64,000 nt of DNA from Euglena gracilis. Its lineage: Eukaryota. Position numbers and translations under genes: made by a program. The stretch spans positions 7,389,425-7,453,424 of the forward strand of contig CP154954.1 of assembly GCA_039621445.1 (NCBI GenBank), written 5' to 3'. A model generated the notes under the pieces. The model saw nothing but the letters and a program-made list of their open reading frames with translations. It was not told where the DNA came from and did not search any database. Of this stretch, positions 1 through 64,000 are shown piece after piece. Positions within the stretch are counted from its first letter, which is position 1; each line of letters starts with the position of its first letter.

Positions 1-37
1 TGGGTGGGAGTTGACACCCACCAAATGTCATCTGTCA

Positions 38-2513
38 GTCAGTACAGGGATCTCAGGGAGGAAGGTTGTGGGGACCTGACCATTTCAGGGTGGGGGGGGG
101 GTTCTTGAGCGTGGCAGTTTCCAGTGGTGGGGTTGCCAGATGAGCAGCAGTTATCTTCCAGCCCTGTTCCCTCTGTCGAACCCTTGTCGAAAACTTGCAC
201 TCTTTACTGTCTGGAAGCAGGCAACTATTTAGGATTTTTGTTTACGATCAACGCATGAGCCGGCAAGAGCTACGCCAACACAACGGACCCCCGCCGCAGC
301 CTGCCCATAGCTCCGCCGTAACGTGCGGCGCCGCATGCACAGGACGAGGAGCAGCCCGAGGGCGAGCACGACGCCGACCACCACGGGGGCCACGACGACG
401 ACGGTCAAGTCCATGCACCGCGGGGGCGGCCCGGCGCGGTGCGGTGAGCAGGCACAAAAAGGGAGGGGCTGCTGGATTCGGGCAGGTGGAGAAGGGAAGA
501 GAAAGCAGCACTTTGTCCCTCGCGCGGCGCAAAAGCCCAGTGTCAGCGGTTTGTCTCCAGAAATTGCTCTTTACGGCGGTGAAGGGAATGATAACGGTGA
601 TGATCATCACAATGGTTACCTGAATCATTAGGACAAGCACAAAAGCCCGTGCTACCGCACAGGCCCTATTTTACTGACACAGGGTGGATGCACGGGACGG
701 AGCCGGATCCAAGCGCAGCAGCCCACGGTGTGTTTCGGATGCCAAACCGACCCCTACGCATGGAATCGCGTTGGCATTCGCCGACAGCGCGGGCGTAGGC
801 CGTTACATTGCTCCCGTTAGTAGGTGGGTAGACAATAGTAACAACAGTAATAATAGTAATAGACAATATAATACAAATGAGCAAATGGCAGGAAGCAATC
901 ATATCAATTTACTTGTTGCACAGTATCCTATTTCAAACCAAATAAAATGTACTTTTTCTGGTTTGTCCACCAAGAAAATACACTTCCTCTCGGTGGCTTT
1001 GATCAACATATTCCTATGAAGAATATCTATAATCCAGGTTTTGATGTAGGGCCAAATACAAGGAAATTTGTGACCGGGAGGAGGGGGAGGGCTGAAACCT
1101 AGGGGTGTATAATTCAGGGATTATTCGGGGGGAGGGTGCTCACTTGGGCACAATGAAAAGAACAGAAAAAAATCATCCAACCCAATCAAAATATACCCAG
1201 CCGGAATCCCTTATCACACTCCCCAACATCACACACCCTGCCTCCCTCGCATCAAGCAAAAAAATGAGCAAATATGGTTGCTGAGCGTTGGTTTGTGCAA
1301 AAAAATGACGTTACGCGCGTTTGTGCATACGTCAAGTGCGTGCGTGCATGCACGAGCCTATCTATGTCTATCTACGTATGTATTATAGCCTATGCATGCA
1401 TCTACTGGAAGCAGTGGCTGGGGGGTTATGGATACTGGGGAAGAAGTTGCCAGAGACAAGCATGACACCCCACTCCACGAGTCTGGAGAAGACTCACCAA
1501 ACACAACCATCACCAGGGGGGGTCAATAGACGCGACACAGAAAAAAAAAACGCAAATTGCTTTTGTATGCAAAATCCTTTAGGAGGTCCGGGATGCAAAA
1601 ATTTTCTCCTGGAGAGGACTGAGGTAAATTTGGCCAAAAGTTTGCCAATTTTTGTCATTTCTTGCATTTTGGTCAAATATTACATATTTTCATATAAATT
1701 GAAAATTTTTCTTTGCAAAAAAATGGAAAAATTTGACAAACTTTTGGGGAAAAAAAGCCAAGAAACAAAAAACAACAACAAAAAAGCAGACCCCCCCCCC
1801 CTGCCATCACCAGCCAAACCCCACGAGGGCGACGTGACGACGTGACGAGGCACCACCACCAAACACCCCAACCACGTCATGAACCAACCCACTGCAACCT
1901 CAAACTCTGCCAAGGACAACAGCCACAGGAAACATGACGAGGACCAACCCAGCAAGCAAAAGAAATCAGACAGGGGGAAGGGAATGCAGAGAATAAACTT
2001 GCAGCTGATATAAATACACTGGCCAGGCTGAAACTGACCAACCCCGAGGGGGAGGGGGTCTCGCAGACCCTGGAGTGCCCAAGTGGGCCAAAAAGTGCCC
2101 CAAAATGGCCCTTTCTGGGCTTTCGGCACCTTCAGCGCTGGAAGTGCCTTGGCCAAGTGCCCAGGCACTTTTGGCCGTGTGCCCTACCCTGCCACTGGGT
2201 CGGATCTGGGTGCCTTGAAGTGCCTGCCCAGGAGCCCCCCCCCCCCCCCAGGGTGCGGTCGGCACCGCCTTGAAATTCAGCCTGACACTGGCACAAAGCC
2301 ACCTGGAGGCGCCATCCAGGGCAGGCCCTGAAAACCTTCTGCTGGATAACCGGAACCAAGACAATGGAGAGAAGAAGACAAGCCAAAACAGGGATTTTTC
2401 AGGGTTTCGAGAAGTAAACCGCCGGGCCAGTTTGTTGGGGGCCACAGGTAAAAGGGACGTATATCACTTCCAGCAAAGCAGAGAACCAAGGAAGGGGGAC
2501 GAAGGCTGTACAT
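38..2513 (-). CDS. Duplicate copy of the same membrane-protein 5' exons; the gene continues off the left edge of the window
   Basis: Nearly identical to 25430-27911; the transmembrane exon is at ~305-440. Confidence 0.45.
2024..2284. mobile_element. hAT-like MITE (also at 27418-27676)
   Basis: Terminal inverted repeats CAGGCTGAA/TTCAGCCTG and a perfect 8-bp TSD ACACTGGC (2016-2023, 2285-2292). Confidence 0.85.
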
Positions 2514-2632
2514 AGGCAACTTAAAGGTTGCAATGCAAAGAAATTAAAGAAAAAAACTGCACAAAAATTTGAAACGAAAACCATCAAAAAAAGGTCACAC
2601 ACCGGAGAACTGATGTCTTTTATTTGCTCAAT

Positions 2633-2848
2633 CCCCCCCTGAATGGAAGCCGCCACCAGAATGGTGTCCCCCCCCCAAAAAACCCTCCCCCTTCAGATTT
2701 TGACCATTGGCCCGAATGGAAGCCCCCCCCCCCACACAGGCAGTGGACAAGGGAAGAAGAAAAAACACACCCTAAAAAGAAGCCCCCCCTCTCGTTTTTC
2801 GACCAATGGTCCCAATGGAAGCCCGGGGGGGCTTCTATTCAGGGGGGG
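2633..2848. mobile_element. Probable MITE remnant
   Basis: Inverted ends CCCCCCTGAATGGAAGCC / GGCTTCTATTCAGGGGGG with internal AATGGAAGCC repeats; no clear TSD. Confidence 0.5.
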
Positions 2849-3320
2849 TTTATTCTTTACATTATGTGGGCTTTGGGTCTCTCTCATTTTTGCATCTTCT
2901 TTGCGTTGTTTATTTTTGTGCTGACTTAAGCACCCAGGGGCTGCCTGCTGGGCAGAAGACACACAGGGAAATATTTTAACACAAAAAGGAAATAAAACAC
3001 AATGTTGGTTGGACCCCCCCCCTTCGCCCAACGACCAGCAGAAAAAAAAACGTTCAAAACATGCCTGCTGACTGGCCTGTTGACTCCGGCCAGGGAGGGG
3101 GGTCGTTAGACATGGGGAGGTCCTTAAACACAGACGGATACAAAGCTTCTTGCTTCTGAGCTTCCACTTGATTTCTTCTAGGTCATCTTAGGTCAAAAAA
3201 AGTTGGAAACCACACTTTTCAGAGGGTGTGTAAAAGATCCAAGAATGCTTGGAATAACAGCATTCAAATACAAGATTTGTCCTGCTGACGCAGGAAAACA
3301 ATACATGGTCACAAGGTCAA

Positions 3321-6300
3321 TTAAATGAGCTCCAAACTAGAGAACTGCCCACCGACCCCACGGTGCCCCAAACAGGAATTATTTGTTGGGGACGTTTGTA
3401 CAAACCCTGAAAGTTCAGCAACTGGTCTGGGTGAGGATACCGTCGAGACCCCGTAATGGGAAACGTTGGTACCCGAAAAGTCCAAAATTCTTACTGCAGA
3501 AAACAATCCCTGTTGTTGATGGGACTGGGCAGGGTTGGCATACAAGCCTGGCGAGTGGCTTGCGGAGTCTGCGAATAAGCCAAAGGAGGCACGGCGGGCC
3601 TCGCTCACTGCAGTCAGACAGGGCAGCAGTGGGTGGGTCGGTGGGGGGTGGGGGGTCCTGCGGCGGACGAGGTGCCGAGGCGGGATCTGCGCAAGGCGCA
3701 AGCCCCTCTGCCTGACCTCCTCGTCCCTGGGGCCGCGGACATGCACAAAGGTAGAGGCGGGGGGCGGGCGAGGGGGAGGGGAAGGCGAATACACAGGGCA
3801 CGCTGCAGGGCACGCATGACACAACGGCCTCAGGGCTCCCCCTCCGGCAAGCCGTCCTCAAAGCCTGCTTGGGGGAAGGTGAGTGGTCAGGGGCTTGTGG
3901 AGCGACGGCGCGCCTTCCATTCTCCGGAGCACAGGGGCAGGCCTTTCTGCCAAAAAAAAATGCAGAGAATCAGCCCCCCCCCCCCCGCTGTGTGGCCAGG
4001 AAACTCGACACGCACCGCCAGGCGAGGACCGGCCTGCGGCACGGTGGTGGTCAGGCAGAACTCGGTGTCCCGCGTCACGGCGGCGTCCGACTGGCTGAAC
4101 GGCGTGGCGTACGCCTTCCGCAGCTGCGGCCAGGCCCGTGAGTTTGCCCGGAACCGAGGGCCGCGGGGCTGTTCAACGTGGGCGTCCGTTGAGGAATCTC
4201 AACGTCGAAACCAAATTCCAAAAAAGGTTGTCCCCTTCGCAAGGCTGCTGCTTCCCAATCCCGGCCTGGGTGCTGCATCTCGTCCACGGTGTGCTCTGCT
4301 TCATACGCTGCCGATGGCAGAGGCGGGTCTGGCGCGATTGGGAGTCCCCTTCGGGACATGGAGGTGATGTTGAATATTGGGGGACTTGCACATACTGTAT
4401 GATGCCACGCCACTTACCACAGTTCCCCACTCATAAGATGAAACACCACAACAATGTAGCCACCCTGGCATTCCCAACTCCGAGAGCACACATAAATCAA
4501 CACAGATCAACACTGCTGCCCCAGTGTTGTAAGCCCCAGACCGAACCCTGAACATGAGGTTGGCCCGCTCCAGGTACCAGCGCTTCTCTGCCTGCTCCTG
4601 CACTGCGGAATAAGTGTTGCCCATCATGGCGATGAGCAGGTTGAGCAACAGGATGACTACCAATATGATGTACGGCGGCAGGGTGCTGACGGTGTTGGTA
4701 CGGTAGATAAACCAGCCAAAAAAAAAACTCAAATTTGGTGCCCTGCACCATTTGCTTTCATAACACTGATGGCCATTGCAGTACACACATCATTCCTTTC
4801 TTGGCTGCCCTCAACTCTTGGCAGCCCACTAGTTTTTGAAATATGCAGTGGGCAGTCGTGCTTGCGGGAGGGAAATTCCTTGGTGCTTGAAATTAAGTCT
4901 GGAATAATTTAATGAGAGATTAAGAGTACTTGGGACGAAGAAAAGATGCTTGGATGGTGCGCTCATACAAAGAGAAAAAAATAAAAAACTGGCGATTTGC
5001 GCAGAATGATACAATTTCACTTCATGTGGGAGGTCCACAATTAAATCGAAGGAATAGAGAAAGAGAGGAATAGAGATGCAAATAACAGCAACATCTTGCT
5101 TCTTCAAACTCAAAAATATGATATTTCTCTTTTAGAAATGGCAGCCTCAACTTGCCCCGGGGGGGGGGGGCGAGTAGAAGCTCCAGGGGGGGGGGGGTTG
5201 TGTGGCGGCCCCTAGGTCACACAATTGGGGATGCTGCTCGGGATAGGGCATACATTACACCCAGATTGATGTCTTTTTTTTGCAAGAAGTGTGGTACTGT
5301 TGTGTGTATTCATGTTGGTGAGTATACTTAAATGTGCAAAATGCAGCGATGCCTTCCTGGCAGCTGGTGGCCTGCTATTATAAGCATCAGTTCTGGGAGA
5401 TGCCTGTCTTCCAGGCACCACAATTTATAACAATGAACATTCTACTGCTTATCAATAACAGATGTCTGAAAAATGTTCCAGCAAATATCTCGTGGTTATG
5501 GGTCTATTCAAATTCGGAATGGGTTGGGGTTAGGATTGGGCGCACCAAAATTGGGCACCAGAGTTAAGCGGAAATTAGGCCCCCGATTGGAGAAGATTGA
5601 GCCGTGTTTGGGCAAATTGCGGGCATTCTTGCAAATTGCAGGCATTCTTCCTGAATTCCTAAAAGTTGGGTTTTCCGTCAATGTGTCCCCCCTTGCCCAG
5701 TCACCAATCTTGCCTCAGCAGCACCCCCTGGATCTCACGCAACTTTTCACTGGTCATCTTCCTGGCAGTAACCTTCCACGTGGCCCCCTTGGGGGTGGGG
5801 GCAAATAGAAACCCAGTCTGACCGTCCATGGTCCCGTGCGTCCCGGAAATCCCAAGGGATCCGGGGCAACCGTCGTCCTATTCAGAGGGGGGGGGGTGTG
5901 CTGGACGGCCCTCGGAAAAAATGCGCAAAAATGCGCAAAAAACCGCACAAAAAATGAGCTGAGTTTGTGACATTCCCAAGGGAAAAAGTATTTGGAAAAA
6001 AATTTAACAATAAGCCCAAAATTAAACCAAAATCACCAAAAACAGCTGAAATGAAGGCATTTTGGCCAAAAAAAAAATGCACGAGCACGGCGTCACTCTC
6101 TGTTCACCATAACCAACAATGTCAGCCATGGTGCCCCTTATTTGCGACCAGGGGAGTGGGATTCGATGTGGGGTCTCTGAAAACCCGAGTGTCCTCATCA
6201 TCATTGGATGAGTACCCACACCTCATCAAGGTTTCTTTCTTGAGTGTCCCTTGGGTGAAAAAAAAGTGCGTAAATGGGTTCGTTATTTATAGAAATGGGT

Positions 6301-9300
6301 TAGTTGGACGTGGGCAAAATTCGGTGAGCATGTGGTTTGATTGATGTTGAAGAACGGTGTTGAAGAACACCAATGTCAAGTTTGTTTTGACATGTGGACA
6401 ATGTGGACAACATGGACAATACGGACAAAATGCCTCCAAAAAAGTGTAAAAAAAAAGTGGGAAAATGGAAAAAATGTGCAAAAAATGCGCAAAAATGCGC
6501 ATTTTGAAAAAATTGACGAAAATGCGCAAAAAATGTGCAAAAATGCGCAAAAATTTTCAGTGCATTCCCCCCCCCTCTGTCCTATTTGGGGAGGATTTGC
6601 GCTTATTGTTCTGGGGTGCAAAAGTGTTTCCTGTATGGGCTGGAGGTGCATACTTAATGGTTGGGCGTATACAAAAAATGGTTGTTTTTGGGGAAAAAAA
6701 CCAGCAGCGGACACCTGCTCGAGATGACGAGCAGGTTGATGAGGAGCATGCGGCCCCCGCTGAACCGCTCGCTGTAGGTCTCGAAGGGGAAATCGCCCAC
6801 CAGCCCCAACAGCACAAACTGCCATTGGCAAGGGTGGGGCAGAGGGAGTGGGATTGGCAAGGGTGTGGGAGGCAAAACGATCTGCCCTTCTTTGCGTTGC
6901 CGAAAACGCGGACTTAGTTCTGCAGCTGGCATGCTGGCTCAAAGGTTTGCCCCGGCAAGAGATGGTGACTTCATTCCAGGCAGTCCCTTTTCTGAGAACT
7001 TCTTTTGACCTCTATTGAAAAAATATCACCATTGCACCAGGTATACGAGTCTCCTTAATAAACACATGGGCAAAAAGATGAGTTCCCCCAAAAAAGGGTG
7101 ATAGCTACAAATCAACTTCAAACTAAGTCCCCAACAATAGCTAAACCATGTCAAACCATGCAGAAATCTCCGAGAAGGGGGGTGGGGTCGTTGGACATTG
7201 GGACATTGGGAGGCCCACCGCTGGGCAGAGGTGTTCCACGAAAGAATCCACGCCGCAGTGCTCTGTGTCGGCCGTCAGCATGTAGAGAGACATCGTGAAG
7301 CCGAGCAGCACCGTGAGGTTGACGCAGAGGAACACCTTCACGTCGCCGCCTGGCCCGGGGGGGGGGGGGGCGTCCGCCGCCGGGAATGCAACCACCGGGG
7401 TCAACCCCTGCCCGGAGGCAGTGGTGGCGGTGAGCAGGCAGCACGAGGCGGGTCACCACTCAAACGTGCAATTAGAATGGTCACCCCTGCCAGTTGATGG
7501 AATGAGAAGAAACCTTGTGTGAATTTTGCGGGGAAATATCCCGAAATATGGTCCCTACGTGGCCGCAAAGCGTTGGGAACTAAAAACAACCTTTGGCAGA
7601 CGTTTTAGGGCAATCTGAATAATTTCTGCACCACCTCGAGAAATGGGTGGGCAGCTGCCACCACACAACTTCCTGGCGCCGTGAACTCGAGCACAAAGGG
7701 GTGCCCGGGTGGGCAGGCACCGAGCAGGATAAAAGAAAAACTGTCCAGGGTTGCTTCTGTTCTCCGAACCTGTGCTAAGTTTACAGGAAACCGTGAACGT
7801 TCATTTCATCAAGTCGCAACGTGGGGTCGACCCACCACCCACCGACCCACCCACCCACCCAAAACACACCCAAAATGGACCAAAAAAAAACATTTCAGAA
7901 ACTCAGCCCCCCCCCCCCCCTCTTGGGAGAGTCCTGCCAGTATTTGGTGAATATATCGTTTCAACATCTCCCTGGTCATTGGCCTGGGATGTGTTGGCCC
8001 TACCAGGCCAGGGGCAAACTTTGTTGGGGGGGATTGACTCCTTCTGGAAACTGGAAAGCGAGGGGAAAGGCAATGAGCCGAGGGGCACTTGCACTGGCGC
8101 ACTGAACAGAAACAACCACTGCTCGGCCAATTGTCTCTGCCATTGATACAATGCTGTCCCTATTTCCGTGCAAACAGAGCATAGACCTTCAAATGGTTCT
8201 TTTCCCGTTTCCTTGACATAAATATACCGGATGAAGCAGATGAACTTCCTCGGTATACGATCACAGTCATGAATCAAATCGATTGCATCTGCAGTGGCTC
8301 CCCAAATGCCGTTCGCCCCCCCCCCCCTTATGTCCAACCACCAGTGATCTCTGTCCTCCGACCGAGGGGGGGGGGTGGTCGTTGTACATAGGGTTCTGAC
8401 CAAAACGGTGTCCTCCGACTGGGTCGTTAGACACAGAGGGTGGTTGGACACAGAAGGGGGTGTGGAAAACAACACCTGAAAACCCCCAAGGACATCCAGG
8501 CCAGCCCGTACTGCAGCATCTCCTTGATCATGATGACAAAGGGCCCCGTGGACCGAAAGCCAAGCAATGACAGACCTGTCTCAAGCACTTGTTTTGCTGG
8601 AATATGATGCTGGGTATGGATGTGCATCCTAGAGGTAAAAATGCTTCTGTTTCGAACTTGATTTAGGAGAAAAATATTCACGAAATTGAGCGACCATTGC
8701 TTTCCGCAATACAAAATATCAGAGCAATGAGAGCAACAAGGACAAAAAAAGGTCAATGCAAGCAACAAAAATCGACCAACTGATATGATTTTTTTTCAGG
8801 CATATATTTCTCATTTGGCAGAAGACAAAATGCTGAGTCCACTTGACTGCATGCACTTGTGTGCAATTTCAGAAAGAGGAAACCAGCCCTGTGCAGGAAG
8901 AAGAACACATGCAGCCAACCTGTGAGGGCGGCGAAGGAGGCCGCCACGTCCACTAGCACAGGCAGATCTGCGAGTCGAGCACAGAGGGCCGACGGCAGTA
9001 GAGTCTATTTTGTGTGGAAGCAGCGTAGAAGCCATTTTGGCCAAAAAAATAATGACATTTGCCTGGGGACACACACACACACACACACACACACAGAGAG
9101 AGAGAGTGAGAGAGAGAGAGAGAGACATGCACACGTGCGCGCGCACACACACACACACACATGCACACGTGCACAAGCACCCACACACACATAGGTGGAT
9201 CAATAACTTGTGCAGGCGGCATGGGGCCTTGGTTGGGCATCGCTCATTTCCCCAACCTCCTTGTCTCTCTAAGCCCCCCCGTATTTTACCAATCTTTTCA

Positions 9301-12300
9301 AAGGTCATCTTCCCGGGAAGCACTTCAGGTGAATTGTCATGCCAGGAAACAAAAGGTACAATAAAAATTGGCGGTATTTGAAATGCTAAATTAGATGTTC
9401 AGTATACATGAATGTCGTATTTGTAGCAATGGAAACAATAACATGGAACCCTGCCAACAATAAAAAACATGGAACCCTGCCCCACACACACTCACTCACC
9501 ATCCATTTCATTGCGAGGTTCACAACAATGCAGCGCCTCTGACCGGAGGGCCACGGAGGACAGGAACAAGAAAAACAAAACACATTGCCCAGCGTCGCCT
9601 CGACGGCCGCCGCCCCATGCGCCTCATAGACTGGGAGGGGTGCGCATGGGGAGGGGGCAAGGACAACCAAGAGTGCCAAACAGAAAAATATATGATAGCG
9701 TAAGTATAAATGATGACAAAACCACAAGAGGAGCACAGACGGACATGGCAGTGACACACACCATTTCCCCTATGTACAGTAGGGAAACGAAATTGTGGGA
9801 CAGCTGAGAATTTTGTGGGTCATACCCAACCCCCAGCTCCAAAACCTCTGCCAGCCCATGGGATGTGGTGATGGTGTGTGCACACTGGCATGGCCCTGCC
9901 CCACGCAGCAGTGCCCCAGCCAGCTCTGCTGCAGCACGCTGTGCAAAAGTCAGGCCAACCCTATGCGAGCAGGTCGTTTCCATTTTCTGACCCCTTTTGG
10001 ACTGCGAAGCAAACCCAGCCTCGGGAAAGGGGACGAGGCGGCTCACACTGCAGTGAGTGGCATTGGCCCCTAACTTTGAATAATGCAAGTTAGCAACCCC
10101 TGGCCTCGACATGCCGACTAGTTTGGGCTAAAAAATTGGGGTCAGAAAATAGAAAATACCTGCTAACATAGGGTTGGCCTGAATTTTGCACAGCGTGATG
10201 CAGCAGAGCTGGCTGGGGCACTGCTGCGTGGGGCAGGGCCATGCCAGTGTGCACACACCATCACCACATCCCATGGGCTGGCAGAGGCTTTGGAGCTGGG
10301 GTTGGTTATGACCCACAAAATTCTCAGGTGTCCCACTATTTAGTTTCCCTACTGTAGAATGAAGAAATAATTTCCAGTTTATTTCCGAAAAAACAATGTG
10401 CATGCCTGCGAATGCTTACACACATACAAATAAATTGCCTGCCAGCCTGCCAGCATTCAGAGCAGCACACGCATAAAAAATGTGAAAGATACATACACTT
10501 TGGAAAAATTGGATAATAACCACCATTTTCCCACATGAATCAGGAAAAACCACAGGAAAAAAAATACTTTAACTGTTAGTCCGTCAGTCAATTCATTTAG
10601 GCTCTGCTCTATGAAATCTTTCAAAAAAAATGAGTATGGGCCGGAGGAACACATCTGCAGCGCAGCCCTGAACCGCATACCTCACAGATTGATGCTCAAA
10701 TGGGAGGGTAAGCACCAATTGCGAACCACCCACACCAGGCTCCTTCCCTGGGGGGCGGAGGGCTGGACTCAACACACCCAAAAAAAGGTCATTTGCAATT
10801 ATCATACAATGTCGAAATATTGAACAATCAACTGTGCCTTCGCCAAATGGTCAAAGATGATGCTGCTTTATCAGCTTTTCTTGCGTTGCACAAATTCGAT
10901 CACCATCGACACCGTGAAAAACATTGTCAAAAAAGGTGTGTCCATCAAATGCAGAGAACGAGCGTGGGTCACACATCCAGAGAACGAGCACTCAATTCAC
11001 TGAGCAAAATCTCCGTACCCACACAAGAAACTTAAGTTGGATTGGGGCTGGCTGGCTGGGCTTGTAGCACCCCCCTCCCGGTGGGTGCTACTGGAGCACG
11101 ACTGGGTGGAACTTTGGCATGGCGGCAGCAGCCCCCATCCTGCGGGGTGTCTGCAAGCCTCACATATACCAACCACGCATTTTCATGGAAAGGTGGAAGC
11201 CTGATCCACACAGCCCTCCACCCCACTGACAGGAGAACCAACAGCTCCAGTGCCTGCACTGCGAGGGCGACCGGGTGGCCCTGCACCACGCCAGAAGCAC
11301 TGCAGCGGTGGTTGTTGGAGCACAGCAGGCAGCCAGTGTTGTCATACCCACCACGTTTTTGCATTCTTAGGTTTCCAAGACAGGTGTACACATCCAGCTG
11401 CATGGATACGTAATACCATCCAATTCCAACTCCATGGCAAATTTCCCTCAGTGCACCTCCCATTTTCCCCCAACATGAGCAAATTTAGCCCAAAATGGAT
11501 CATTTCTCGAAGAAAAAAATGTAATATACTCCAAATTTTTCTGATAGTGAGGGGGTTTACAGGTGGGCGGTGAAATGAAACCCCCTGGGGGGCTTGCATT
11601 TGTGGTTTGTGGATCATTTGTTTATCTAAACACGTAATACGGTCAAAGAGAACCCAATTGGATGAAAATTATGAATTGAATTGAATGCAGAAGCCATTGT
11701 AAATAATCTGCTATTCTCGAGGAACCTTAGAAGACCAAGAAAGCTTTGGTTTACTTCCGGAAGATGTCAGGGTCGCAATGAAAAAGAGAAGAGCCACAAA
11801 GCAAAAAGAAAAGGGGGCCTTTGAACCCGACGCCCTTTGGCCCATCCCAGGCTTTTAATTGTGGACCTGCCCCCCAGGAAGTTATCGCCCAAAGCAAGCA
11901 CACAAACCTCAGTGATAAATACCCGTATGGACTTGGGATGATTTTCCAAAATGGAAAATCATGTGATGGGCTCAAAAAATGACAACTTCAGCAGGGTAAA
12001 TGACAATTTGAGGCGGGGGGCAACTTCCCCGGGGGGTCAAATTGGAGGAGGGGGGGGGGCTGAGTTGTAGGGCAGCCCCTGGGTGGGCAGGATGCTGGCG
12101 GCGGTCCAGGCCAGCACAGTGCCGAGGGCCACCGCCAGCTTCCGGTAGAACATCCGCTGCCCGAACGCGTCCCACTTCTTGTCCAGCACCTGCCGCACCT
12201 CCGCGCTGACCACGAGGTCCAGCCGTGGCGCGTGGTGCCCAAGGGCGGCGCCATTCTGCACAGGCCCATCAACGCACTCCCACCAGGCACACAACGCCCA

Positions 12301-15300
12301 GGCACACATGGATAAGGCTAAAAGAATATGCACAATACCCGACACAGAAATATATTCCACATAAAAATTGTCTGGGAGGATATCTCCCCAAAATGAGAAA
12401 TCACATGCGTGGTTTATCAGCTAGCATCTTTAGTTGGCAAATATGACAACCATTTGGTTTCCAACTTTCAAGATGGAAAACAGAACAAAAAGTACTTCCA
12501 ATTTTTTTTTCGATCTTAAGTTGAAAACTCAAGTTGAGTTCAATGTGCAACAGAAATTGGCATGTAAAATATCTATCAACTGCGTCATTCATATCCAGTA
12601 AAAAATGTGGGATCCTTCCAACCTGACCTCAGAAAATAAATTGGACATAATATCCTGGGGACGTACTCGCCAGCACTGCAACTGTGACCGTTTTTGGCAT
12701 AATTTCCACTTTTTCCCTCAAAAAAGGAGATAATGAACACCTCTCCTTTTCCCTCAGAAAAGGAGAGGTGCAATTGTTCATATAAATACATATGAACAAT
12801 TACACCGAGCTGTGGCAGGAAATAACGAAAGCGATCTCTGGGTTGAAACTCTCAGTGCCATTTTGAAAAACAGAAAAAATAGAAAAACTAATTCAATGTG
12901 GGTAAACCCTCCCCCCAAAATATAACCCCCCAAAAACAACCCCCCCAAAATATTCCGACATCAGGATCGGAGTTACAACCCCCCAAAACAACACAAAAGG
13001 AGGGGTTTTTGGACTTGTTGCGACCTACACAGACAAGATTTTTGGTTTCGCAGAGACTGGAACGAAATTTTTTTCACGAGGAAAAAAACATGCTGAATAA
13101 TATGCTTAAAACTAAAGGAAAATGGCATTTATTCACTCCCCAGGGCACAGGGCTGGAAGAGAACTTTTTACTGCATCCCAAAAAAAGTCGCAATAATATT
13201 TCTGTGCTATACCTCCCATCCCTGGACTTCGAGCAGAAAAATAATGCCCTAGGGGTGATTTGGGGGTGGGGGCTTATCCCCTGCCTATATCCAACAACCA
13301 GTTTTAACAACATCTGTACGCCAACAGGGGGAGGTCGCTGTCCTCCGACTGGGGGTCTGTCGTCACAGAGGTTTTTTTTTTGGTACAAAGAAACACTCCT
13401 GCGGACTTTCCAAAATGCCGAATAATCCTTCGACCTGGGGGCGGGATATTCGTTGGACATAGGGGGAAAACTCCAGAGGAAAATTCGTTTTGAGACCTCT
13501 TGAAACCATGCAACGATCAAAAAACTCATCAGGATCCAACAGCAAAGGAAAGACAAAGGCCCCCTGGGGGACCACGGCACCTGCTCCACTTCTCGAGGTA
13601 CTCGGTTGTCCACCAGTTTCAGGCAATTTGTGACAAAGCAGGCCAGCCTGAGATGGACCGCCGAACACCATGGGACTTCCAAAGTTCTTCCAAAGTTCAG
13701 AAGTTTTGTACGATTCTCAAGGGTTAAAAGATAACAAAAAGTGTGAACAATTGGGCCCCTCATGGGGGCCAGGTAGCTTTCCCGTGGGAGGGGGGGGTCG
13801 ACTTTCCCAGATGCACTGCACTCTGGGTATCGGATTATTTTTCGTTTTGTTTGGCACTTTACGGCTGCCACACAGAATACATACATATTTGGTACAGTCG
13901 TGCAATGCCCCCCCAGTCCAAGTGTGCATTTTACATCATCAATTTTGAGGTATGGGCTCAGGCTCAGGCAGTCAGGAACAGACGGAGAGCCGGATGGCTT
14001 TGCAGGCCTGGGCAGGGATCCGAGCCCCGGCGCACATACAATCGATGGCAGTTTTGACGGCCTCTCCAGAGTTGGGGTCGATGGATGGCTGCTCAAGGCC
14101 GCACAGGGGGAACAGCTTGCACGTGATGGGAGCAGGCGTGGGGGCCAACGTTCTACAGGAGCTTGCTTCTTCGACTTGAAAGACCATCCCAAAAATGGAT
14201 TTCGATTTTTTTTAAAAGACAAACAACGAAAGGGGATAGACAGAACATGAAAAAAATCCGATAAGTGGTGCAGAAATCTGGTTCTACATTTTTTTTCTCG
14301 ACAACGTAGGTTTTAGTGTCCGCCTTTCGATTAATATTTATAACGTGTTTTCACGGCTTTACGCATTACCTGCTTCAAAGGGGGTGGGTCGGAGGTTCAG
14401 GGGAGGCGAACCCTGTAGAAATGTCCTGAAAAAAACCCTGTAGCTAACCCATTGAGTAATGCCATACAAACCAGCTAGATCTTGTAGAACAAAGTTACGC
14501 ATTGCAAAAACGCAATACATTAGTAATGCGCCAAAATATGGGTTAAAAGAATGTATTCTTTCAAATTCAAATTGCATCACAATTAGGGGTGTAAACTGCC
14601 TGAGTGGGGCCATAATCCCAGGCGATCACCGAGTACTTCGCCAGGATGTGTTGTGAAGCAGCCAACACGAAATACCCCAGCAATCAGCCGAAGGCGTAAA
14701 ATCTTGACTCTTCCATGCACAGTGAAGCGTTGGAGGAAAAAATGCTCAATTTGCAGGGAAAAAGGCGGTGTGGATGGCTAGGGACTTTGAAGCAGTTGCT
14801 ATAAATGAACAGAATCCAAAACTGCACCTTTAAATTGGAGGGGGTGCTATCGTTAGCAATCACTGGCAAACAAATCCTTTAGCTCCCCCCCCCTTGTCTA
14901 AGAACCAGAAAAGATAGATAAGAACCAGGGGGGGTGGCTTAATTTGCCAAAATATGGGTAAGATCCGGGTGGTGGCATGAAACAAGGAGGAAAACTATGA
15001 CTGCAAAGAATCCGGTGCCTCATGCTGAAAAGGAAAAAAAAACATTCTTGGTTTGGAGGTCCACTGTTGAACATACAGGTATTTGGATGCAAAAACCAAT
15101 AATATTTCACCAAATCAGGCTGCAGAAATCGCGAAATTATCGAGGCATTTGTCTTGAAAGTGCACACAAAATAAGCTTCCCTAATAAGATGACCTTTAAA
15201 AAAGTGGTTAAGAACCGGAGGGGGGGGGTGCTTCCCCAGGTGAAAGGGGTACGATCTGGGGACTGGGGGAGCATGCGGATATTCCAACCAAAACAGCGAA

Positions 15301-18300
15301 ATGGGTTGGTTGTGGCTGCAGCCTGCCGCGGCCAACCAAACCAAGTCTAAACTCCCATGCCACACCCTCTGATTTGCTGGAGAAGTTGTCACCCAGGCTT
15401 CAAGAGGGAGGGGAACATTACCCCCCCCCCCCGCCTGTCCAAGCTCCACCCTTGTCAGGAATCATCATTTGGGTGTGCACCTGCTGATTTGTCAGATGGT
15501 GTCCTCTTTAACGGAGACAGCTGCCCCCCGGCAGCTGCCACCTTCACTTCTGCAGCTTCCAACGTCCTGCTCTGTTGTCGACGCATGACACATCGTCCCA
15601 GTGTGTTTCTGTGGGGCTTTCACCCTGTGGATGACAGCGTCCATTTAATAAACAACCGTAAATAGATAAGAATCATCTCTTTGTACAATACGGACACGTA
15701 AATGTAGAATATGGCTGAACGTCGTGCTCCTGAGTGACGTGCCGAAGCGAGCGTCAGCCCACGAGTATTCAACCCAGCTGGGCAGCCCTTCGGGTTGGCG
15801 AGTTGCCTGCAGGGGCCACCCCACAACCGGTGCTTTGGTGCAGGCCGGGCGGAACATGCGCTCCTGGCCCAGGGCGGCGGCGAGGGCCAGCGGGGTGAGC
15901 CGCTCCGCGTTGAGCCAGTGGCGCACGTCGCTGTCCTCCAGCCCCTCCCGCCGCATCTCCTCCACGACGTGGTCGCCCGCAACCCTTCCCCACCGCCGCC
16001 CGGCTCCCGCCTGCCCCGGAACAGCCGGGGCGTTAGGGCTCGTGTTGTTTGGCACGCGAAAAGGCTGCTGGGAGGTGTTGAGTGTTGAATTAATTCGTTT
16101 TTAGGCTTATCGTTCGTCGAACCTGGATCCAGCTGGCTCGGGCTCCTCTTCCATTCATACAATGCCTTGAACACCCCACCCCTTCCTGGCAAACAGCTCA
16201 ATGTGTATTTGGCGTGCATCAGCTCGCCATTATGCTCCAAACACAAAACACATTGACAGCGGATAAATTCTGCATCAATCGCATGCCTACGTGTTCTGTT
16301 TCTCAGGACACAAGAGTTGTGTTTCCACATCGGAAAAGTGCGTGTCTCTTTTACTTCTCCCACATGGTGTCTAATTACTTAATAGAAGAAAACACACCCT
16401 GGCATCACAAATTACGCTTGTAGACACGTCCAACTGATTTCCATACAAAGGGTTATTCATATGCGTTCAGACATTGCTCCGACGAAATTCATAACATGTC
16501 TGCCTCTCTTTGAAAAAAAGTTCAGAGCACGCCAGGACGGGATATGAGGGGATGGTTGGCCGTACATTTCGGGCAAATCAAACCCAGGGCTAAACCGGCA
16601 TGTCATCATCAACCACACTCAAGATGAGCATCCATTGGCAGAGAAGAGAATGAGAAATTAATTCGCTGGATTGTGAAAGCAAAAAAAAAAAAACAAGGAG
16701 CGAAACCTCGTAAGCCATCCATGTTCACAGTGCACTCCAATGTGACATTGTAGGAGGAGCCCTGTGCGTGGATTACTGCCATATGAAGGGCAGAGTTGCC
16801 AAAACAATCCGTGGTGGTGATTAGGTGCAGAGGAACGCAAAGAGCAGTTGAGGCGGCATGGCAAGACCAGAGAATAATGCTCCGGTGGGCAGATGCCAAT
16901 TTATTTGTGATTTGATTGTGGGAATTCACAGAAAAGCTTTAATGAGTAGGGGACAGCACAAAAATGGGAAATTCAAAAAAAAGTGTGTTTTGTGCCGCTT
17001 CCAGATATATCTCCACAACCAGCGCATTTCCTTTCATCCTCGCAGGGGCTGGAGAAGTTGCTCATCGTTTTTCTTTCCAACGCTTCATAAATGGCAGATT
17101 CCTGTGCCCGTGGGTGTGCGTCGCCCTGCGCCGATTCTTCAGGAGGCGGCGCAGCCAGCAGCGGTCGGCACTCCGGGTGGCGGTGATGCACTGCAGGAGG
17201 TCCAGCTGGTTGCTGGACACTGCGAAGAGCAGCGGGCACCGGTTGCAGGGACCGCTGGGCCGGGATGCCTCCCGCCCCCAGGGAGGTGGGGGTTCGACCC
17301 CCTCCCACACCCACCACAACAACAGCCCTGTGGGGGAGGGGGGTTTCAGGAATTCCCATACAGCCGGGTGCTTCTTGGTCCTTTCCCAGAGGTTTTTTTA
17401 GGGCCTGAGGGGAGGGGGGGTGGCGGACCCACCAACCCACCCACCCCTTGGGGGGCCTGCTGGGGGGGGGGGGGGCTTGAGGGGGACTTACTTTGAGGGG
17501 TCAACTTTGGTCCAATTTTTTTTCGGACCAAAAATAGAAGAAAACCCAGCCTCCGGCGGGGTGTCCACCCGGCCCGCCGCCCCCCCCCCCCTGGGGGGCT
17601 CGGCCTTGACGCACCACGCCCCCCCCCCCCGGGTTACTAAACCTGCGTAAGAGCCTGACCGTTTTTGGGGTGGGGAAAGTGGAACTGTGCCACCAGTGTG
17701 GGGTGTAAGAATGCAAGCAGGTCCCTGGCCCCCCAAAGTAGGCCTCTCCCCCGGGGGAGAAGAATGAACCAGTGGCAGGGGTGAGGTGGCGCGGGTGAAT
17801 CAAGGAGCGTTGGGAGGTGTGAGATAAATGCGGCAAAACAATATGATCGGATAGATCAGATAGATGCAACACTCTGGACTGGCCACCGTCATTCCCATGT
17901 CTTGTTTCAATAAACAAATTGGAAATTTTTTGAACACGTCAATGATGAAAACTTTGGAACAACAGACTGACAGAATGTCACGTAGTTGTCATTCACGCAG
18001 TTGTCACATCGCCTCGAAAAAGGATTTGGAACCCAAAGGTCCTAAGGGATTTGCACCCCCCCAAAATGACGTGAAAACATCAGGGATTGGTTTTCAACGC
18101 TCCTGCGCCCACCTTCCTGAGTTAATAGCTTATTCCTCGTCTGTTGTGATCGGTCATCATCCCAACGCACATTAGCATAGCAACCCTGTTCATAATCAGT
18201 GACTTTACAGCACACGTTTGGAGCCCAGTCTTTTGAAAGGAATAACACCCTCAGCCATATTGCCCCCCCCCAGGGGGATGAGGTGAGGTTCTGTTTCCAA

Positions 18301-21300
18301 GGCCCAACCACAACCCTTCAACCCCAGGGTCGAATCTCAGCTAAAGGTCGCTGAGAACATTTTGTCAGGCATTTGTCGTGGTGAAGTAAGCACTTCCCAT
18401 CGGAGAGGGCGGGGATAACCCATTGGGGACCTTTGAAATGGAGGGCTTTGGCCTCACAACTGGCATGTTGTCTCCGCGTTGAGCAGCTCCGGGTGACGGT
18501 CCAGCAGCCATCGCACCAGCTCTACGTCCTGGTCAGGGCTTTGCTGCATGAGTTGAAGAGGGGTTTGTTCAATCCTCAGTTGGAGGGGGGGATATTGTGG
18601 CCCATGCGGGGGCCAACCCCCACCTGCGGTGCAATCAGGAATTTTCTTGAGGACCCTTGGGGGGTCCACCCCGTGGGCCGGCTGGAAAAAGGTGCTGGCT
18701 GGACCCCCCCCCCAAAGAGTGCGGGGGGTCCAGCTGGCTGGGAACAACAGCTGGACCCGGCGGGTACACCCCCCCCAAAAATGCCAAAAAAGCCCAAACC
18801 CAGCCAGCTGTGTTGGCATTTCTCAGCCAAAATCTTGAGATGAAAACCCCCCCAAAAAACCACCCCAAAAAGTCAGTTTTAGCCATTTTTGACCCCTTTT
18901 CAAAATTTTATGGTCCATGGCTTCGCCAGGTTGGCCCGAACTTTATTTCAGTGGACCCCCCTCGGGGGGGGGGGTCCGATTCCCCCCAGGGAGGTGCTGG
19001 CTGGTAAAAAGGTGCTGGCTGGACCCCCCCCTCCGGAGGTCTGGGTCCCCTCCGGCTTAAGAGAACCCCTGGGCGCAATACCCTTGATATCCAGCAATTC
19101 TGCAGCCACCAGCTGAACCACCTGATAACTCCCAACAGGCGGCTCGGGGGGGGGGGTCAACTGGTTTTTGGCTGACCGCCAGGGAGGGGGGGGGTTGCCC
19201 AAAATTGACCAAAATGCGGGTTTAAGCACCTTTTGAGCAAGAAAAACCCCAAAATCAAAAATTTTATCTGGACTCCTTTGGAAGGTGGGGGAGGGTCCAG
19301 CATCCCTGGTCTGAGGTGCGCCCCAAACCCCGAGTCACCCTCCTTGAATGGAACACTGCTCCCCCTTCTCCGGGAAAGGCCTGATTCTGGTGGATGATGG
19401 CGATGTGCAAGATGTTCTCCCCCGTGTATTCCCCTTCTCCATACACAGATGTCTGGGGCAGAATGATTTGGTGTGACAAAACGCTGCTTCCGTTCTCATC
19501 AATCTTCCAAGGGCCTACACAAAACAAAAACAGACCCCACCACACAACAAACATGCACATGGTTCGACCAATGCCCATAAACACGCCCACAGCAGCCCAC
19601 CCCCAACCCGTCCGCCCACAGCCACATCCGGGGAACATATTTCTCTCGGCATTGGCGCTCAGTGGGTACCCGGCGCTCAGTTATATGTCATAATTTTCCA
19701 TACCATCCTGATTGCCAGCTTAGGGTAGCACTCCACAAGCATCTTGCCGATGTCAGTCTGCCGGTACAAAAAAGCGATGTGGATTGGATTGGCTCCGACC
19801 GCATCAGACAGCAGGGGTCCATCGTTTTTATCCAAACAGACCCAAAACCCAACTGTGAGAGACTTCGGAATAAAAAAAAACCATTTCCGATGCACAAATA
19901 CCCCAGCACGACTTGACTTCCAGCGTTCCAGCGTTCTGGGACAGGAAACCGGTTGAAAGACGAAGAATCAATCAAGGGCCAAAGTGGTCAGAGTGGGGGA
20001 GGGAAGAAGACTCGAACAAACTTTCCTGGATTTGAAAACTATGGGTTTCGGGTCTTAGGAAATGCCCACTTTATAACAAGGAAGGTTGGATCAGGTGGCG
20101 GTCCATTTTGAGTCCATTTTGGGCCTGGAGGGCCTGGACCGCCCCATCCCCGCCGTCCCCTTCTCCGGTGCTGGGCCCCTGGGCGGTGTGGCGCAGGACG
20201 GAGGGGTCCTGGGCCGCCAGCTGCCGCACCGCCTCCTGCCGGCCCTCCTTGATAGCCCGGAAGATCCCCGCGCCGGCAGGCTGGGGGGGGGGGCATCCAG
20301 TGGGTTATTGGGGGGTATGAATGGGAACAATTCCAATCCAAATCAGCCAGCACACCGTGAGCACAGGTTCCATTTTTATGACATTTTTATTCCCTTCTCC
20401 TATTCCGGCATATTGTCGTGTGAGGAGTTTATTTGGGTCCCTAGTACCTAGTACCGACTTAATTGTCACGTGATGGTTTCCTGGTGGGGTGGAAAAACAA
20501 TCCAAACGTCAAGGGTGGCACAGGCACAGTGGCGAGTGGCACAGGCACCTCCGCGCCACTCGCCTCCGGGAGGCCACAGGCGTCGGATTGCCCAGCAAAG
20601 TGCCCCCCAGCTGAGTTGCAGCAACGTTGGGCTGCCAAACCACCTTTGCCAACTTAGGGGTGGGTAATTTTCAATTGTCGGATGAACAGGACCATTAAGT
20701 TAGGTCAGAATTATTTATAAAAACTCCATTTAACAACTTGCTTTTTGGAAAAATGATCAATGGGTCCATCAATGATTTTGGGTACACCCAAATAATTTTG
20801 CAGGCAATAGGGCCAAAAGATCGGTCTTCTAACTTTGCAGACATTTTGGATGGATTTTTGTGCTCACCACCTCCTGAGTTTCCAAAAAAAGATGCATCAT
20901 TCCACATGCTTCTCCTTCTGTCTGAAGGGGGGGGATTATTATTATTATGGGGCCTTTCTTTTGAGCCGCAATATTTTTCAGCCTTCCCCCCGGCATGTTA
21001 TTCGGGCACACAAAGTTTGAGGGTATTGCAAAATTGGGAGGCAGGGTTTACAGAACGGTAGACAACAGGCGTGGCACTTTGAATCCAAGTGATGAAGGCC
21101 TTGCTATTTGCAAGGAGGCGGAAGCAAACATCCCCCAATCCACAGGCACGTAATAATTCATTTGAACTTGGTTTCTGGTCTCTGGTAGAAAACTTCTTGG
21201 ATCTGGTATTTCTGGTGATAAAAATTGATGCCTGGAAAAAACGTCCCTGGCCCCCATCCAGCCTGGGCCTTGTGCATCCGCTGCTGGTCGCTGCGAGAGC

Positions 21301-21602
21301 GGCTGTCGTTGTGCGGCTGGGACTGCCGGCGGAGGGTGCGCGGCCGCGGGTGGGGCCCGCGGAGGTGAGGGCAGCGGTGCGCCGAGGTGGGGTCGTTTCA
21401 GCCGTGCAAAGGTGGACAACAATTACCAACAAAATTTTGATAAAACACCCGAGGCGGGCCTCCACCCAATCCCAAACCCCGAATCTTGATGGGGTGGGTG
21501 GGTGGGTCCAGGGCAGACCCCCCCCCTAGTTGGACTAAGGCTTCTTGTATGTTTATGGCCGGCGCTAACTACCGCTGGATCCCAGTGGATGAGGTGTTCC
21601 AT
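3321..21602 (-). CDS. Ankyrin-repeat TRPV-like cation channel, copy 1 (about 27 exons, roughly 780 aa; +2 frameshift in exon 18 as assembled)
   Basis: Hand-spliced exons, in transcript order: 21581-21602, 21269-21393, 20185-20271, 19714-19805, 19387-19453, 18466-18528, 17731-17770, 17132-17240, 16768-16822, 16562-16579, 15851-15974, 14606-14652, 14014-14127, 13581-13634, 12085-~12231, ~11206-11315, ~10623-10658, 9545-~9624, 8895-8976, 8508-8565, 7227-7344, 6721-6823, 4554-4673, 4272-4312, ~4040-4125, ~3665-3734, ~3321-3608. The translation shows ankyrin repeats (DAVGANPIHIA, EYTGENILHIAI, GSFFSPGGEAYFGGCPLLFA, DCFGNSALHMAV, LNAERLTPLALAA), WDYGPITCKLFPL, pre-S1 VLDKKWDAFG, the S4-S5 linker GFRSTGPFVIMIKEML, pore LGLVGDF, S6 LLLNLLIAMMGNTY and a TRP-box-like WYLERA. 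The 3' end and a few junctions are uncertain. Confidence 0.9.
5883..6579. mobile_element. hAT-like MITE (also at 31383-32052)
   Basis: Ends CAGAGGGGGG/CCCCCCTCTG, flanked by a (G)TCCTATT direct repeat; subterminal AAAATGCGCA arrays at both ends. Confidence 0.75.
9069..9190. repeat. Compound (CA)n(GA)n microsatellite (also at ~34578-34700)
   Basis: Directly visible. Confidence 0.95.
9777..10354. mobile_element. Tc1/mariner-like foldback MITE (also at 35248-35825)
   Basis: Inverted arms of about 220 bp starting CAGTAGGGAAAC, flanked by TA on both sides. Confidence 0.85.
18650..19310. repeat. Dispersed repeat with an AAAAAGGTGCTGGCTGGACCCCCC motif
   Basis: The motif occurs at ~18686 and ~19006, in the duplicate region, and in related form at ~52570 and ~61300; ends not defined. 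Confidence 0.5.
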
Positions 21603-21958
21603 TGGTCAGTCAGTTCAAATAAAGTTTTGTGTTCATTCAAAATGAAGGAACACAGTGGAACAGGGCAAACACCTTGTGCTGTGGGACAGCCTCCCACAGC
21701 AGGCACCCTCCCAGGGGGCCCAGTGATCATTCCCTTGACCATTCCCTTGTGAATGCCCGTTTTGGGCCCCAAGCTCCGTCGGCGGTGGGGGGGGGGGGTG
21801 GCACTGGGTGCGCTGGGGTGTGCTTTGGCACTGTCCAGCCAAACCCCGCCCGCCCAGGGTGGGGGGGTCGAAAATGCCCAACCACCTGCCTGCCCACAGC
21901 ACCAACCGCTCGGAGGGCGAACCTCCTTAAAAAAAAAAAGAAGCCGACCCAACCACCC

Positions 21959-21971
21959 NNNNNNNNNNNNN
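21959..21971. other. Assembly gap (13 N)
   Basis: Run of n characters. Confidence 1.
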
Positions 21972-21997
21972 GGGCAGGGGGCATGGTGCCCACCCAC

Positions 21998-24900
21998 CGC
22001 ACGAGCTGGATCTGGAAAGCTGGAGGCTGAGGGTTTTTAGGAGGGATCGGCCGACAGGGCTAAATCGTTGAAAAAGTGTCCCCGAATGGCGGGAGCGCAG
22101 TCGAACAGATTTGGAGCTTAGTGCACCCCGTTGTGAGGTTGACGGCCGAGCTGGGTGCAGTGGGTCCGCCCCTTTGATGACGTCGGTGTTGTGCACTTCG
22201 CTCAGCCCATAGTCCAGCAGGATCTCTGGAGGAGGAGAGGAAAAAGATGGTGCGTGTGTAATAAGAATGAGCAGAGCTTCAGGTCAATCCCAAACACAGA
22301 CACACCCATCCTCACGTTAGCCATTCCCCAAAACAAACAAACGTTCAAGGCATACCTACAAAAAAACAATGACAGGTGATACTGGTGACAATTTATTCTA
22401 ACCACAAATGCATGCTCAACTTCTCAATGGGAAATTGATCAAAAAACAGAAAACAAACACAAAGAAAACACTAAAGCAACACTCATAACACACCACAGGA
22501 CACAGCGACTCGTCTGGAAACACCCACAATGCACACCCTGCCGGTAGCCCAGGCCCTCACTCACATACACCGCCGTCTCCACGCAGCGGAGGAATGGGGA
22601 GGTCACCACCACGCCGATGTCGGCAGACCGCAGCACACGGCCCGCCGCCAGCGCCGCCTCGCGCCCCGCGATAGTAAGAGGCACAAACACCGCCCTTCTG
22701 ACCTCGTCTTGCGATACCCCCCCCCGACACTGTCTCCAGACAAATCAGCGAGGACAGAGGATGTCAATGACTGGCAGCGGCCGACCACGGATCCAACCAC
22801 GGATATTAACCCCCCCCCCAAATATAAAAAACCCCCGGTTTTAAATTTTGGCGGAAATTTCAAGACCCCGAGGGAGGGTTTTATATTTGGGGGGGGTTTA
22901 TATTCGGTCGGAAAATCAACTTCCCGGCGGGCTCCGGTGGTCACTTTTTTGGTCCAAAATCACAAATACGCCCACCCTTGGGGGTCCAAAAACTTCATTT
23001 TTCGGGCGAAGGAGCATTTTTGACATGTTTTTGGTAAAAATTGTTCCCAAATCTGCCAAAAATCACAATTTGGGGAGAGAATTGTCGAAAAATTCGCGCC
23101 GGAGTTTATATTTGGTCGGGATTTCAAGGTCCTCAGGGGGGGTTTTACATTTGGGGGGGGTTTGTATTTGGGGGGGGTTATATTTGGGGGGGTTTACATT
23201 AAATTTCATTTGATTAATATTTGGTTGAAGCCGTGGCCATTGGGAGATGCCACTTGGACCTCCCCCCTGGAGATTCTACTTAGCCCCCCCGGGGGGGCCA
23301 AATAGAATCTTGCTGCCATGTATATATGTATATAGGGTATATATGTGCTATGTGCTATACATATGTGCGTGTATGTGTGTAAATGTACAAATATATATAC
23401 ATATATATGTATATATATATATTTGTATATATACAAATATATTTATATGTATACATATATATGTATGTACAGATATATAGATATATAGATATATAAGTTG
23501 GAAAAGGGGCTGGCTGCCATCCAACCAAATTGAGATGGATGAAGCACCTTGGTTGGCATCGGCCAATGAAGCAGGCTGCAACCTCCCACGACAATTCCTC
23601 CCGTATGATACACACTGTGCAACCGCATCGCAATGGGGGCGATAGCTCATTCCTGAACAGAGGTTTATTTTTAAGGATCCGGGGGTTCCGGACCCACCAA
23701 ACCACCCCTTCCCCCTGGGGGGGGGGGGCTCGGGGGGACCCAATTTTGGGGGTAAAATTATATTCGGCGCTTCTCACCTACTCAGCCCGACCCCACCCCT
23801 CCAAGGTGGGGCTCGGCCAAGACCCAGCCACCCCCCCAGGGTCACAAAACTTAAAAAAAATCTCTGTGTATTGGACTCTGTGGTTTGGCAGCAATTGTCT
23901 TTTGGCTTGGTGGCACCTTGACAAAAACACTTCGAGTGGTGATGGATCAGTATGCTGGTTGTGTTGCACACATGTTCGAGATTTGGGGGTGTTGAAAGGC
24001 TGCTTCACCCAGAGCCCGATGTCAACCTGTTGAGGGACGATGGCTGGGTCAAATGGACGCTCTGCAGAGTCCGTCCAAGCGGGGTTTAGGTCGTCCTGAG
24101 AAGATCAATGGCGGTGATGGGCTCTCAAAACAATCCAGAACTATACACTGCGGACTCCCATTGAATCGCATTGCCGACATTAAGACAAACACAAGTAAAC
24201 TCCAAAAAGGGGCCACCGATGTGAGCTTGATCATTTTGGTCCAAAAGGTCCACTGCCTGTGCCGTTATCAGGGTTCGATATAAGGACAGGTGGGGGGGGG
24301 TGGTCCGGACCCCCCCCCTGCGGGCCAGGAGGGGGGGGGGGTGGGTCAGCACCCCCCCCCCCTGGGGGGCCAGGAGGGGGGGGGGTGGGGGGGGGACACC
24401 CCCCCCACCTAAACAGTGGCGCGGTCAGGGTGACCGATTTTCGGCCCGGCGCGAAAAATTTTGACCCCCCAAAACGACCAAAAGTGCCATTTTGGGCACT
24501 TTTTGGGCAAAAATGTGCCAAAAATGCAAAAAATTTTCGGCGCAAAGCGCCGGAGGAACAAATTGACCCTTTTTGGGCGGGGTCCCGGGAACCCCCCCGA
24601 GGGTCGGTCCGGACCCCTGGCAGGTGGGGGGGCGGGTGGTCCGGACCCCCCCTGCGGGCCAGTAGGGGGGGGGGGGTGGGGGGGACACCCCCCCCACCTA
24701 AACCATGTACGCCCGCCTTATATCAAACCCTGGCCGTTATTGCGACAGAAAAAAAGACTTCCAGGAGCAAAAAAAAAAAGGACCCTATGCACAACACAGT
24801 CAAAGAAGCAAATGGAAAAACCGTGCCGCCAACACACCTCTCTCCTCCTTACTCGGAGCCCTAGGGAGGACCACACCTCCCTCTCCCCGTGGCGCATCAG

Positions 24901-25020
24901 GTACACATGCTGCTCCACCGCGCGCGGAGGGGCAGCCGCTGGACCCGGGCTGTTCTGGAGATCCCCGACCTCCGAGTCCGTCTCCTGCTGCCGGGGTGCC
25001 TCGCCGCCCGGCTGCCGGCC
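21998..25020 (-). CDS. Histidine phosphatase (phosphoglycerate-mutase-like) domain exons; 3' part runs into the N gap
   Basis: Exons ~25020-24877 (QHVYLMRHGERE), 24095-24046 (DDLNPAWTDSAERPFDP), 22682-22537 (PLTIAGREAALAAGRVLRSADIGVVVTSPFLRCVETA) and 22225-~21998 (EILLDYGLSEVHN) join in frame. They give the RHG, DPPLT and SPxxRCxET motifs. Two of the introns are GT-AG and one is a stem type. Confidence 0.85.
22805..23200. repeat. Dispersed repeat built from CCCCCCAAATATAA / TTATATTTGGGGGG units
   Basis: Several inverted and direct copies; related sequence at ~12900-12990 and ~38385-38470. Confidence 0.5.
23318..23495. repeat. Degenerate (TA)n/(TG)n microsatellite
   Basis: Directly visible; a similar tract lies at ~52330-52460. 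Confidence 0.9.
23658..23866. mobile_element. MITE with CAG/CTG termini
   Basis: Ends CAGAGGTTTATTTTTAAG / CTTAAAAAAAATCTCTG; TSD not recognisable. Similar starts occur at ~13366 and ~17387. Confidence 0.6.
24269..24732. mobile_element. hAT-like MITE inside a GT-AG intron of the phosphatase gene
   Basis: 17-bp TIR CAGGGTTCGATATAAGG / CCTTATATCAAACCCTG and a perfect 8-bp TSD GCCGTTAT; same family as 49356-49750. Confidence 0.92.
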
Positions 25021-25429
25021 AAACCCGGGGGGGGGGGGGGGCTTTCAGTCGGAGAAACACGAAGCGGTTCATGAGGATGTGTTCGTGCGTGTGTTAAGGA
25101 TCAGGCGCCCATTGCTTCTGGTGGGGTGGGGGGGACAGACGAAGCGCCGGGGATGCTGAAAGACTTTCCGGGAATATCACTATATAGCCTGATTAGGAAG
25201 AAAAATAACGAAAAAAATATTTGAAACACAAGAAAAATGGGGAATAATTTTAGCCAATTGGCACATGGCGCGAAGTGCCAAAGGAAAAACATTCGGTGTT
25301 TTCAGAGGCCTGAAAAATGATGATTTTTTGTGACTCAGGTCGGTCAAGAAGAAACACAAAATAACGAAATAAGACCTAGGTTTTGCTTTTTTTGGGTGGG
25401 AGTTGACACCCACCAAATGTCATCAGTCA

Positions 25430-27911
25430 GTCAGTACAGGGATCTCAGGGAGGAAGGTTGTGGGGACCTGACCATTTCAGGGTGGGGGGGGGGGTTCTTG
25501 AGCGTGGCAGTTTCCAGTGGTGGGGTTGCCAGATGAGCAGCAGTTATCTTCCAGCCCTGTTCCCTCTGTCGAACCCTTGTCGAAAACTTGCACTCTTTAC
25601 TGTCTGGAAGCAGGCAACTATTTAGGATTTTTGTTTACGATCAACGCATGAGCCGGCAAGAGCTACGCCAACACAACGGACCCCCGCCGCAGCCTGCCCA
25701 TAGCTCCGCCGTAACGTGCGGCGCCGCATGCACAGGACGAGGAGCAGCCCGAGGGCGAGCACGACGCCGACCACCACGGGGGCCACGACGACGACGGTCA
25801 AGTCCATGCACCGCGGGGGCGGCCCGGCGCGGTGCGGTGAGCAGGCACAAAAAGGGAGGGGCTGCTGGATTCGGGCAGGTGGAGAAGGGAAGAGAAAGCA
25901 GCACTTTGTCCCTCGCGCGGCGCAAAAGCCCAGTGTCAGCGGTTTGTCTCCAGAAATTGCTCTTTACGGCGGTGAAGGGAATGATAACGGTGATGATCAT
26001 CACAATGGTTACCTGAATCATTAGGACAAGCACAAAAGCCCGTGCTACCGCACAGGCCCTATTTTACTGACACAGGGTGGATGCACGGGACGGAGCCGGA
26101 TCCAAGCGCAGCAGCCCACGGTGTGTTTCGGATGCCAAACCGACCCCTACGCATGGAATCGCGTTGGCATTCGCCGACAGCGCGGGCGTAGGCCGTTACA
26201 TTGCTCCCGTTAGTAGGTGGGTAGACAATAGTAACAACAGTAATAATAATAGTAATAGACAATATAATACAAATGAGCAAATGGCAGGAAGCAATCATAT
26301 CAATTTACTTGTTGCACAGTATCCTATTTCAAACCAAATAAAATGTACTTTTTCTGGTTTGTCCACCAAGAAAATACACTTCCTCTCGGTGGCTTTGATC
26401 AACATATTCCTATGAAGAATATCTATAATCCAGGTTTAATTGTAGGCCCAAATACAAGGAAATTTGTGACCGGGAGGAGGGGGAGGGCTGAAACCTAGGG
26501 GTGTATAATTCAGGGATTATTCGGGGGGAGGGTGCTCACTTGGGCACAATGAAAAGAACAGAAAAAAATCATCCAACCCAATCAAAATATACCCAGCCGG
26601 AATCCCTTATCACACTCCCCAACATCACACACCCTGCCTCCCTCGCATCAAGCAAAAAAATGAGCAAATATGGTTGCTGAGCGTTGGTTTGTGCAAAAAA
26701 ATGACGTTACGCGCGTTTGTGCATACGTCAAGTGCGTGCGTGCATGCACGAGCCTATCTATGTCTATCTACGTATGTATTATAGCCTATGCATGCATCTA
26801 CTGGAAGCAGTGGCTGGGGGGTTATGGATACTGGGGAAGAAGTTGCCAGAGACAAGCATGACACCCCACTCCACGAGTCTGGAGAAGACTCACCAAACAC
26901 AACCATCACCAGGGGGGGTCAATAGACGCGACACAGAAAAAAAAAACGCAAATTGCTTTTGTATGCAAAATCCTTTAGGAGGTCCGGGATGCAAAAATTT
27001 TCTCCTGGAGAGGACTGAGGTAAATTTGGCCAAAAGTTTGCCAATTTTTGTCATTTCTTGCATTTTGGTCAAATATTACATATTTTCATATAAATTGAAA
27101 ATTTTTCTTTGCAAAAAAATGGAAAAATTTGACAAACTTTTGGGGAAAAAAAGCCAAGAAACAAAAAACAACAACAAAAAAGCAGACCCCCCCCCTGCCA
27201 TCACCAGCCAAACCCCACGAGGGCGACGTGACGACGTGACGAGGCACCACCACCAAACACCCCAACCACGTCATGAACCAACCCACTGCAACCTCAAACT
27301 CTGCCAAGGACAACAGCCACAGGAAACATGACGAGGACCAACCCAGCAAGCAAAAGAAATCAGACAGGGGGAAGGGAATGCAGAGAATAAACTTGCAGCT
27401 GATATAAATACACTGGCCAGGCTGAAACTGACCAACCCCGAGGGGGAGGGGGTCTCGCAGACCCTGGAGTGCCCAAGTGGGCCAAAAAGTGCCCCAAAAT
27501 GGCCCTTTCTGGGCTTTCGGCACCTTCAGCGCTGGAAGTGCCTTGGCCAAGTGCCCAGGCACTTTTGGCCATGTGCCCTACCCTGCCACTGGGTCGGATC
27601 TGGGTGCCTTGAAGTGCCTGCCCAGGAGCCCCCCCCCCCCCAGGGTGCGGTCGGCACCGCCTTGAAATTCAGCCTGACACTGGCACAAAGCCACCTGGAG
27701 GCGGCAAAGCGCCATCCAGGGCAGGCCCTGAAAACCTTCTGCTGGATAACCGGAACCAAGACAATGGAGAGAAGAAGACAAGCCAAAACAGGGATTTTTC
27801 AGGGTTTCGAGAAGTAAAACGCCGGGCCAGTTTGTTGGGGGCCACGGGTAAAAGGGACGTATCACTTCCAGCAAAGCAGAGAACCAAGGAAGGGGGACGA
27901 AGGCTGTACAT
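25430..27911 (-). CDS. Probable 5' exons of a single-pass membrane protein, possibly the N-terminal half of the histidine phosphatase gene
   Basis: GC-rich exon ~25700-25830 encodes DLTVVVVAPVVVGVVLALGLLLVLCMRRRTLRR, a hydrophobic helix followed by a basic stop-transfer cluster. Other exon-like pieces: ~26165-26225 (YPPTNGSNVTAYARAVGEC), ~26350-26410 (EYVDQSHREEVYFLGG) and ~25430-25473 (GQVPTTFLPEIPVLTD). A candidate ATG at 27911 follows a poly-T tract and an AG. Junctions are not resolved. Confidence 0.45.
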
Positions 27912-27943
27912 AGGCAACTTAAAGGTTGCAATGCAAAGAAATT

Positions 27944-28003
27944 AAAAAAAAAAAAAAAACAAAAAAAAAAAAAAAAAAAAAAAAAAAGAAAAAAAGAAAA
28001 AAA
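27944..28003 (-). repeat. Poly-A tract (poly-T on the coding strand), expanded relative to the duplicate at ~2545
   Basis: About 60 nt, almost pure A, just upstream of the candidate AG and ATG at 27911. Confidence 0.9.
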
Positions 28004-28765
28004 CAGCACAAAAATTTAAAACAAAAACCATCAAAAAAAGGTCACACACCGGAGAACTGATGGTTTTTATTTGCTCAATCCCCCCCTGAATGGAAGCCGC
28101 CACCAGAATGGTGTCCCCCCCCCAAAAAGCCCTCCCCCTTCAGATTTTGACCATTGGCCCGAATGGAAGCTCCCCCCCCACAGACAGTGTACAAGGGAAG
28201 GGGGAAAAAAAACACCCCAAAAAGAAGCCCCCCCTCTCGTTTTTCGACCAACGGTCCCAATGGAAGCCGGGGGGGGCTTCTATTCAGGGGGGTTATTCTT
28301 TACATTATGTGGGCTTTGGGTCTCTCTCATTTTTTGCATCTTCTTTGTGTTGTTTATTTTTGTGCTGACTTTTCTTAAGCACCCAGGGGCTGCCTGGGCA
28401 GAAGACACACAGGGAAATATTTTCACACAAAAAGGAAATAAAACACAATGTTGGTTGGACCCGCCCCCCTTCGCCCAACGACCAGCAGGAAAAAAAAAAC
28501 GTTCAAAACATGCCTGCTGACTGGCCTGTTGACTCCGGCCAGGGAGGGGGGTCGTTAGACATGGGGAGGTCCTTAAACACAGACGGGTACAAAGCTTCTT
28601 GCTTCTGAGCTTCAACTTGATTTCTTCTAGGTCATCTTAGGTCAAAAAGAGTTGGAAACCACACTTTTCAGAGGGTGTGTAAAAGAACCAAGAATGCTTG
28701 GAATAACAACATTCAAACACAAGATTCGTCCTGCTGACGCAGGAAAACAATACATGGTCACAAGG

Positions 28766-31700
28766 TTAATTAAATGAGCTCCAAACTAGAGAACTTCTAG
28801 AGGGCGTTTGGTGTCGCTTCAGCTGCCCACCGACCCCACGGTGCCCCAAACAGGAATTATATGTTGGGGACGTTTGTACAAGCCCTGAAAGTTCAGCAAC
28901 TGGTCTGGGTGAGGATACCATCGAGACCCCGTAATGGGAAACGTTGGTACCCGAAAAGTCCAAAAATTTTACTGCAGAAAACAATCCCTGTTGTTGATGG
29001 GACTGGACAGGGTTGGCATACAAGCCTGGCGAGTGGCTTGCGGAGTTTGCGAATAAGCCAAAGGAGGCACGGCAGGCCTCGCTCACTGCAGTCAGACAGG
29101 GCAGCAGTGGGTGGGTCGGTGGGGGGTGGGGGGTCCTGCGGCGGACGAGGTGTCGAGGCGGGATCTGCGCAAGGCGCAGGCCCCTCTGCCTGACCTCCTC
29201 GGCCCCGGGGCCGCGGACAGGCACAAAGGTACAGGCGGGGGGCGGGCGGGCGGGAGGGGAATGCGAATACACAGGGCACGCTGCAGGGCACGCATGACAC
29301 AACGGCCTCAGGGTTTCCCCTCCGGCAAGCCGTCCTCAAAGCCTGCTCGGGTTTGGGGGAAGGTGAGTGGTCAGGGGCTTGTGGAGCGACGGCGCGCCTT
29401 CCATTCTCCGGAGCACAGGGGCAGGCCTTTCCATGCCAAAAAAATGCAGAGAATCAGCCCCCCCCCCTCCCCGCTGTGTGGCCAGGAAACTCGACACGCA
29501 CCGCCAGGCGAGGACCGGCCTGCGGCAGGGTCGTGGTCAGGCAGAACTCGGTGTCCCGCGTCACGGCGGCGTCCGACTGGCTGAACGGCGTGGCGTACGC
29601 CTTCCGCAGCTGCGGCCAGGCCCGTGAGTTTGCCCGGAACCGAGGGCCGCGGGGCTGTTCAACGTGGGCGTCCGTTGAGGAATCTCAACGTCGAAAACAA
29701 ATTCCAAAAAAGGTTGTCCCCTTCGCAAGGCTGCTGCTTCCCAAATCCCGGCCTGGGTGCTGCATCTCGTCCACGGTGTGCTCTGCTTCATATGCTGCCG
29801 ATGGCAGAGGCGGGTCTGGCGCGATTGGGAGTCCCCTTCGGGACGTGGCACTATGGAGGTGATGTTGAATATTGGGGGACTTGCACATATGATGCCACGC
29901 CACTTACCACATTTCCCCACTCATAAGATGAAACACCACACACAATGTGGCCATCCTGGCATTCCCAACTCCGAGAGCACACATAAATCAACACAGATCA
30001 ACACTGCTGCCCCAGTGTTGTAAGCCCCAGACAGAAACCCTGAACATGAGGTTGGCCCGCTCGAGGTACCAGCGCTTCTCTGCCTGCTCCTGCACTGCAG
30101 AATAAGTGTTGCCCATCATGGCGATGAGCAGGTTGAGCAACAGGATGACTACCAAAATGATGTACGGCGGCAGGGTGCTGACGGTGTTGGTACGGTGGAT
30201 AAACCAGCCAAAAAAAAATCAAATTTGGAGCTCTGCACCATTTGTTTCCATAACACTGACGGCCATTGCAGTACACACATCATTCCTTTCGTGGCTGCCC
30301 TCAACTCTTGGCAGCCCACTTGTTTTTGGAATATGCAGTGGGCAGACGTGCTTGCGGGAGGGAAATTCCTTGGTGCTTAAAATTAAGTCTGGAATAATTT
30401 AAGAGTACTTAGGTTAAGAGTACTTGGGACGAAGAAAAGATGCTTGGATGATGCGCTTATACAAAGAGAAAAAAAAACAAAAAAATTGGCGATTCGCGCA
30501 GAATGACACAATTTCACTTCATGTGGGAGGTCCACAATTAAATTGAAGGAATAGAGAAAGAGAGGAATAGAGATACAAATAACAGCAATATCTTGCTTCT
30601 GCAATCGTAAAAATATGAGATTTTCTCTTTTAGAAATGGCAGCCTCAACTTGCCCCGGGGGGGGAGGGCGAGTAGAAGCTCCAGGGGGGGGGGGGTTGTG
30701 TGGCGGCCCCTAGGTCACACAATTGGGGATGCTGTTCGGGATAGGGCATACATTACACCCAGATTGATGCCTTTTTTTGCAAGAAGTGTGGCACTGTTGT
30801 GTGTATTCATGTTGGTGAGTATACTTAAATGTGCAAAATGCAGCGATGCCTTCCTGGCAGCTGGTGGCCTGCTATTATAGGCATCAGTTCTGGGAGATGC
30901 CTGTCTTCCAGGCACCACAATTTATAACAATGAACATTCTACTGCTTGTCAATAACAGATGTCTGAAAAATGTTCCAGCAAATATCTCGTGGTTATGGGG
31001 TCTATTCAAATTTGGAATTGGGTTGGGGTTAGGATCGGCACACCCAAAATTGGGGACCAGAGTTAGGTGGACATTAGGCCCCCGATTGGAGAAGATTGGG
31101 CCGTGTTTGGGCAAATTGCGGGCATTCTTGCAAATTGCAGGCATTCTTCCTGAATTCCTAAAAGTTGGATTTTCCGTCAATGTGTCCCCCCCCTTGCCCA
31201 GTCACCAGTCTTGCCTCAGCAACACCCCCTGGACCTCACACAACTTTTCACTGGTCATCTTCCTGGCAATAACCTTCTACTTGGCCCCCTTGGGGGTGGG
31301 GGCAAATAGAAACCCGGTCTGACCGTCCACGGTCCCGTGCGTCCCGGAAATCCAAGGGATCTGGGGCAACCGTCGTCCTATTCAGAGGGGGGGGGGGTGC
31401 GCTGGACGGCCCTCGGAAAAAATGCGCAAAAATGCGCAAAAAAAACGCGCAAAAAATGAGCAGAGTTTGTGACATTCCTAAGAGAAAAAATACTTGGAAA
31501 AAAATTAACAATAAGCCCAAAATTAAACCAAAATCACCAAAAACAGCTGAAATGAAGGCATTTGGCCAAAAAAAAATGCACAAGCACGGCGTCACTCTCT
31601 GTTCACCATAATCAACAATGTCAGCCATGGTGCCCCTTACTTGTGACCAGGGGAGATGTGGGGTCTCTGAAAACCCTAGCGTCCTCATCATCATTGGATG

Positions 31701-34574
31701 AGTACCCACACCTCATCTCCCAAGGGTTCTTTCTTGAGACGGGTCCCTTGGGTGAAAAAAAAGTGCGGAAATGGGTTCGTTGTTTATAGAAATGGGCTAG
31801 TAGAACGTGGAAAAATTTGGTGAGCATGTGGTTTGGTTGATGTTGAAGAACCATCAAACAAATTTTTGATGTTGAAGAACGTTGTTGAAGAACACCAATG
31901 TCACGTTTGTTTTTGACATATGGACAATGTGGACAACATGGACAATATGGACAAAATGCCTCCAAAAAGTGTAAAAAAAAGTGGGAAAATGGAAAAAAAT
32001 GTGCAAAAAATGCGCAAAAATGCGCAAAAATATGCAGCGCATTCCCCCCCTGTCCTATTTGGGGAGGATTTGCGCTTATTGTTCTGGGGTGCAAAATTGT
32101 TTCCTGTATGGGCTGGAGGTGCATACTTTATGGTTGGGTGTATAAAAAAACTGGTTGTTTTTGGGGAAAAAAACCAGCAGCAGACACCTGCTCGAGACGA
32201 CGAGCAGGTTGATGAGGAGCATGCGGCCCCCGCTGAACCGCTCGCTGTAGGTCTCGAAGGGGAAATCGCCCACCAGCCCCAACAGCACAAACTGCCATTG
32301 GCAAGGGTGGGGCAGAGGGAGTGGGATTGGCAGGGTGTGGGAGGCAAAACGCTCTGCCCTTCTTTGCGTTGCCGAAAACGCGGACTTAGTTCAATTTTGC
32401 AGCTGGCATGCTGGCTCAAAGGTTTGCCCCGGCAAGAGATGGTGACTTCTAAACTTCATTCCAGGCAGTCCCTTTTCTGAAACCTTCTTTTGACCTCTAT
32501 TGAAAAAAGATCACCATTGTACCAGGTATACGAGTCTCCTTAATAAACACATGGGCAAAAAGATGAGTTCCCAAAAAAAAAGTGATAGCTACAAATCAAC
32601 TTCAAACTAAGTCCCCAACGACAGCCAAACCATGTCAAACCATGCAGAAATCTCCGAGAAGGGGGGTGGGGTCGTTGGACATTGGGACATTGGGAGGCCC
32701 ACCGCTGGGCAGAGGTGTTCCACAAAAGAATCCACGCCGCAGTGCTCTGTGTCGGCCGTCAGCATGTAGAGAGACATCGTGAAGCCGAGCAGCACCGTGA
32801 GGTTGACGCAGAGGAACACCTTCACGTCGGCGCCTGGCCCGGGGGGGGGGGGGCGTCCGCCGCCGGGAATGCAACCACCGGGGTCAACCCCTGCCCGGAG
32901 GCAGTGGTGGCGGTGAGCAGGCAGCACGAGGCGGATCACTCAAACGGTGGCGGGAGCAGGCATCACTCAAACGTGCAATTAGAATGGTCACCCCTGCCAG
33001 TTGATGGAATGAGAAGAAACCTTGCGTGAATTTTGCGGGGAAATATCCCGAAATGTGGTCCCTTCGTGGACGCAAAGCGTTGGGAACTAAAAACAACCTT
33101 TGGGAGACATCTTAGGGCACTCTGAATAATTTCTGCACCACCTCGAGAAATGGGTGGGCAGCTGCCACCACACAACTTCCTGGCGCCGTGAACCAGAGCA
33201 CAAAGGGGTGCCCGGGTGGGCAGGCACCGAGCAGGATAAAAGAAAAACTGTCCAGGGTTGCTTCTGTTCTCCGAACCTGTGCTAAGTTTACAGGAAACCA
33301 TGAACGTTCATTTCATCAAGTCGCAACGTGGGGTCGACCCACCACCCACCCACCCACCCACCCACCCAAAACACACCCAAAATGGACCAAAAAAAACATT
33401 TCAGAAACTCAGCCCCCCCCCCCCTCTCTTGGGAGGTCCTGCCAGTATTTGGTGAATATATCGTTTCAATATCTCCCCGGTCATTGGCCTGGGATATGTT
33501 GGCCCTACCAGGCCAGGGGCAAACTTTGTTGGGGGGGATTGATTCCTTCTGGAAACTGGCAAGCGAGGGGAAAGGCAATGAGCCGAGGGGCACTTGCACT
33601 GGTGCACTGAACAGAAACAACCACTGCTCGGCCAATTGTCTCTTGCATTGATAAAATGCTGTCCCTATTTCCGTGCAAACAGAGCATAGACCTTCAAATG
33701 GTTGTTTTCCCGTCTGTTTGATATAAATATACCGGATGAATCAGATGAACTTCCTCGGTATACAATCACAGATATGAATCAAATCGATTGCATCTGCAGT
33801 GGCTCCCCAAATGCCATTCGCCCCCCCCCCCAATGTCCAACCACCAGTGATCTCTGTCCTCCGACCGAGGGGGGGTGTGGTCGTTGTACATAGGGTTCTG
33901 ACCAAAACGGTGTCCTCCGACTGGGTCGTTAGACACAGAGGGTGGTTTGACACAGAAGGGGGTGTGGAAAACAACACCTGAAAACCCCCAAGGACATCCA
34001 GGCCAGCCCGTACTGCAGCATCTCCTTGATCATGATGACAAAGGGCCCCATGGACCGGAAGCCAAGCAATGACAGACCTGTCTCAAGCACTTGTTTTGCT
34101 GGAATATGATGCTGGGTATGGATGTGCATCCTAGAGGTAAAAGTGCTTCTGTTCGAACTTGATTTAGGAGAAAAATATTCACGAAATTGAGCGACCATTG
34201 CTTTCGGCAATACAAAATATCAGAGCCATGAGAGCAACAAGGACAAAAAAAGGTCAATGCAGCAACAAAAACCGACCAACTGATACCAAATGGTATGCTT
34301 TTTTTTCAGGCATATATTTATCATTTGGCAGAAGCCAAAATGCTGAGTCCATTTGACTGCATGCACTTGTGTGCAATTTCAGAAAGAGGAAACCAGCCCT
34401 GTGCAGGAAGAAGAACACATGCAGCCAACCTGTGAGGGCGGCGAAGGAGGCCGCCACGTCCACTAGCGCAGGCAGATCTGCGAGTCGAGCACAGAGGGCC
34501 GATGGCAGTAGAGTCTATTTTGTGTGGAAGCAGCGTAGAAGCCATTTTGGCGGAAAAAAAATGACATTTGCCTG

Positions 34575-34637
<63 letters not shown>

Positions 34638-37600
34638 GCACACGTGCGCGCGCACACACACACACACACATGCACACGTGCACAAGCACCCACACACACA
34701 TAGGTGGATCAATAACTTGTGCAGGCGGCATGGGGCCTTGGTTGGGCATCGCTCATTTTCCCAACCTCCTTGTCTCCCTAAGCCCCCCGTATTTCACCAA
34801 TCTTTTCAAAGGTCATCTTCCCGGGAAGCACTCCTTCAGGTGTATTGTCGTGCCAGGAAACAAAAAGTACAGTAAAAATTGGCGGGATTTGAAATGCTAA
34901 GTAACATGTTCAGTATACATGAATGTCGTATTTGTAGCAATGTGAAAACAAACACATGGAACCCCTGCCCCACACACACTCATCATCCATTTCATTGCGG
35001 GGTTCACAACAATGCAGCGCCTCTGGCAGGAGGGCCACGGAGGACAGGAACAAGAAACAAAACACATTGCCCAGCGTCGCCTCGACGGCCGCCGCCCCAT
35101 GCGCCTCATAGACTGGGAGGGGTGCGCATGGGGAGGGGGCAAGGACAACCAAGAGGGCCAAACAGAAAGCGTAAATGTAAATGATGACAAAACCACAAGA
35201 GGAGCACAGACGGACATGGCAGTGACACACACCATTTCCCCTATGTACAGTAGGGAAACGAAACTGTGGGACACCTGAGAATTTTGTGGGTCGTGCCCAA
35301 CCCCCAGCTCCAAAACCTCTGCCAGCCCATGGGATGTGGTGATGGTGTGTGCACACTGGCATGGCCCTGCCCCACGCAGCAGTGCCCCAGCCAGCTCTGC
35401 TGCAGCACGCTGTGCAAAAGTCAGGCCAACCCTATGCGAGCAAGTCGTTTTTATTTTCTGACCCCTTTTGGACTGCGAAGCAAACCCAGCCTCAGGTAAG
35501 GGGACGAGGCGGCTCACACTGCAGTGAGTGGCATTGGACCCTAACTTTGAATAATGCAAGTTAGCAACCCCTGGCCTCGACATGCCGACTAGTTTGGGCT
35601 AAAACATTGGGGTCAGAAAATAGAAAATACCTGCTAACATAGAGTTGGCCTGAATTTTGCACAGCGTGATGCAGCAGAGCTGGCTGGGGCACTGCTGCGT
35701 GGGGCAGGGCCACGCCAGTGTGCACACACCATCACCACATCCCATGGGCTGGCAGAGGCTTTGGAGCTGGGGTTGGTTATGACCCACAAAATTCTCAGGT
35801 GTCCCACTATTTAGTTTCCCTACTGTACAATGAAGAAATAATGTCCAGTTTATTCATTTCCGAAAAAACAATGTGCATGCCTGCATGCTGGAATGCTTAC
35901 ACACATACAAATAAATTGCCTGCCAGCCTGCCTGCATGCAGAGCAGCACACGCATAAAAAATGTGAAAGATACATACACTTTGGAAAAATTGGATAATAA
36001 CCACCATTTTCCCACATGAATCAGGAAAAACCACAGGAAAAAAAATACTTTAACTGTTAGTCCGTCAGTCAATCCGTTTAGGCTCTGCTCTATGAAATCT
36101 TTCAAAAAAAATGAGTATGGGCCGGAGGAACACATCTGCAGCGCAGCCCTGAACCGCACACCTCACAGATTGATGCTCAAATGGGAGGGTAAGCACCAAT
36201 TGCGAACCACCCACACCAGGCTCCTTCCCTGGGGGGCGGGGGGCTGGACTCAACACACCCAAAAAAAGGCCATTTGCAATCATCATACCATGTCGAAATA
36301 TTGAACAATCAACTGTGCCTTCGCCAAATGGTCAAAGATGATGCTGCTTTATCAGCTTTTCTTGTTGCACAAATTCGATCCCCATCGACACCGTGAAAAA
36401 CATTGTCGAAAAAGGTGTGTCTATCAAATGCAGAGAACGAGCGTGGGTCGCACATCCAGAGAACGAGCAGTCAATTCACTGAGCAAAATCTCCGTACCCA
36501 CATAAGAAACTTAAGTTGGATTGGGGCTGGCTGGCTGGGCTTGTAGCACCCCCCCCCCCCGGCGGACGTTACTGGAGCACGACTGGGTGGAACTTTGGGC
36601 TCCATCCTGCGGAGTGTCTGCAAACCTCACATATACATACCACGCCTTTTCATGGAAAGGTGGAAGCCTGATCCACACAGCCCTCCACCCCACTGACAGG
36701 AGAACCAACAGCCCCAGTGCCTGCACTGCGAGGGCGACCGGGTGGCCCTGCGGCACACCAGAAGCACTGCAGCGGTGGTTGTTGGAGCACAGCGGGCAGC
36801 CAGTGTTGTCATACCCACCACGTTTTTTGCATTCTTAGGTTTCCAAGACAGGTGTGCGCATCCAGCTGCATGGATACATAATACCATCCAATTCCAACTC
36901 CAAAGCAAATTTCCCTCAATGCACCTCCCATTGTCCCCCAACATGAGCAAATTTAGCCCAAAATGGATCATTTCTCAAAAAAGTAATATACTCCAAAATT
37001 TTTCTGATACTGAGGGGGTTTATAGGTGGGCAGTGAAATGAAACCCCCTGGGGGGCTTGCAATTCAGGGGGCGGGGGGCTTGCATTTGTGGGTCGTGGTT
37101 TATCTAAACGCCTAATACGGTCAAACCCAATTGGATGAAAATTATGAATTGAATTGAATGCAAAAGCCATTGTAAATAATCTGTCATTATCGAGGAACCT
37201 TAGAAGACCAAGAGAGCTTTGGTTTACTTCCGGAAGGTGTCAGGGTCGCAATGAAAAAGAGAAGAGCCACAAGGCAAAAGAAAAGGGGGCCGTTGAACCC
37301 GACGCCCTTTGGCCCATCCCAGGCTTTTAATTGTGGACCTGCCCCCCGGGAAGTTATCACCCAAAGCTGTTGGCAAGCACACAAGCATCAGTGATAAATA
37401 CCCGTATGGACTTGGGATGATTTTCCAAAATGGAAAATCATGTGATGGGCTCAAAAAATGACAACTTCAGCAGGGTAAATGACAACAGAGGCGGGGGGCA
37501 ACTTCCCCTGGGGGGGGGGGTCAAATTGGAGGAGGGGGGGGGGGGCTGAGTTGTAGGGCAGCCCCTGGGTGGGCAAGATGCTGGCGGCGGTCCAGGCCAG

Positions 37601-40600
37601 CAAAGTGCCGAGGGCCACCGCCAGCTTCCGGTAGAACATCCGCTGCCCGAACGCGTCCCACTTCTTGTCCAGCACCTGCCGCACCTCCGCGCTGACGATG
37701 AGGTCCAGCCGTGGTGCGTGGTGCCCAAGGGCGGCGCCATTCTGCGCTGGCCCATCAACGCACTCCCACCAGGCACACAACGCCCAGGCACACATGGATA
37801 AGGCTAAAAGAATATGCACAATACCCGACACAGAAATATATTCCACATAAAAATTTGCCTGGGAGGATATCTCCCCAAAATGAGAAATCACATGCGTGGT
37901 TTATCAGCTAGCAACTTTAGTTGGCAAACATGACAACCATTCGGTTTCCAACTTTCAAGATGGAAAACAGAACAAAAAGTATTCCCAATTTTTTTTCGAT
38001 CTTAAATTGAAAACTCAAGTTGAGTTTAATGTGCAACAGAAATTGGCATGTAAAATATCTATCAACTGCGTCATTCAAATCCAGTAAAAAATGTGGGATC
38101 CTTCCAACCTGACCTCAGCAATTAAATTGGACATAATATCCTGGGGACATACTGGCCAGCACTGCGACTGTGACCGTTTTTGGCATAATTTCCACTTTTT
38201 CCCTCAAAAAAGGAGATAATGAACACCTCTCCTTTCCCTCAGAAAAGGAGAGGTGCAATTGTTCATATAAATACATATGAACAATTGCACCGAGCTGTGG
38301 CAGGAAATAACGAAAGCGATCTCTGGGTTGAAACTCTCAATGACATTTTGAAAAACAGAAAAAATAGAAAAACAAATTCAATGTGGGTAAACCCTCCCCC
38401 CAAATATAACCCCCCAAAAACAACCCCCCAAAATATTCCGACATCAGGATCGGAGCTACAACCACCCAAAACAACACCAAAAGGAGGGGTTTTTGGACTT
38501 GTTGCGACCTACACAGACAACATTTTTGGTTTCGCAGAGACGGAGACGAAATTTTTTTCACGAGGAAAAAACCATGCTGAATAATATGCTTAAAACTAAA
38601 GGAAAATGTCATTGTTTATGCACTCCCCAGGGCACAGGGCTGGAAGAAAACGTTTTACTGCATCCAAAAAAAGTCGCAATAATATTTCTGTGCTCTACCT
38701 CCCATCCCTGGACTTCGAGCAGAAAAATAATGCCCTAGGGGTTATTTGGGGGTGGGGGCTTATCCCCTGCCTATATCCAACAACCAGTTTTAACAACATC
38801 TGTACGCCAATAGGGGGAGGTCGCTGTCCTCCGACTGGGGGTCTGTCGTTACAGAGGTTTTTTTTGTTTGGTACAAAGAAACACTCCTGCGGACTTTCCA
38901 AAATGCCGAATAATCCTTCGACCTTGGGGCGGGATAATCGTTGGGCATAGGGGAAAACCTCCAGAGGAAAATTCGTTTTGAGACCTCTTGAAACCATGCA
39001 ACGATAAAAAAAACTCATCAGGATCCAACAGCAAAGGAAAGACAAAGGCCCCCTGGGGGACCACGGCACCTGCTCCACTTCTCGAGGTACTCGGTTGTCC
39101 ACCAGTTTCAGGCAATTTGTGACAGAGCAGGCCAGCCAGAGATGGACCGCCGAACAACGTGGGACTTCCAAAGTTCTTCCAAAGTTCAGAAGTTGTGTAC
39201 AATTCTCAAGGGTTAAAAGATAACAAAAAGTGTGAACAATTGGGCCCCCCATGGGGGCCAGGTAGTTTTCCCGTGGGAGGGGGGGTCGACTTTCCCAGAT
39301 GCACTGCACTCGGGTTGCACACTGGGTATCGGATTATTTTTCGTTTTGTTTGGCACTTTACGGCTGCCACACAGAATACATACATATTTGGTACAGTCGT
39401 GCAATGCCCCCCCAGTCCAAGTGTGCATTTTACATCATCAATTTTGAGGTATGGGCTCAGGCTCAGGCAGTCAGGAACAGACGGAGAGCCGGATGGCTTT
39501 GCAGGCCTGGGCAGGGATCCGAGCCCCGGCGCACATACAATCGATGGCAGTTTTGACGGCCTCTCCAGAGTTGGGGTCGATGGATGGCTGTTCAAGGCCG
39601 CACGGGGGGAACAGCTTGCACGTGATGGGAGCAGGCGTGGGGGCCAACGTTCTACAGGAGCTTGCTTCTTCGACTTGAAAGACCATCCCAAAAATGGATT
39701 TCGATTTTTTTTAAAAGAAAAACAACGAAAGGGGATAAACAGAACATGAAAAAAATTCGATATGTGGAGCAGAAATCTGGTTCTATATATTTTTTTCTCG
39801 ACAACGTAGGTTTTAGTGTCCGCCTTTCAATTAATATTTATAACGTGTTTTCACGGCTTTACACATTACCTGCTTCAAAGGGGGTGGGTCGGAGGTTCAG
39901 GGGAGTCGAACCCTGTAGAAATGTCCTGAAAAAAACCCTGTAGCTAACCCGTTGAGTAATGCCATACAAACCAGCTAGATGTTGTAGAACAAAGTTACGC
40001 ATTGCAAAAACGCAATACATTAGTAATGCGCCTAAATATGGGTCAAAAGAAAGTATTCTTTCAAATTCAAATTGCATCACAATTAGGGGTGTAAACTGCC
40101 TGAGTGGGACCATAATCCCAGGCGATCACCGAGTACTTCGCCAGGATGTGTTGTAAAGCAGCCAACACGAAATACCCCAGCAATCAGCCGAAGGCGTAAA
40201 ATCTTCACTCTTCCATGCACAGTGAAGCGTTGGAGGAAAAAATGCTCAATTTGCAGGGAAAAAGGCAGTGTGGATGGCTAGGGACTTTGAAGCAGTTGCT
40301 ATAAATGAACAGAATCCAAAACTGCACCTTTAAATTGGAGGGGGTGTCATCGTTAGCAATCACTGGCAAACAAATCCTTTAGCTCCCCCCCCCCCTTGTC
40401 TAAGAACCAGAAAAGATAGATAAGAACCAGGGGGGGTGGCTTAATTTGCCAAAATATGGGTAAGAACCGGGTGGTGGTATGAAACAAGGAGGAAAACTAT
40501 GACTGCAAAAAATCCGGTGCTTCGTGCTGAAAAGGAAAAAAAAATTCTTGGTTTGGAGGTCCACTGTTGAACATACAGGTATTTGGATGCAAAAACCAAT

Positions 40601-43600
40601 AATATTTCACCAAATCAGGCTGCAGAAATCCCGAAACTATCGAGGCATTTGTCTTGAAAGTGCACACAAAATAAGCCTCCCTAATAAGATGACCTTTAAA
40701 AAAGTGGTTAAGAACCGGGGGGGGGGGTGCTTCCCCAGGTGAAAGGGGTACGATCTGGGGGCCGGGGAGCATGCGGATATTCCAACCAAAACAGCGAAAT
40801 GGGTTGGTTGTGGCTGCAGCCTGCCGCGGCCAACCAAACCAAGTCTAAACTCCCATGCCACACCCTCTGATTTGCTGGAGAAATTGTCACCCAGGCTTCG
40901 AGAGGGAGGGGAACATTACCCTCCCCCCCCCCCCGCCTTGTCCAAGCTCCACCCTTGTCAGGAATCATCATTTGGGTGTGCACCTGCTGATTTGTCAGAT
41001 GGTGTCCTCTTTAACCGAGACAGCTGTCCCCCGGCAGCTGCCACCTTCACTTCTGCAGCTTCCAACGTCCTGCTCTGTTGTCGACGCATGACACGTCGTC
41101 CCAGTGTGTTTCTGTGGGGCTTTCACCCTGTGGATGACAGCGTCCATTTAATAAATAACCGTAAATAGATAATAATCATCTCTTTGTACAATACGTACAC
41201 GTAAATGTAGAATATGGCTGAACGTCGTGCTCCTGAGTGACGTGCCGAAGCGAGCGTCAGCCCACGAGTATTCAACCCAGCTGGGCAGCCCTTCAGGTTG
41301 GCGAGTTGCCTGCAGGGGCCACCCCACAAATGGTGCTTTGGTGCAGGCCGGGCGGAACATGCGCTCCTGGCCCAGGGCGGCGGCGAGGGCCAGCGGGGTG
41401 AGCCGCTCCGCGTTGAGCCAGTGGCGCACGTCGCTGTCCTCCAGCCCCTCCCGCCGCATCTCCTCCACAACGTGGTCGCCCGCAACCCTTCCCCACCGCC
41501 GCCCGGCTCCCGCCTGCCCCGGAACAGCCGTGTTGTTTGGCACGCGAAAAGGCTGCTGGGGAGGTGTTGAGTGTTGAAATTAATTCGTTTTTAGGCTTAT
41601 CGTTCGTCGAACCTGGATCCAGCTGGCTCGGGCTCCTCTTCCATTCATACAATGCCTTGAACACCCCACCCCTTCCTGGCAAACAGCTCAATGTGTATTT
41701 GGCGTGCATCAGCTCGCCATTATGCTCCAAACACAAAACACATTGACAGCGGATAAAATCTGCATCAATCGCATGCCTACGTGTTCTGTTTCTCAGGACA
41801 CAAGAGTTGTGTTTCCACATCGGAAAAGTGCGTGTCTCTTTTACTTCTCCCACATGGTGTCTAATTACTTAATAGAAGAAAGCACACCCTGGCATCACAA
41901 ATTACGCTTGTAGACGCGTCCAACTGATTTCCATACAAAGGGTTATTCATATGCGTTCAGATATTGCTCCGACGAAATTCATAACATGTCTGCCTCTCTT
42001 TGAAAAAAGTTCAGAGCACGCCAGGACGGGATATGAGGGGATGGTTGGCCGTACATTTCGGGCAAATCAAACCCAGGGCTAAACCGGCATGTCATCATCA
42101 ACCACACTCAAGATGAGCATCCATTGGCAGAGAAGAGAATGAGAAATTAATTCGCTGGATTGTGAAAACAAAAAAAAAACAAGGAGCGAAACCTCGTAAG
42201 CCATCCATGTTCCCGGTGCACTCCAATGTGACATTGTAGGAGGAGCCCTGTGCGTGGATTACTGCCATATGAAGGGCAGAGTTGCCAAAACAATCCGTGG
42301 TGGTGATTAGGTGCAGAGGAACGCAAAGAGCAATTGAGGCGGTACGGCAAGACCAGAGAATAATGCTCCGGTGGGCAGATGCCAATTTATTTGTGATTTG
42401 GTTGTGGAATTCACAGAAAAGCTTTAATGACTAGGGGACAGCTCAAAAATGTGAAATTCAAAAAAAATGTGTGTTTTGTGCCGCCTCCAGATATATCTCC
42501 ACAACCAGCGCATTTCCTTTCATCCTCGCAGGGGCTGGAGAAGTTGCTCATTATTTTTCTTTCCAACGCTTCATAAATGGCAGATTCCTGTGCCCGTGGG
42601 TGTGCGTCGCCCTGCGCCGATTCTTCAGGAGGCGGCGCAGCCAGCAGCGGTCGGCACTCCGGGTGGCGGTGATGCACTGCAGGAGGTCCAGCTGGTTGCT
42701 GGACACTGCGAAGAGCAGCGGGCACCGGTTGCAGGGGCCGCTGGGCCGGGATGCCTCCCGCCCGCAGGGAGGTGGGGGTTCGACCCCCTCCCACACCCAC
42801 CACAACAACACCCCTGTGGGGGAGGGGGGTTTCAGGCATTCCCATACAGCCCCCTCCCACACCGGTGCTTCTTGGTAGAGGTTTTTTTAGGGCCTGAGGG
42901 GAGGGGGGGGGCGGACCCACCAACCCACCCACCCCCTGGGGGCCTCCTGGGGGGGGGGCTTGAGGGGGACCCACTTTGAGGGGTCAACTTTGGTCCAATT
43001 TTTTTCGGACCAAAAATAGAAGAAAACCCTGCCTCCAGCGGGGTGTCCACCCGGCCCGCCCCCCCCCCCCCCCCGGAGGGGGGGGCTCGGCCTTGACGCA
43101 CCACGCCCCCCCCCCCCCGGGTAACTAAACCTGCGTAAGAGCCTGACCGTTTTTGGGGTGGGGAAAGTGGAACTGTGCCACCAGTGGGGGGTGTAAGAAT
43201 GCAAGCAGGTCCCTGGCCCCCCAAAGTAGGCCTCTCCCCCGGGGGAGAAGAATGAACCAGTGGCAGGGGTGAGGTGGTGCGGGTGAATCAAGGAGTGTTG
43301 GGAGGTGTGAGATAAATATGGCAAAAAAATATGATCAGATAGATCAGATAGATGCAACGTTCTGGACTGGCCACCGTCATTCCCATGTCTTGTTTCAATA
43401 AACAAAGTGGAAAAATTTTGAACACGTCAATGATGAAAACTTTGGAACAACAGACTGACAGAATGTCACGTAGTTGTCATTCACGCAGTTGTCACATCGC
43501 CTCAAAAAAGGATTTGGAACCCAAAGGTCCTAAGGGATTTGCACCCCCCAAAATGATGTGAAAACATCAGGGATTGGTTTTCAACACTCCTGCGCCCATC

Positions 43601-46600
43601 TTCCTGGCTTAATAGCTTATTCCTCGTCTGTTGTGATCGGTCATCATCCCAACGCACATTAGCATAGCAACCCTGTTCATAATCAGTGACTTTACAGCAC
43701 ACGTTTGGAGCCCACTGTTTTGAAAGGAATAACACCCTCAGCCATATTGCCCCCCAGGGGGATGAGGTGAGGTTCTGTTTCCAAGGCCCAACCACAACCC
43801 TTCAACCCCGGGGTCGAATCTCAGCTAAAGGTCACTGAGAACGTTTTGTCAGGCATTTGTCGTTGTGAAGTAAGCACTTCCCATCGGAGAGGGCGGGGGA
43901 TAACCCCATTGGGGACCTTTGAAATGGAGGGCTTTGGCCTCACAACTGGCATGTTGTCTCCGCGTTGAGCAGCTCCGGGTGACGGTCCAGCAGCCATCGC
44001 ACCAGCTCTACGTCCTGGTCAGGGCTTTGCTGCATGGGTTGGAGAGGGGTTTGTTCAATCCTCAGTTGGAGGGGGGGATATTGTGGCCCATGCGGGGGCC
44101 AACCCCCACCTGCGGCGCAATCAGGAGTTTTCTTGAGGACCCTTGGGGGGTCCACCCCGTGGGCCGGCTGGAAAAAGGTGCTGGCTGGACCCCTCCCCCT
44201 AAAGAGTGTGGGGGTCCAGCTGGCTGGGAACAACAGCTGGACCCGGCGGGTACACCCCCCAAAAAATATATAAAAAAAATGCCAAAAAAGCCCAAACCCA
44301 GCCAGCTGCGTTGGCATTTCTCAGCCAAAATCTTGAGATGAAAACCCCAAAAAAAAACCACCCCAAAAAGTCAGTTTTAGCCATTTTTGACCCCTTTTCA
44401 AAATTTTATGGTCCAGCCTGGCTTCGCCAGGTTGGCCCGAACTTTATTTCAGTGGACCCCCCTCGGGGGGGGGGGGGTCCGATTCCCGCCAGGGAGGTGT
44501 GGCTGGTAAAAAGGTGCTGGCTGGACCCCCCCCCCCCGGAGGTTTGGGTCCCCTCAGGCTTAAGAGAACCCCTGGGCGCAATAACCAGCAATTCTGCAGC
44601 CACCAGCTGAACCACCTGATAACTCCCAACAGGCGGCTCGGGGGGGGGGTCAACTGGTTTTTGGCTGACCGCCAGGGAGGGGGGGGGGGGGGTGCCCAAA
44701 ATGGACCAAAATGCGGTTTTAAGCACATTTTGAGCAAGAACCCCCAAAATCAAAATTTTTGTCTGGACTCCCTTAAAATGTGGGGGAGGGTCCAACATCC
44801 CTGGTCTGAGGTGCGCCCCAAACCCCGAGTCACCCTCCTCGAATGGAACACTGCTCCCCCTTCTCCGGGAAAGGCCTGATCCTGGTGGATGATGGCGATG
44901 TGCAAGATGTTCTCCCCCGTGTATTCCCCTTCTTACATACACAGATGTCTGGGGCAGAATGACTTGGTGTGACAAAACGCTGCTTCCGTTCTCATCAATC
45001 TTCCAAGGGCCTACACAAAACAAAAACAGACCCCACCACACAACAAACTTGCACATGGTTCGACCAAGGCCCATAAACACGCCCACAGCAGCCCACCCCC
45101 AACCCGCCCGCCCACAGCCACATTCGGGGAATATATTTCTCTCGGCATTGGCACTCAGTTATATGTCATACTTTTCCATACCATCCTGATTGCCAGTTTA
45201 GGGTAGCACTCCACAAGCATCTTGCCGATGTCAGTCTGCCGGTACAGAAAAGCGATGTGGATTGGATTGGCTCCGACCGCATCAGACAGCAGGGGTCCAT
45301 TGTTTTTATCCAAACAGACCCAAAACCCAACCGTGAGAGACTTCGGAATAATAATAAAAATACCATTTCCGATGCACAAATACCCCAGCACGACTTGACT
45401 TCCAGCGTTCCAGCGTTCTGGGGCACAGGGACAGGAAACCGGTTGAAAGACGAAGAATCAATCAAGGGCCAAAGTGGTCAGAGTGGGGGAGGGAAGACTC
45501 GAACAAACTTTCCCGGATTTGAAAACTATGGGTTTCGGGGTATTAGGAAATGCACACTTTAAAACAAGGAAGGTTGGATCAGGTGGCGGTCCATTTGAAT
45601 CCATTTTGGTCCTGGAGGGCCTGGACCGCCCCTTCCCCGCCGTCCCCTTCTCCGGTCCTGAGCCCCTGGGCGGTGTGGCGCAGGACGGAGGGGTCCTGGG
45701 CCGCCAGCTGCCGCACCGCCTCCTGCCGGCCCTCCTTGATAGCCCGGAAGATCCCCGCGCCGGCAGGCTGGGGGGGGGGCATCCAGTGAGTTATTGGGGG
45801 GTATGAATTGGAACAATTACAATCAAAAGCAGCCAGCACACCGTAAGCACAGGTTCCAGCTGACATTTTTATTCCCCTTTGGCATATTGTCGTGTGAGGA
45901 GTTTATTTGGGTCCCTAGTACCTAGTACCGACTTAATTGTCACGTGATGGTTTCCTGGTGGGGTGGAAAATCAATCCAAACGTCAAGAGTGGCACAGGCA
46001 CAGTGGCGAGTGGCACAGGCACCTCTGCGCCACTCGCCTCCGGGAGGCCACAGGCGTCGGATTGCCCAGCAAAGTGCCCCCCAGCTGAGTTCCAGCAACG
46101 TTGGGCTGCCAAACCACCTTTGCCAACTTAGGGGTGGGCAATTTTCAATTGTCGGATGAACAGGACCATTAAATTAGGTCAGAATTATTTTTAAAAACTG
46201 CATTTAACAATTTGCTTTTTGGAAAAATGATCAATGATTTTGGGTACGCCCAAATAATTTTGCAGGCAATAGGGCCAAAAGATCGGTCTACTAACTTTGC
46301 AGACATTTTGAATGGATTTTTGTGCTTACCACCTCCTGAGTTCCCACAAAAAGATGCAGCATTCCACATGCTTTTCCTTCTGTCTGAAGGGGAGGGGGAT
46401 TATTATTATTATGGGGCCTTTCTTTTGAGCCGCAATATTTTTCAGCCTTCCCTCCGGCATGTTATTCGGGCACGCAAAGTTTGAGGGTATTGCAAAATTA
46501 TTTGGGAGGCAGGGTTTACAGAACGGTAGAAAACAGGCGTGGCACTTTGAATCCAAGTGATGAAGGCCTTGCTATTTGCAAGGAGGCGGAAGCAAACATC

Positions 46601-47070
46601 CCCCAATCCACAGGCATGCAATAATTCATTTGAATTTGGTTTCTGGTCTCTGGTAGCAAACTTCTTGGATCTGGTATTTCTGGTGATAAAAATTGATGCC
46701 TGGAAAAAACGTCCCTGGCCCCCATCCAGCCTGGGCCTTGTGCATCCGCTGCTGGTCGCTGCGAGAGCGGCTGTCATTGTGGGGCTGGGACTGCCGGCGG
46801 AGGGTGCGTGGCCGCGGGTGGGGCCCGCGGAGGTGAGGACAGCGGTGCGCCGAGGTAGGGTCGTTTCAGCCGTGCAAATGTGGACAACAATTACCAACAA
46901 AATTTTGATAAAACTCCCGTGGCGGGCCGCCACCCAATCCCAAACCCCGAATTTTGGTGGGGTGGGTGGGTGGGTCCAGGGCAGACCCCCCCCCTAGTTG
47001 GACTAAGGCTTCTTGTATGTTTATGGCCGGCGCTAACTACCGCTGGATCCCAGTGGATGAGGTGTTCCAT
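28766..47070 (-). CDS. Ankyrin-repeat TRPV-like cation channel, copy 2 (+1 frameshift in exon 5 as assembled; possible pseudogene or alternate haplotype)
   Basis: Same exon series as copy 1, shifted by about 25.4-25.6 kb, with the ATG at 47070. Exon 5 reads TAT GTA AGA AGG instead of TAT GGA GAA GGG (44933-44936). Exon 18 is in frame here (NVFCFLFLSSVALR). Confidence 0.85.
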
Positions 47071-47617
47071 TGGTCAGTCAGTTCAAATAAAGTTTTGTGT
47101 TCATTCAAAATGAAGGAACACAGTGGAACAGGGCAAACACCTTGTGCTGTGGGACAGCCTCCCACAGCAGGCACCCTCCCAGGGGGCCCAGTGATCATTC
47201 CCTTGACCATTCCCATTCCCATTCCCTTCGGTCCCAAGCTCCTTCGGCGGTGGGGGGGGTGACACTGGTTGCGCTGGGGTGTCCTTTGGCACTGCCCAGC
47301 CAAACCCCGCCCGCCAGGGGGGGTCGAAAATGCCCAACCACCTGCCTGCCCACAGCACCAACCCCTCAGAGAGCGAACCTCCTTAAAAATAAAGAAGAAG
47401 CCGACCCAACCACCCCCAACCCACCCACCCACACTCAAATACCCACGCACCGGGGAGGTCACGCGGTGTTAAATGCATCCGTGGTCAAAATGCTTCTGCC
47501 TTTCCCCCTTCTGGGCCTTGCTGCCCAAGGCCCCCACCCAGGCATCCATCTTGGGCAGAGCAGGTCTGCCAGGGTTGCGGGGCCCTCCGATTGGGCAGAA
47601 GGGCAGTTGCAAGGCTC

Positions 47618-47621
<4 letters not shown>

Positions 47622-47670
<49 letters not shown>

Positions 47671-47690
47671 GCGCATGCACATGCACACAC
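47622..47690. repeat. (CA)n microsatellite
   Basis: Directly visible; another lies at ~58395-58470. Confidence 0.95.
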
Positions 47691-49083
47691 AAAAATCCAT
47701 CCTTTAAATGGGCACTAGATGAGTGAAAGCTACAAAGAAACTTCGAGGAAGGGCAAGCTGGAGAACCTTGGGCCGCGGAGCAGGGACGCGGCGGCCCGGA
47801 ACAGCAGGCGCCCGGTGAACCCCGGGAGCGGGGTGGATTCGCGTGGGTGGACAAAATGGGAACCTGTGCGCCGCAGGGGTGCCCAGATCTCATGTGCACG
47901 GGCGCGCCACAACCCCGGTGGGCATGTGTGCTCGTCCCAGCGGTGTTGCGGCGGTGTGTGGCGGTTCGTTGCGGCGGTGCACCAGGGCAAACATCCTTTC
48001 GATACCCGGTACGTGTATCCCCTTTCCGGCGCCACCCCCCGGCTGGGCGGTCCTTCTCGGCCGTCTGAGCCCCACGCCTGTTTGGCGCGACGACGGTGGA
48101 CGGCAGGTCCCCTGGCTGCGGCTGCAACGCCACCGCAGTGGCAGGCCCCGGCCCTGGGAGGGATTTCGGTGGGACCCCATCCCGGTCAATTGACTTCGAA
48201 GGTTGGCTGGGCTCACAAGAGATAGAGGTTCGGCGTTTGAATATATTACCCTGACCCACAACACAAAAGAGCACCCGAAACCTGAACGGAATACCCGCCA
48301 TTATTGGCATAAAAATATACACCTCTATAATAAGCACAATAAGAATGAAAAATAAGAATAAAATGCCACTAAACGTAAATGCCCTTTAAGACCGCGACGT
48401 GTACTTTTGTACATGTACTTTTGAAAGCTGTTTGTGTTGACTCCAATAGACGCAAAAGGTGCGACTATTTATGGTACCCAAATGTGTAACAGACGCACGA
48501 TAACCCATGTCCCAATTTAAGAGGAAAGAACGCTTCCTAAAGAGCTCCTTGGGTTGTTGACGGAAAGTCACCAAAAACTGTTCTTGGTGGGAATTCACAA
48601 GGAAACTGATAATAAATAAATGATAATCCTGAAAAATGGAGGCTTGCCGCGGCCTGCCAGCTCCCCTTTGACTCTGTCAAGTACAGGTCTGCTGGTGCAG
48701 TATCCATGTCAGTGCTGGGATGGCCGGATGGCTCAGCGGCAGAGGGCACAAGAACCTCGCGATGAACCGACCCGAATCATCCCCCCCCCCCAGCAACAGG
48801 AAGCATATCTGCCGAAAACTTTATTCAGAAAACGTCCTTGTCCTGCTGCCGCTTCCCTTGGATGGGCACTCTTTAGGAACATATCTTCGACGCACACTGG
48901 AAATGCTGCGATTGGCGTTTTGCCCACACGAAGAAACTGAGCCTTTTGTTTTCATTCTTTGTCCAATTAATGCTCTTCAGATCCCAATGTTTCCATACAA
49001 GCTGCATACAGCCGCATCATAACCCAAACACCAACCCATAAGCATAAAATTAGCTTTAAAAAATAGTATATACAATGTTATTT

Positions 49084-49763
49084 GGCAGCCCGAAACTACT
49101 GCCCCCCCCCCCGGGGGGGCCCAGTAGTTAATCCGGGGGGTCAAGGTAATTTTTTTGCGTTAATGATGGAATAGGGTTAGGTGCGCGACTTAGGCTTAGG
49201 GTTAGGCCTAACTTGTACACCGAACACCCGTCTATAAGTTAGGCCTAACCCTAACCCTAAGTCGCGCATCTAACCCTATTCCATCATTAACACGAAAAAA
49301 CTATTTTGACCCCCCGGATTAACTACTGGGCCCCGGGGGGGGCAGTAGTTTCGGGCAGGGTTCGATATAAGGACAGGTGGGGGGGGTCCGGACCCCCCCC
49401 TGCGGGCCAGGAGGGGGGGGGGTGGGGGGGACACCCCCCCCCACCTAAACAGGTGCGCGGTCAGGGTGGCCGAAAATTTTTGACCCCCCAAAACGACCAA
49501 AAGTGCCATTTTGGGCACTTTTTGGGCAAAAATGTGCCAAAAATGCAAAAAAATTTCGTCGCAAAGCGCCGGAGGAAAAAATTGACCCTTTTTGGGGGGG
49601 TCAATTTTTGCCCCCGAGGGTCGGTCCGGACCCCCCTTGCAGGTGGGGGGGGGGTGGTCCGGACCCCCCCTGCGGGCCAGGAGGGGGGGGGGGGGGGGGG
49701 GGGACACCCCCCCACCTAAACCATGTACGCCCTCCTTATATCGAACCCTGGTTTCGGGCTGCC
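49084..49763. mobile_element. Foldback MITE with TTAGGG-like repeats in its arms; hosts the nested insertion
   Basis: Inverted arms of about 130 bp starting GGCAGCCCGAAACTACTG; flanks TGTTATTT / TGTTGTTT form an 8-bp TSD with one mismatch. Confidence 0.85.
49356..49750. mobile_element. hAT-like MITE nested in another element
   Basis: Perfect 17-bp TIR CAGGGTTCGATATAAGG and a perfect 8-bp TSD GTTTCGGG (49348-49355, 49751-49758). Confidence 0.92.
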
Positions 49764-52700
49764 TGTTGTTTATCACAAAATAATATAAATAATATATTTT
49801 ACAACAAATTAATAAATAATTTCAGCGTTTTCACTGCATCCACATTATGAGTCAGTTTTGGGGTTAGGGTTTAAACAAAAATCGAAAAAGCTTCAAAAAT
49901 GCAACGGAGCATATATGTTATAAAGATCCGCAGCCCCTAAATTTTTGTGAAAGGTGACTGGCGACAAAAAAGGGTATTTTTGGCACTTTGCAGATTTTGC
50001 AGCAATATTTCAAAAAGAGCACCATTTGTCCGTTGCACCTTGCAATATTTGGGACCCTCTGGTGCCTCGGGGTAGGTTCAAGACCGCCACCGGCTTCTGG
50101 CAAGGCGGAGGGAGTGAAAGGCGCAAGCATGGCAGCACCCACCGTGGCACCACCCTCTCCCAGAAAAGGCAGTCCCCCACCAGTGCCCTGGACACCCTCC
50201 TTGTGTCGAATCCAGGAGAGGGACCCAGGACAACCGACTTCTCAGTCACGCCCTTCCTCCCCGGGAGCAGCGCCATGGGCGGCGGCGGTGGGGCGAGTGC
50301 CCCCGTCGAGGCGGTGCGTTCCGCGGCGCCGTCGGGCGGCGGGGGGGCGGGGACGGCACCGGCCTCGAGTGCGGCGGTGCCGGGCGGGTCCCGGGGGCGG
50401 GGGGCGGCGCAGGGGGAATTGGGAATGGGCGGGGAGCGATGCGGGCGCCAGGGAGGAGGCCAAACGGGCGTCAGTGGTGAATCTTTGTGTTGGCCACCAT
50501 CTTATAGGCTGCAAGGAGTTAAACTTATTGGAAAACACTGCACCTTTTCAAAAAAAAAGATGCCCTTTTCTAATACCTCTGTAAGGAAGTTTCACACACA
50601 TGACATTTGCAAACGACAACTTCCATTCTGCCACGTTCAAAGGATTCAGCAATGGCAATAAATGCATTTTATATTTTGGCAAAATGGGTGATACGAACAA
50701 TACTCTGCAATGCTTATCAAATATTGCATATTGCACATCAAATATTCCCATATTTTCCCATCTGATATTAGACCGCACTGCCCCAGTCAGGGGATGTCGC
50801 TACAACGTCAGGCATGTCACAGGGCTCATCTCGTTCACCTGGGGGTGAAGGCTCCGATGCAAGATCGGGCTCTACTTGGATCCGCAGCCAACAACACCGC
50901 GGGAGAGGTTGGGAAGGTGCATGGTGGGCAGGTCGACCATTTCAGCGGGGGGGGGGGGGGTCGTGTGATGGTGGGTTTTCATTAAAAAAAAAATGGATGG
51001 GTCATTATATGAACCATGATTCAAGGCCTGCTGTGCGGTTTGCCCCCAGGCTCGACCCAGCATTTTTCGGCTCCCTTCTTTGCCTGGAAGCAATGGCAGG
51101 ATAGACATCAGACCGTCCTTCTTTGCTTCATTGCGTCCCAGATTACACGTACTATGAATGGAAGAACAGAGAAAGATGCTGCTTTGGAGATGGCCAAAAA
51201 GTCGCCCACACTTTTTGGGGGACTTTGTCCCACGCTGAGGTGTAAGACGACGACCTCGGTGGGGTAAAGTGGCCTTGATCAAGGTGCTCTGCACCTCAAA
51301 TACAATTGGACGATTCAGGGAAACATTTATTTCCCGCAACAAAATTAGTTTCCCCTGCCCAACTGTGGACCTCAGGGCTGACCCTTGGAGCTCCCTACCC
51401 TGGTGGTGAGGGTCCAGCAGCCCACAAGCTCACTTTTGTTTGCTTTGTGATGCTGAGAAAAGATAATGAGCACAATAATAACCTTCAACGGAAGCACTGC
51501 AAAACTCACCACCAACTAATAAGCCCCTTATCGACTGAAGCCCCCTCCCAATAAACCCCTGCTCCTTGGACCAACAAACTAAAGCACAAACCCCTCCTGC
51601 TGGCAAAAAGAATTGACGGCGTCTGGTTGTGGCAGTTGTAGAGCCAGAAAACATAATATTCAAGCCTTTTTTTTTAGTTCACCAAGGGTAATTATTATTG
51701 GGGAAAATATCATTCTTGGCAAACACTTCCAAAATTCATGCTGTGCACAATATTTTGGATCACACTGGGGGGTCGGATTGACAAAGAATTAATTGACCTA
51801 CAAAACACCCCACCTGCCAACCCCCGACAAGCCCAAACAGATGCTTCTAACCTCAATGTAGGGGGGGTGGGTAAGTGAAAAAAAAAAGTGGAAGCATGAC
51901 GGCTGCATTGCGTGAGAGGCTTCACCAGCCTGGGCTCCCACTGCGGCAAATGAGGCAGTCTCTGTCGTTGGCTGGTCGAGCCGAAGGGGAGGAGTGGGAT
52001 GGCGGGAGGAGGAGCGTGGGCTACAGGCCTTGGTCCCCGTCCCACAAAACTGATCATTTGGGGTCAGGAATTGAAATTTCTTGGGCGCCCTCTTGGAGGA
52101 AGATTTGTCCCCCCCCCCTCTAAGGGGTCCAAGAAAGGGGGTCTGAGGGGAGGGGGTCTAGGGGTGGTGGGTCCTGCCGTCTGCCAGGCTGGGCCTGGGT
52201 GGCACCCGAAATCAGCAAAATCCAGTTGGGTTGGATTTACAGCCAAATCTTAAAATTTTGACGAAAAACGCTTGAAAAAGCCCTCAAAACACACCACTTT
52301 GCCCATTTTTTGACCCCAAAAATATTCAAAATATATCAATATATATATATATATGTGTGTGTGGGTGTGTGTGTATGTATATGTATGTGTACATATATAT
52401 GTATGTATATATACATATGTATATGTATATCTTTCTATATATATTCAAAATATTCAAAATATATCAGCACTTTGCACTGTAAATTGTTCCTGTCTAGCCG
52501 GCTGCTAAAACTGCATTTCCACTGGCCGCTGTGCGGGGGGTCCGCAGCCCAGCTTGGAACTGATCACCAAAAAAAAGTGCTGGCTGGCTGGAACCCCCCC
52601 AGTAGTTGGGTGGGGTCCAGATAGACGACCTTTCTGTCAAAATGAGAAACAAGCGGAGAAAAAGAAAATGACCCCAAAAAACATCAGTGACACATGCCAC

Positions 52701-54279
52701 ATTGTTGTATATTGTGAAACCCATCCTGGAAAAATATTTTGGATGTGTGGAAAATTTGGACAGTAGAGATATCTGCAGTAATAAAACAAGGATGAAAGAA
52801 AGACAATAAAAACTTGCGTAACTTCTCATTGGCCAACCCATGGCCGCCCAATCACTATCAAATAAAACGCTGTCTTGTCTGACACAAACCCAGGAATTCG
52901 CAACGGTCGACCCAAACCTGCTTTCCGCCACAGGCCGACGCCGAGTCACAGGCAGATGGACACCAGGCAGCGCCACATGCTGGCTGCAGGGCCCGTGGCA
53001 TGTGTAACAGACTCTCCAACGTACACTACCAGTCAAACTCAAGGTGTTTGATGGGGAAGGAGTAGGACGCTGGACCCCTGGAAGGACAGAGACCTTCTCC
53101 TCTGTGCTGCTAAAACAAATGCTGAAACACAAATTGCAGAAAAGAAAGCGCTTTTCTTGGAGATAAAAACATTTCCAAAAAGGATAAAATCCAAAAAGTC
53201 TGGGGCCATGAAGAGGTTCGCTGCAGAGGCTCCTGAATGTCCCGTGTCCAAGGGGGCACCAAAAATGTTCCAGGCAAACCAGCAGCCAAACGAGGGCGGT
53301 CGATTGCGTTCAACCCTGATCCATGGTGCGGGGACGGTGCAGTCATCAGATGGGGACGGGGTTGACTGTGCAGCGACAGCATCGAGGCCGCCATGGCTAG
53401 AACCGGCTGAGAAATGATGCACACAAATGCGCAATTAGCACTCCAACCAATGCCCGAAAAGGTGCCGCTGCGAAGGACAATCCCAACAAAAAAAATACAA
53501 CTTTCCTTTTTACCCAAAAATGTGCAATCGCAATGAGAAACCTAAAATAATCACATATCTTTTTCTGGTTGACCTCTTTGAGGCTCCACTTAACTGCTAT
53601 TGCCTACCTCCCTCCCCTAGACAGGCTGGCCAATACTTGGGACCTTGACAGGTTCTCGGGTGGGGTGAAAGTCCAGGACAGAGCATTTTGACTTGACAGG
53701 TTGGCCGGTGCTGGGTCTCCTGGCAACTTCCTGTCACATATGACAGATTAAACAATACCGGGGACACCGACAGGTGAACGAAACGTGGGGGGGTCAAATA
53801 CCTGCCAGGAAAAATCAGTAAGTCATTTGGGGGGTCAGGGACAGATGATATTTACCCAAAGTTTGAAAACCAAAATAATTCACCTGCCTCTTTGGCCCCT
53901 TCGGCGAGGTAGAAGACAAGTTCCTGACTGAGTCCAAAATGTTTTTGACATTTTGCACTCGGAGGACTGAACAATAAGAAAACCGATTTTTTCCCCACAT
54001 ATATGTAACCAGAAGCCTGAAAAAAATGTTTCGCCATATTTTTTGCAAACCAACAAATATTATGTGTTTTACAACAAAAAAAAATCCTGAAAAAAAATTG
54101 TTAGGAGCCAGCTCAGACGTTACAAGGGTAGGAGATAGGTATGTTCTCATGAGGACAATTTTTAGGTGGGCAAATGATAAAGAAAAACTATAAAACCCTA
54201 GAATTTTGTCTGAAATCAGGGAGGTTATCCAGAACGTCAGACACACATGTGGGCTGATGAACATACCATTGCTTAGCGA

Positions 54280-54530
54280 CCCCGGGGGGGGGGGTCACTT
54301 TCCACTCTGAAAAAAACCAGTCAGTCACTTTTTCCGAAAAACCAGTCAGTCACTTTACCCCCCCGGGGGGGGATCGGCCTCTCCTCAGGAGGCAATGAAA
54401 ATTTGCCAAAAAGTCTCAAAAAATCCAAAAAAATTCCGGCGCCTTCGGCACCAGGCCAGTCACTTTTTCATTTTCGGGCCTAAAAACCAGTCAGTCACTC
54501 TGAAAAAACCAGTCAGTCACCCCCCTGGGG
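54280..54530. repeat. Element with repeated AAAAACCAGTCAGTCAC units
   Basis: Four near-perfect copies plus one variant, bounded by CCCC/GGGG runs; resembles subterminal transposase-binding repeats. Confidence 0.55.
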
Positions 54531-54689
54531 TAGGACAGGTGTTAAGCAACGGTATGCTGATGAATTTGGCACGATGTGTGAACAAGATGGGTAAACACCC
54601 CACAACCAAGTATAGCCTAACAGCTGCCTGGTGCCACGCCGTCGGGGCTGGTCGAGGGTTTGGGTGGGCCCTGGCAAGCGGTCTGCCGA

Positions 54690-57080
54690 CAGGTGGCTGC
54701 CAGCTGTGCCCGGAGGTCCTCCGCCTCCATCTGCGCCCGCTCCAGCAGCGCCCGCAGCCGCGGCGGCCGCCGGAGCTGCGCCGCTGCAATGTCGCCGCCG
54801 TGGATTCCCGGGCTGCCCCCCCCCCCGCCCAATCCGGGGCACTGTCCCAACCCCAACCACTGACAACTCCCTCCATCGGACCCGCCCGTCCAAATCCCAC
54901 CAAAGCCGGCTGACCACCCGGAATGACCTTGGGTGCCAGCCCCATGGGGCTGCAACCGTCCCCCCGCCCTCGAAAACTCCCCCGAGGGTCAAACACACTG
55001 AAGCGAATCCACAAACATGCAGCCTGGCCAGCCACTGCAGCTGGTCAGCAAGGTCGGGGCTGGACAGTGGCGGGCCACTGCTGGCTGGGCTGTGCGTGCG
55101 GATGTACGTGCCAGTGACGGACTGCCCACCCGACACCATCGCCCCGATTTGATTCAGTGACCAATCAGAAAACGACGCTCTGATCTGATGCACTCCACGT
55201 TGTTTACTAATAATTCAGAGAACACTGCATGAAATTATGGAAGGGTGATCAAGATCAACACGTTCGAAAAAGTTTGCACAACGAAATCCTGCCAACTTTT
55301 TTGAATGAGGCCACAAATTATTCTCCTAAATCTTTCGAAAATTGTACAATCTTTCCCTAACATTATGAGATGGTCTAATTTGGAGATTTCTGATTTCAGG
55401 CTCGAAAATTCAGATATTGTAGTGTTGGTATCTAAAAGGTTGATTTTGAAATATTGTTACTGCAAGCTTTGATTGTCCATTCGACTGTTGTTGTCAAAAC
55501 AAAACGCTGCCTTCCAATGAACAACTTGATGCAATATTTTCCATTTTGTGTGTTTCAATTCCACATGTTACACAGAAAGGAATATTTACAAATATTTAAG
55601 CAAAAATAGAACGCTGTATGTTCTGCTCTCTCTTCTGAACTATTCTCCAGAAGGCAAATTACAGCAAATCCTCATACCTCAATGCGCATGCAGTGTTTTT
55701 CAACGAGAGTATGGAATAAACAAATTACTTTGCAAAAAGACGCATTTCACGGGTGACAGATACCATTGTTTCAGAAAGCGGCGGGACCCGGCTCGAAAAT
55801 CCAGGCGGTCAGCTTTCGCGTCGTTGCGAATCAGGCAGCGGAGGAGGCCGGCGTTCAGTTCCGCCAGGCAGGCCGCGTGCCGTGCAGCGGCGTCCTGCTG
55901 GCGCTGCAGCTGCTGGGCGGCCGGCGGTGGGGTGCCGACTGCCTGGAGCTGAGCTGGCTGGCACAGGACACTAGCAGAAGGACATGCATTGGCCAAAGAC
56001 AAATGCTCTGACGGGTTCTCTCGCCCTGAGCCTTTCTTCCGATACAGACGTTCCGAGTCAGCAGGTTGTTGTTATTTGGATGACAGGAATCCACTTGTCC
56101 GTTGGCCACACAGCCAGGGCTGGGGCTGTAAGGGGGTCGACTGGTGCGGGGAGGAGGACCCCCAAGTTGGCAAATCACAGTTAACAGTCCTTCCCCAAAA
56201 GCACACAGGGGATATTGCCCTGTCAGCCTGGCCGCATACACCAACCGCGACGCAACGCACCCCACCCCAAAGAGGTCGCCACCTGACTGAGCCGGCACAA
56301 GCCCAGGCCACAGGCTTTCGTGGGGTGGCCAATGCCAACATGACAATGGGGCCCAATTGGGCCCGTTCGGGACCCAAGGCGAAAGGTGACGACGTCCCAC
56401 CTCGTCACCTCGGGGGAGGTGGGGCGTCGAATACCTGTCGGCTGTCGTTTCGGGAGGTGTGGCCGCGGGTGGCGGAGGCGGCCCCCCAGCCTGCTCCCAC
56501 CGGTGCCGCAGCGCCGCCAGCGCCCGGTCCCGCCCCTCCACCGCGGCGCGCAGCTCCTCCGCCTCGACCTCCGCCCGCTCCAGCCGCCCGAGCTGGTCCA
56601 CCGCCTGGCGCCGCAACTGCACCGCCTTGGCGCGGAGCTGCGAGTCGGGGCGAACGCCGCGCAGCGGGCAGAACAAAATGGGTGGCCCCCCTTTGCGACA
56701 AGGCATGAACACCCAGACCCGCGTCCCCCACCGCACAACACACCGGCTCCGAACGTCACCCGGGCACTCTCCGCTGAGGTATATGTATGCACGTGCCGCA
56801 ACACGCACATAACATCCACCCCTGACCGTTCTCCCCCCCTGACACACAAAGAGGAGGGGGCCTATTGTTACCCTTTGAACCCTTTGATCTTTTCGGCTTT
56901 GGCCCACAGTTGCTCACACACGCAGACACTCAGAAAAAAAAACGATCGGATGAGCGCGGGGTGGGTCACCGACCGTCGACGCCTGGTAATACAGCAGCAG
57001 CTTCTGCTCTAGGTCCCGAGTGTAGGCCTGGAGCTCCAGCAGCTGCAAGCGGGTCAGCGGCTCTCCCAGCTTGAAGGAGA
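54690..57080 (-). CDS. Exons of an unidentified coiled-coil protein (the gene may extend from about 47700 to 59700)
   Basis: GC-rich, heptad-like exon pieces: ~56490-56650 (RAKAVQLRRQAVDQLGRLERAEVEAEELRAAVEGRDRALAALRHRWEQ), ~55790-55950 (QQLQRQQDAAARHAACLAELNAGLLRCLIRNDAKADRL) and ~54690-54795 (RLRALLERAQMEAEDLRAQLAATCRQ). No family recognised. Confidence 0.55.
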
Positions 57081-58388
57081 GGCCAGGCACCCAACTGTTT
57101 GGCTGGTGGCTAAACAGCTACGGACCCCTGCCCTGCTCCCTGGACATGCAACTTGTGCGGAACCCTGTCACCGGCTCCCAAAAAAACTTCAGCAAACATT
57201 TTGCGTGTTGTCTACAATTGTTGTCGGAAAAATACCAAACATCACATCACACACACACACACACAGACACACAGACGCACAGGGGGGGGCCTGGGTGGTG
57301 CCCCGGATGCAGAGGCTGGGGCTGGTCGAGGGGGACCAGTGCAGGAGGTCCACCGTGGGCAGCGGCCGAAGGGACAGCTCCGCGTCGCCCGTGGTGGACA
57401 GGGTGGCGTCCCACCAGGGGCCAGCACCCTGGCACTGGGAAGTGGAGGGGGGGGGTGCAGGCTGCCGACCCAAATTAGGCATCACGAGAGGCAGGGGAGG
57501 GGAGCCGGTGTGCGGCACGCCCACGTGGAAACGCGGCAGCAAAAGCCTTGGAAAAAGAACATTCCTGCAACATGGGTTTGTGCCTGGGCATGTGTAAAAC
57601 AAGCTTTGTGTGCGTATGTGCATTTATCTGTGTGTGTTTCAATGTGTGTATGTATGCCGGAGTTCGCGTTTGAGTTGCTGAGTGTGTATGTGTGTGTGGA
57701 TAAATGAAATGACCACCCACAATCTGAAGGAAGCTCACAAGTGCCAAGCTGCGACGTACAGGGGTGCCTCCATGCCGCGGTCCGAGCGTGGCTTGAATAG
57801 CTCTGCAGGCCGCAAGGCCAAACGAGAACTGTCACGGGCCGGCTGCACAATTCAGAGGACACACATAACTATTGGTGATGGCAGGTCGGCTGGTACATCA
57901 TCCGGTCACTTAATGACCTGGAGGGGGGGGGGGCTATTTCCAGCCAGCAGCTCCCAACTGGGCTGCGGACCCCCCCACACACTAGGGGTCAGCTGAAACA
58001 TAATTTCCCCTGGGGCGGTCTCATTTATTTGCGGTCACGTTGTTGGAGGTGAGTGGCGCTCCTTGGGAATCCAATGCAGGAGGGCTGGCTGGTCGTGGCC
58101 ACCGCGGACAAATATTCCATCCGTCTTTCTTTGTTCCTGGCCACAGGAACCAAAAAAGACGCACGGAGCGGTGCAAAACAGGTCCTGAAACTGCAGCACT
58201 CCACGTGGTGGCAGGTCTGGCCACGCCACGGGACGGGGTCGGGCTCCGTCTCCTCAGCTGGGGATGAGGCGTGCGAGCGGCGGCCCATCCCACGGCCCCC
58301 GGGATGAGCACTGGCAGGGGGAGGACCTGCAGGCGGAGGACTAGAGGGGAAGCACACGGAGGTCGGGCCCATCGCTGACGGGTGCTCC

Positions 58389-58422
<34 letters not shown>

Positions 58423-61400
58423 CCACACCCACACCCACACCCACACCCACACACACCCACACACACGCGCGCGCGCGGGCGCACTACGAATACAATGCAT
58501 TATGACGAAACCAGGGGGATTCAACTACACTCTTCCAAAAGCCAGTCGGTTGCATTTTCTCTCTCTCGAAAAAAGAGCTCGGTTGCAAATGCAGAGACTA
58601 GAGACTAAAACAACTCCAGGTTCTTTCTGAGAGTCTTTCAGTTAGACAGCCGTGAACCCAATGTCTTGTCAATGAGGGTGGGTTGTGGCTTCGAAAATTA
58701 ATTCCCACGGAGGTGTCGGATGATCGTTTTATGAATTAAATGAATTTCAACAAAAATGAAGAGAAACTGAAGGGATGAAAATCCTCTTTCAACTTCTTCC
58801 AGCAAGATCAGGAAACCTTCGGGGCTTTGCACAATTCAAATTGCACTGGCGAAATAATTGAATTGACTTCAGTCTGAATTACTCCAATCTAACAAAAATT
58901 CGACATCCTCAATTTACTACACGACACCCCCAGGGTTCATGGTCTTGGTGTATGTTTAGGATGGAAAGCCCACTAGAGGGTCAGGGTTGGGAATGGTGGA
59001 ATGTTGGGAAGGGAGGGGATCACCGTTGGAATTTCGGTATCCATTCGGCCCTATCCCCCCCCCAGGAAACGAAATTCAGCCATTTTGGCAAATTGCAAGT
59101 TGGGGGAGGTCAATTCCCCACAGAACCATCCTAGGTAATTCGAACGGGTGAGTTTGTCCACAACAGAAATAAACAGCAGATTTTTTACATTTCCAGTACT
59201 CCATCTGTAGAAAGCAATCAATGCAAACCCATGAATGCCCAGCAAATATTTTGAGCAAATGCCCAGCAAATAATTACTAGTTAAGTTAATTAGTTAATAG
59301 GTATAAATACAGGAAAGAGCTTCAGCAGCCCACAAACCACTGGCCCCTCGGATGCAGCAACGGTGCGCCAGAGGGAGCCCCGCTTGCCAAACAAACCGAG
59401 ATGGGCCACCGTTTCCACTGTTCTCTGACAACATGGCGAGGGCTAGCCTAAGCCCGGCCAGGTTTGGACGGTCCATCGACATTTGAAGAAATTCAGGTCT
59501 GGGTCCACCTGAACCTGTTTAGGACGCGCAGGGCGATGCCAGCACAAACCAACAGACACTGTACTGTGGGTCTGGGTTGGGGAGGCTGCTCCCGACCCCA
59601 CCGCCAGCCACACCACCGCCAGAGCCGGCGATATAGGACGGCTCGCGCGAGTGCAGCCCAGGGCTACACAGGGGCGCTGGCCTCCATCATAGTACGTGGC
59701 CGAAGCCAGTACTGGAACTCGGCAGTGGTGTGAACTGGGATGGCGGGGCTCTTCCACAAACACTGTGCCATTAAAAAAAAACTGCATGCGACGTCATAGC
59801 ACACGAGACCACACTGGACCATCCGCTGCGGAAATTTAACTGCTCAGAGAAACACTTCCTCTCCAATTCTTCATCCAAAGACCAAGGTTCTTAACCTCTG
59901 ACGAGAGAGGGGCACTTTCACTTTGTGGGGGGCAAAGGGGGGGAAGTGAGACTCGGCCAGCACAAAAAGACAACACAAGCAGATATCTCACATTAATAAA
60001 TATTTCAATATATACACACATATATATGTATATAATATTATACTTTATTTTTTAAAGACATAAAGACAGAGGTGGGTTTAATTGTGATGACAGGTGGGTT
60101 AATGTATCTTGCTCACTTCTTAGGAAAGGTATTTGGCTGTTTAGAAACCAGTCATACAGTAATAATATTTCACCATTTGATGCGCGACTGTGAAGGCCAC
60201 ATTCTTCGGGCTGATTGCCCACAAGGACAGGAGATGCCAAAAAAAAACACCAAATTTTAACCCCCTGGCTTTGGACTTCGGAAGGATTTCAAGACGCTCC
60301 GGCGAAATTCTAACATTGGTGGGGGCCACATTTTTCGCAACTTTGACCCCAGACAGTGAGATGTGCGTGGAGACTGAGCACCTTAAAACATTATCCAAAA
60401 CACAAGTGGGTTTTGTTTTTTGTTCGGGTTTTGCTTTCCTTGAGCGGATTTTTTGTACCCCCCCCACTGGAAGTCTGGTTGGTGTACAATCTGAATGACC
60501 CCGCCGCAGGAGGACACAGCTAGCACACAACCAGCTGTGCCGGACGGTGACTCGAGGCGCCTGCAGGCGTTCGTTGCCAGGCACATGGGAAACAGCGGCT
60601 GGATACGATAATTTTTTACACTACCTCGCAGGCTTGATTCCAGCCCTCCAAAATCACATCATCAAAATAAAATTCTTTGTCAAACCAGGAATGCCGAAAT
60701 GCAAAAAAAAGATCAGACACAAAGTTGCCCACAAAATAATAATAACAATAATACCCCAAATAAGACCTGACAAAAATAAAAATAAAAAAAGAGCTCACAG
60801 GGCGTTCCCAGTCACAACCTCAAAACCTTGTTGTTCAAAAATAACTACAAAATGGTGCAACAAACGTTCAGTTGAGCGTTCATTGTGCTAAATTAATGTT
60901 ATTATCTTAAAAAAAACTGGGACACTGCAAAATTATAAGAAAAGATGGTTTAAAAAAAAAACTCGAAGAATGTGCTGTAGAATAGGAAGTTCTTTCAAGG
61001 TAACAACAAAAACAAAAACAAGATTTTTTTTTAAATCCCAGAACGGTTGAGCATATGCCATGGTCCAAGAATCTAAAGACCTGAAGATTCGGAACAAAAG
61101 ACTCACCGACCCACAACTGGGCTGTTGAGTGGTGCAAAGCTTGGGCTATGGGTGGCTTTGCTGTCCAGGAGCACTGAATGGAAAAAAAAAAGCAGATGAT
61201 GTGGTTTTCAAGGACCCTGACTTACACCAGAAACTGGCAGGCTGTTGCTTAAGGACGCCGGGGGGGGGTTCCAGTCACCAGCCATTTTGCTAGACACTGG
61301 AAAAAATGGACTAGCTGGACCCCCCTCACCCCCCCTGGGGGGGTCCGCTGATTACGTGATCGCCTCCCACAATTTTGGCCAGCGGAAATCCTTAATTTCA

Positions 61401-62013
61401 AATTCCACAAAAAAAACATAAAAATATTATCCAAAAAATGAGAAAACAACTGTCTTGTGTCGGACGCTTCCTGGGCCTTTTCTTTGTAGTATTTTCCCCC
61501 CAAATAAGCAAACTGTCGAGGATTATTTGAGATTATCCTGTCCCCCAATTTGTGATGGAGCCGAAACGATCGAAAACTCTATTGCAAGAATGCTGTACAC
61601 TGCATAAACCCATCGAACGTTCATTAAATTCTCAGATCCTCCCAGAATGAGGAATCAGAGAGCTTGGAAACAATGAGCAAAACCAGGCTAAAAATGTGGT
61701 TGGGCTTCTGGTGGAAACATGTTCTCTGAAAAAAGGCGGAAACATAAGAACGATCTTAGGAATCTGGCCTTTTGGCCTGATCGGTGGCCCATGAAAATAA
61801 CCTTCCGATCTTCCTTCCAACACCATCCGTTCGATCCACACATAATAACACTGTGGGTGTCAGCAAGGCAGCGTGTTGGTCGGCCCAAACTTTCGGCAGG
61901 GAAAAGACAATAGGGGTGGCAAGCGAGGCAAGCATCAGCCTCTAGCAAGAGAGAGGGGACGCGGATCACTTAAGCACAGAATGGGAGACAAACAAATCAT
62001 TAACTCGCACGAC

Positions 62014-63275
62014 TCACTTGAAAAGCTGGACAAAGAACGTGGCGATCCCGATGAACACCAGCAACAGACAGGCACACAGTGGCTGGGACGTGGATGCGGA
62101 GAGGCCGGAATTTGCTCTGCCGCTCATGACTTGCGAGCAGGGTATTAAAGAGGGGGGGAGGGGCAGGGTTGTAAGGGAATCTCTGAGGGGGGGGGGGGAG
62201 GGGGACCCCCCTTCCAAAACTAGGGGGGGGGGGACCCCCGTCGTACCTCCTCCAGTTTTCGGTCGCCAAAAATTTCGGCCGGTTATTTGGGTCAAAAAAA
62301 ATCAAACTTTCTGAAATTTCTCAAAAATGGCGGGGAATCAGAGGAAATGCAAAGAACCAAATTGAAGCTTTGAAAATGCCCTATTTAACAGCATTTTGAC
62401 ACATTTGATTTTCACGCAATTCCCCGCCTGCCCCAAATTACGGTCATTTTTCGTCATTTTGCAAACTACTTCTTTTTTTCGCAAATGTGTCAGTTTCATG
62501 AGTGTGGTGGATACTTGCACCCAGTGGGCCTCTGGATGGATTTAACAATCGGGGGAAAGCGTTATGTAGCGAAATTCCAAAGCTTTGTTCTTCTCTTTTT
62601 GATGGCCAAGCTTCTATAATTCACACCCAGATTTTTGTCATTTTCGGCCATTTTCAGCCATTTTCGGCCAATTTTTTCGAAAGGTGGGGGGGTAAAATTT
62701 TCTTATAATCCTTTCATACCATCAATGCATTTGATCATTCACGCAGTGCCTGTTGATGTCCCATACGCCCCTCCCAGGAATCTGTCTCCGGGTGCTGCAA
62801 AAAACGTCAGGGTACTCCAAAATGTTGGTGAAACGACAATTCCTCGGGCACACTTTCCCTTAGAATGGGTGCACACATATGATATATGATTCCAGCCACC
62901 GTGGTCTGCAGGCGCTGGAGTAGCAGGCCAGGATGGAGTTGTACTGGTAGCCCGTGGGCATGTCGGGCATGTCCATGTCCATGCCCGCCATGGACGCCAT
63001 TGCGTCCGTCATGTTGGGCATCGGACGCAGAGACTTCCATTCAAGAGCGCAGGGGATCCGGCAGGGGGTTGGGACATTGAGCACTTTCTTAGAAAACCAA
63101 TTATTAGAAGAAGCGTCCGTGGGGCTCAAATCTTATTAAAGCAGTCTCTGGTTGCCAGCCACGAGAGGTCGCTGGACTGCATGTCCTGGAAGCCTAAGGC
63201 ACACGTGGCGAGGCCGACCCCGTAGGTCACGTTCCCGAAGAAGCGGTGGAACGTTGCCCGCACCGCCGATCCCGA
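62014..63275 (-). CDS. Cytochrome b561-family transmembrane reductase, last three exons (5' part upstream or off-window)
   Basis: Exons ~63275-63154 (RATFHRFFGNVTYGVGLATCALGFQDMQSSDLSWLA), 63022-62907 (Met-rich loop, then GYQYNSILACYSSAC) and 62069-62014 (SLLLVFIGIATFFVQLFK*). They join in frame through 8-bp and 12-bp intron stems. The HxFFG...ATCALG helix resembles the fourth heme-ligand helix of b561 proteins. Confidence 0.7.
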
Positions 63276-64000
63276 TCAAAATTTGAAAAATTCCGGGTGA
63301 TTTCTCTGCTGAACGCTTTCCCACACAGGAAATGGAGATGGCGGAATCCCCCAGCGGAATTCCGACAGCTGGGTGACAGGTGATGGCTGGAAAAAAAGTG
63401 TGGTGGTCGGATCGGGGATCCAATCTGGCAGACTGCCGCCTGTAAAAAAATTTGGCATTTCAGCCAGGGGGTTGGATGGATCTGGCTCAGGTGAGCAGAT
63501 CCATCTGAATTGGAAAATTGTTCGAGGGATGAGGTCTATTTTACAAGTATCTCACTTGTCAGCATTTTGGCAGCATTCCCTAAAACCTCCGGCCAGCTTG
63601 CTGAGCTGGAATCCGACGTCGTGTCACAAAACCCAGCGAAACCTGGGATCTGGGGCGGGTCAGAAGGTCACACGAAAGATAGACGGAAGACCCCACCGCC
63701 ACAGAATCCCATTTGCCCCCCCCCCCCCCGGGACCTCTTTGCCCCAAACTGACATATTAAACTGACACAAACAATTAAGAGGCTTCAATAATTTGTGCCT
63801 TACTAACAATACATCAAACAGAAAACAATTAAACCAAACCATTTCATTGCTTATGTAATTCAGAGTTCGGCGGCATAGGTGCGCGTGCGCAGACAAACAA
63901 ACGAATCGTCACGAGATGGGTGGTGGCCCTGCATCGTTGCTTGACCTGCTCATCCTTGACGAGAACAAAAACAACAGCACCTCAACGACAAGCCACTGCA

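Follow-up and report, generated by a model that had tools for sequence, protein, structure and literature searches.

Free CAG...CTG elements with 8-bp target duplications match the geometry of nonconventional introns in a euglenid channel gene

The sequence requirements of nonconventional introns in euglenids have been established by knock-in mutagenesis, which in the available text of PMC12501133 identified a CAG-CTG motif, spacers of 3 nt and 5 nt, and a purine. Synthetic 50-bp introns following these rules were spliced; CAG/CTG and the 3-nt and 5-nt spacers were necessary, and were sufficient together with a stem and the purine. The same source reports that the code tolerates variants such as CGG-CCG, and that direct repeats are present at the junctions of 84.4% of E. 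agilis introns. A strain-specific, and hence recent, nonconventional intron of gapC was reported with eight-nucleotide direct repeats at its junctions (PMC4770533). An origin of such introns from non-autonomous cut-and-paste transposons (MITEs) has been proposed, with 'TIR' and 'TSD-like' among the terms used (PMC3935182, PMC11282704, as far as the available text of each goes). In the introners of Micromonas, Aureococcus, dinoflagellates and others, as reviewed in PMC11282704, excision from RNA of a short element with TIRs together with its target duplication (TSD) re-establishes the exon, so that an insertion into an exon is an intron from the start; the TSD contributes some of the splice signal. 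The spliceosome removes introners, at GT/AG-type sites that are carried or co-opted, and the TSD in Micromonas is 3 nt. At the locus described here removal is nonconventional, each TSD copy is cut internally (3+5), and elements inserted in either orientation should serve equally well. Introners are defined by multicopy intron families, and none was seen within the window, that is, the whole 64-kb stretch of DNA analysed. The general idea of a MITE origin being already published, the first-pass annotation adds to it the free elements and the arithmetic of 3+5=8; no paper stating this arithmetic or showing free MITEs with such ends was found in the literature.

Elements beginning with CAG and ending with CTG were present at several positions of the window; their coordinates are given without strand. 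The first, M1 (2024-2284, 261 bp), starts with CAGGCTGAA, ends with TTCAGCCTG and has a perfect 9-nt TIR, CAGGCTGAA; its TSD, ACACTGGC, was read directly and is identical on both sides (2016-2023 and 2285-2292). M1 is intergenic in a barely transcribed setting, with an RNA depth of 0.15 and 4.8 on the flanks versus 43.8 on the element. M2 (24269-24732, 464 bp) starts with CAGGGTTCGATATAAGG, ends with CCTTATATCAAACCCTG, has a TIR (CAGGGTTCGATATAAGG) matching at 16/17 positions and an interior rich in G/C runs, and is flanked on both sides by GCCGTTAT. M3 (49356-49750, 395 bp) has a perfect 18-nt TIR and the TSD GTTTCGGG on both sides; comparison of the bodies placed M2 and M3 in a single family, as separate insertions. 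The insertion site of M3 is the right end of another foldback element (49084-49763), which has the termini GGCAGCCCGAAAC and a flank repeat, TGTTATTT/TGTTGTTT, of 7/8. For M1, M2 and M3, direct reading confirmed the CAG start, CTG end and perfect 8-bp TSDs that the first-pass annotation had described. M4 (44122-44574, 453 bp), which was absent from its list, has the ends CAGGAGTTTTCTTGAGG.../...CTTAAGAGAACCCCTG and the perfect TSD GGCGCAAT, and lies inside the second copy of intron i13 of the channel gene described below. M5 (5883-6579, 697 bp), inside intron i14, begins with CAGAGGGGG, ends with CCCCTCTG, and has a 13-nt TIR (CAGAGGGGGGGGG) and subterminal repeats of the AAAATGCGCA type. It had been annotated as a similar element, which held for its CAG...CTG ends and TIR but not for a perfect 8-bp TSD: the flank repeat is 7 bp (TCCTATT), and 3/8 positions match in the strict 8-bp register. 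The elements have the properties of MITEs, being non-coding, 261-697 bp long, with TIRs of 9-18 nt and perfect 8-bp TSDs in four independent elements. Many copies of M1 and M5 are indicated by depth, which was very high for M5, and by several contigs per position among the RNA-run contigs.

A 22-kb segment of the window (9-21958), unmentioned in the first-pass annotation, has a second copy at 25401-47415 which is 94-99% identical and keeps all 16 introns and their anchors, so the element at 2024 and all of these introns are present twice. A scaffold gap of 13 N lies at 21959-21971. The copy of M1 in the second unit (27418-27676), again with the TSD ACACTGGC, is paralogous and not an independent insertion. 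The first-unit copy of M4 (18636-19071, inside i13) has the flanks GGTGCAAT / GGCGCAAT, which are 7/8 alike. No presence/absence difference of an element or intron was found between the two copies, and therefore no empty site was seen.

A structure-only scan of the 64-kb window for CAG...CTG pairs at most 700 nt apart, with perfect non-low-complexity 8-bp flanks, returned five pairs (four independent): M1 and its paralog, M2, M3 and M4. In 200 first-order Markov simulations, such pairs numbered 0.295 on average and never more than 2. TIR matches in all five elements were 11-18/20. Hits with a displaced register or other triplets were microsatellites, were double-counted via the 22-kb duplication, or had random TIR scores of 4-9/20; the sole exception was one palindromic element. 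Two introns, i5 (flanks 7/8, TIR 11/20) and i13 (flanks 6/8 in the first unit and 7/8 in the paralog, TIR 12-13/20), also emerged from the scan that finds the MITEs.

MITEs of the hAT superfamily (Ac/Ds, hobo and Tol2 type) have an 8-bp TSD, short TIRs beginning with CAG (CAGGG, CAGAG) and subterminal repeated motifs, with the consensus YARNG for the TIR and nTnnnnAn for the target. The elements of the window resemble them in the 8-bp TSD (4/4 independent perfect cases), the CAG-starting TIRs, the subterminal repeats and the non-coding bodies of 0.26-0.7 kb. CAGGG (M2, M3), CAGGA/CAGGG (M4) and CAGAG (M5) fit YARNG and CAGGC (M1) does not; the four TSDs show no clear fit to nTnnnnAn, with T at position 2 in 1/4 and A at position 7 in 2/4. 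They differ from known hAT elements in that a Pfam search with 20 long ORFs of the window gave neither a hAT transposase nor a BED finger or dimerisation domain. The autonomous hAT transposase that the first-pass annotation had proposed to look for, or any other transposase or autonomous element, was likewise absent from these ORFs. From TSD length and terminal bases alone, a hAT-like assignment may be suggested, the 8-bp TSD being shared by P, Merlin and some Mutator elements.

The introns were studied in a gene on the minus strand, the part seen of which (4124-19560) comprises at least 17 exons, one of them a micro-exon of 16 nt (16563-16578), and encodes an Ion_trans/TRP-like cation channel (PF00520, E 4.2e-05, from the exon at 4553-4672 alone). 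Sixteen introns, all from this one gene, were defined by RNA contigs and reads. Each of the 13 listed clean joints was covered by at least one raw RNA-seq read of run X21, and 12 of them also by contigs from all three other runs, the joint 11315->12084 being covered by two (X1, X3); three of the four runs are only presumed to be RNA. Some RNA reads derive from paralogs elsewhere, leaving many loose ends. It is hardly credible that the junctions, or the flank identity described below, are artefacts of alignment ambiguity, paralogous reads or assembly error. The 13-N gap, the near-identical 22-kb copies, the presumed RNA runs and the paralogous loose ends would allow for such errors, but 3-4 runs from 3-4 studies, raw RNA-seq reads among them, show the same joints, and these yield an open reading frame with the Ion_trans match. 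The flank identity, moreover, is a genomic property anchored on CAG/CTG and independent of the choice of aligner.

No GT/GC-AG placement was possible in any of the 16 introns when every RNA-compatible junction position was tried. The geometry of a 3-nt spacer ahead of CAG and a 5-nt spacer behind CTG, which the first-pass annotation had considered typical, was borne out in 14/16 introns. It was exact (CAG at +4..+6, CTG at -8..-6) in nine: i1 (4125-4270), i2 (4312-4552), i14 (4674-6720), i5 (10730-11205), i9 (14127-14604), iB (16579-16766), i11 (17239-17728, with a perfect 8-nt TIR, CAGGGACC), i12 (17771-18465) and i13 (18529-19386, TIR 13/20). The definition of i14, the host of M5, is based on a single contig, from a single run, in which one letter differs. 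Three introns have complementary variants in the same positions, namely i4 (9626-10690, CTG/CAG), i7 (12227-13578, GTG/CAC) and iA (15976-16562, CAA/TTG, at one compatible placement); i3 (6823-7225) has a wobble pair (CAG/TTG) and i10 (14653-15850) a single mismatch (CCG/CTG). The remaining two, i6 (11316-12083) and i8 (13634-14012), contain CAG and CTG with spacer sums of 9 and 7, respectively. A palindromic element of about 610 bp lies within i4. Intron ends were paired, and most junctions were Y|R (9 and 11 of 14). The channel-gene introns are thus like the euglenid nonconventional introns in the available text of PMC12501133, PMC3935182 and PMC4770533 in their non-GT/GC-AG borders, CAG/CTG positions, paired ends and junction repeats. 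The introns themselves show no difference. Added to that work are the neighbouring free, non-intronic elements, which share the ends and have exact 8-bp TSDs, and the agreement in register between the junction repeats and an 8-nt TSD.

This register was established by comparing, against shuffled pairings, the 8-mers that span the two junctions, one of them taking 5 nt from the exon end and 3 nt from the intron start, the other 5 nt from the intron end and 3 nt from the start of the next exon. In the 16 introns, 54/128 positions matched versus a permutation mean of 37.9 (sd 4.4), a value reached by 42 of 110,357 permutations. The excess remained after removal of the two cut positions (36/96 vs 25.8; 947/110,577 permutations) and in the 14 introns of exact 3-nt/5-nt spacing alone (49/112 vs 34.2; 36/110,231). 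It was confined to register 0, which scored 54 versus 27-42 for 16 other registers. Identity was raised at 7/8 flank positions, with one at background (4/16), and was at background within the element and outside the flank. The first-pass annotation had proposed this comparison with shuffled junctions as a test, and for these 16 introns the outcome does not refute its reading. The unit whose removal restores the exon, TSD plus element, has spacers of 3+5 equal to an 8-bp TSD and flank identity in that register only. The signal came from a minority of introns: i5 (7/8; ACCCACAC / ATCCACAC), i1 and i13 (6/8 each, the second-unit copy of i13 having 7/8) and i3 (5/8). For i9 the value was 4/8, and 8/16 introns, including i2, i4 and i14 at 2/8, had 1-2/8. 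In structure, i5 is indistinguishable from a MITE.

The agreement between introns and elements might be coincidence or convergence, in which case CAG...CTG ends with 8-bp TSDs would simply be common in DNA transposons, the CAG/CTG of introns would be RNA-structural, and their repeats would have another cause. A sample limited to four independent elements and to the 16 introns of a single gene, the half of the introns without flank identity and the tolerance of the splicing code for variants such as CGG-CCG (reported in PMC12501133) would all suit this explanation. It is nevertheless judged fairly unlikely, as it needs three independent agreements (the terminal triplets, the spacer sum equal to the TSD length, and flank identity confined to one register), and a recent intron with 8-nt repeats has been published (PMC4770533, in its available text). 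The authors of that report read the gapC repeats as fill-in at a staggered double-strand break whose repair captured filler DNA, by analogy with intron gain in Daphnia, where new introns are likewise flanked by short direct repeats; the free MITEs would then be unrelated. In agreement with this view, the intron bodies of the window are related neither to one another nor to the MITEs. Break repair, however, predicts variable repeat lengths without a fixed relation to an internal CAG...CTG, whereas here the repeats abut CAG/CTG in a single register, their length and position being fixed as expected of a transposase, and in 4/4 independent perfect cases the repeat of a free element with these ends is exactly 8 bp long. 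Break repair is accordingly held to be an unlikely source of these introns, and insertion of MITEs remains the preferred one.

The direct links between MITEs and introns were sought within the window. Beyond each intron's own paralog, no intron body in the 64-kb window copied a MITE or another intron, and only matches between G/C runs were seen; the introns made up wholly of a MITE that the first-pass annotation had envisaged were therefore lacking here. Neither was any MITE in the window seen in an exon and spliced out; M4 and M5, being nested in introns, leave together with them. The introner-type interpretation of the first-pass annotation is upheld in the MITEs, the 3/5 geometry and the flank identity, but in the window no MITE was seen acting as an intron and no transposase was present among the 20 long ORFs. 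The descent might also have run the other way, the MITE-like elements being mobilised introns, for example circular intron RNA copied back into DNA. This appears very unlikely. Excised RNA keeps the 3-nt and 5-nt spacers, and its copies would therefore start NNN-CAG and end CTG-NNNNN, whereas M1-M4 begin exactly at CAG beside a fresh 8-bp duplication. Transposase substrates typically have long perfect TIRs and subterminal repeats, which agrees with the 18-nt perfect TIR of M3 and the subterminal repeats seen here. In favour of mobilised introns is the report that nonconventional introns leave as circular RNAs (PMC11282704, a review, in its available text).

To judge from the intron type, the DNA is nuclear and of euglenid type. 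In the proposed model, it carries MITEs with CAG...CTG ends within inverted repeats of 9-18 nt and an 8-bp target duplication, and the channel-gene introns share their architecture of 8-nt flank, CAG, body, CTG and 8-nt flank. With the RNA cut at a distance of 3 nt ahead of CAG and 5 nt behind CTG, the loss of 3 nt, element and 5 nt would amount to the element plus exactly one TSD equivalent, so that excision from RNA would restore the sequence that preceded the insertion. Either orientation would work, since CAG...CTG is its own reverse complement. In predicted RNA folds, CAG paired with CTG in 6/6 elements (seven copies folded, both strands), so the elements carry the experimentally derived cis-code of PMC12501133, as far as its available text goes, in either orientation. 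The intron stem would be a retained TIR, maintained by selection for splicing, and the junction repeats would be TSDs in decay, with no constraint on drift in the halves that lie in the intron.

The MITE anatomy, intron geometry and register-specific flank identity, all obtained directly, together with the published splicing work, make this scarless 3+5=8 origin well supported, if not proven. We infer both that the introns descend from these elements and that the elements belong to a hAT-like superfamily. Nonconventional introns probably descend from insertions of CAG...CTG MITEs with 8-bp TSDs that are removed scarlessly from RNA. The chances are about even that euglenid nonconventional splicing corresponds to the geometry with which a single kind of transposon, with CAG...CTG ends and an 8-bp TSD, inserts, whereby any new insertion into an exon would be an instant, scarless intron in either orientation. 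If this match is true, it would explain the dominance and the continuing gain of such introns in euglenid genes, and the excision machinery would be a host device, or a transposon-derived one, that reverses transposition at the RNA level.

The introns of the window were defined from RNA. Parts of the window were present in 20 public sequencing runs, and runs X1-X19 held 7-17% of the sampled words, as expected of gene exons. Introns were mapped over positions 1-20000 with contigs from three studies (X1, X2 and X3, presumed to be RNA) and with raw RNA-seq reads (X21). Thirteen joints were clean, each with at least one raw X21 read and with contigs in two or three other runs, and the joint from 4672 to 6721 was spanned by one contig only, which differed at one letter. 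Between the two sides of another joint, contigs of three runs had 16 letters, which correspond to a micro-exon at 16563-16578; that joint was therefore split into two introns (iA and iB). On the basis of the 15 of 35 joints that were listed, the minus-strand TRP-like channel gene (4124-19560) has at least 16 introns; the reading frame also implies an intron within 16767-17238, which was left out of this count. The spliced sequence was open on the minus strand, with ankyrin-like repeats (recognised by eye) followed by channel helices, and the exon at 4553-4672 alone matched the end of the Pfam family Ion_trans (E = 4.2e-05).

Many raw reads at 4553-4645 and 12080-12225 ran from the exon edges into sequence absent from 1-20000 (8-20 reads each). 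This indicates that paralogs of the channel gene, with different neighbouring exons, are expressed from elsewhere in the genome. Loose RNA-seq ends were also observed at both sides of an exon at 306-472, where the letters past 472 (GAAAAAAAATT) resemble the 3' end of the Euglena spliced leader in reverse complement; judged from this likeness, a second gene on the minus strand, located downstream of the channel gene, would have its 5' end here. Of the whole window, the stretch at 56401-57421 (61% G+C) showed the strongest 3-base periodicity, with overlapping long ORFs on both strands, the two longest of which matched no Pfam family.

The window contains two copies of a unit of about 22 kb (9-21958 and 25401-47415), which are 94-99% identical (98.9% over the first 2.5 kb) and each of which carries the whole channel gene. 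This duplication was missing from the first-pass annotation: the element M1 (2024-2284) and all 16 introns listed occur twice, and were counted once here. As a 13-N scaffold gap (21959-21971) lies exactly at the end of the similarity, the two copies represent either a tandem paralog or an assembly join of diverged copies. Inside the aligned blocks the copies differed by indels of at most 18 bp, and the comparison showed no element or intron that was confined to one of them. Indels of 6, 7, 8, 9 and 10 bp numbered 4, 1, 5, 2 and 1, respectively, those of 8 bp being at 32445-32452, 27701-27708, 29845-29852, 45420-45427 and 20399-20406. At 32445 the extra ACTTCTAA adjoins ACTTCATT, which resembles a transposon excision footprint. 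The small excess at 8 bp could reflect such footprints, with too few cases and too weak a signal to be of use. A run of about 60 A (27944-28003) was present in the second copy only.

The borders of the 16 introns listed were judged over all junction placements compatible with the RNA. GT/GC-AG borders were possible in none of them. Their plus-strand order is 5 nt-CAG...CTG-3 nt, that is, 3 nt and 5 nt in gene sense, so that the offsets agree with the strand of the reading frame. The arrangement previously described as typical, with 3 nt before a CAG, 5 nt after a CTG and complementary ends, was exact in nine of the 16 (CAG at +4..+6 and CTG at -8..-6). Three others had different complementary triplets at the same positions (CTG/CAG, GTG/CAC and CAA/TTG), one had a wobble pair (CAG/TTG), one a mismatch (CCG/CTG), and in two the spacers beside CAG and CTG added up to 9 and 7. 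The channel-gene introns are textbook euglenid nonconventional introns.

Free elements with the same terminal triplets also occur in the window. As read directly from the sequence, M1, M2 and M3 have the CAG and CTG ends and the 8-bp TSDs ascribed to them by the first-pass annotation. M1 begins CAGGCTGAA, ends TTCAGCCTG and has ACACTGGC on either side, and its copy in the second unit is at 27418-27676. The TIR CAGGGTTCGATATAAGG is shared by M2 (24269-24732; 16/17 matching, flank GCCGTTAT) and M3 (49356-49750; 18 nt perfect, flank GTTTCGGG), which represent two insertions of one family at different sites. An additional element, M4 (44122-44574; TSD GGCGCAAT), had not been listed before; the flanks of its copy in the first unit (18636-19071) are 7/8 alike. 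M5 (5883-6579), which had been called similar, does have CAG-type ends (it begins CAGAGGGGG and ends CCCCTCTG), a 13-nt TIR and AAAATGCGCA-type subterminal repeats, but the repeat at its flanks measures 7 bp (TCCTATT) rather than 8. M4 and M5 are nested within introns. The surroundings of M1 were nearly silent, with depths of 0.15 and 4.8 beside it versus 43.8 on the multicopy M1 itself.

A structure-only scan of the window looked for CAG and CTG no more than 700 nt apart and immediately bordered on the outside by identical 8-mers that were not of low complexity; it returned five cases, namely M1, its copy, M2, M3 and M4, all with TIR matches of 11-18/20. In 200 first-order Markov simulations the mean was 0.295 hits and the maximum 2, and control scans with displaced flank windows gave at most 4 hits per register. 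Hits from displaced flanks or from other terminal triplets were dismissed as microsatellites, pairs doubled by the duplication, or sequences lacking a TIR (4-9/20, as at random), with the exception of one palindromic element. The occurrence of the CAG...CTG elements is thus well beyond chance, and the observation is considered real. Assignment to the hAT superfamily would rest on the 8-bp TSD and the CAG-type TIRs. The hAT consensuses are YARNG for the TIR and nTnnnnAn for the target; the elements agree with both only partly, and may belong to another superfamily with 8-bp TSDs.

Two further structures were observed. M3 sits in the right terminal repeat of a foldback element at 49084-49763 (113-nt arms, 89% complementary, GGCAGCCCGAAAC termini, flank repeats 7/8), an element nested in an element. 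A palindromic element of about 610 bp in intron i4 (9758-10368, and 35229-35844) has 164-nt arms that are 95% complementary and hold CAGTAGGGAAAC...GTTTCCCTACTG; a clear flank repeat was looked for and none was found.

For each intron, the 8 nt outside CAG (last 5 of the exon and first 3 of the intron) were compared with the 8 nt outside CTG (last 5 of the intron and first 3 of the exon). The 16 introns listed gave 54/128 matches, against a shuffled-pairing mean of 37.9 (sd 4.4), a value reached in 42 of 110,357 permutations. The 14 introns with 3+5 geometry gave 49/112 (mean 34.2; 36/110,231 reaching), and the nine with exact CAG/CTG gave 34/72 (mean 21.9; 54/109,917). When the two cut positions that carry the Y/R consensus were removed from all 16, the matches were 36/96 (mean 25.8; 947/110,577). 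With one window slid from -8 to +8, the 16 other registers gave 27-42 matches versus the 54 of register 0, in which the 8-mers directly adjoin CAG and CTG. The absence of an excess over shuffled junctions, beyond the Y/R consensus, had been named in the first-pass annotation among the outcomes that would refute its reading; the excess was found, and in register 0 only.

Identity was raised at seven of the eight flank positions (5-10/16) and was at background in the eighth (4/16), falling to 1-4/16 just inside the element and to about 3-6/16 beyond the flank. The signal was uneven among introns: 7/8 in i5 (ACCCACAC / ATCCACAC), 6/8 in i1 and i13, 5/8 in i3 and 1-2/8 in eight introns; in the second 22-kb copy i13 reached 7/8. 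When the scan was relaxed to 7/8, five pairs had a TIR of at least 11/20, and four of these were i5, the i5 paralog, the i13 paralog and the first-unit copy of M4. In anatomy, the introns that look young are indistinguishable from MITEs.

Intron bodies compared with the MITEs, with other introns and with the rest of the window gave only short G/C-run or low-information matches. Introns consisting wholly of a multicopy MITE, which the first-pass annotation had proposed to look for, were absent from the 64-kb window, and the autonomous partner did not appear either, Pfam detecting no transposase in 20 long stop-to-stop ORFs of the window (part of the six-frame space). No Rfam family reached its gathering score. 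When metagenomes were scanned with the 17-nt TIR of M2/M3, 23 loci with one match each were returned, which were dropped as chance because BLAST of the elements against these loci recovered a seed of 17-20 nt only.

PMC12501133 describes knock-in mutagenesis in E. gracilis in which the CAG-CTG motif was required, the 5' spacer had to be 3 nt, the 3' side preferred 5 nt and the start of the downstream exon preferred a purine; wholly synthetic sequences of 50 bp that obeyed these rules and contained 12 complementary bases were spliced as well. In the predicted minimum-energy fold, CAG pairs with CTG in every element and on both strands. As CAG...CTG reads the same in reverse complement, the orientation of insertion is immaterial. 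From these published rules and the anatomy seen here, we infer that splicing of an exon with an M1-M4 insertion would take out the element plus 3 nt from one TSD copy and 5 nt from the second, and that one intact 8-mer would remain.

Where euglenid nonconventional introns come from, and how they are removed, has been in question since the 1990s. A MITE-like origin was proposed in PMC3935182, which also stated that euglenid genomes had, at that time, yielded no identified transposable elements, and the proposal recurs in PMC6221363, PMC12621601, PMC11170887 and PMC12501133. A review (PMC11282704) names CAG/CTG the TIR and calls the junction repeats 'TSD-like'. Junction direct repeats were found in 84.4% of E. 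agilis introns by PMC12501133, a genome-scale study of 2025, and those 'slidable' introns were set aside from motif analysis. PMC4770533 reports a nonconventional intron of a single E. agilis strain with eight-nucleotide direct repeats at its junctions, ascribed by its authors to double-strand-break repair; this case independently supports an 8-bp duplication when such an intron is born. Full-text searches, supplementary tables apart, found no statement that the 3-nt and 5-nt spacers sum to the TSD length, although the sliding distances in SI Fig. S3 of PMC12501133 and the repeat lengths in Table S3 of PMC4770533 may bear on this. Nor did these searches, supplements again apart, find any account of free MITEs of euglenids that have CAG...CTG termini and 8-bp TSDs, or of a superfamily assignment. 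Most of the idea is anticipated in print, and what is new is the 3+5=8 arithmetic, together with the free MITEs and a test specific to the register.

The interpretation of the first-pass annotation, that these MITEs are a candidate intron-generating system, is partly supported: by the geometry and the register-specific flank identity, but not by the intron bodies in the window or by the 20 ORFs. We regard it as reasonably probable that elements with CAG...CTG ends and 8-bp TSDs are the ancestors of the nonconventional introns, excision from RNA at -3/+5 undoing the insertion, as this model fits three independent agreements in the window and two published results. The system resembles introners in its mode of working. 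It differs in that removal here would be non-spliceosomal, with cuts inside both TSD copies, and in that introners proper are multicopy intron families, none of which was found in this 64-kb window.

With the arithmetic, the free MITEs and the register test, the old question can be tested directly. If the 3+5=8 relationship is true, a vague hypothesis of origin would become quantitative and would predict sharply that young introns have a block of exactly 8 identical flank positions, that empty sites carry the 8-mer once, that splicing does not depend on orientation, and that a duplicated flank of 7 or 9 nt causes a frameshift. The relationship would also point to specific MITE families and, via their TIRs, to the autonomous transposon. 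The euglenid introns would then provide a second example of intron making by transposons on a genome scale, with a different mechanism that dispenses with the spliceosome.

Follow-up and report, generated by a model that had tools for sequence, protein, structure and literature searches.

The window, i.e. the whole stretch of 64,000 nucleotides of Euglena gracilis DNA analysed here, contains two units about 25.5 kb long that are 94-99% identical to each other. The region 3,321-21,602 lies in one of them and very probably represents the 3' two-thirds of a minus-strand E. gracilis gene whose product is a TRPV-like cation channel with ankyrin repeats and six transmembrane segments; 24 introns interrupt this part, all of the euglenid nonconventional type and none conventional. 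The main features of the locus are:

3887..21341, minus strand: copy A of the TRPV-like channel gene, with 24 nonconventional introns between 25 exon blocks, established from peptide mapping, TRPV relatives and RNA joints; stop codon at 3889..3887
3515..3886, minus strand: 3' untranslated region, comprising at least about 370 nt of the last exon; two records of RNA contigs are continuous from 3934 to 3515-3518
1..21958, no strand: unit A of the duplication, incomplete because the window begins inside it, 94.3-98.9% identical to 25393-47415 (self-BLAST)
21959..21971, no strand: run of 13 N (assembly gap), exactly at the end of the A/B similarity and 617 nt upstream of the first coding exon of copy A
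29371..46809, minus strand: copy B, channel part, its intron positions identical to the 24 of copy A and the TT frameshift absent
47546..58288, minus strand: upstream exons, 19 exon blocks encoding residues 1-496 of P0001, present only beside copy B

P0001 is the product of a public E. gracilis transcript (EukProt EG_transcript_820, 1152 aa), the 'EG_transcript_N' naming being that of the E. gracilis Z1 transcriptome according to its description (PMC6366073). Residues 498-1152 were located by exact peptide matches in the 25 exon blocks of copy A (21341..3887), and P0001 and the window exons match residue for residue; the whole transcript occupies 44 exon blocks (58288..29371). P0001 contains ankyrin repeats, recognised by Pfam Ank_2 (E = 9.2e-16, residues 525-615) as well as by other ankyrin-repeat models, and an Ion_trans match (Pfam, E = 2.5e-4) whose 20.8 bits fall under the 25-bit gathering cut-off. 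All 60 PDB matches listed for it are TRPV-family chains, the best in phmmer being Inactive (1.7e-39 over residues 553-1127), followed by TRPV6 (3e-38), and then by Nanchung and TRPV5/1/3/4. The original reading of the protein as TRPV-like is borne out, the best solved relatives among the matches listed being all TRPV. Animal TRPV channels (TRPV5/6, TRPV1-4 and the insect Inactive and Nanchung) share with P0001 the N-terminal ankyrin repeats and, probably, the six-transmembrane pore domain that follows them; in contrast to these channels, P0001 is a euglenozoan protein and, in the public transcript, bears a low-complexity N-terminal extension of 497 residues. Judging from sequence comparison, the protein is TRPV-like, and strict membership of the TRPV subfamily may not hold. 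A TRP-like fragment has been implicated in Euglena gravitaxis by RNAi, according to a review (PMC9605500).

Copy A is not the whole gene in this assembly, as indicated by the duplicate unit, the N gap, a 2-nt frameshift, and upstream exons found only at copy B. The coordinates originally given imply a gene start near 21602; such a 5' end is unsupported, and 21342-21602 is not a first exon, since the 19 further upstream exons of the transcript are seen only beside copy B. Besides, the transcript product contains no residues from 21342-21602, and this stretch turns out to be homologous to the 3' part of the upstream intron B19 of copy B. Could copy A nonetheless be a complete gene, separately expressed and starting near 21602? 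An ATG occurs around position 21602 within the open frame 21423..21605, the homologues P0003, P0004 and P0005 of other organisms start no more than some 25-35 residues before the first ankyrin repeat and lack the 497-residue extension, and the exons of A and B are 98.7% identical as against about 94.5% overall, which fits continued constraint or a recent origin. On the other hand, apart from the two observations on 21342-21602, no Met occurs between the acceptor and residue 519, the TT frameshift of copy A is without counterpart in an RNA contig, and the A/B similarity ends exactly at the assembly gap, pointing to a duplicate that is truncated or else to two alleles that scaffolding has placed in tandem. 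A complete copy A is therefore regarded as unlikely, and the region is treated below as the 3' part of a longer gene.

The introns of copy A range from 108 to 2047 nt in length and are listed below from 5' to 3' of the gene, together with the RNA joints that bear on them. The joints examined are 15 listed of 133, of which 14 span a single intron and one skips two introns around a micro-exon; X5 and X6 denote RNA-like contigs of two studies, X20 raw RNA-seq reads of a third, and X15 a DNA-like run. In the sequences the bar marks the 3' junction, and 'both = 0' accompanies joints that are not slidable.

20272..21268, minus strand: intron A1, 997 nt; GCC CAG GCTGG...CCAGC CTG CCGGC|G; 8-bp stem; strict code; protein-level support
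19806..20184, minus strand: intron A2, 379 nt; GCC CAG...CTG CTGTCT|G; 3' spacer 6; 6-bp stem; fits the code
19454..19713, minus strand: intron A3, 260 nt; AAT CAG GATGGT...ATCATT CTG CCCCA|G; fits the code; stem of 9 bp, G-U pairs included; not slidable
18529..19386, minus strand: intron A4, 858 nt; AAT CAG...CTG ACCAG|G; six slide positions; fits the code; joint 18528->19387 in X5, X6 and X20, absent from X15
17771..18465, minus strand: intron A5, 695 nt; TGC CAG...CTG CCACT|G; fits the code; short outer stem (3 bp); joint 17770->18466, both = 0
17241..17730, minus strand: intron A6, 490 nt; GGC CAG GGACC...GGTCC CTG CAACC|G; 8-bp stem; fits the code; joint 17238->17729, both = 2
16823..17131, minus strand: intron A7, 309 nt; GCG CAG...CTG CACCT|A; fits the code; not slidable
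16580..16767, minus strand: intron A8, 188 nt; GCA CAG...CTG GGTTT|G; 7-bp stem; fits the code
16562..16579, minus strand: micro-exon, 18 nt, residues 693-698 (DLPEMY), with the nonconventional introns A8 and A9 on either side
15975..16561, minus strand: intron A9, 587 nt; GGC CAA CC...GG TTG CGGGC|G; spacers 3 and 5 and purine exon start; CAA/TTG outside the CDG/CH'G code
14653..15850, minus strand: intron A10, 1198 nt; GCC CGG...CTG CTTCAC|A; 3' spacer 6; CGG/CTG, a published motif derivative; joint 14652->15851
14128..14605, minus strand: intron A11, 478 nt; ACT CAG...CTG CTCCC|A; fits the code; joint 14126->14605, both = 4
13635..14013, minus strand: intron A12, 379 nt; GCC CAG GCC...GGC CTG CTTT|G; spacing variant; joint 13633->14013, both = 2
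12227..13578, minus strand: intron A13, 1352 nt; GCC GTG GT...AC CAC GCGCC|A; spacers 3 and 5 and purine exon start; motif GTG/CAC; not slidable; joint 12226->13579 (both = 0) in X5, X6 and X20
11317..12084, minus strand: intron A14, 768 nt; ACC CAG...CTG TGCTCC|A; 3' spacer 6; fits the code; joint 11315->12084 in X5 and X20
10731..11206, minus strand: intron A15, 476 nt; GAT CAG GCTTCC...GGAGC CTG GTGTG|G; 8-bp stem; seven slide positions; fits the code; joint 10729->11206, both = 6
9626..10690, minus strand: intron A16, 1065 nt; AAT CTG...CAG TCTAT|G; CTG/CAG, the published reversed configuration; internal 220-nt inverted repeat; joint 9625->10691, both = 0
9570..9575, minus strand: two extra nucleotides (TT) within an exonic run of T, absent from copy B and from the transcript; they shift the frame of copy A and are not an intron
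8977..9544, minus strand: intron A18, 568 nt; GGT CAG AGG...CCT CTG TGCTC|G; fits the code
8566..8894, minus strand: intron A19, 329 nt; GCA CAG...CTG TCATT|G; fits the code
7345..8507, minus strand: intron A20, 1163 nt; GGG CTG GCCTGG...CCGGGC CAG GCGGC|G; 9-bp stem; reversed CTG/CAG
6824..7226, minus strand: intron A21, 403 nt; GCC CAG CGGTGG...CCACCC TTG CCAAT|G; canonical register (read by eye), TTG making the third pair G-U; outside the strict code; joint 6822->7226, both = 2
4674..6720, minus strand: intron A22, 2047 nt; GAG CAG...CTG CCGCC|G; fits the code; interior with very high-copy repeats (word depths in X15 reach 134,600 in bin 5761-6370); X5 joint 4672->6721, with one letter between its sides
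4313..4553, minus strand: intron A23, 241 nt; GTT CAG...CTG CCATC|G; fits the code; joint 4311->4553
4126..4271, minus strand: intron A24, 146 nt; ACC CAG GCC...GGC CTG GCCGC|A; fits the code; joint 4124->4271, both = 3
3932..4044, minus strand: intron A25, 108 nt; alternative borders, worked out by eye

As originally predicted, the gene is rich in introns, but their number is 24 rather than about 26. One apparent break, at 9570-9575, is the TT insertion. The four pairs of borders that had been given as examples, namely those of A1, A3, A6 and A18, are all exact. Record 19 of X6 has 259 nt between exons 20 and 15, equal to 58+82+79+40, which fits the 79-nt form of the exon without TT. The borders of A25 are ambiguous: Leu1138 of the transcript requires 4044..3937 to 4042..3935, with odd spacers, whereas the register of copy B corresponds to 4039..3932 (CCG CAG...CTG CCCCTG|T) and gives Val, not Leu.

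Given that short direct repeats make 19 of the 24 junctions slidable by 1-6 nt, the borders are ambiguous in principle, and one may ask whether these are ordinary spliceosomal introns, either U2-type (GT/GC-AG) or U12-type (AT-AC), whose borders are off by a few bases; A23 does begin with GT, and A5, alone among the introns, has an AT-AC option at the protein level. When every junction option reproducing the transcript's protein was enumerated for each intron, however, a GT-AG or GC-AG option was found in none of the 24 introns of copy A, the chance level for canonical borders at displaced junctions being 0.57/24. The same holds for the 24 introns of copy B and for the 18 upstream introns, hence for 0/42 over the whole transcript. 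As for the two apparent exceptions, A23 ends in TC rather than AG, and the RNA joint of A5, which is not slidable, falls one base away from the AT-AC option and in the CAG/CTG register. Spliceosomal borders are thus refuted by the sequence together with the RNA joints, and the probability left to them is negligible. The original wording, 'almost all' non-GT-AG, even understated the case, since it applies to 24/24.

The N3-CDG...CH'G-N5-6|purine code is instead fitted by 19 of the 24 introns: a CAG-type motif at +4..+6 pairs with a CTG-type partner that lies 5-6 nt upstream of the 3' junction, and the first downstream exon base is a purine in 19/19. With both junctions moved by 15-100 nt (1000 trials), the fit drops to a mean of 0.16/24 and a maximum of 2. 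Five introns (A9, A12, A13, A21 and A25) fall outside the strict published code, three of which preserve its register with the motifs CAA/TTG (A9), GTG/CAC (A13) and CAG/TTG (A21), and all three start the exon with A or G. Overall, 22/24 introns have a helix that begins 3 nt in from the 5' junction and stops 5-6 nt short of the 3' junction; in A12 the summed spacers amount to 7 (3+4 or 2+5) as compared with the usual 8-9. In copy B the N3-CDG/CH'G-N5-6 motif occurs in 20/24 introns, 19 of these with a purine exon start, and among the 18 mapped upstream introns in 6, of which 4 have a purine exon start.

Complementary ends are found in each of the 24 introns of copy A, and in the 19 code-fitting ones contiguous stems of 3-9 bp extend from +4; A13 forms a long bulged helix of 16 pairs that reaches the first base of the intron. 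In copy A the mean duplex energy is -18.1 kcal/mol for cognate ends as opposed to -13.6 kcal/mol for non-cognate ones, and in 2000 permutations the observed cognate pairing was never attained, the outcome being the same for copy A, copy B and the upstream introns, all 18 of which have strongly pairing ends. The commonest summed spacer is 8 nt (14/42 introns versus 7% in controls). The two copies differ too little at intron ends for compensatory changes; one-sided pair changes are U-A to U-G in A3/B22 and A-U to an A-C mismatch in A6/B25.

Joints in contigs of X5/X6 cover at least 16/24 introns (from the 15 listed of 133), and at least 15/24 are covered in the raw reads of X20, the joint skipping A8 and A9 being without a raw read. 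This joint (15975->16767) is found in RNA contigs with letters of the micro-exon between its sides; in X5 there are 16 intervening letters, which, once reverse-complemented, fall inside the micro-exon (compared by eye). For A1, A2, A3, A7, A18-A20 and A25, which have no joint among those listed, the evidence is the match to the transcript-derived protein, to which the exon-length sum in the X6 contig mentioned above is added for A18-A20. The original prediction had singled out transcripts with GT-AG junctions or other exon boundaries as contrary evidence; at the joints listed, the transcripts use the stem-defined junctions and no GT-AG.

Reverse-transcriptase template switching classically leaves non-canonical 'introns' with direct repeats and stems at their flanks, and the RNA evidence consists mostly of assembled contigs, so that the introns might be artefacts of this kind, errors of transcript assembly, or the trace of a processed copy elsewhere in the genome. 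Against this, all 24 removals are needed to obtain one open frame aligning to TRPV over residues 553-1127, and the same joints recur across three studies, as contigs in two and as raw reads in the other. X5 and X6 behave as RNA because depth is about zero in unique intron bins (e.g. 12471-13080 and 16131-16740), that is, the unspliced form is virtually absent; joined forms, in turn, are absent from the DNA-like run X15 for the 15 joints listed of 133. Moreover, both the motif and its spacing agree with a code for which genome editing has provided proof. An artefactual origin is accordingly deemed extremely improbable, and genuine intron removal is retained. Within the RNA contigs, letters of copy A and copy B are mixed and some belong to neither, so that the transcripts cannot be assigned to copy A specifically.

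As to the mechanism, Nomura et al. 2025 and earlier work would imply that the terminal helix brings both junctions together, that the machinery acts like a ruler, placing its cuts at set distances from the helix instead of reading GT and AG, and that nonconventional excision comes after conventional splicing. If so, an 18-nt micro-exon between two nonconventional introns would pose no exon-definition problem, because each intron would be defined by its own ends. A broader and decidedly tentative possibility is that intron class is segregated by gene and that the machinery reads the geometry of the helix rather than the CAG/CTG letters. The grounds are the absence of conventional introns among the 42 mapped (42/42 nonconventional would arise by chance with a probability of about 1e-6, assuming independent intron types and the published share of 72%), the micro-exon, and RNA-verified introns that use GTG/CAC or CAA/TTG, excluded by the published code, in the 3/5 register. 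If true, this would point to a locus-wide gain of nonconventional introns or to a gene-level commitment to one pathway.

Euglenid nonconventional introns were reportedly described by Milanowski et al. in 2014 and 2016. The splicing code 5'-N3CDG-/-CH'GN5-6|R(exon)-3' was defined by knock-in genetics (Nomura et al. 2025, PMC12501133), and the class is also treated by Gao et al. 2024 (PMC11170887). Conventional Euglena introns are likewise cis-spliced from nuclear pre-mRNA and comparable in length, with published means of about 510-540 nt (108-2047 nt here), yet they have GT/GC-AG borders, a GTGTG 5' consensus and a C-rich polypyrimidine tract, and 35% of GT-AG introns are without any terminal pairing (PMC11170887); such borders are shared by 0/24 introns of copy A (0/42 with the upstream ones), whose ends do pair. 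With the known nonconventional introns, instead, those of copy A have in common non-GT-AG borders, CAG/CTG spacing, a purine exon start, extra pairing inside the motif and slidable junctions, in agreement with the class originally proposed; CGG/CTG (A10) and the reversed CTG/CAG (A16, A20) are also spliceable in PMC12501133. They depart from the published code in A9, A13 (RNA-verified and not slidable) and A21, which nevertheless keep the 3/5 register, and in the summed spacer of A12. For E. agilis a genome-wide share of 38.8% outside the code is reported, which the upstream introns exceed (12/18), and whereas many genes mix conventional and nonconventional introns (PMC12501133), the P0001 transcript is without any conventional one.

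To sum up, the published counts put the nonconventional share of Euglena introns between 57% in E. gracilis and 72% in E. agilis, and the introns of copy A are a further member of this known, majority class. What is new here is the two-unit duplication, the N gap at the end of the similarity, and the upstream exons present only beside copy B.

The exon-bearing frame at window 4553-4789 (minus strand) found a public transcript product of Euglena gracilis, EG_transcript_820 (eukprot, 1152 residues; hereafter P0001), and peptide mapping revealed many further short blocks of the window equal to P0001 residue for residue. The 'EG_transcript_N' naming is that of the E. gracilis Z1 transcriptome as described in PMC6366073; this, together with the exact blocks, identifies the window as E. 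gracilis nuclear DNA and makes P0001 transcript-level evidence for the junctions. Pfam searches over ten single exon-bearing frames gave next to no matches, the exons being too short. No paper naming EG_transcript_820 was found, and the supplementary gene sets of Nomura et al. 2025 may already contain a model of this gene. The placement of P0001 on the window is as follows:

21341..3887, minus strand: residues 498-1152 (copy A, the part under study)
46809..29371, minus strand: residues 498-1152, placed a second time (copy B)
58288..47546, minus strand: residues 1-496, placed once, 19 exon blocks upstream of copy B

P0001 contains ankyrin repeats (Pfam Ank_2, E = 9.2e-16, residues 525-615) and a weak Ion_trans match at residues 925-1084 (E = 2.5e-4; 20.8 bits vs a cut-off of 25). 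When it was compared with all PDB chains, the 60 best matches listed were all TRPV-family channels, so that the TRPV motifs recognised in the original prediction are real. Judged by this comparison the product is a TRPV-like channel, which may lie outside the TRPV subfamily proper.

PDB chain comparison with P0001
Channel; E-value
Inactive (P0001 residues 553-1127); 1.7e-39
TRPV6; ~3e-38
Nanchung; ~5e-34
TRPV5; ~1e-32
TRPV1, TRPV3, TRPV4; ~1e-24 to 1e-21

The 19 upstream blocks (47546-58288, minus strand) give P0001 a low-complexity N-terminal extension of 497 residues; homologues from other organisms are without it and begin ~25-35 residues ahead of the ankyrin repeats. The extension may be genuine, or it may be a 5' leader that has been translated or the product of read-through across two genes.

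Between successive exon blocks, all donor/acceptor combinations that yield the transcript protein were enumerated. Copy A thereby resolves into 24 introns of 108-2047 nt (A1-A25, the number A17 being vacant), none of which (0/24) has a GT-AG or GC-AG option. The predicted count of about 26, almost all non-GT-AG, was therefore slightly too high in number and too cautious in kind, and the four example introns given from the sequence alone all proved exact in the protein-level mapping. An AT-AC option exists for A5 alone, at the protein level, and is ruled out by a non-slidable RNA joint (one whose position is not made ambiguous by direct repeats) at the CAG/CTG register. Of the 24 introns, 19 fit the code N3-CDG...CH'G-N5-6 followed by a purine (Nomura et al. 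2025), and in 19/19 a purine begins the downstream exon. Three others keep the 3/5 register and the purine with different pairs (A9, CAA/TTG; A13, GTG/CAC; A21, CAG/TTG), the spacers of A12 total 7, and A25 has two candidate registers, one yielding Leu1138 of the transcript and the other, which copy B uses, yielding Val. An intron at 9570-9575 was also considered and rejected: the break is a T run within an exon, longer by two T than in copy B and in the transcript. This TT insertion lies in the exon for residues 910-936 (minus strand) and shifts the frame; it may be a homopolymer assembly error or a disabling mutation.

Likewise, 18/18 of the introns mapped between the upstream exon blocks are non-canonical. 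The motif N3-CDG/CH'G-N5-6 is present in 6/18 of them, four of these with a purine exon start; others hold the 3/5 register via TGG/CCA, CAT/ATG, CAA/TTG or TGG/CCG.

Chance does not produce such a fit. When both junctions were shifted by 15-100 nt, the number of slide options being kept, the code was fitted on average by 0.16/24 introns (maximum 2, 1000 trials), and GT/GC-AG was possible in 0.57/24. True donors combined with the acceptors of other introns carried the bare motif in 12.8/24, as expected, for CAG and CTG are common to the introns; what marks an individual intron is thus the extended pairing. Cognate ends form the more stable duplexes in all three sets of introns, and in each set the observed mean energy was matched by 0/2000 permutations.

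Mean duplex energy of intron ends (kcal/mol)
Set; cognate; non-cognate
Copy A; -18.1; -13.6
Upstream introns (18); -20.8; -14.8
Copy B; -18.3; -13.8

The summed spacer of the best helix, a measure independent of sliding, is 8 nt in 14/42 introns vs 7% in controls, several sums of 6 or 2 being the CAG/CTG register plus extra outer pairs. The intron ends of copies A and B are near-identical, too alike for compensatory changes or covariation.

The window segment 3321-21602 was compared with two sets of contigs from different studies guessed to be RNA (X5 and X6), with a raw RNA-seq run chosen by species label, of which ~5% was read (X20), and with DNA-like contigs (X15). Depth in X5 and X6 is ~0 in the unique intron bins 12471-13080 and 16131-16740, so that both behave as RNA. 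The 15 joints listed, out of 133, include single-intron joints for A4, A5, A6, A10, A11, A12, A13, A14, A15, A16, A21, A23 and A24, one spanning A8 and A9, between whose sides stand the letters of an 18-nt micro-exon, and an unrelated repeat joint (6228->6418); the joint at A22 has one letter between its sides. All listed intron joints coincide with the protein-level mapping, the number of slide positions included. In the comparison set beforehand, then, transcripts use the predicted junctions and not GT-AG ones. None of the 15 joints listed occurs in the DNA-like X15, hence the joined form is no retrocopy in that DNA. For A1, A2, A3, A7, A18, A19, A20 and A25 no joint of their own is among the 15 of 133 listed. 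In record 19 of X6, exons 20 and 15 are 259 nt apart, which equals 58+82+79+40; this sum supports A16 and A18-A20 and fits the exon without the TT insertion. At sites differing between copies A and B the contigs mix letters of A, letters of B and letters of neither, and the transcribed copy may be either.

The micro-exon itself (16562-16579, DLPEMY) lies between two nonconventional introns and is retained in RNA contigs from the two studies. Many raw RNA-seq reads end their agreement with the window at 4553, 4645, 12080 and 12225-12226; they match exons 22 and 14 and diverge precisely at the exon borders. One of these loose ends, reverse-complemented and translated by hand, spells AAYESEHSMD of the paralogue P0002 (EG_transcript_25325), and these intron positions therefore seem common to the paralogous channel genes. 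A further 18 raw reads leave the window sequence at 21570, inside a high-copy stretch, and are probably repeat transcripts rather than the channel gene.

Self-comparison places the two copies in tandem units of more than 22 kb each, window 1-21958 vs 25393-47415, at 94.3-98.9% identity and with a channel gene in each. The copies differ at 26 positions in the 22/25 exons scored (the other three were of unequal length in the coordinates used); taken over the full 1969 nt of the 25 exons, identity is 98.7%. The A/B similarity breaks off precisely where an assembly gap of 13 N (21959-21971) begins. In front of the first coding exon of copy A (21341..21269) stands the 3' portion of an intron with homology to the copy B intron 47543..46810, and the upstream exons are missing from copy A in the assembly. 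It follows that the frameshifted copy A, as assembled, is a duplicate that was truncated, or else a second (diverged) allele scaffolded in tandem. The predicted upper limit at 21602 is not supported as a gene start. The long open frames in 21972-29370 and 58300-64000 look low-complexity or repeat.

Very high-copy repeats occupy several intron interiors and the sequence ahead of copy A: word depth in the DNA-like run reaches 16,000-135,000 at 5761-6980, 9421-10640, 18571-19180 and 21011-21602, vs ~35-60 in unique parts. The interior of A16 holds a 220-nt inverted repeat pair of 94% identity (within 9775-10356), and the upstream intron B15 a 275-nt palindromic match (~49088-49356). A burst of one mobile element (an introner or transposon family) is not supported as the source of the introns, for the similarity among them is confined to microsatellites and a pair of internal inverted repeats, one in each of two introns. 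Rfam gave 0 matches in the whole window at the gathering threshold, and a search of metagenome contigs for related genomic loci gave 41 pattern matches, 0 confirmed.

To sum up, the intron ends are paired in a fixed register, and the mRNA is joined there. In the light of the knock-in experiments, which proved that splicing depends on the CAG/CTG motif, on spacers of 3 nt and 5-6 nt, on the purine and on inner pairing (PMC12501133), the terminal helix would juxtapose the two junctions, with cuts falling beyond the helix, 3 nt away on its 5' strand and 5-6 nt away on its 3' strand. An exon of 18 nt between two nonconventional introns could be kept because each intron would carry its own definition. 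Conventional introns number 0/42 among those mapped, for which the chance is ~1e-6 under independence at a nonconventional share of 72%, and the RNA-verified GTG/CAC intron A13 would be an example of register over letters. A doubtful yet possible reading is that intron classes segregate gene by gene, and that the machinery reads the register or helix geometry and not the CAG/CTG letters.

The locus has little bearing on the machinery question of the field, making it no more open to test than do thousands of others. It does offer a compact natural panel (a single gene with 42 nonconventional introns, all supported by the transcript, several of them natural exceptions to the code) and a gene model of a Euglena TRPV-like channel, a family of interest because a TRP-like channel has been implicated in Euglena gravitaxis (review PMC9605500). 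Moreover, reading from sequence alone can correctly recover genes with nonconventional introns.

Intron class, consensus and abundance have already been published, and the transcript itself is publicly available. As reported by Nomura et al. 2025 (PMC12501133), E. agilis has 649,158 introns, 71.8% nonconventional and 84.4% slidable, a comparable nonconventional share is stated for E. gracilis with an improved gene set, and the code takes in 61.2% of the nonconventional class. For E. gracilis, 16,151/28,337 introns (57%) are nonconventional, with terminal pairing, according to Gao et al. 2024 (PMC11170887), and Guminska et al. 2018 (PMC6221363) report that removal of nonconventional introns follows that of conventional ones. 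With 19/24 introns of copy A in the published code, paired ends and 0/24 GT/GC-AG, the predicted fit to the euglenid consensus is borne out and the channel locus is ordinary for Euglena; copy A departs from the published code in four natural exceptions, namely A9 (CAA/TTG), A12 (summed spacer of 7), A13 (GTG/CAC) and A21 (CAG/TTG).
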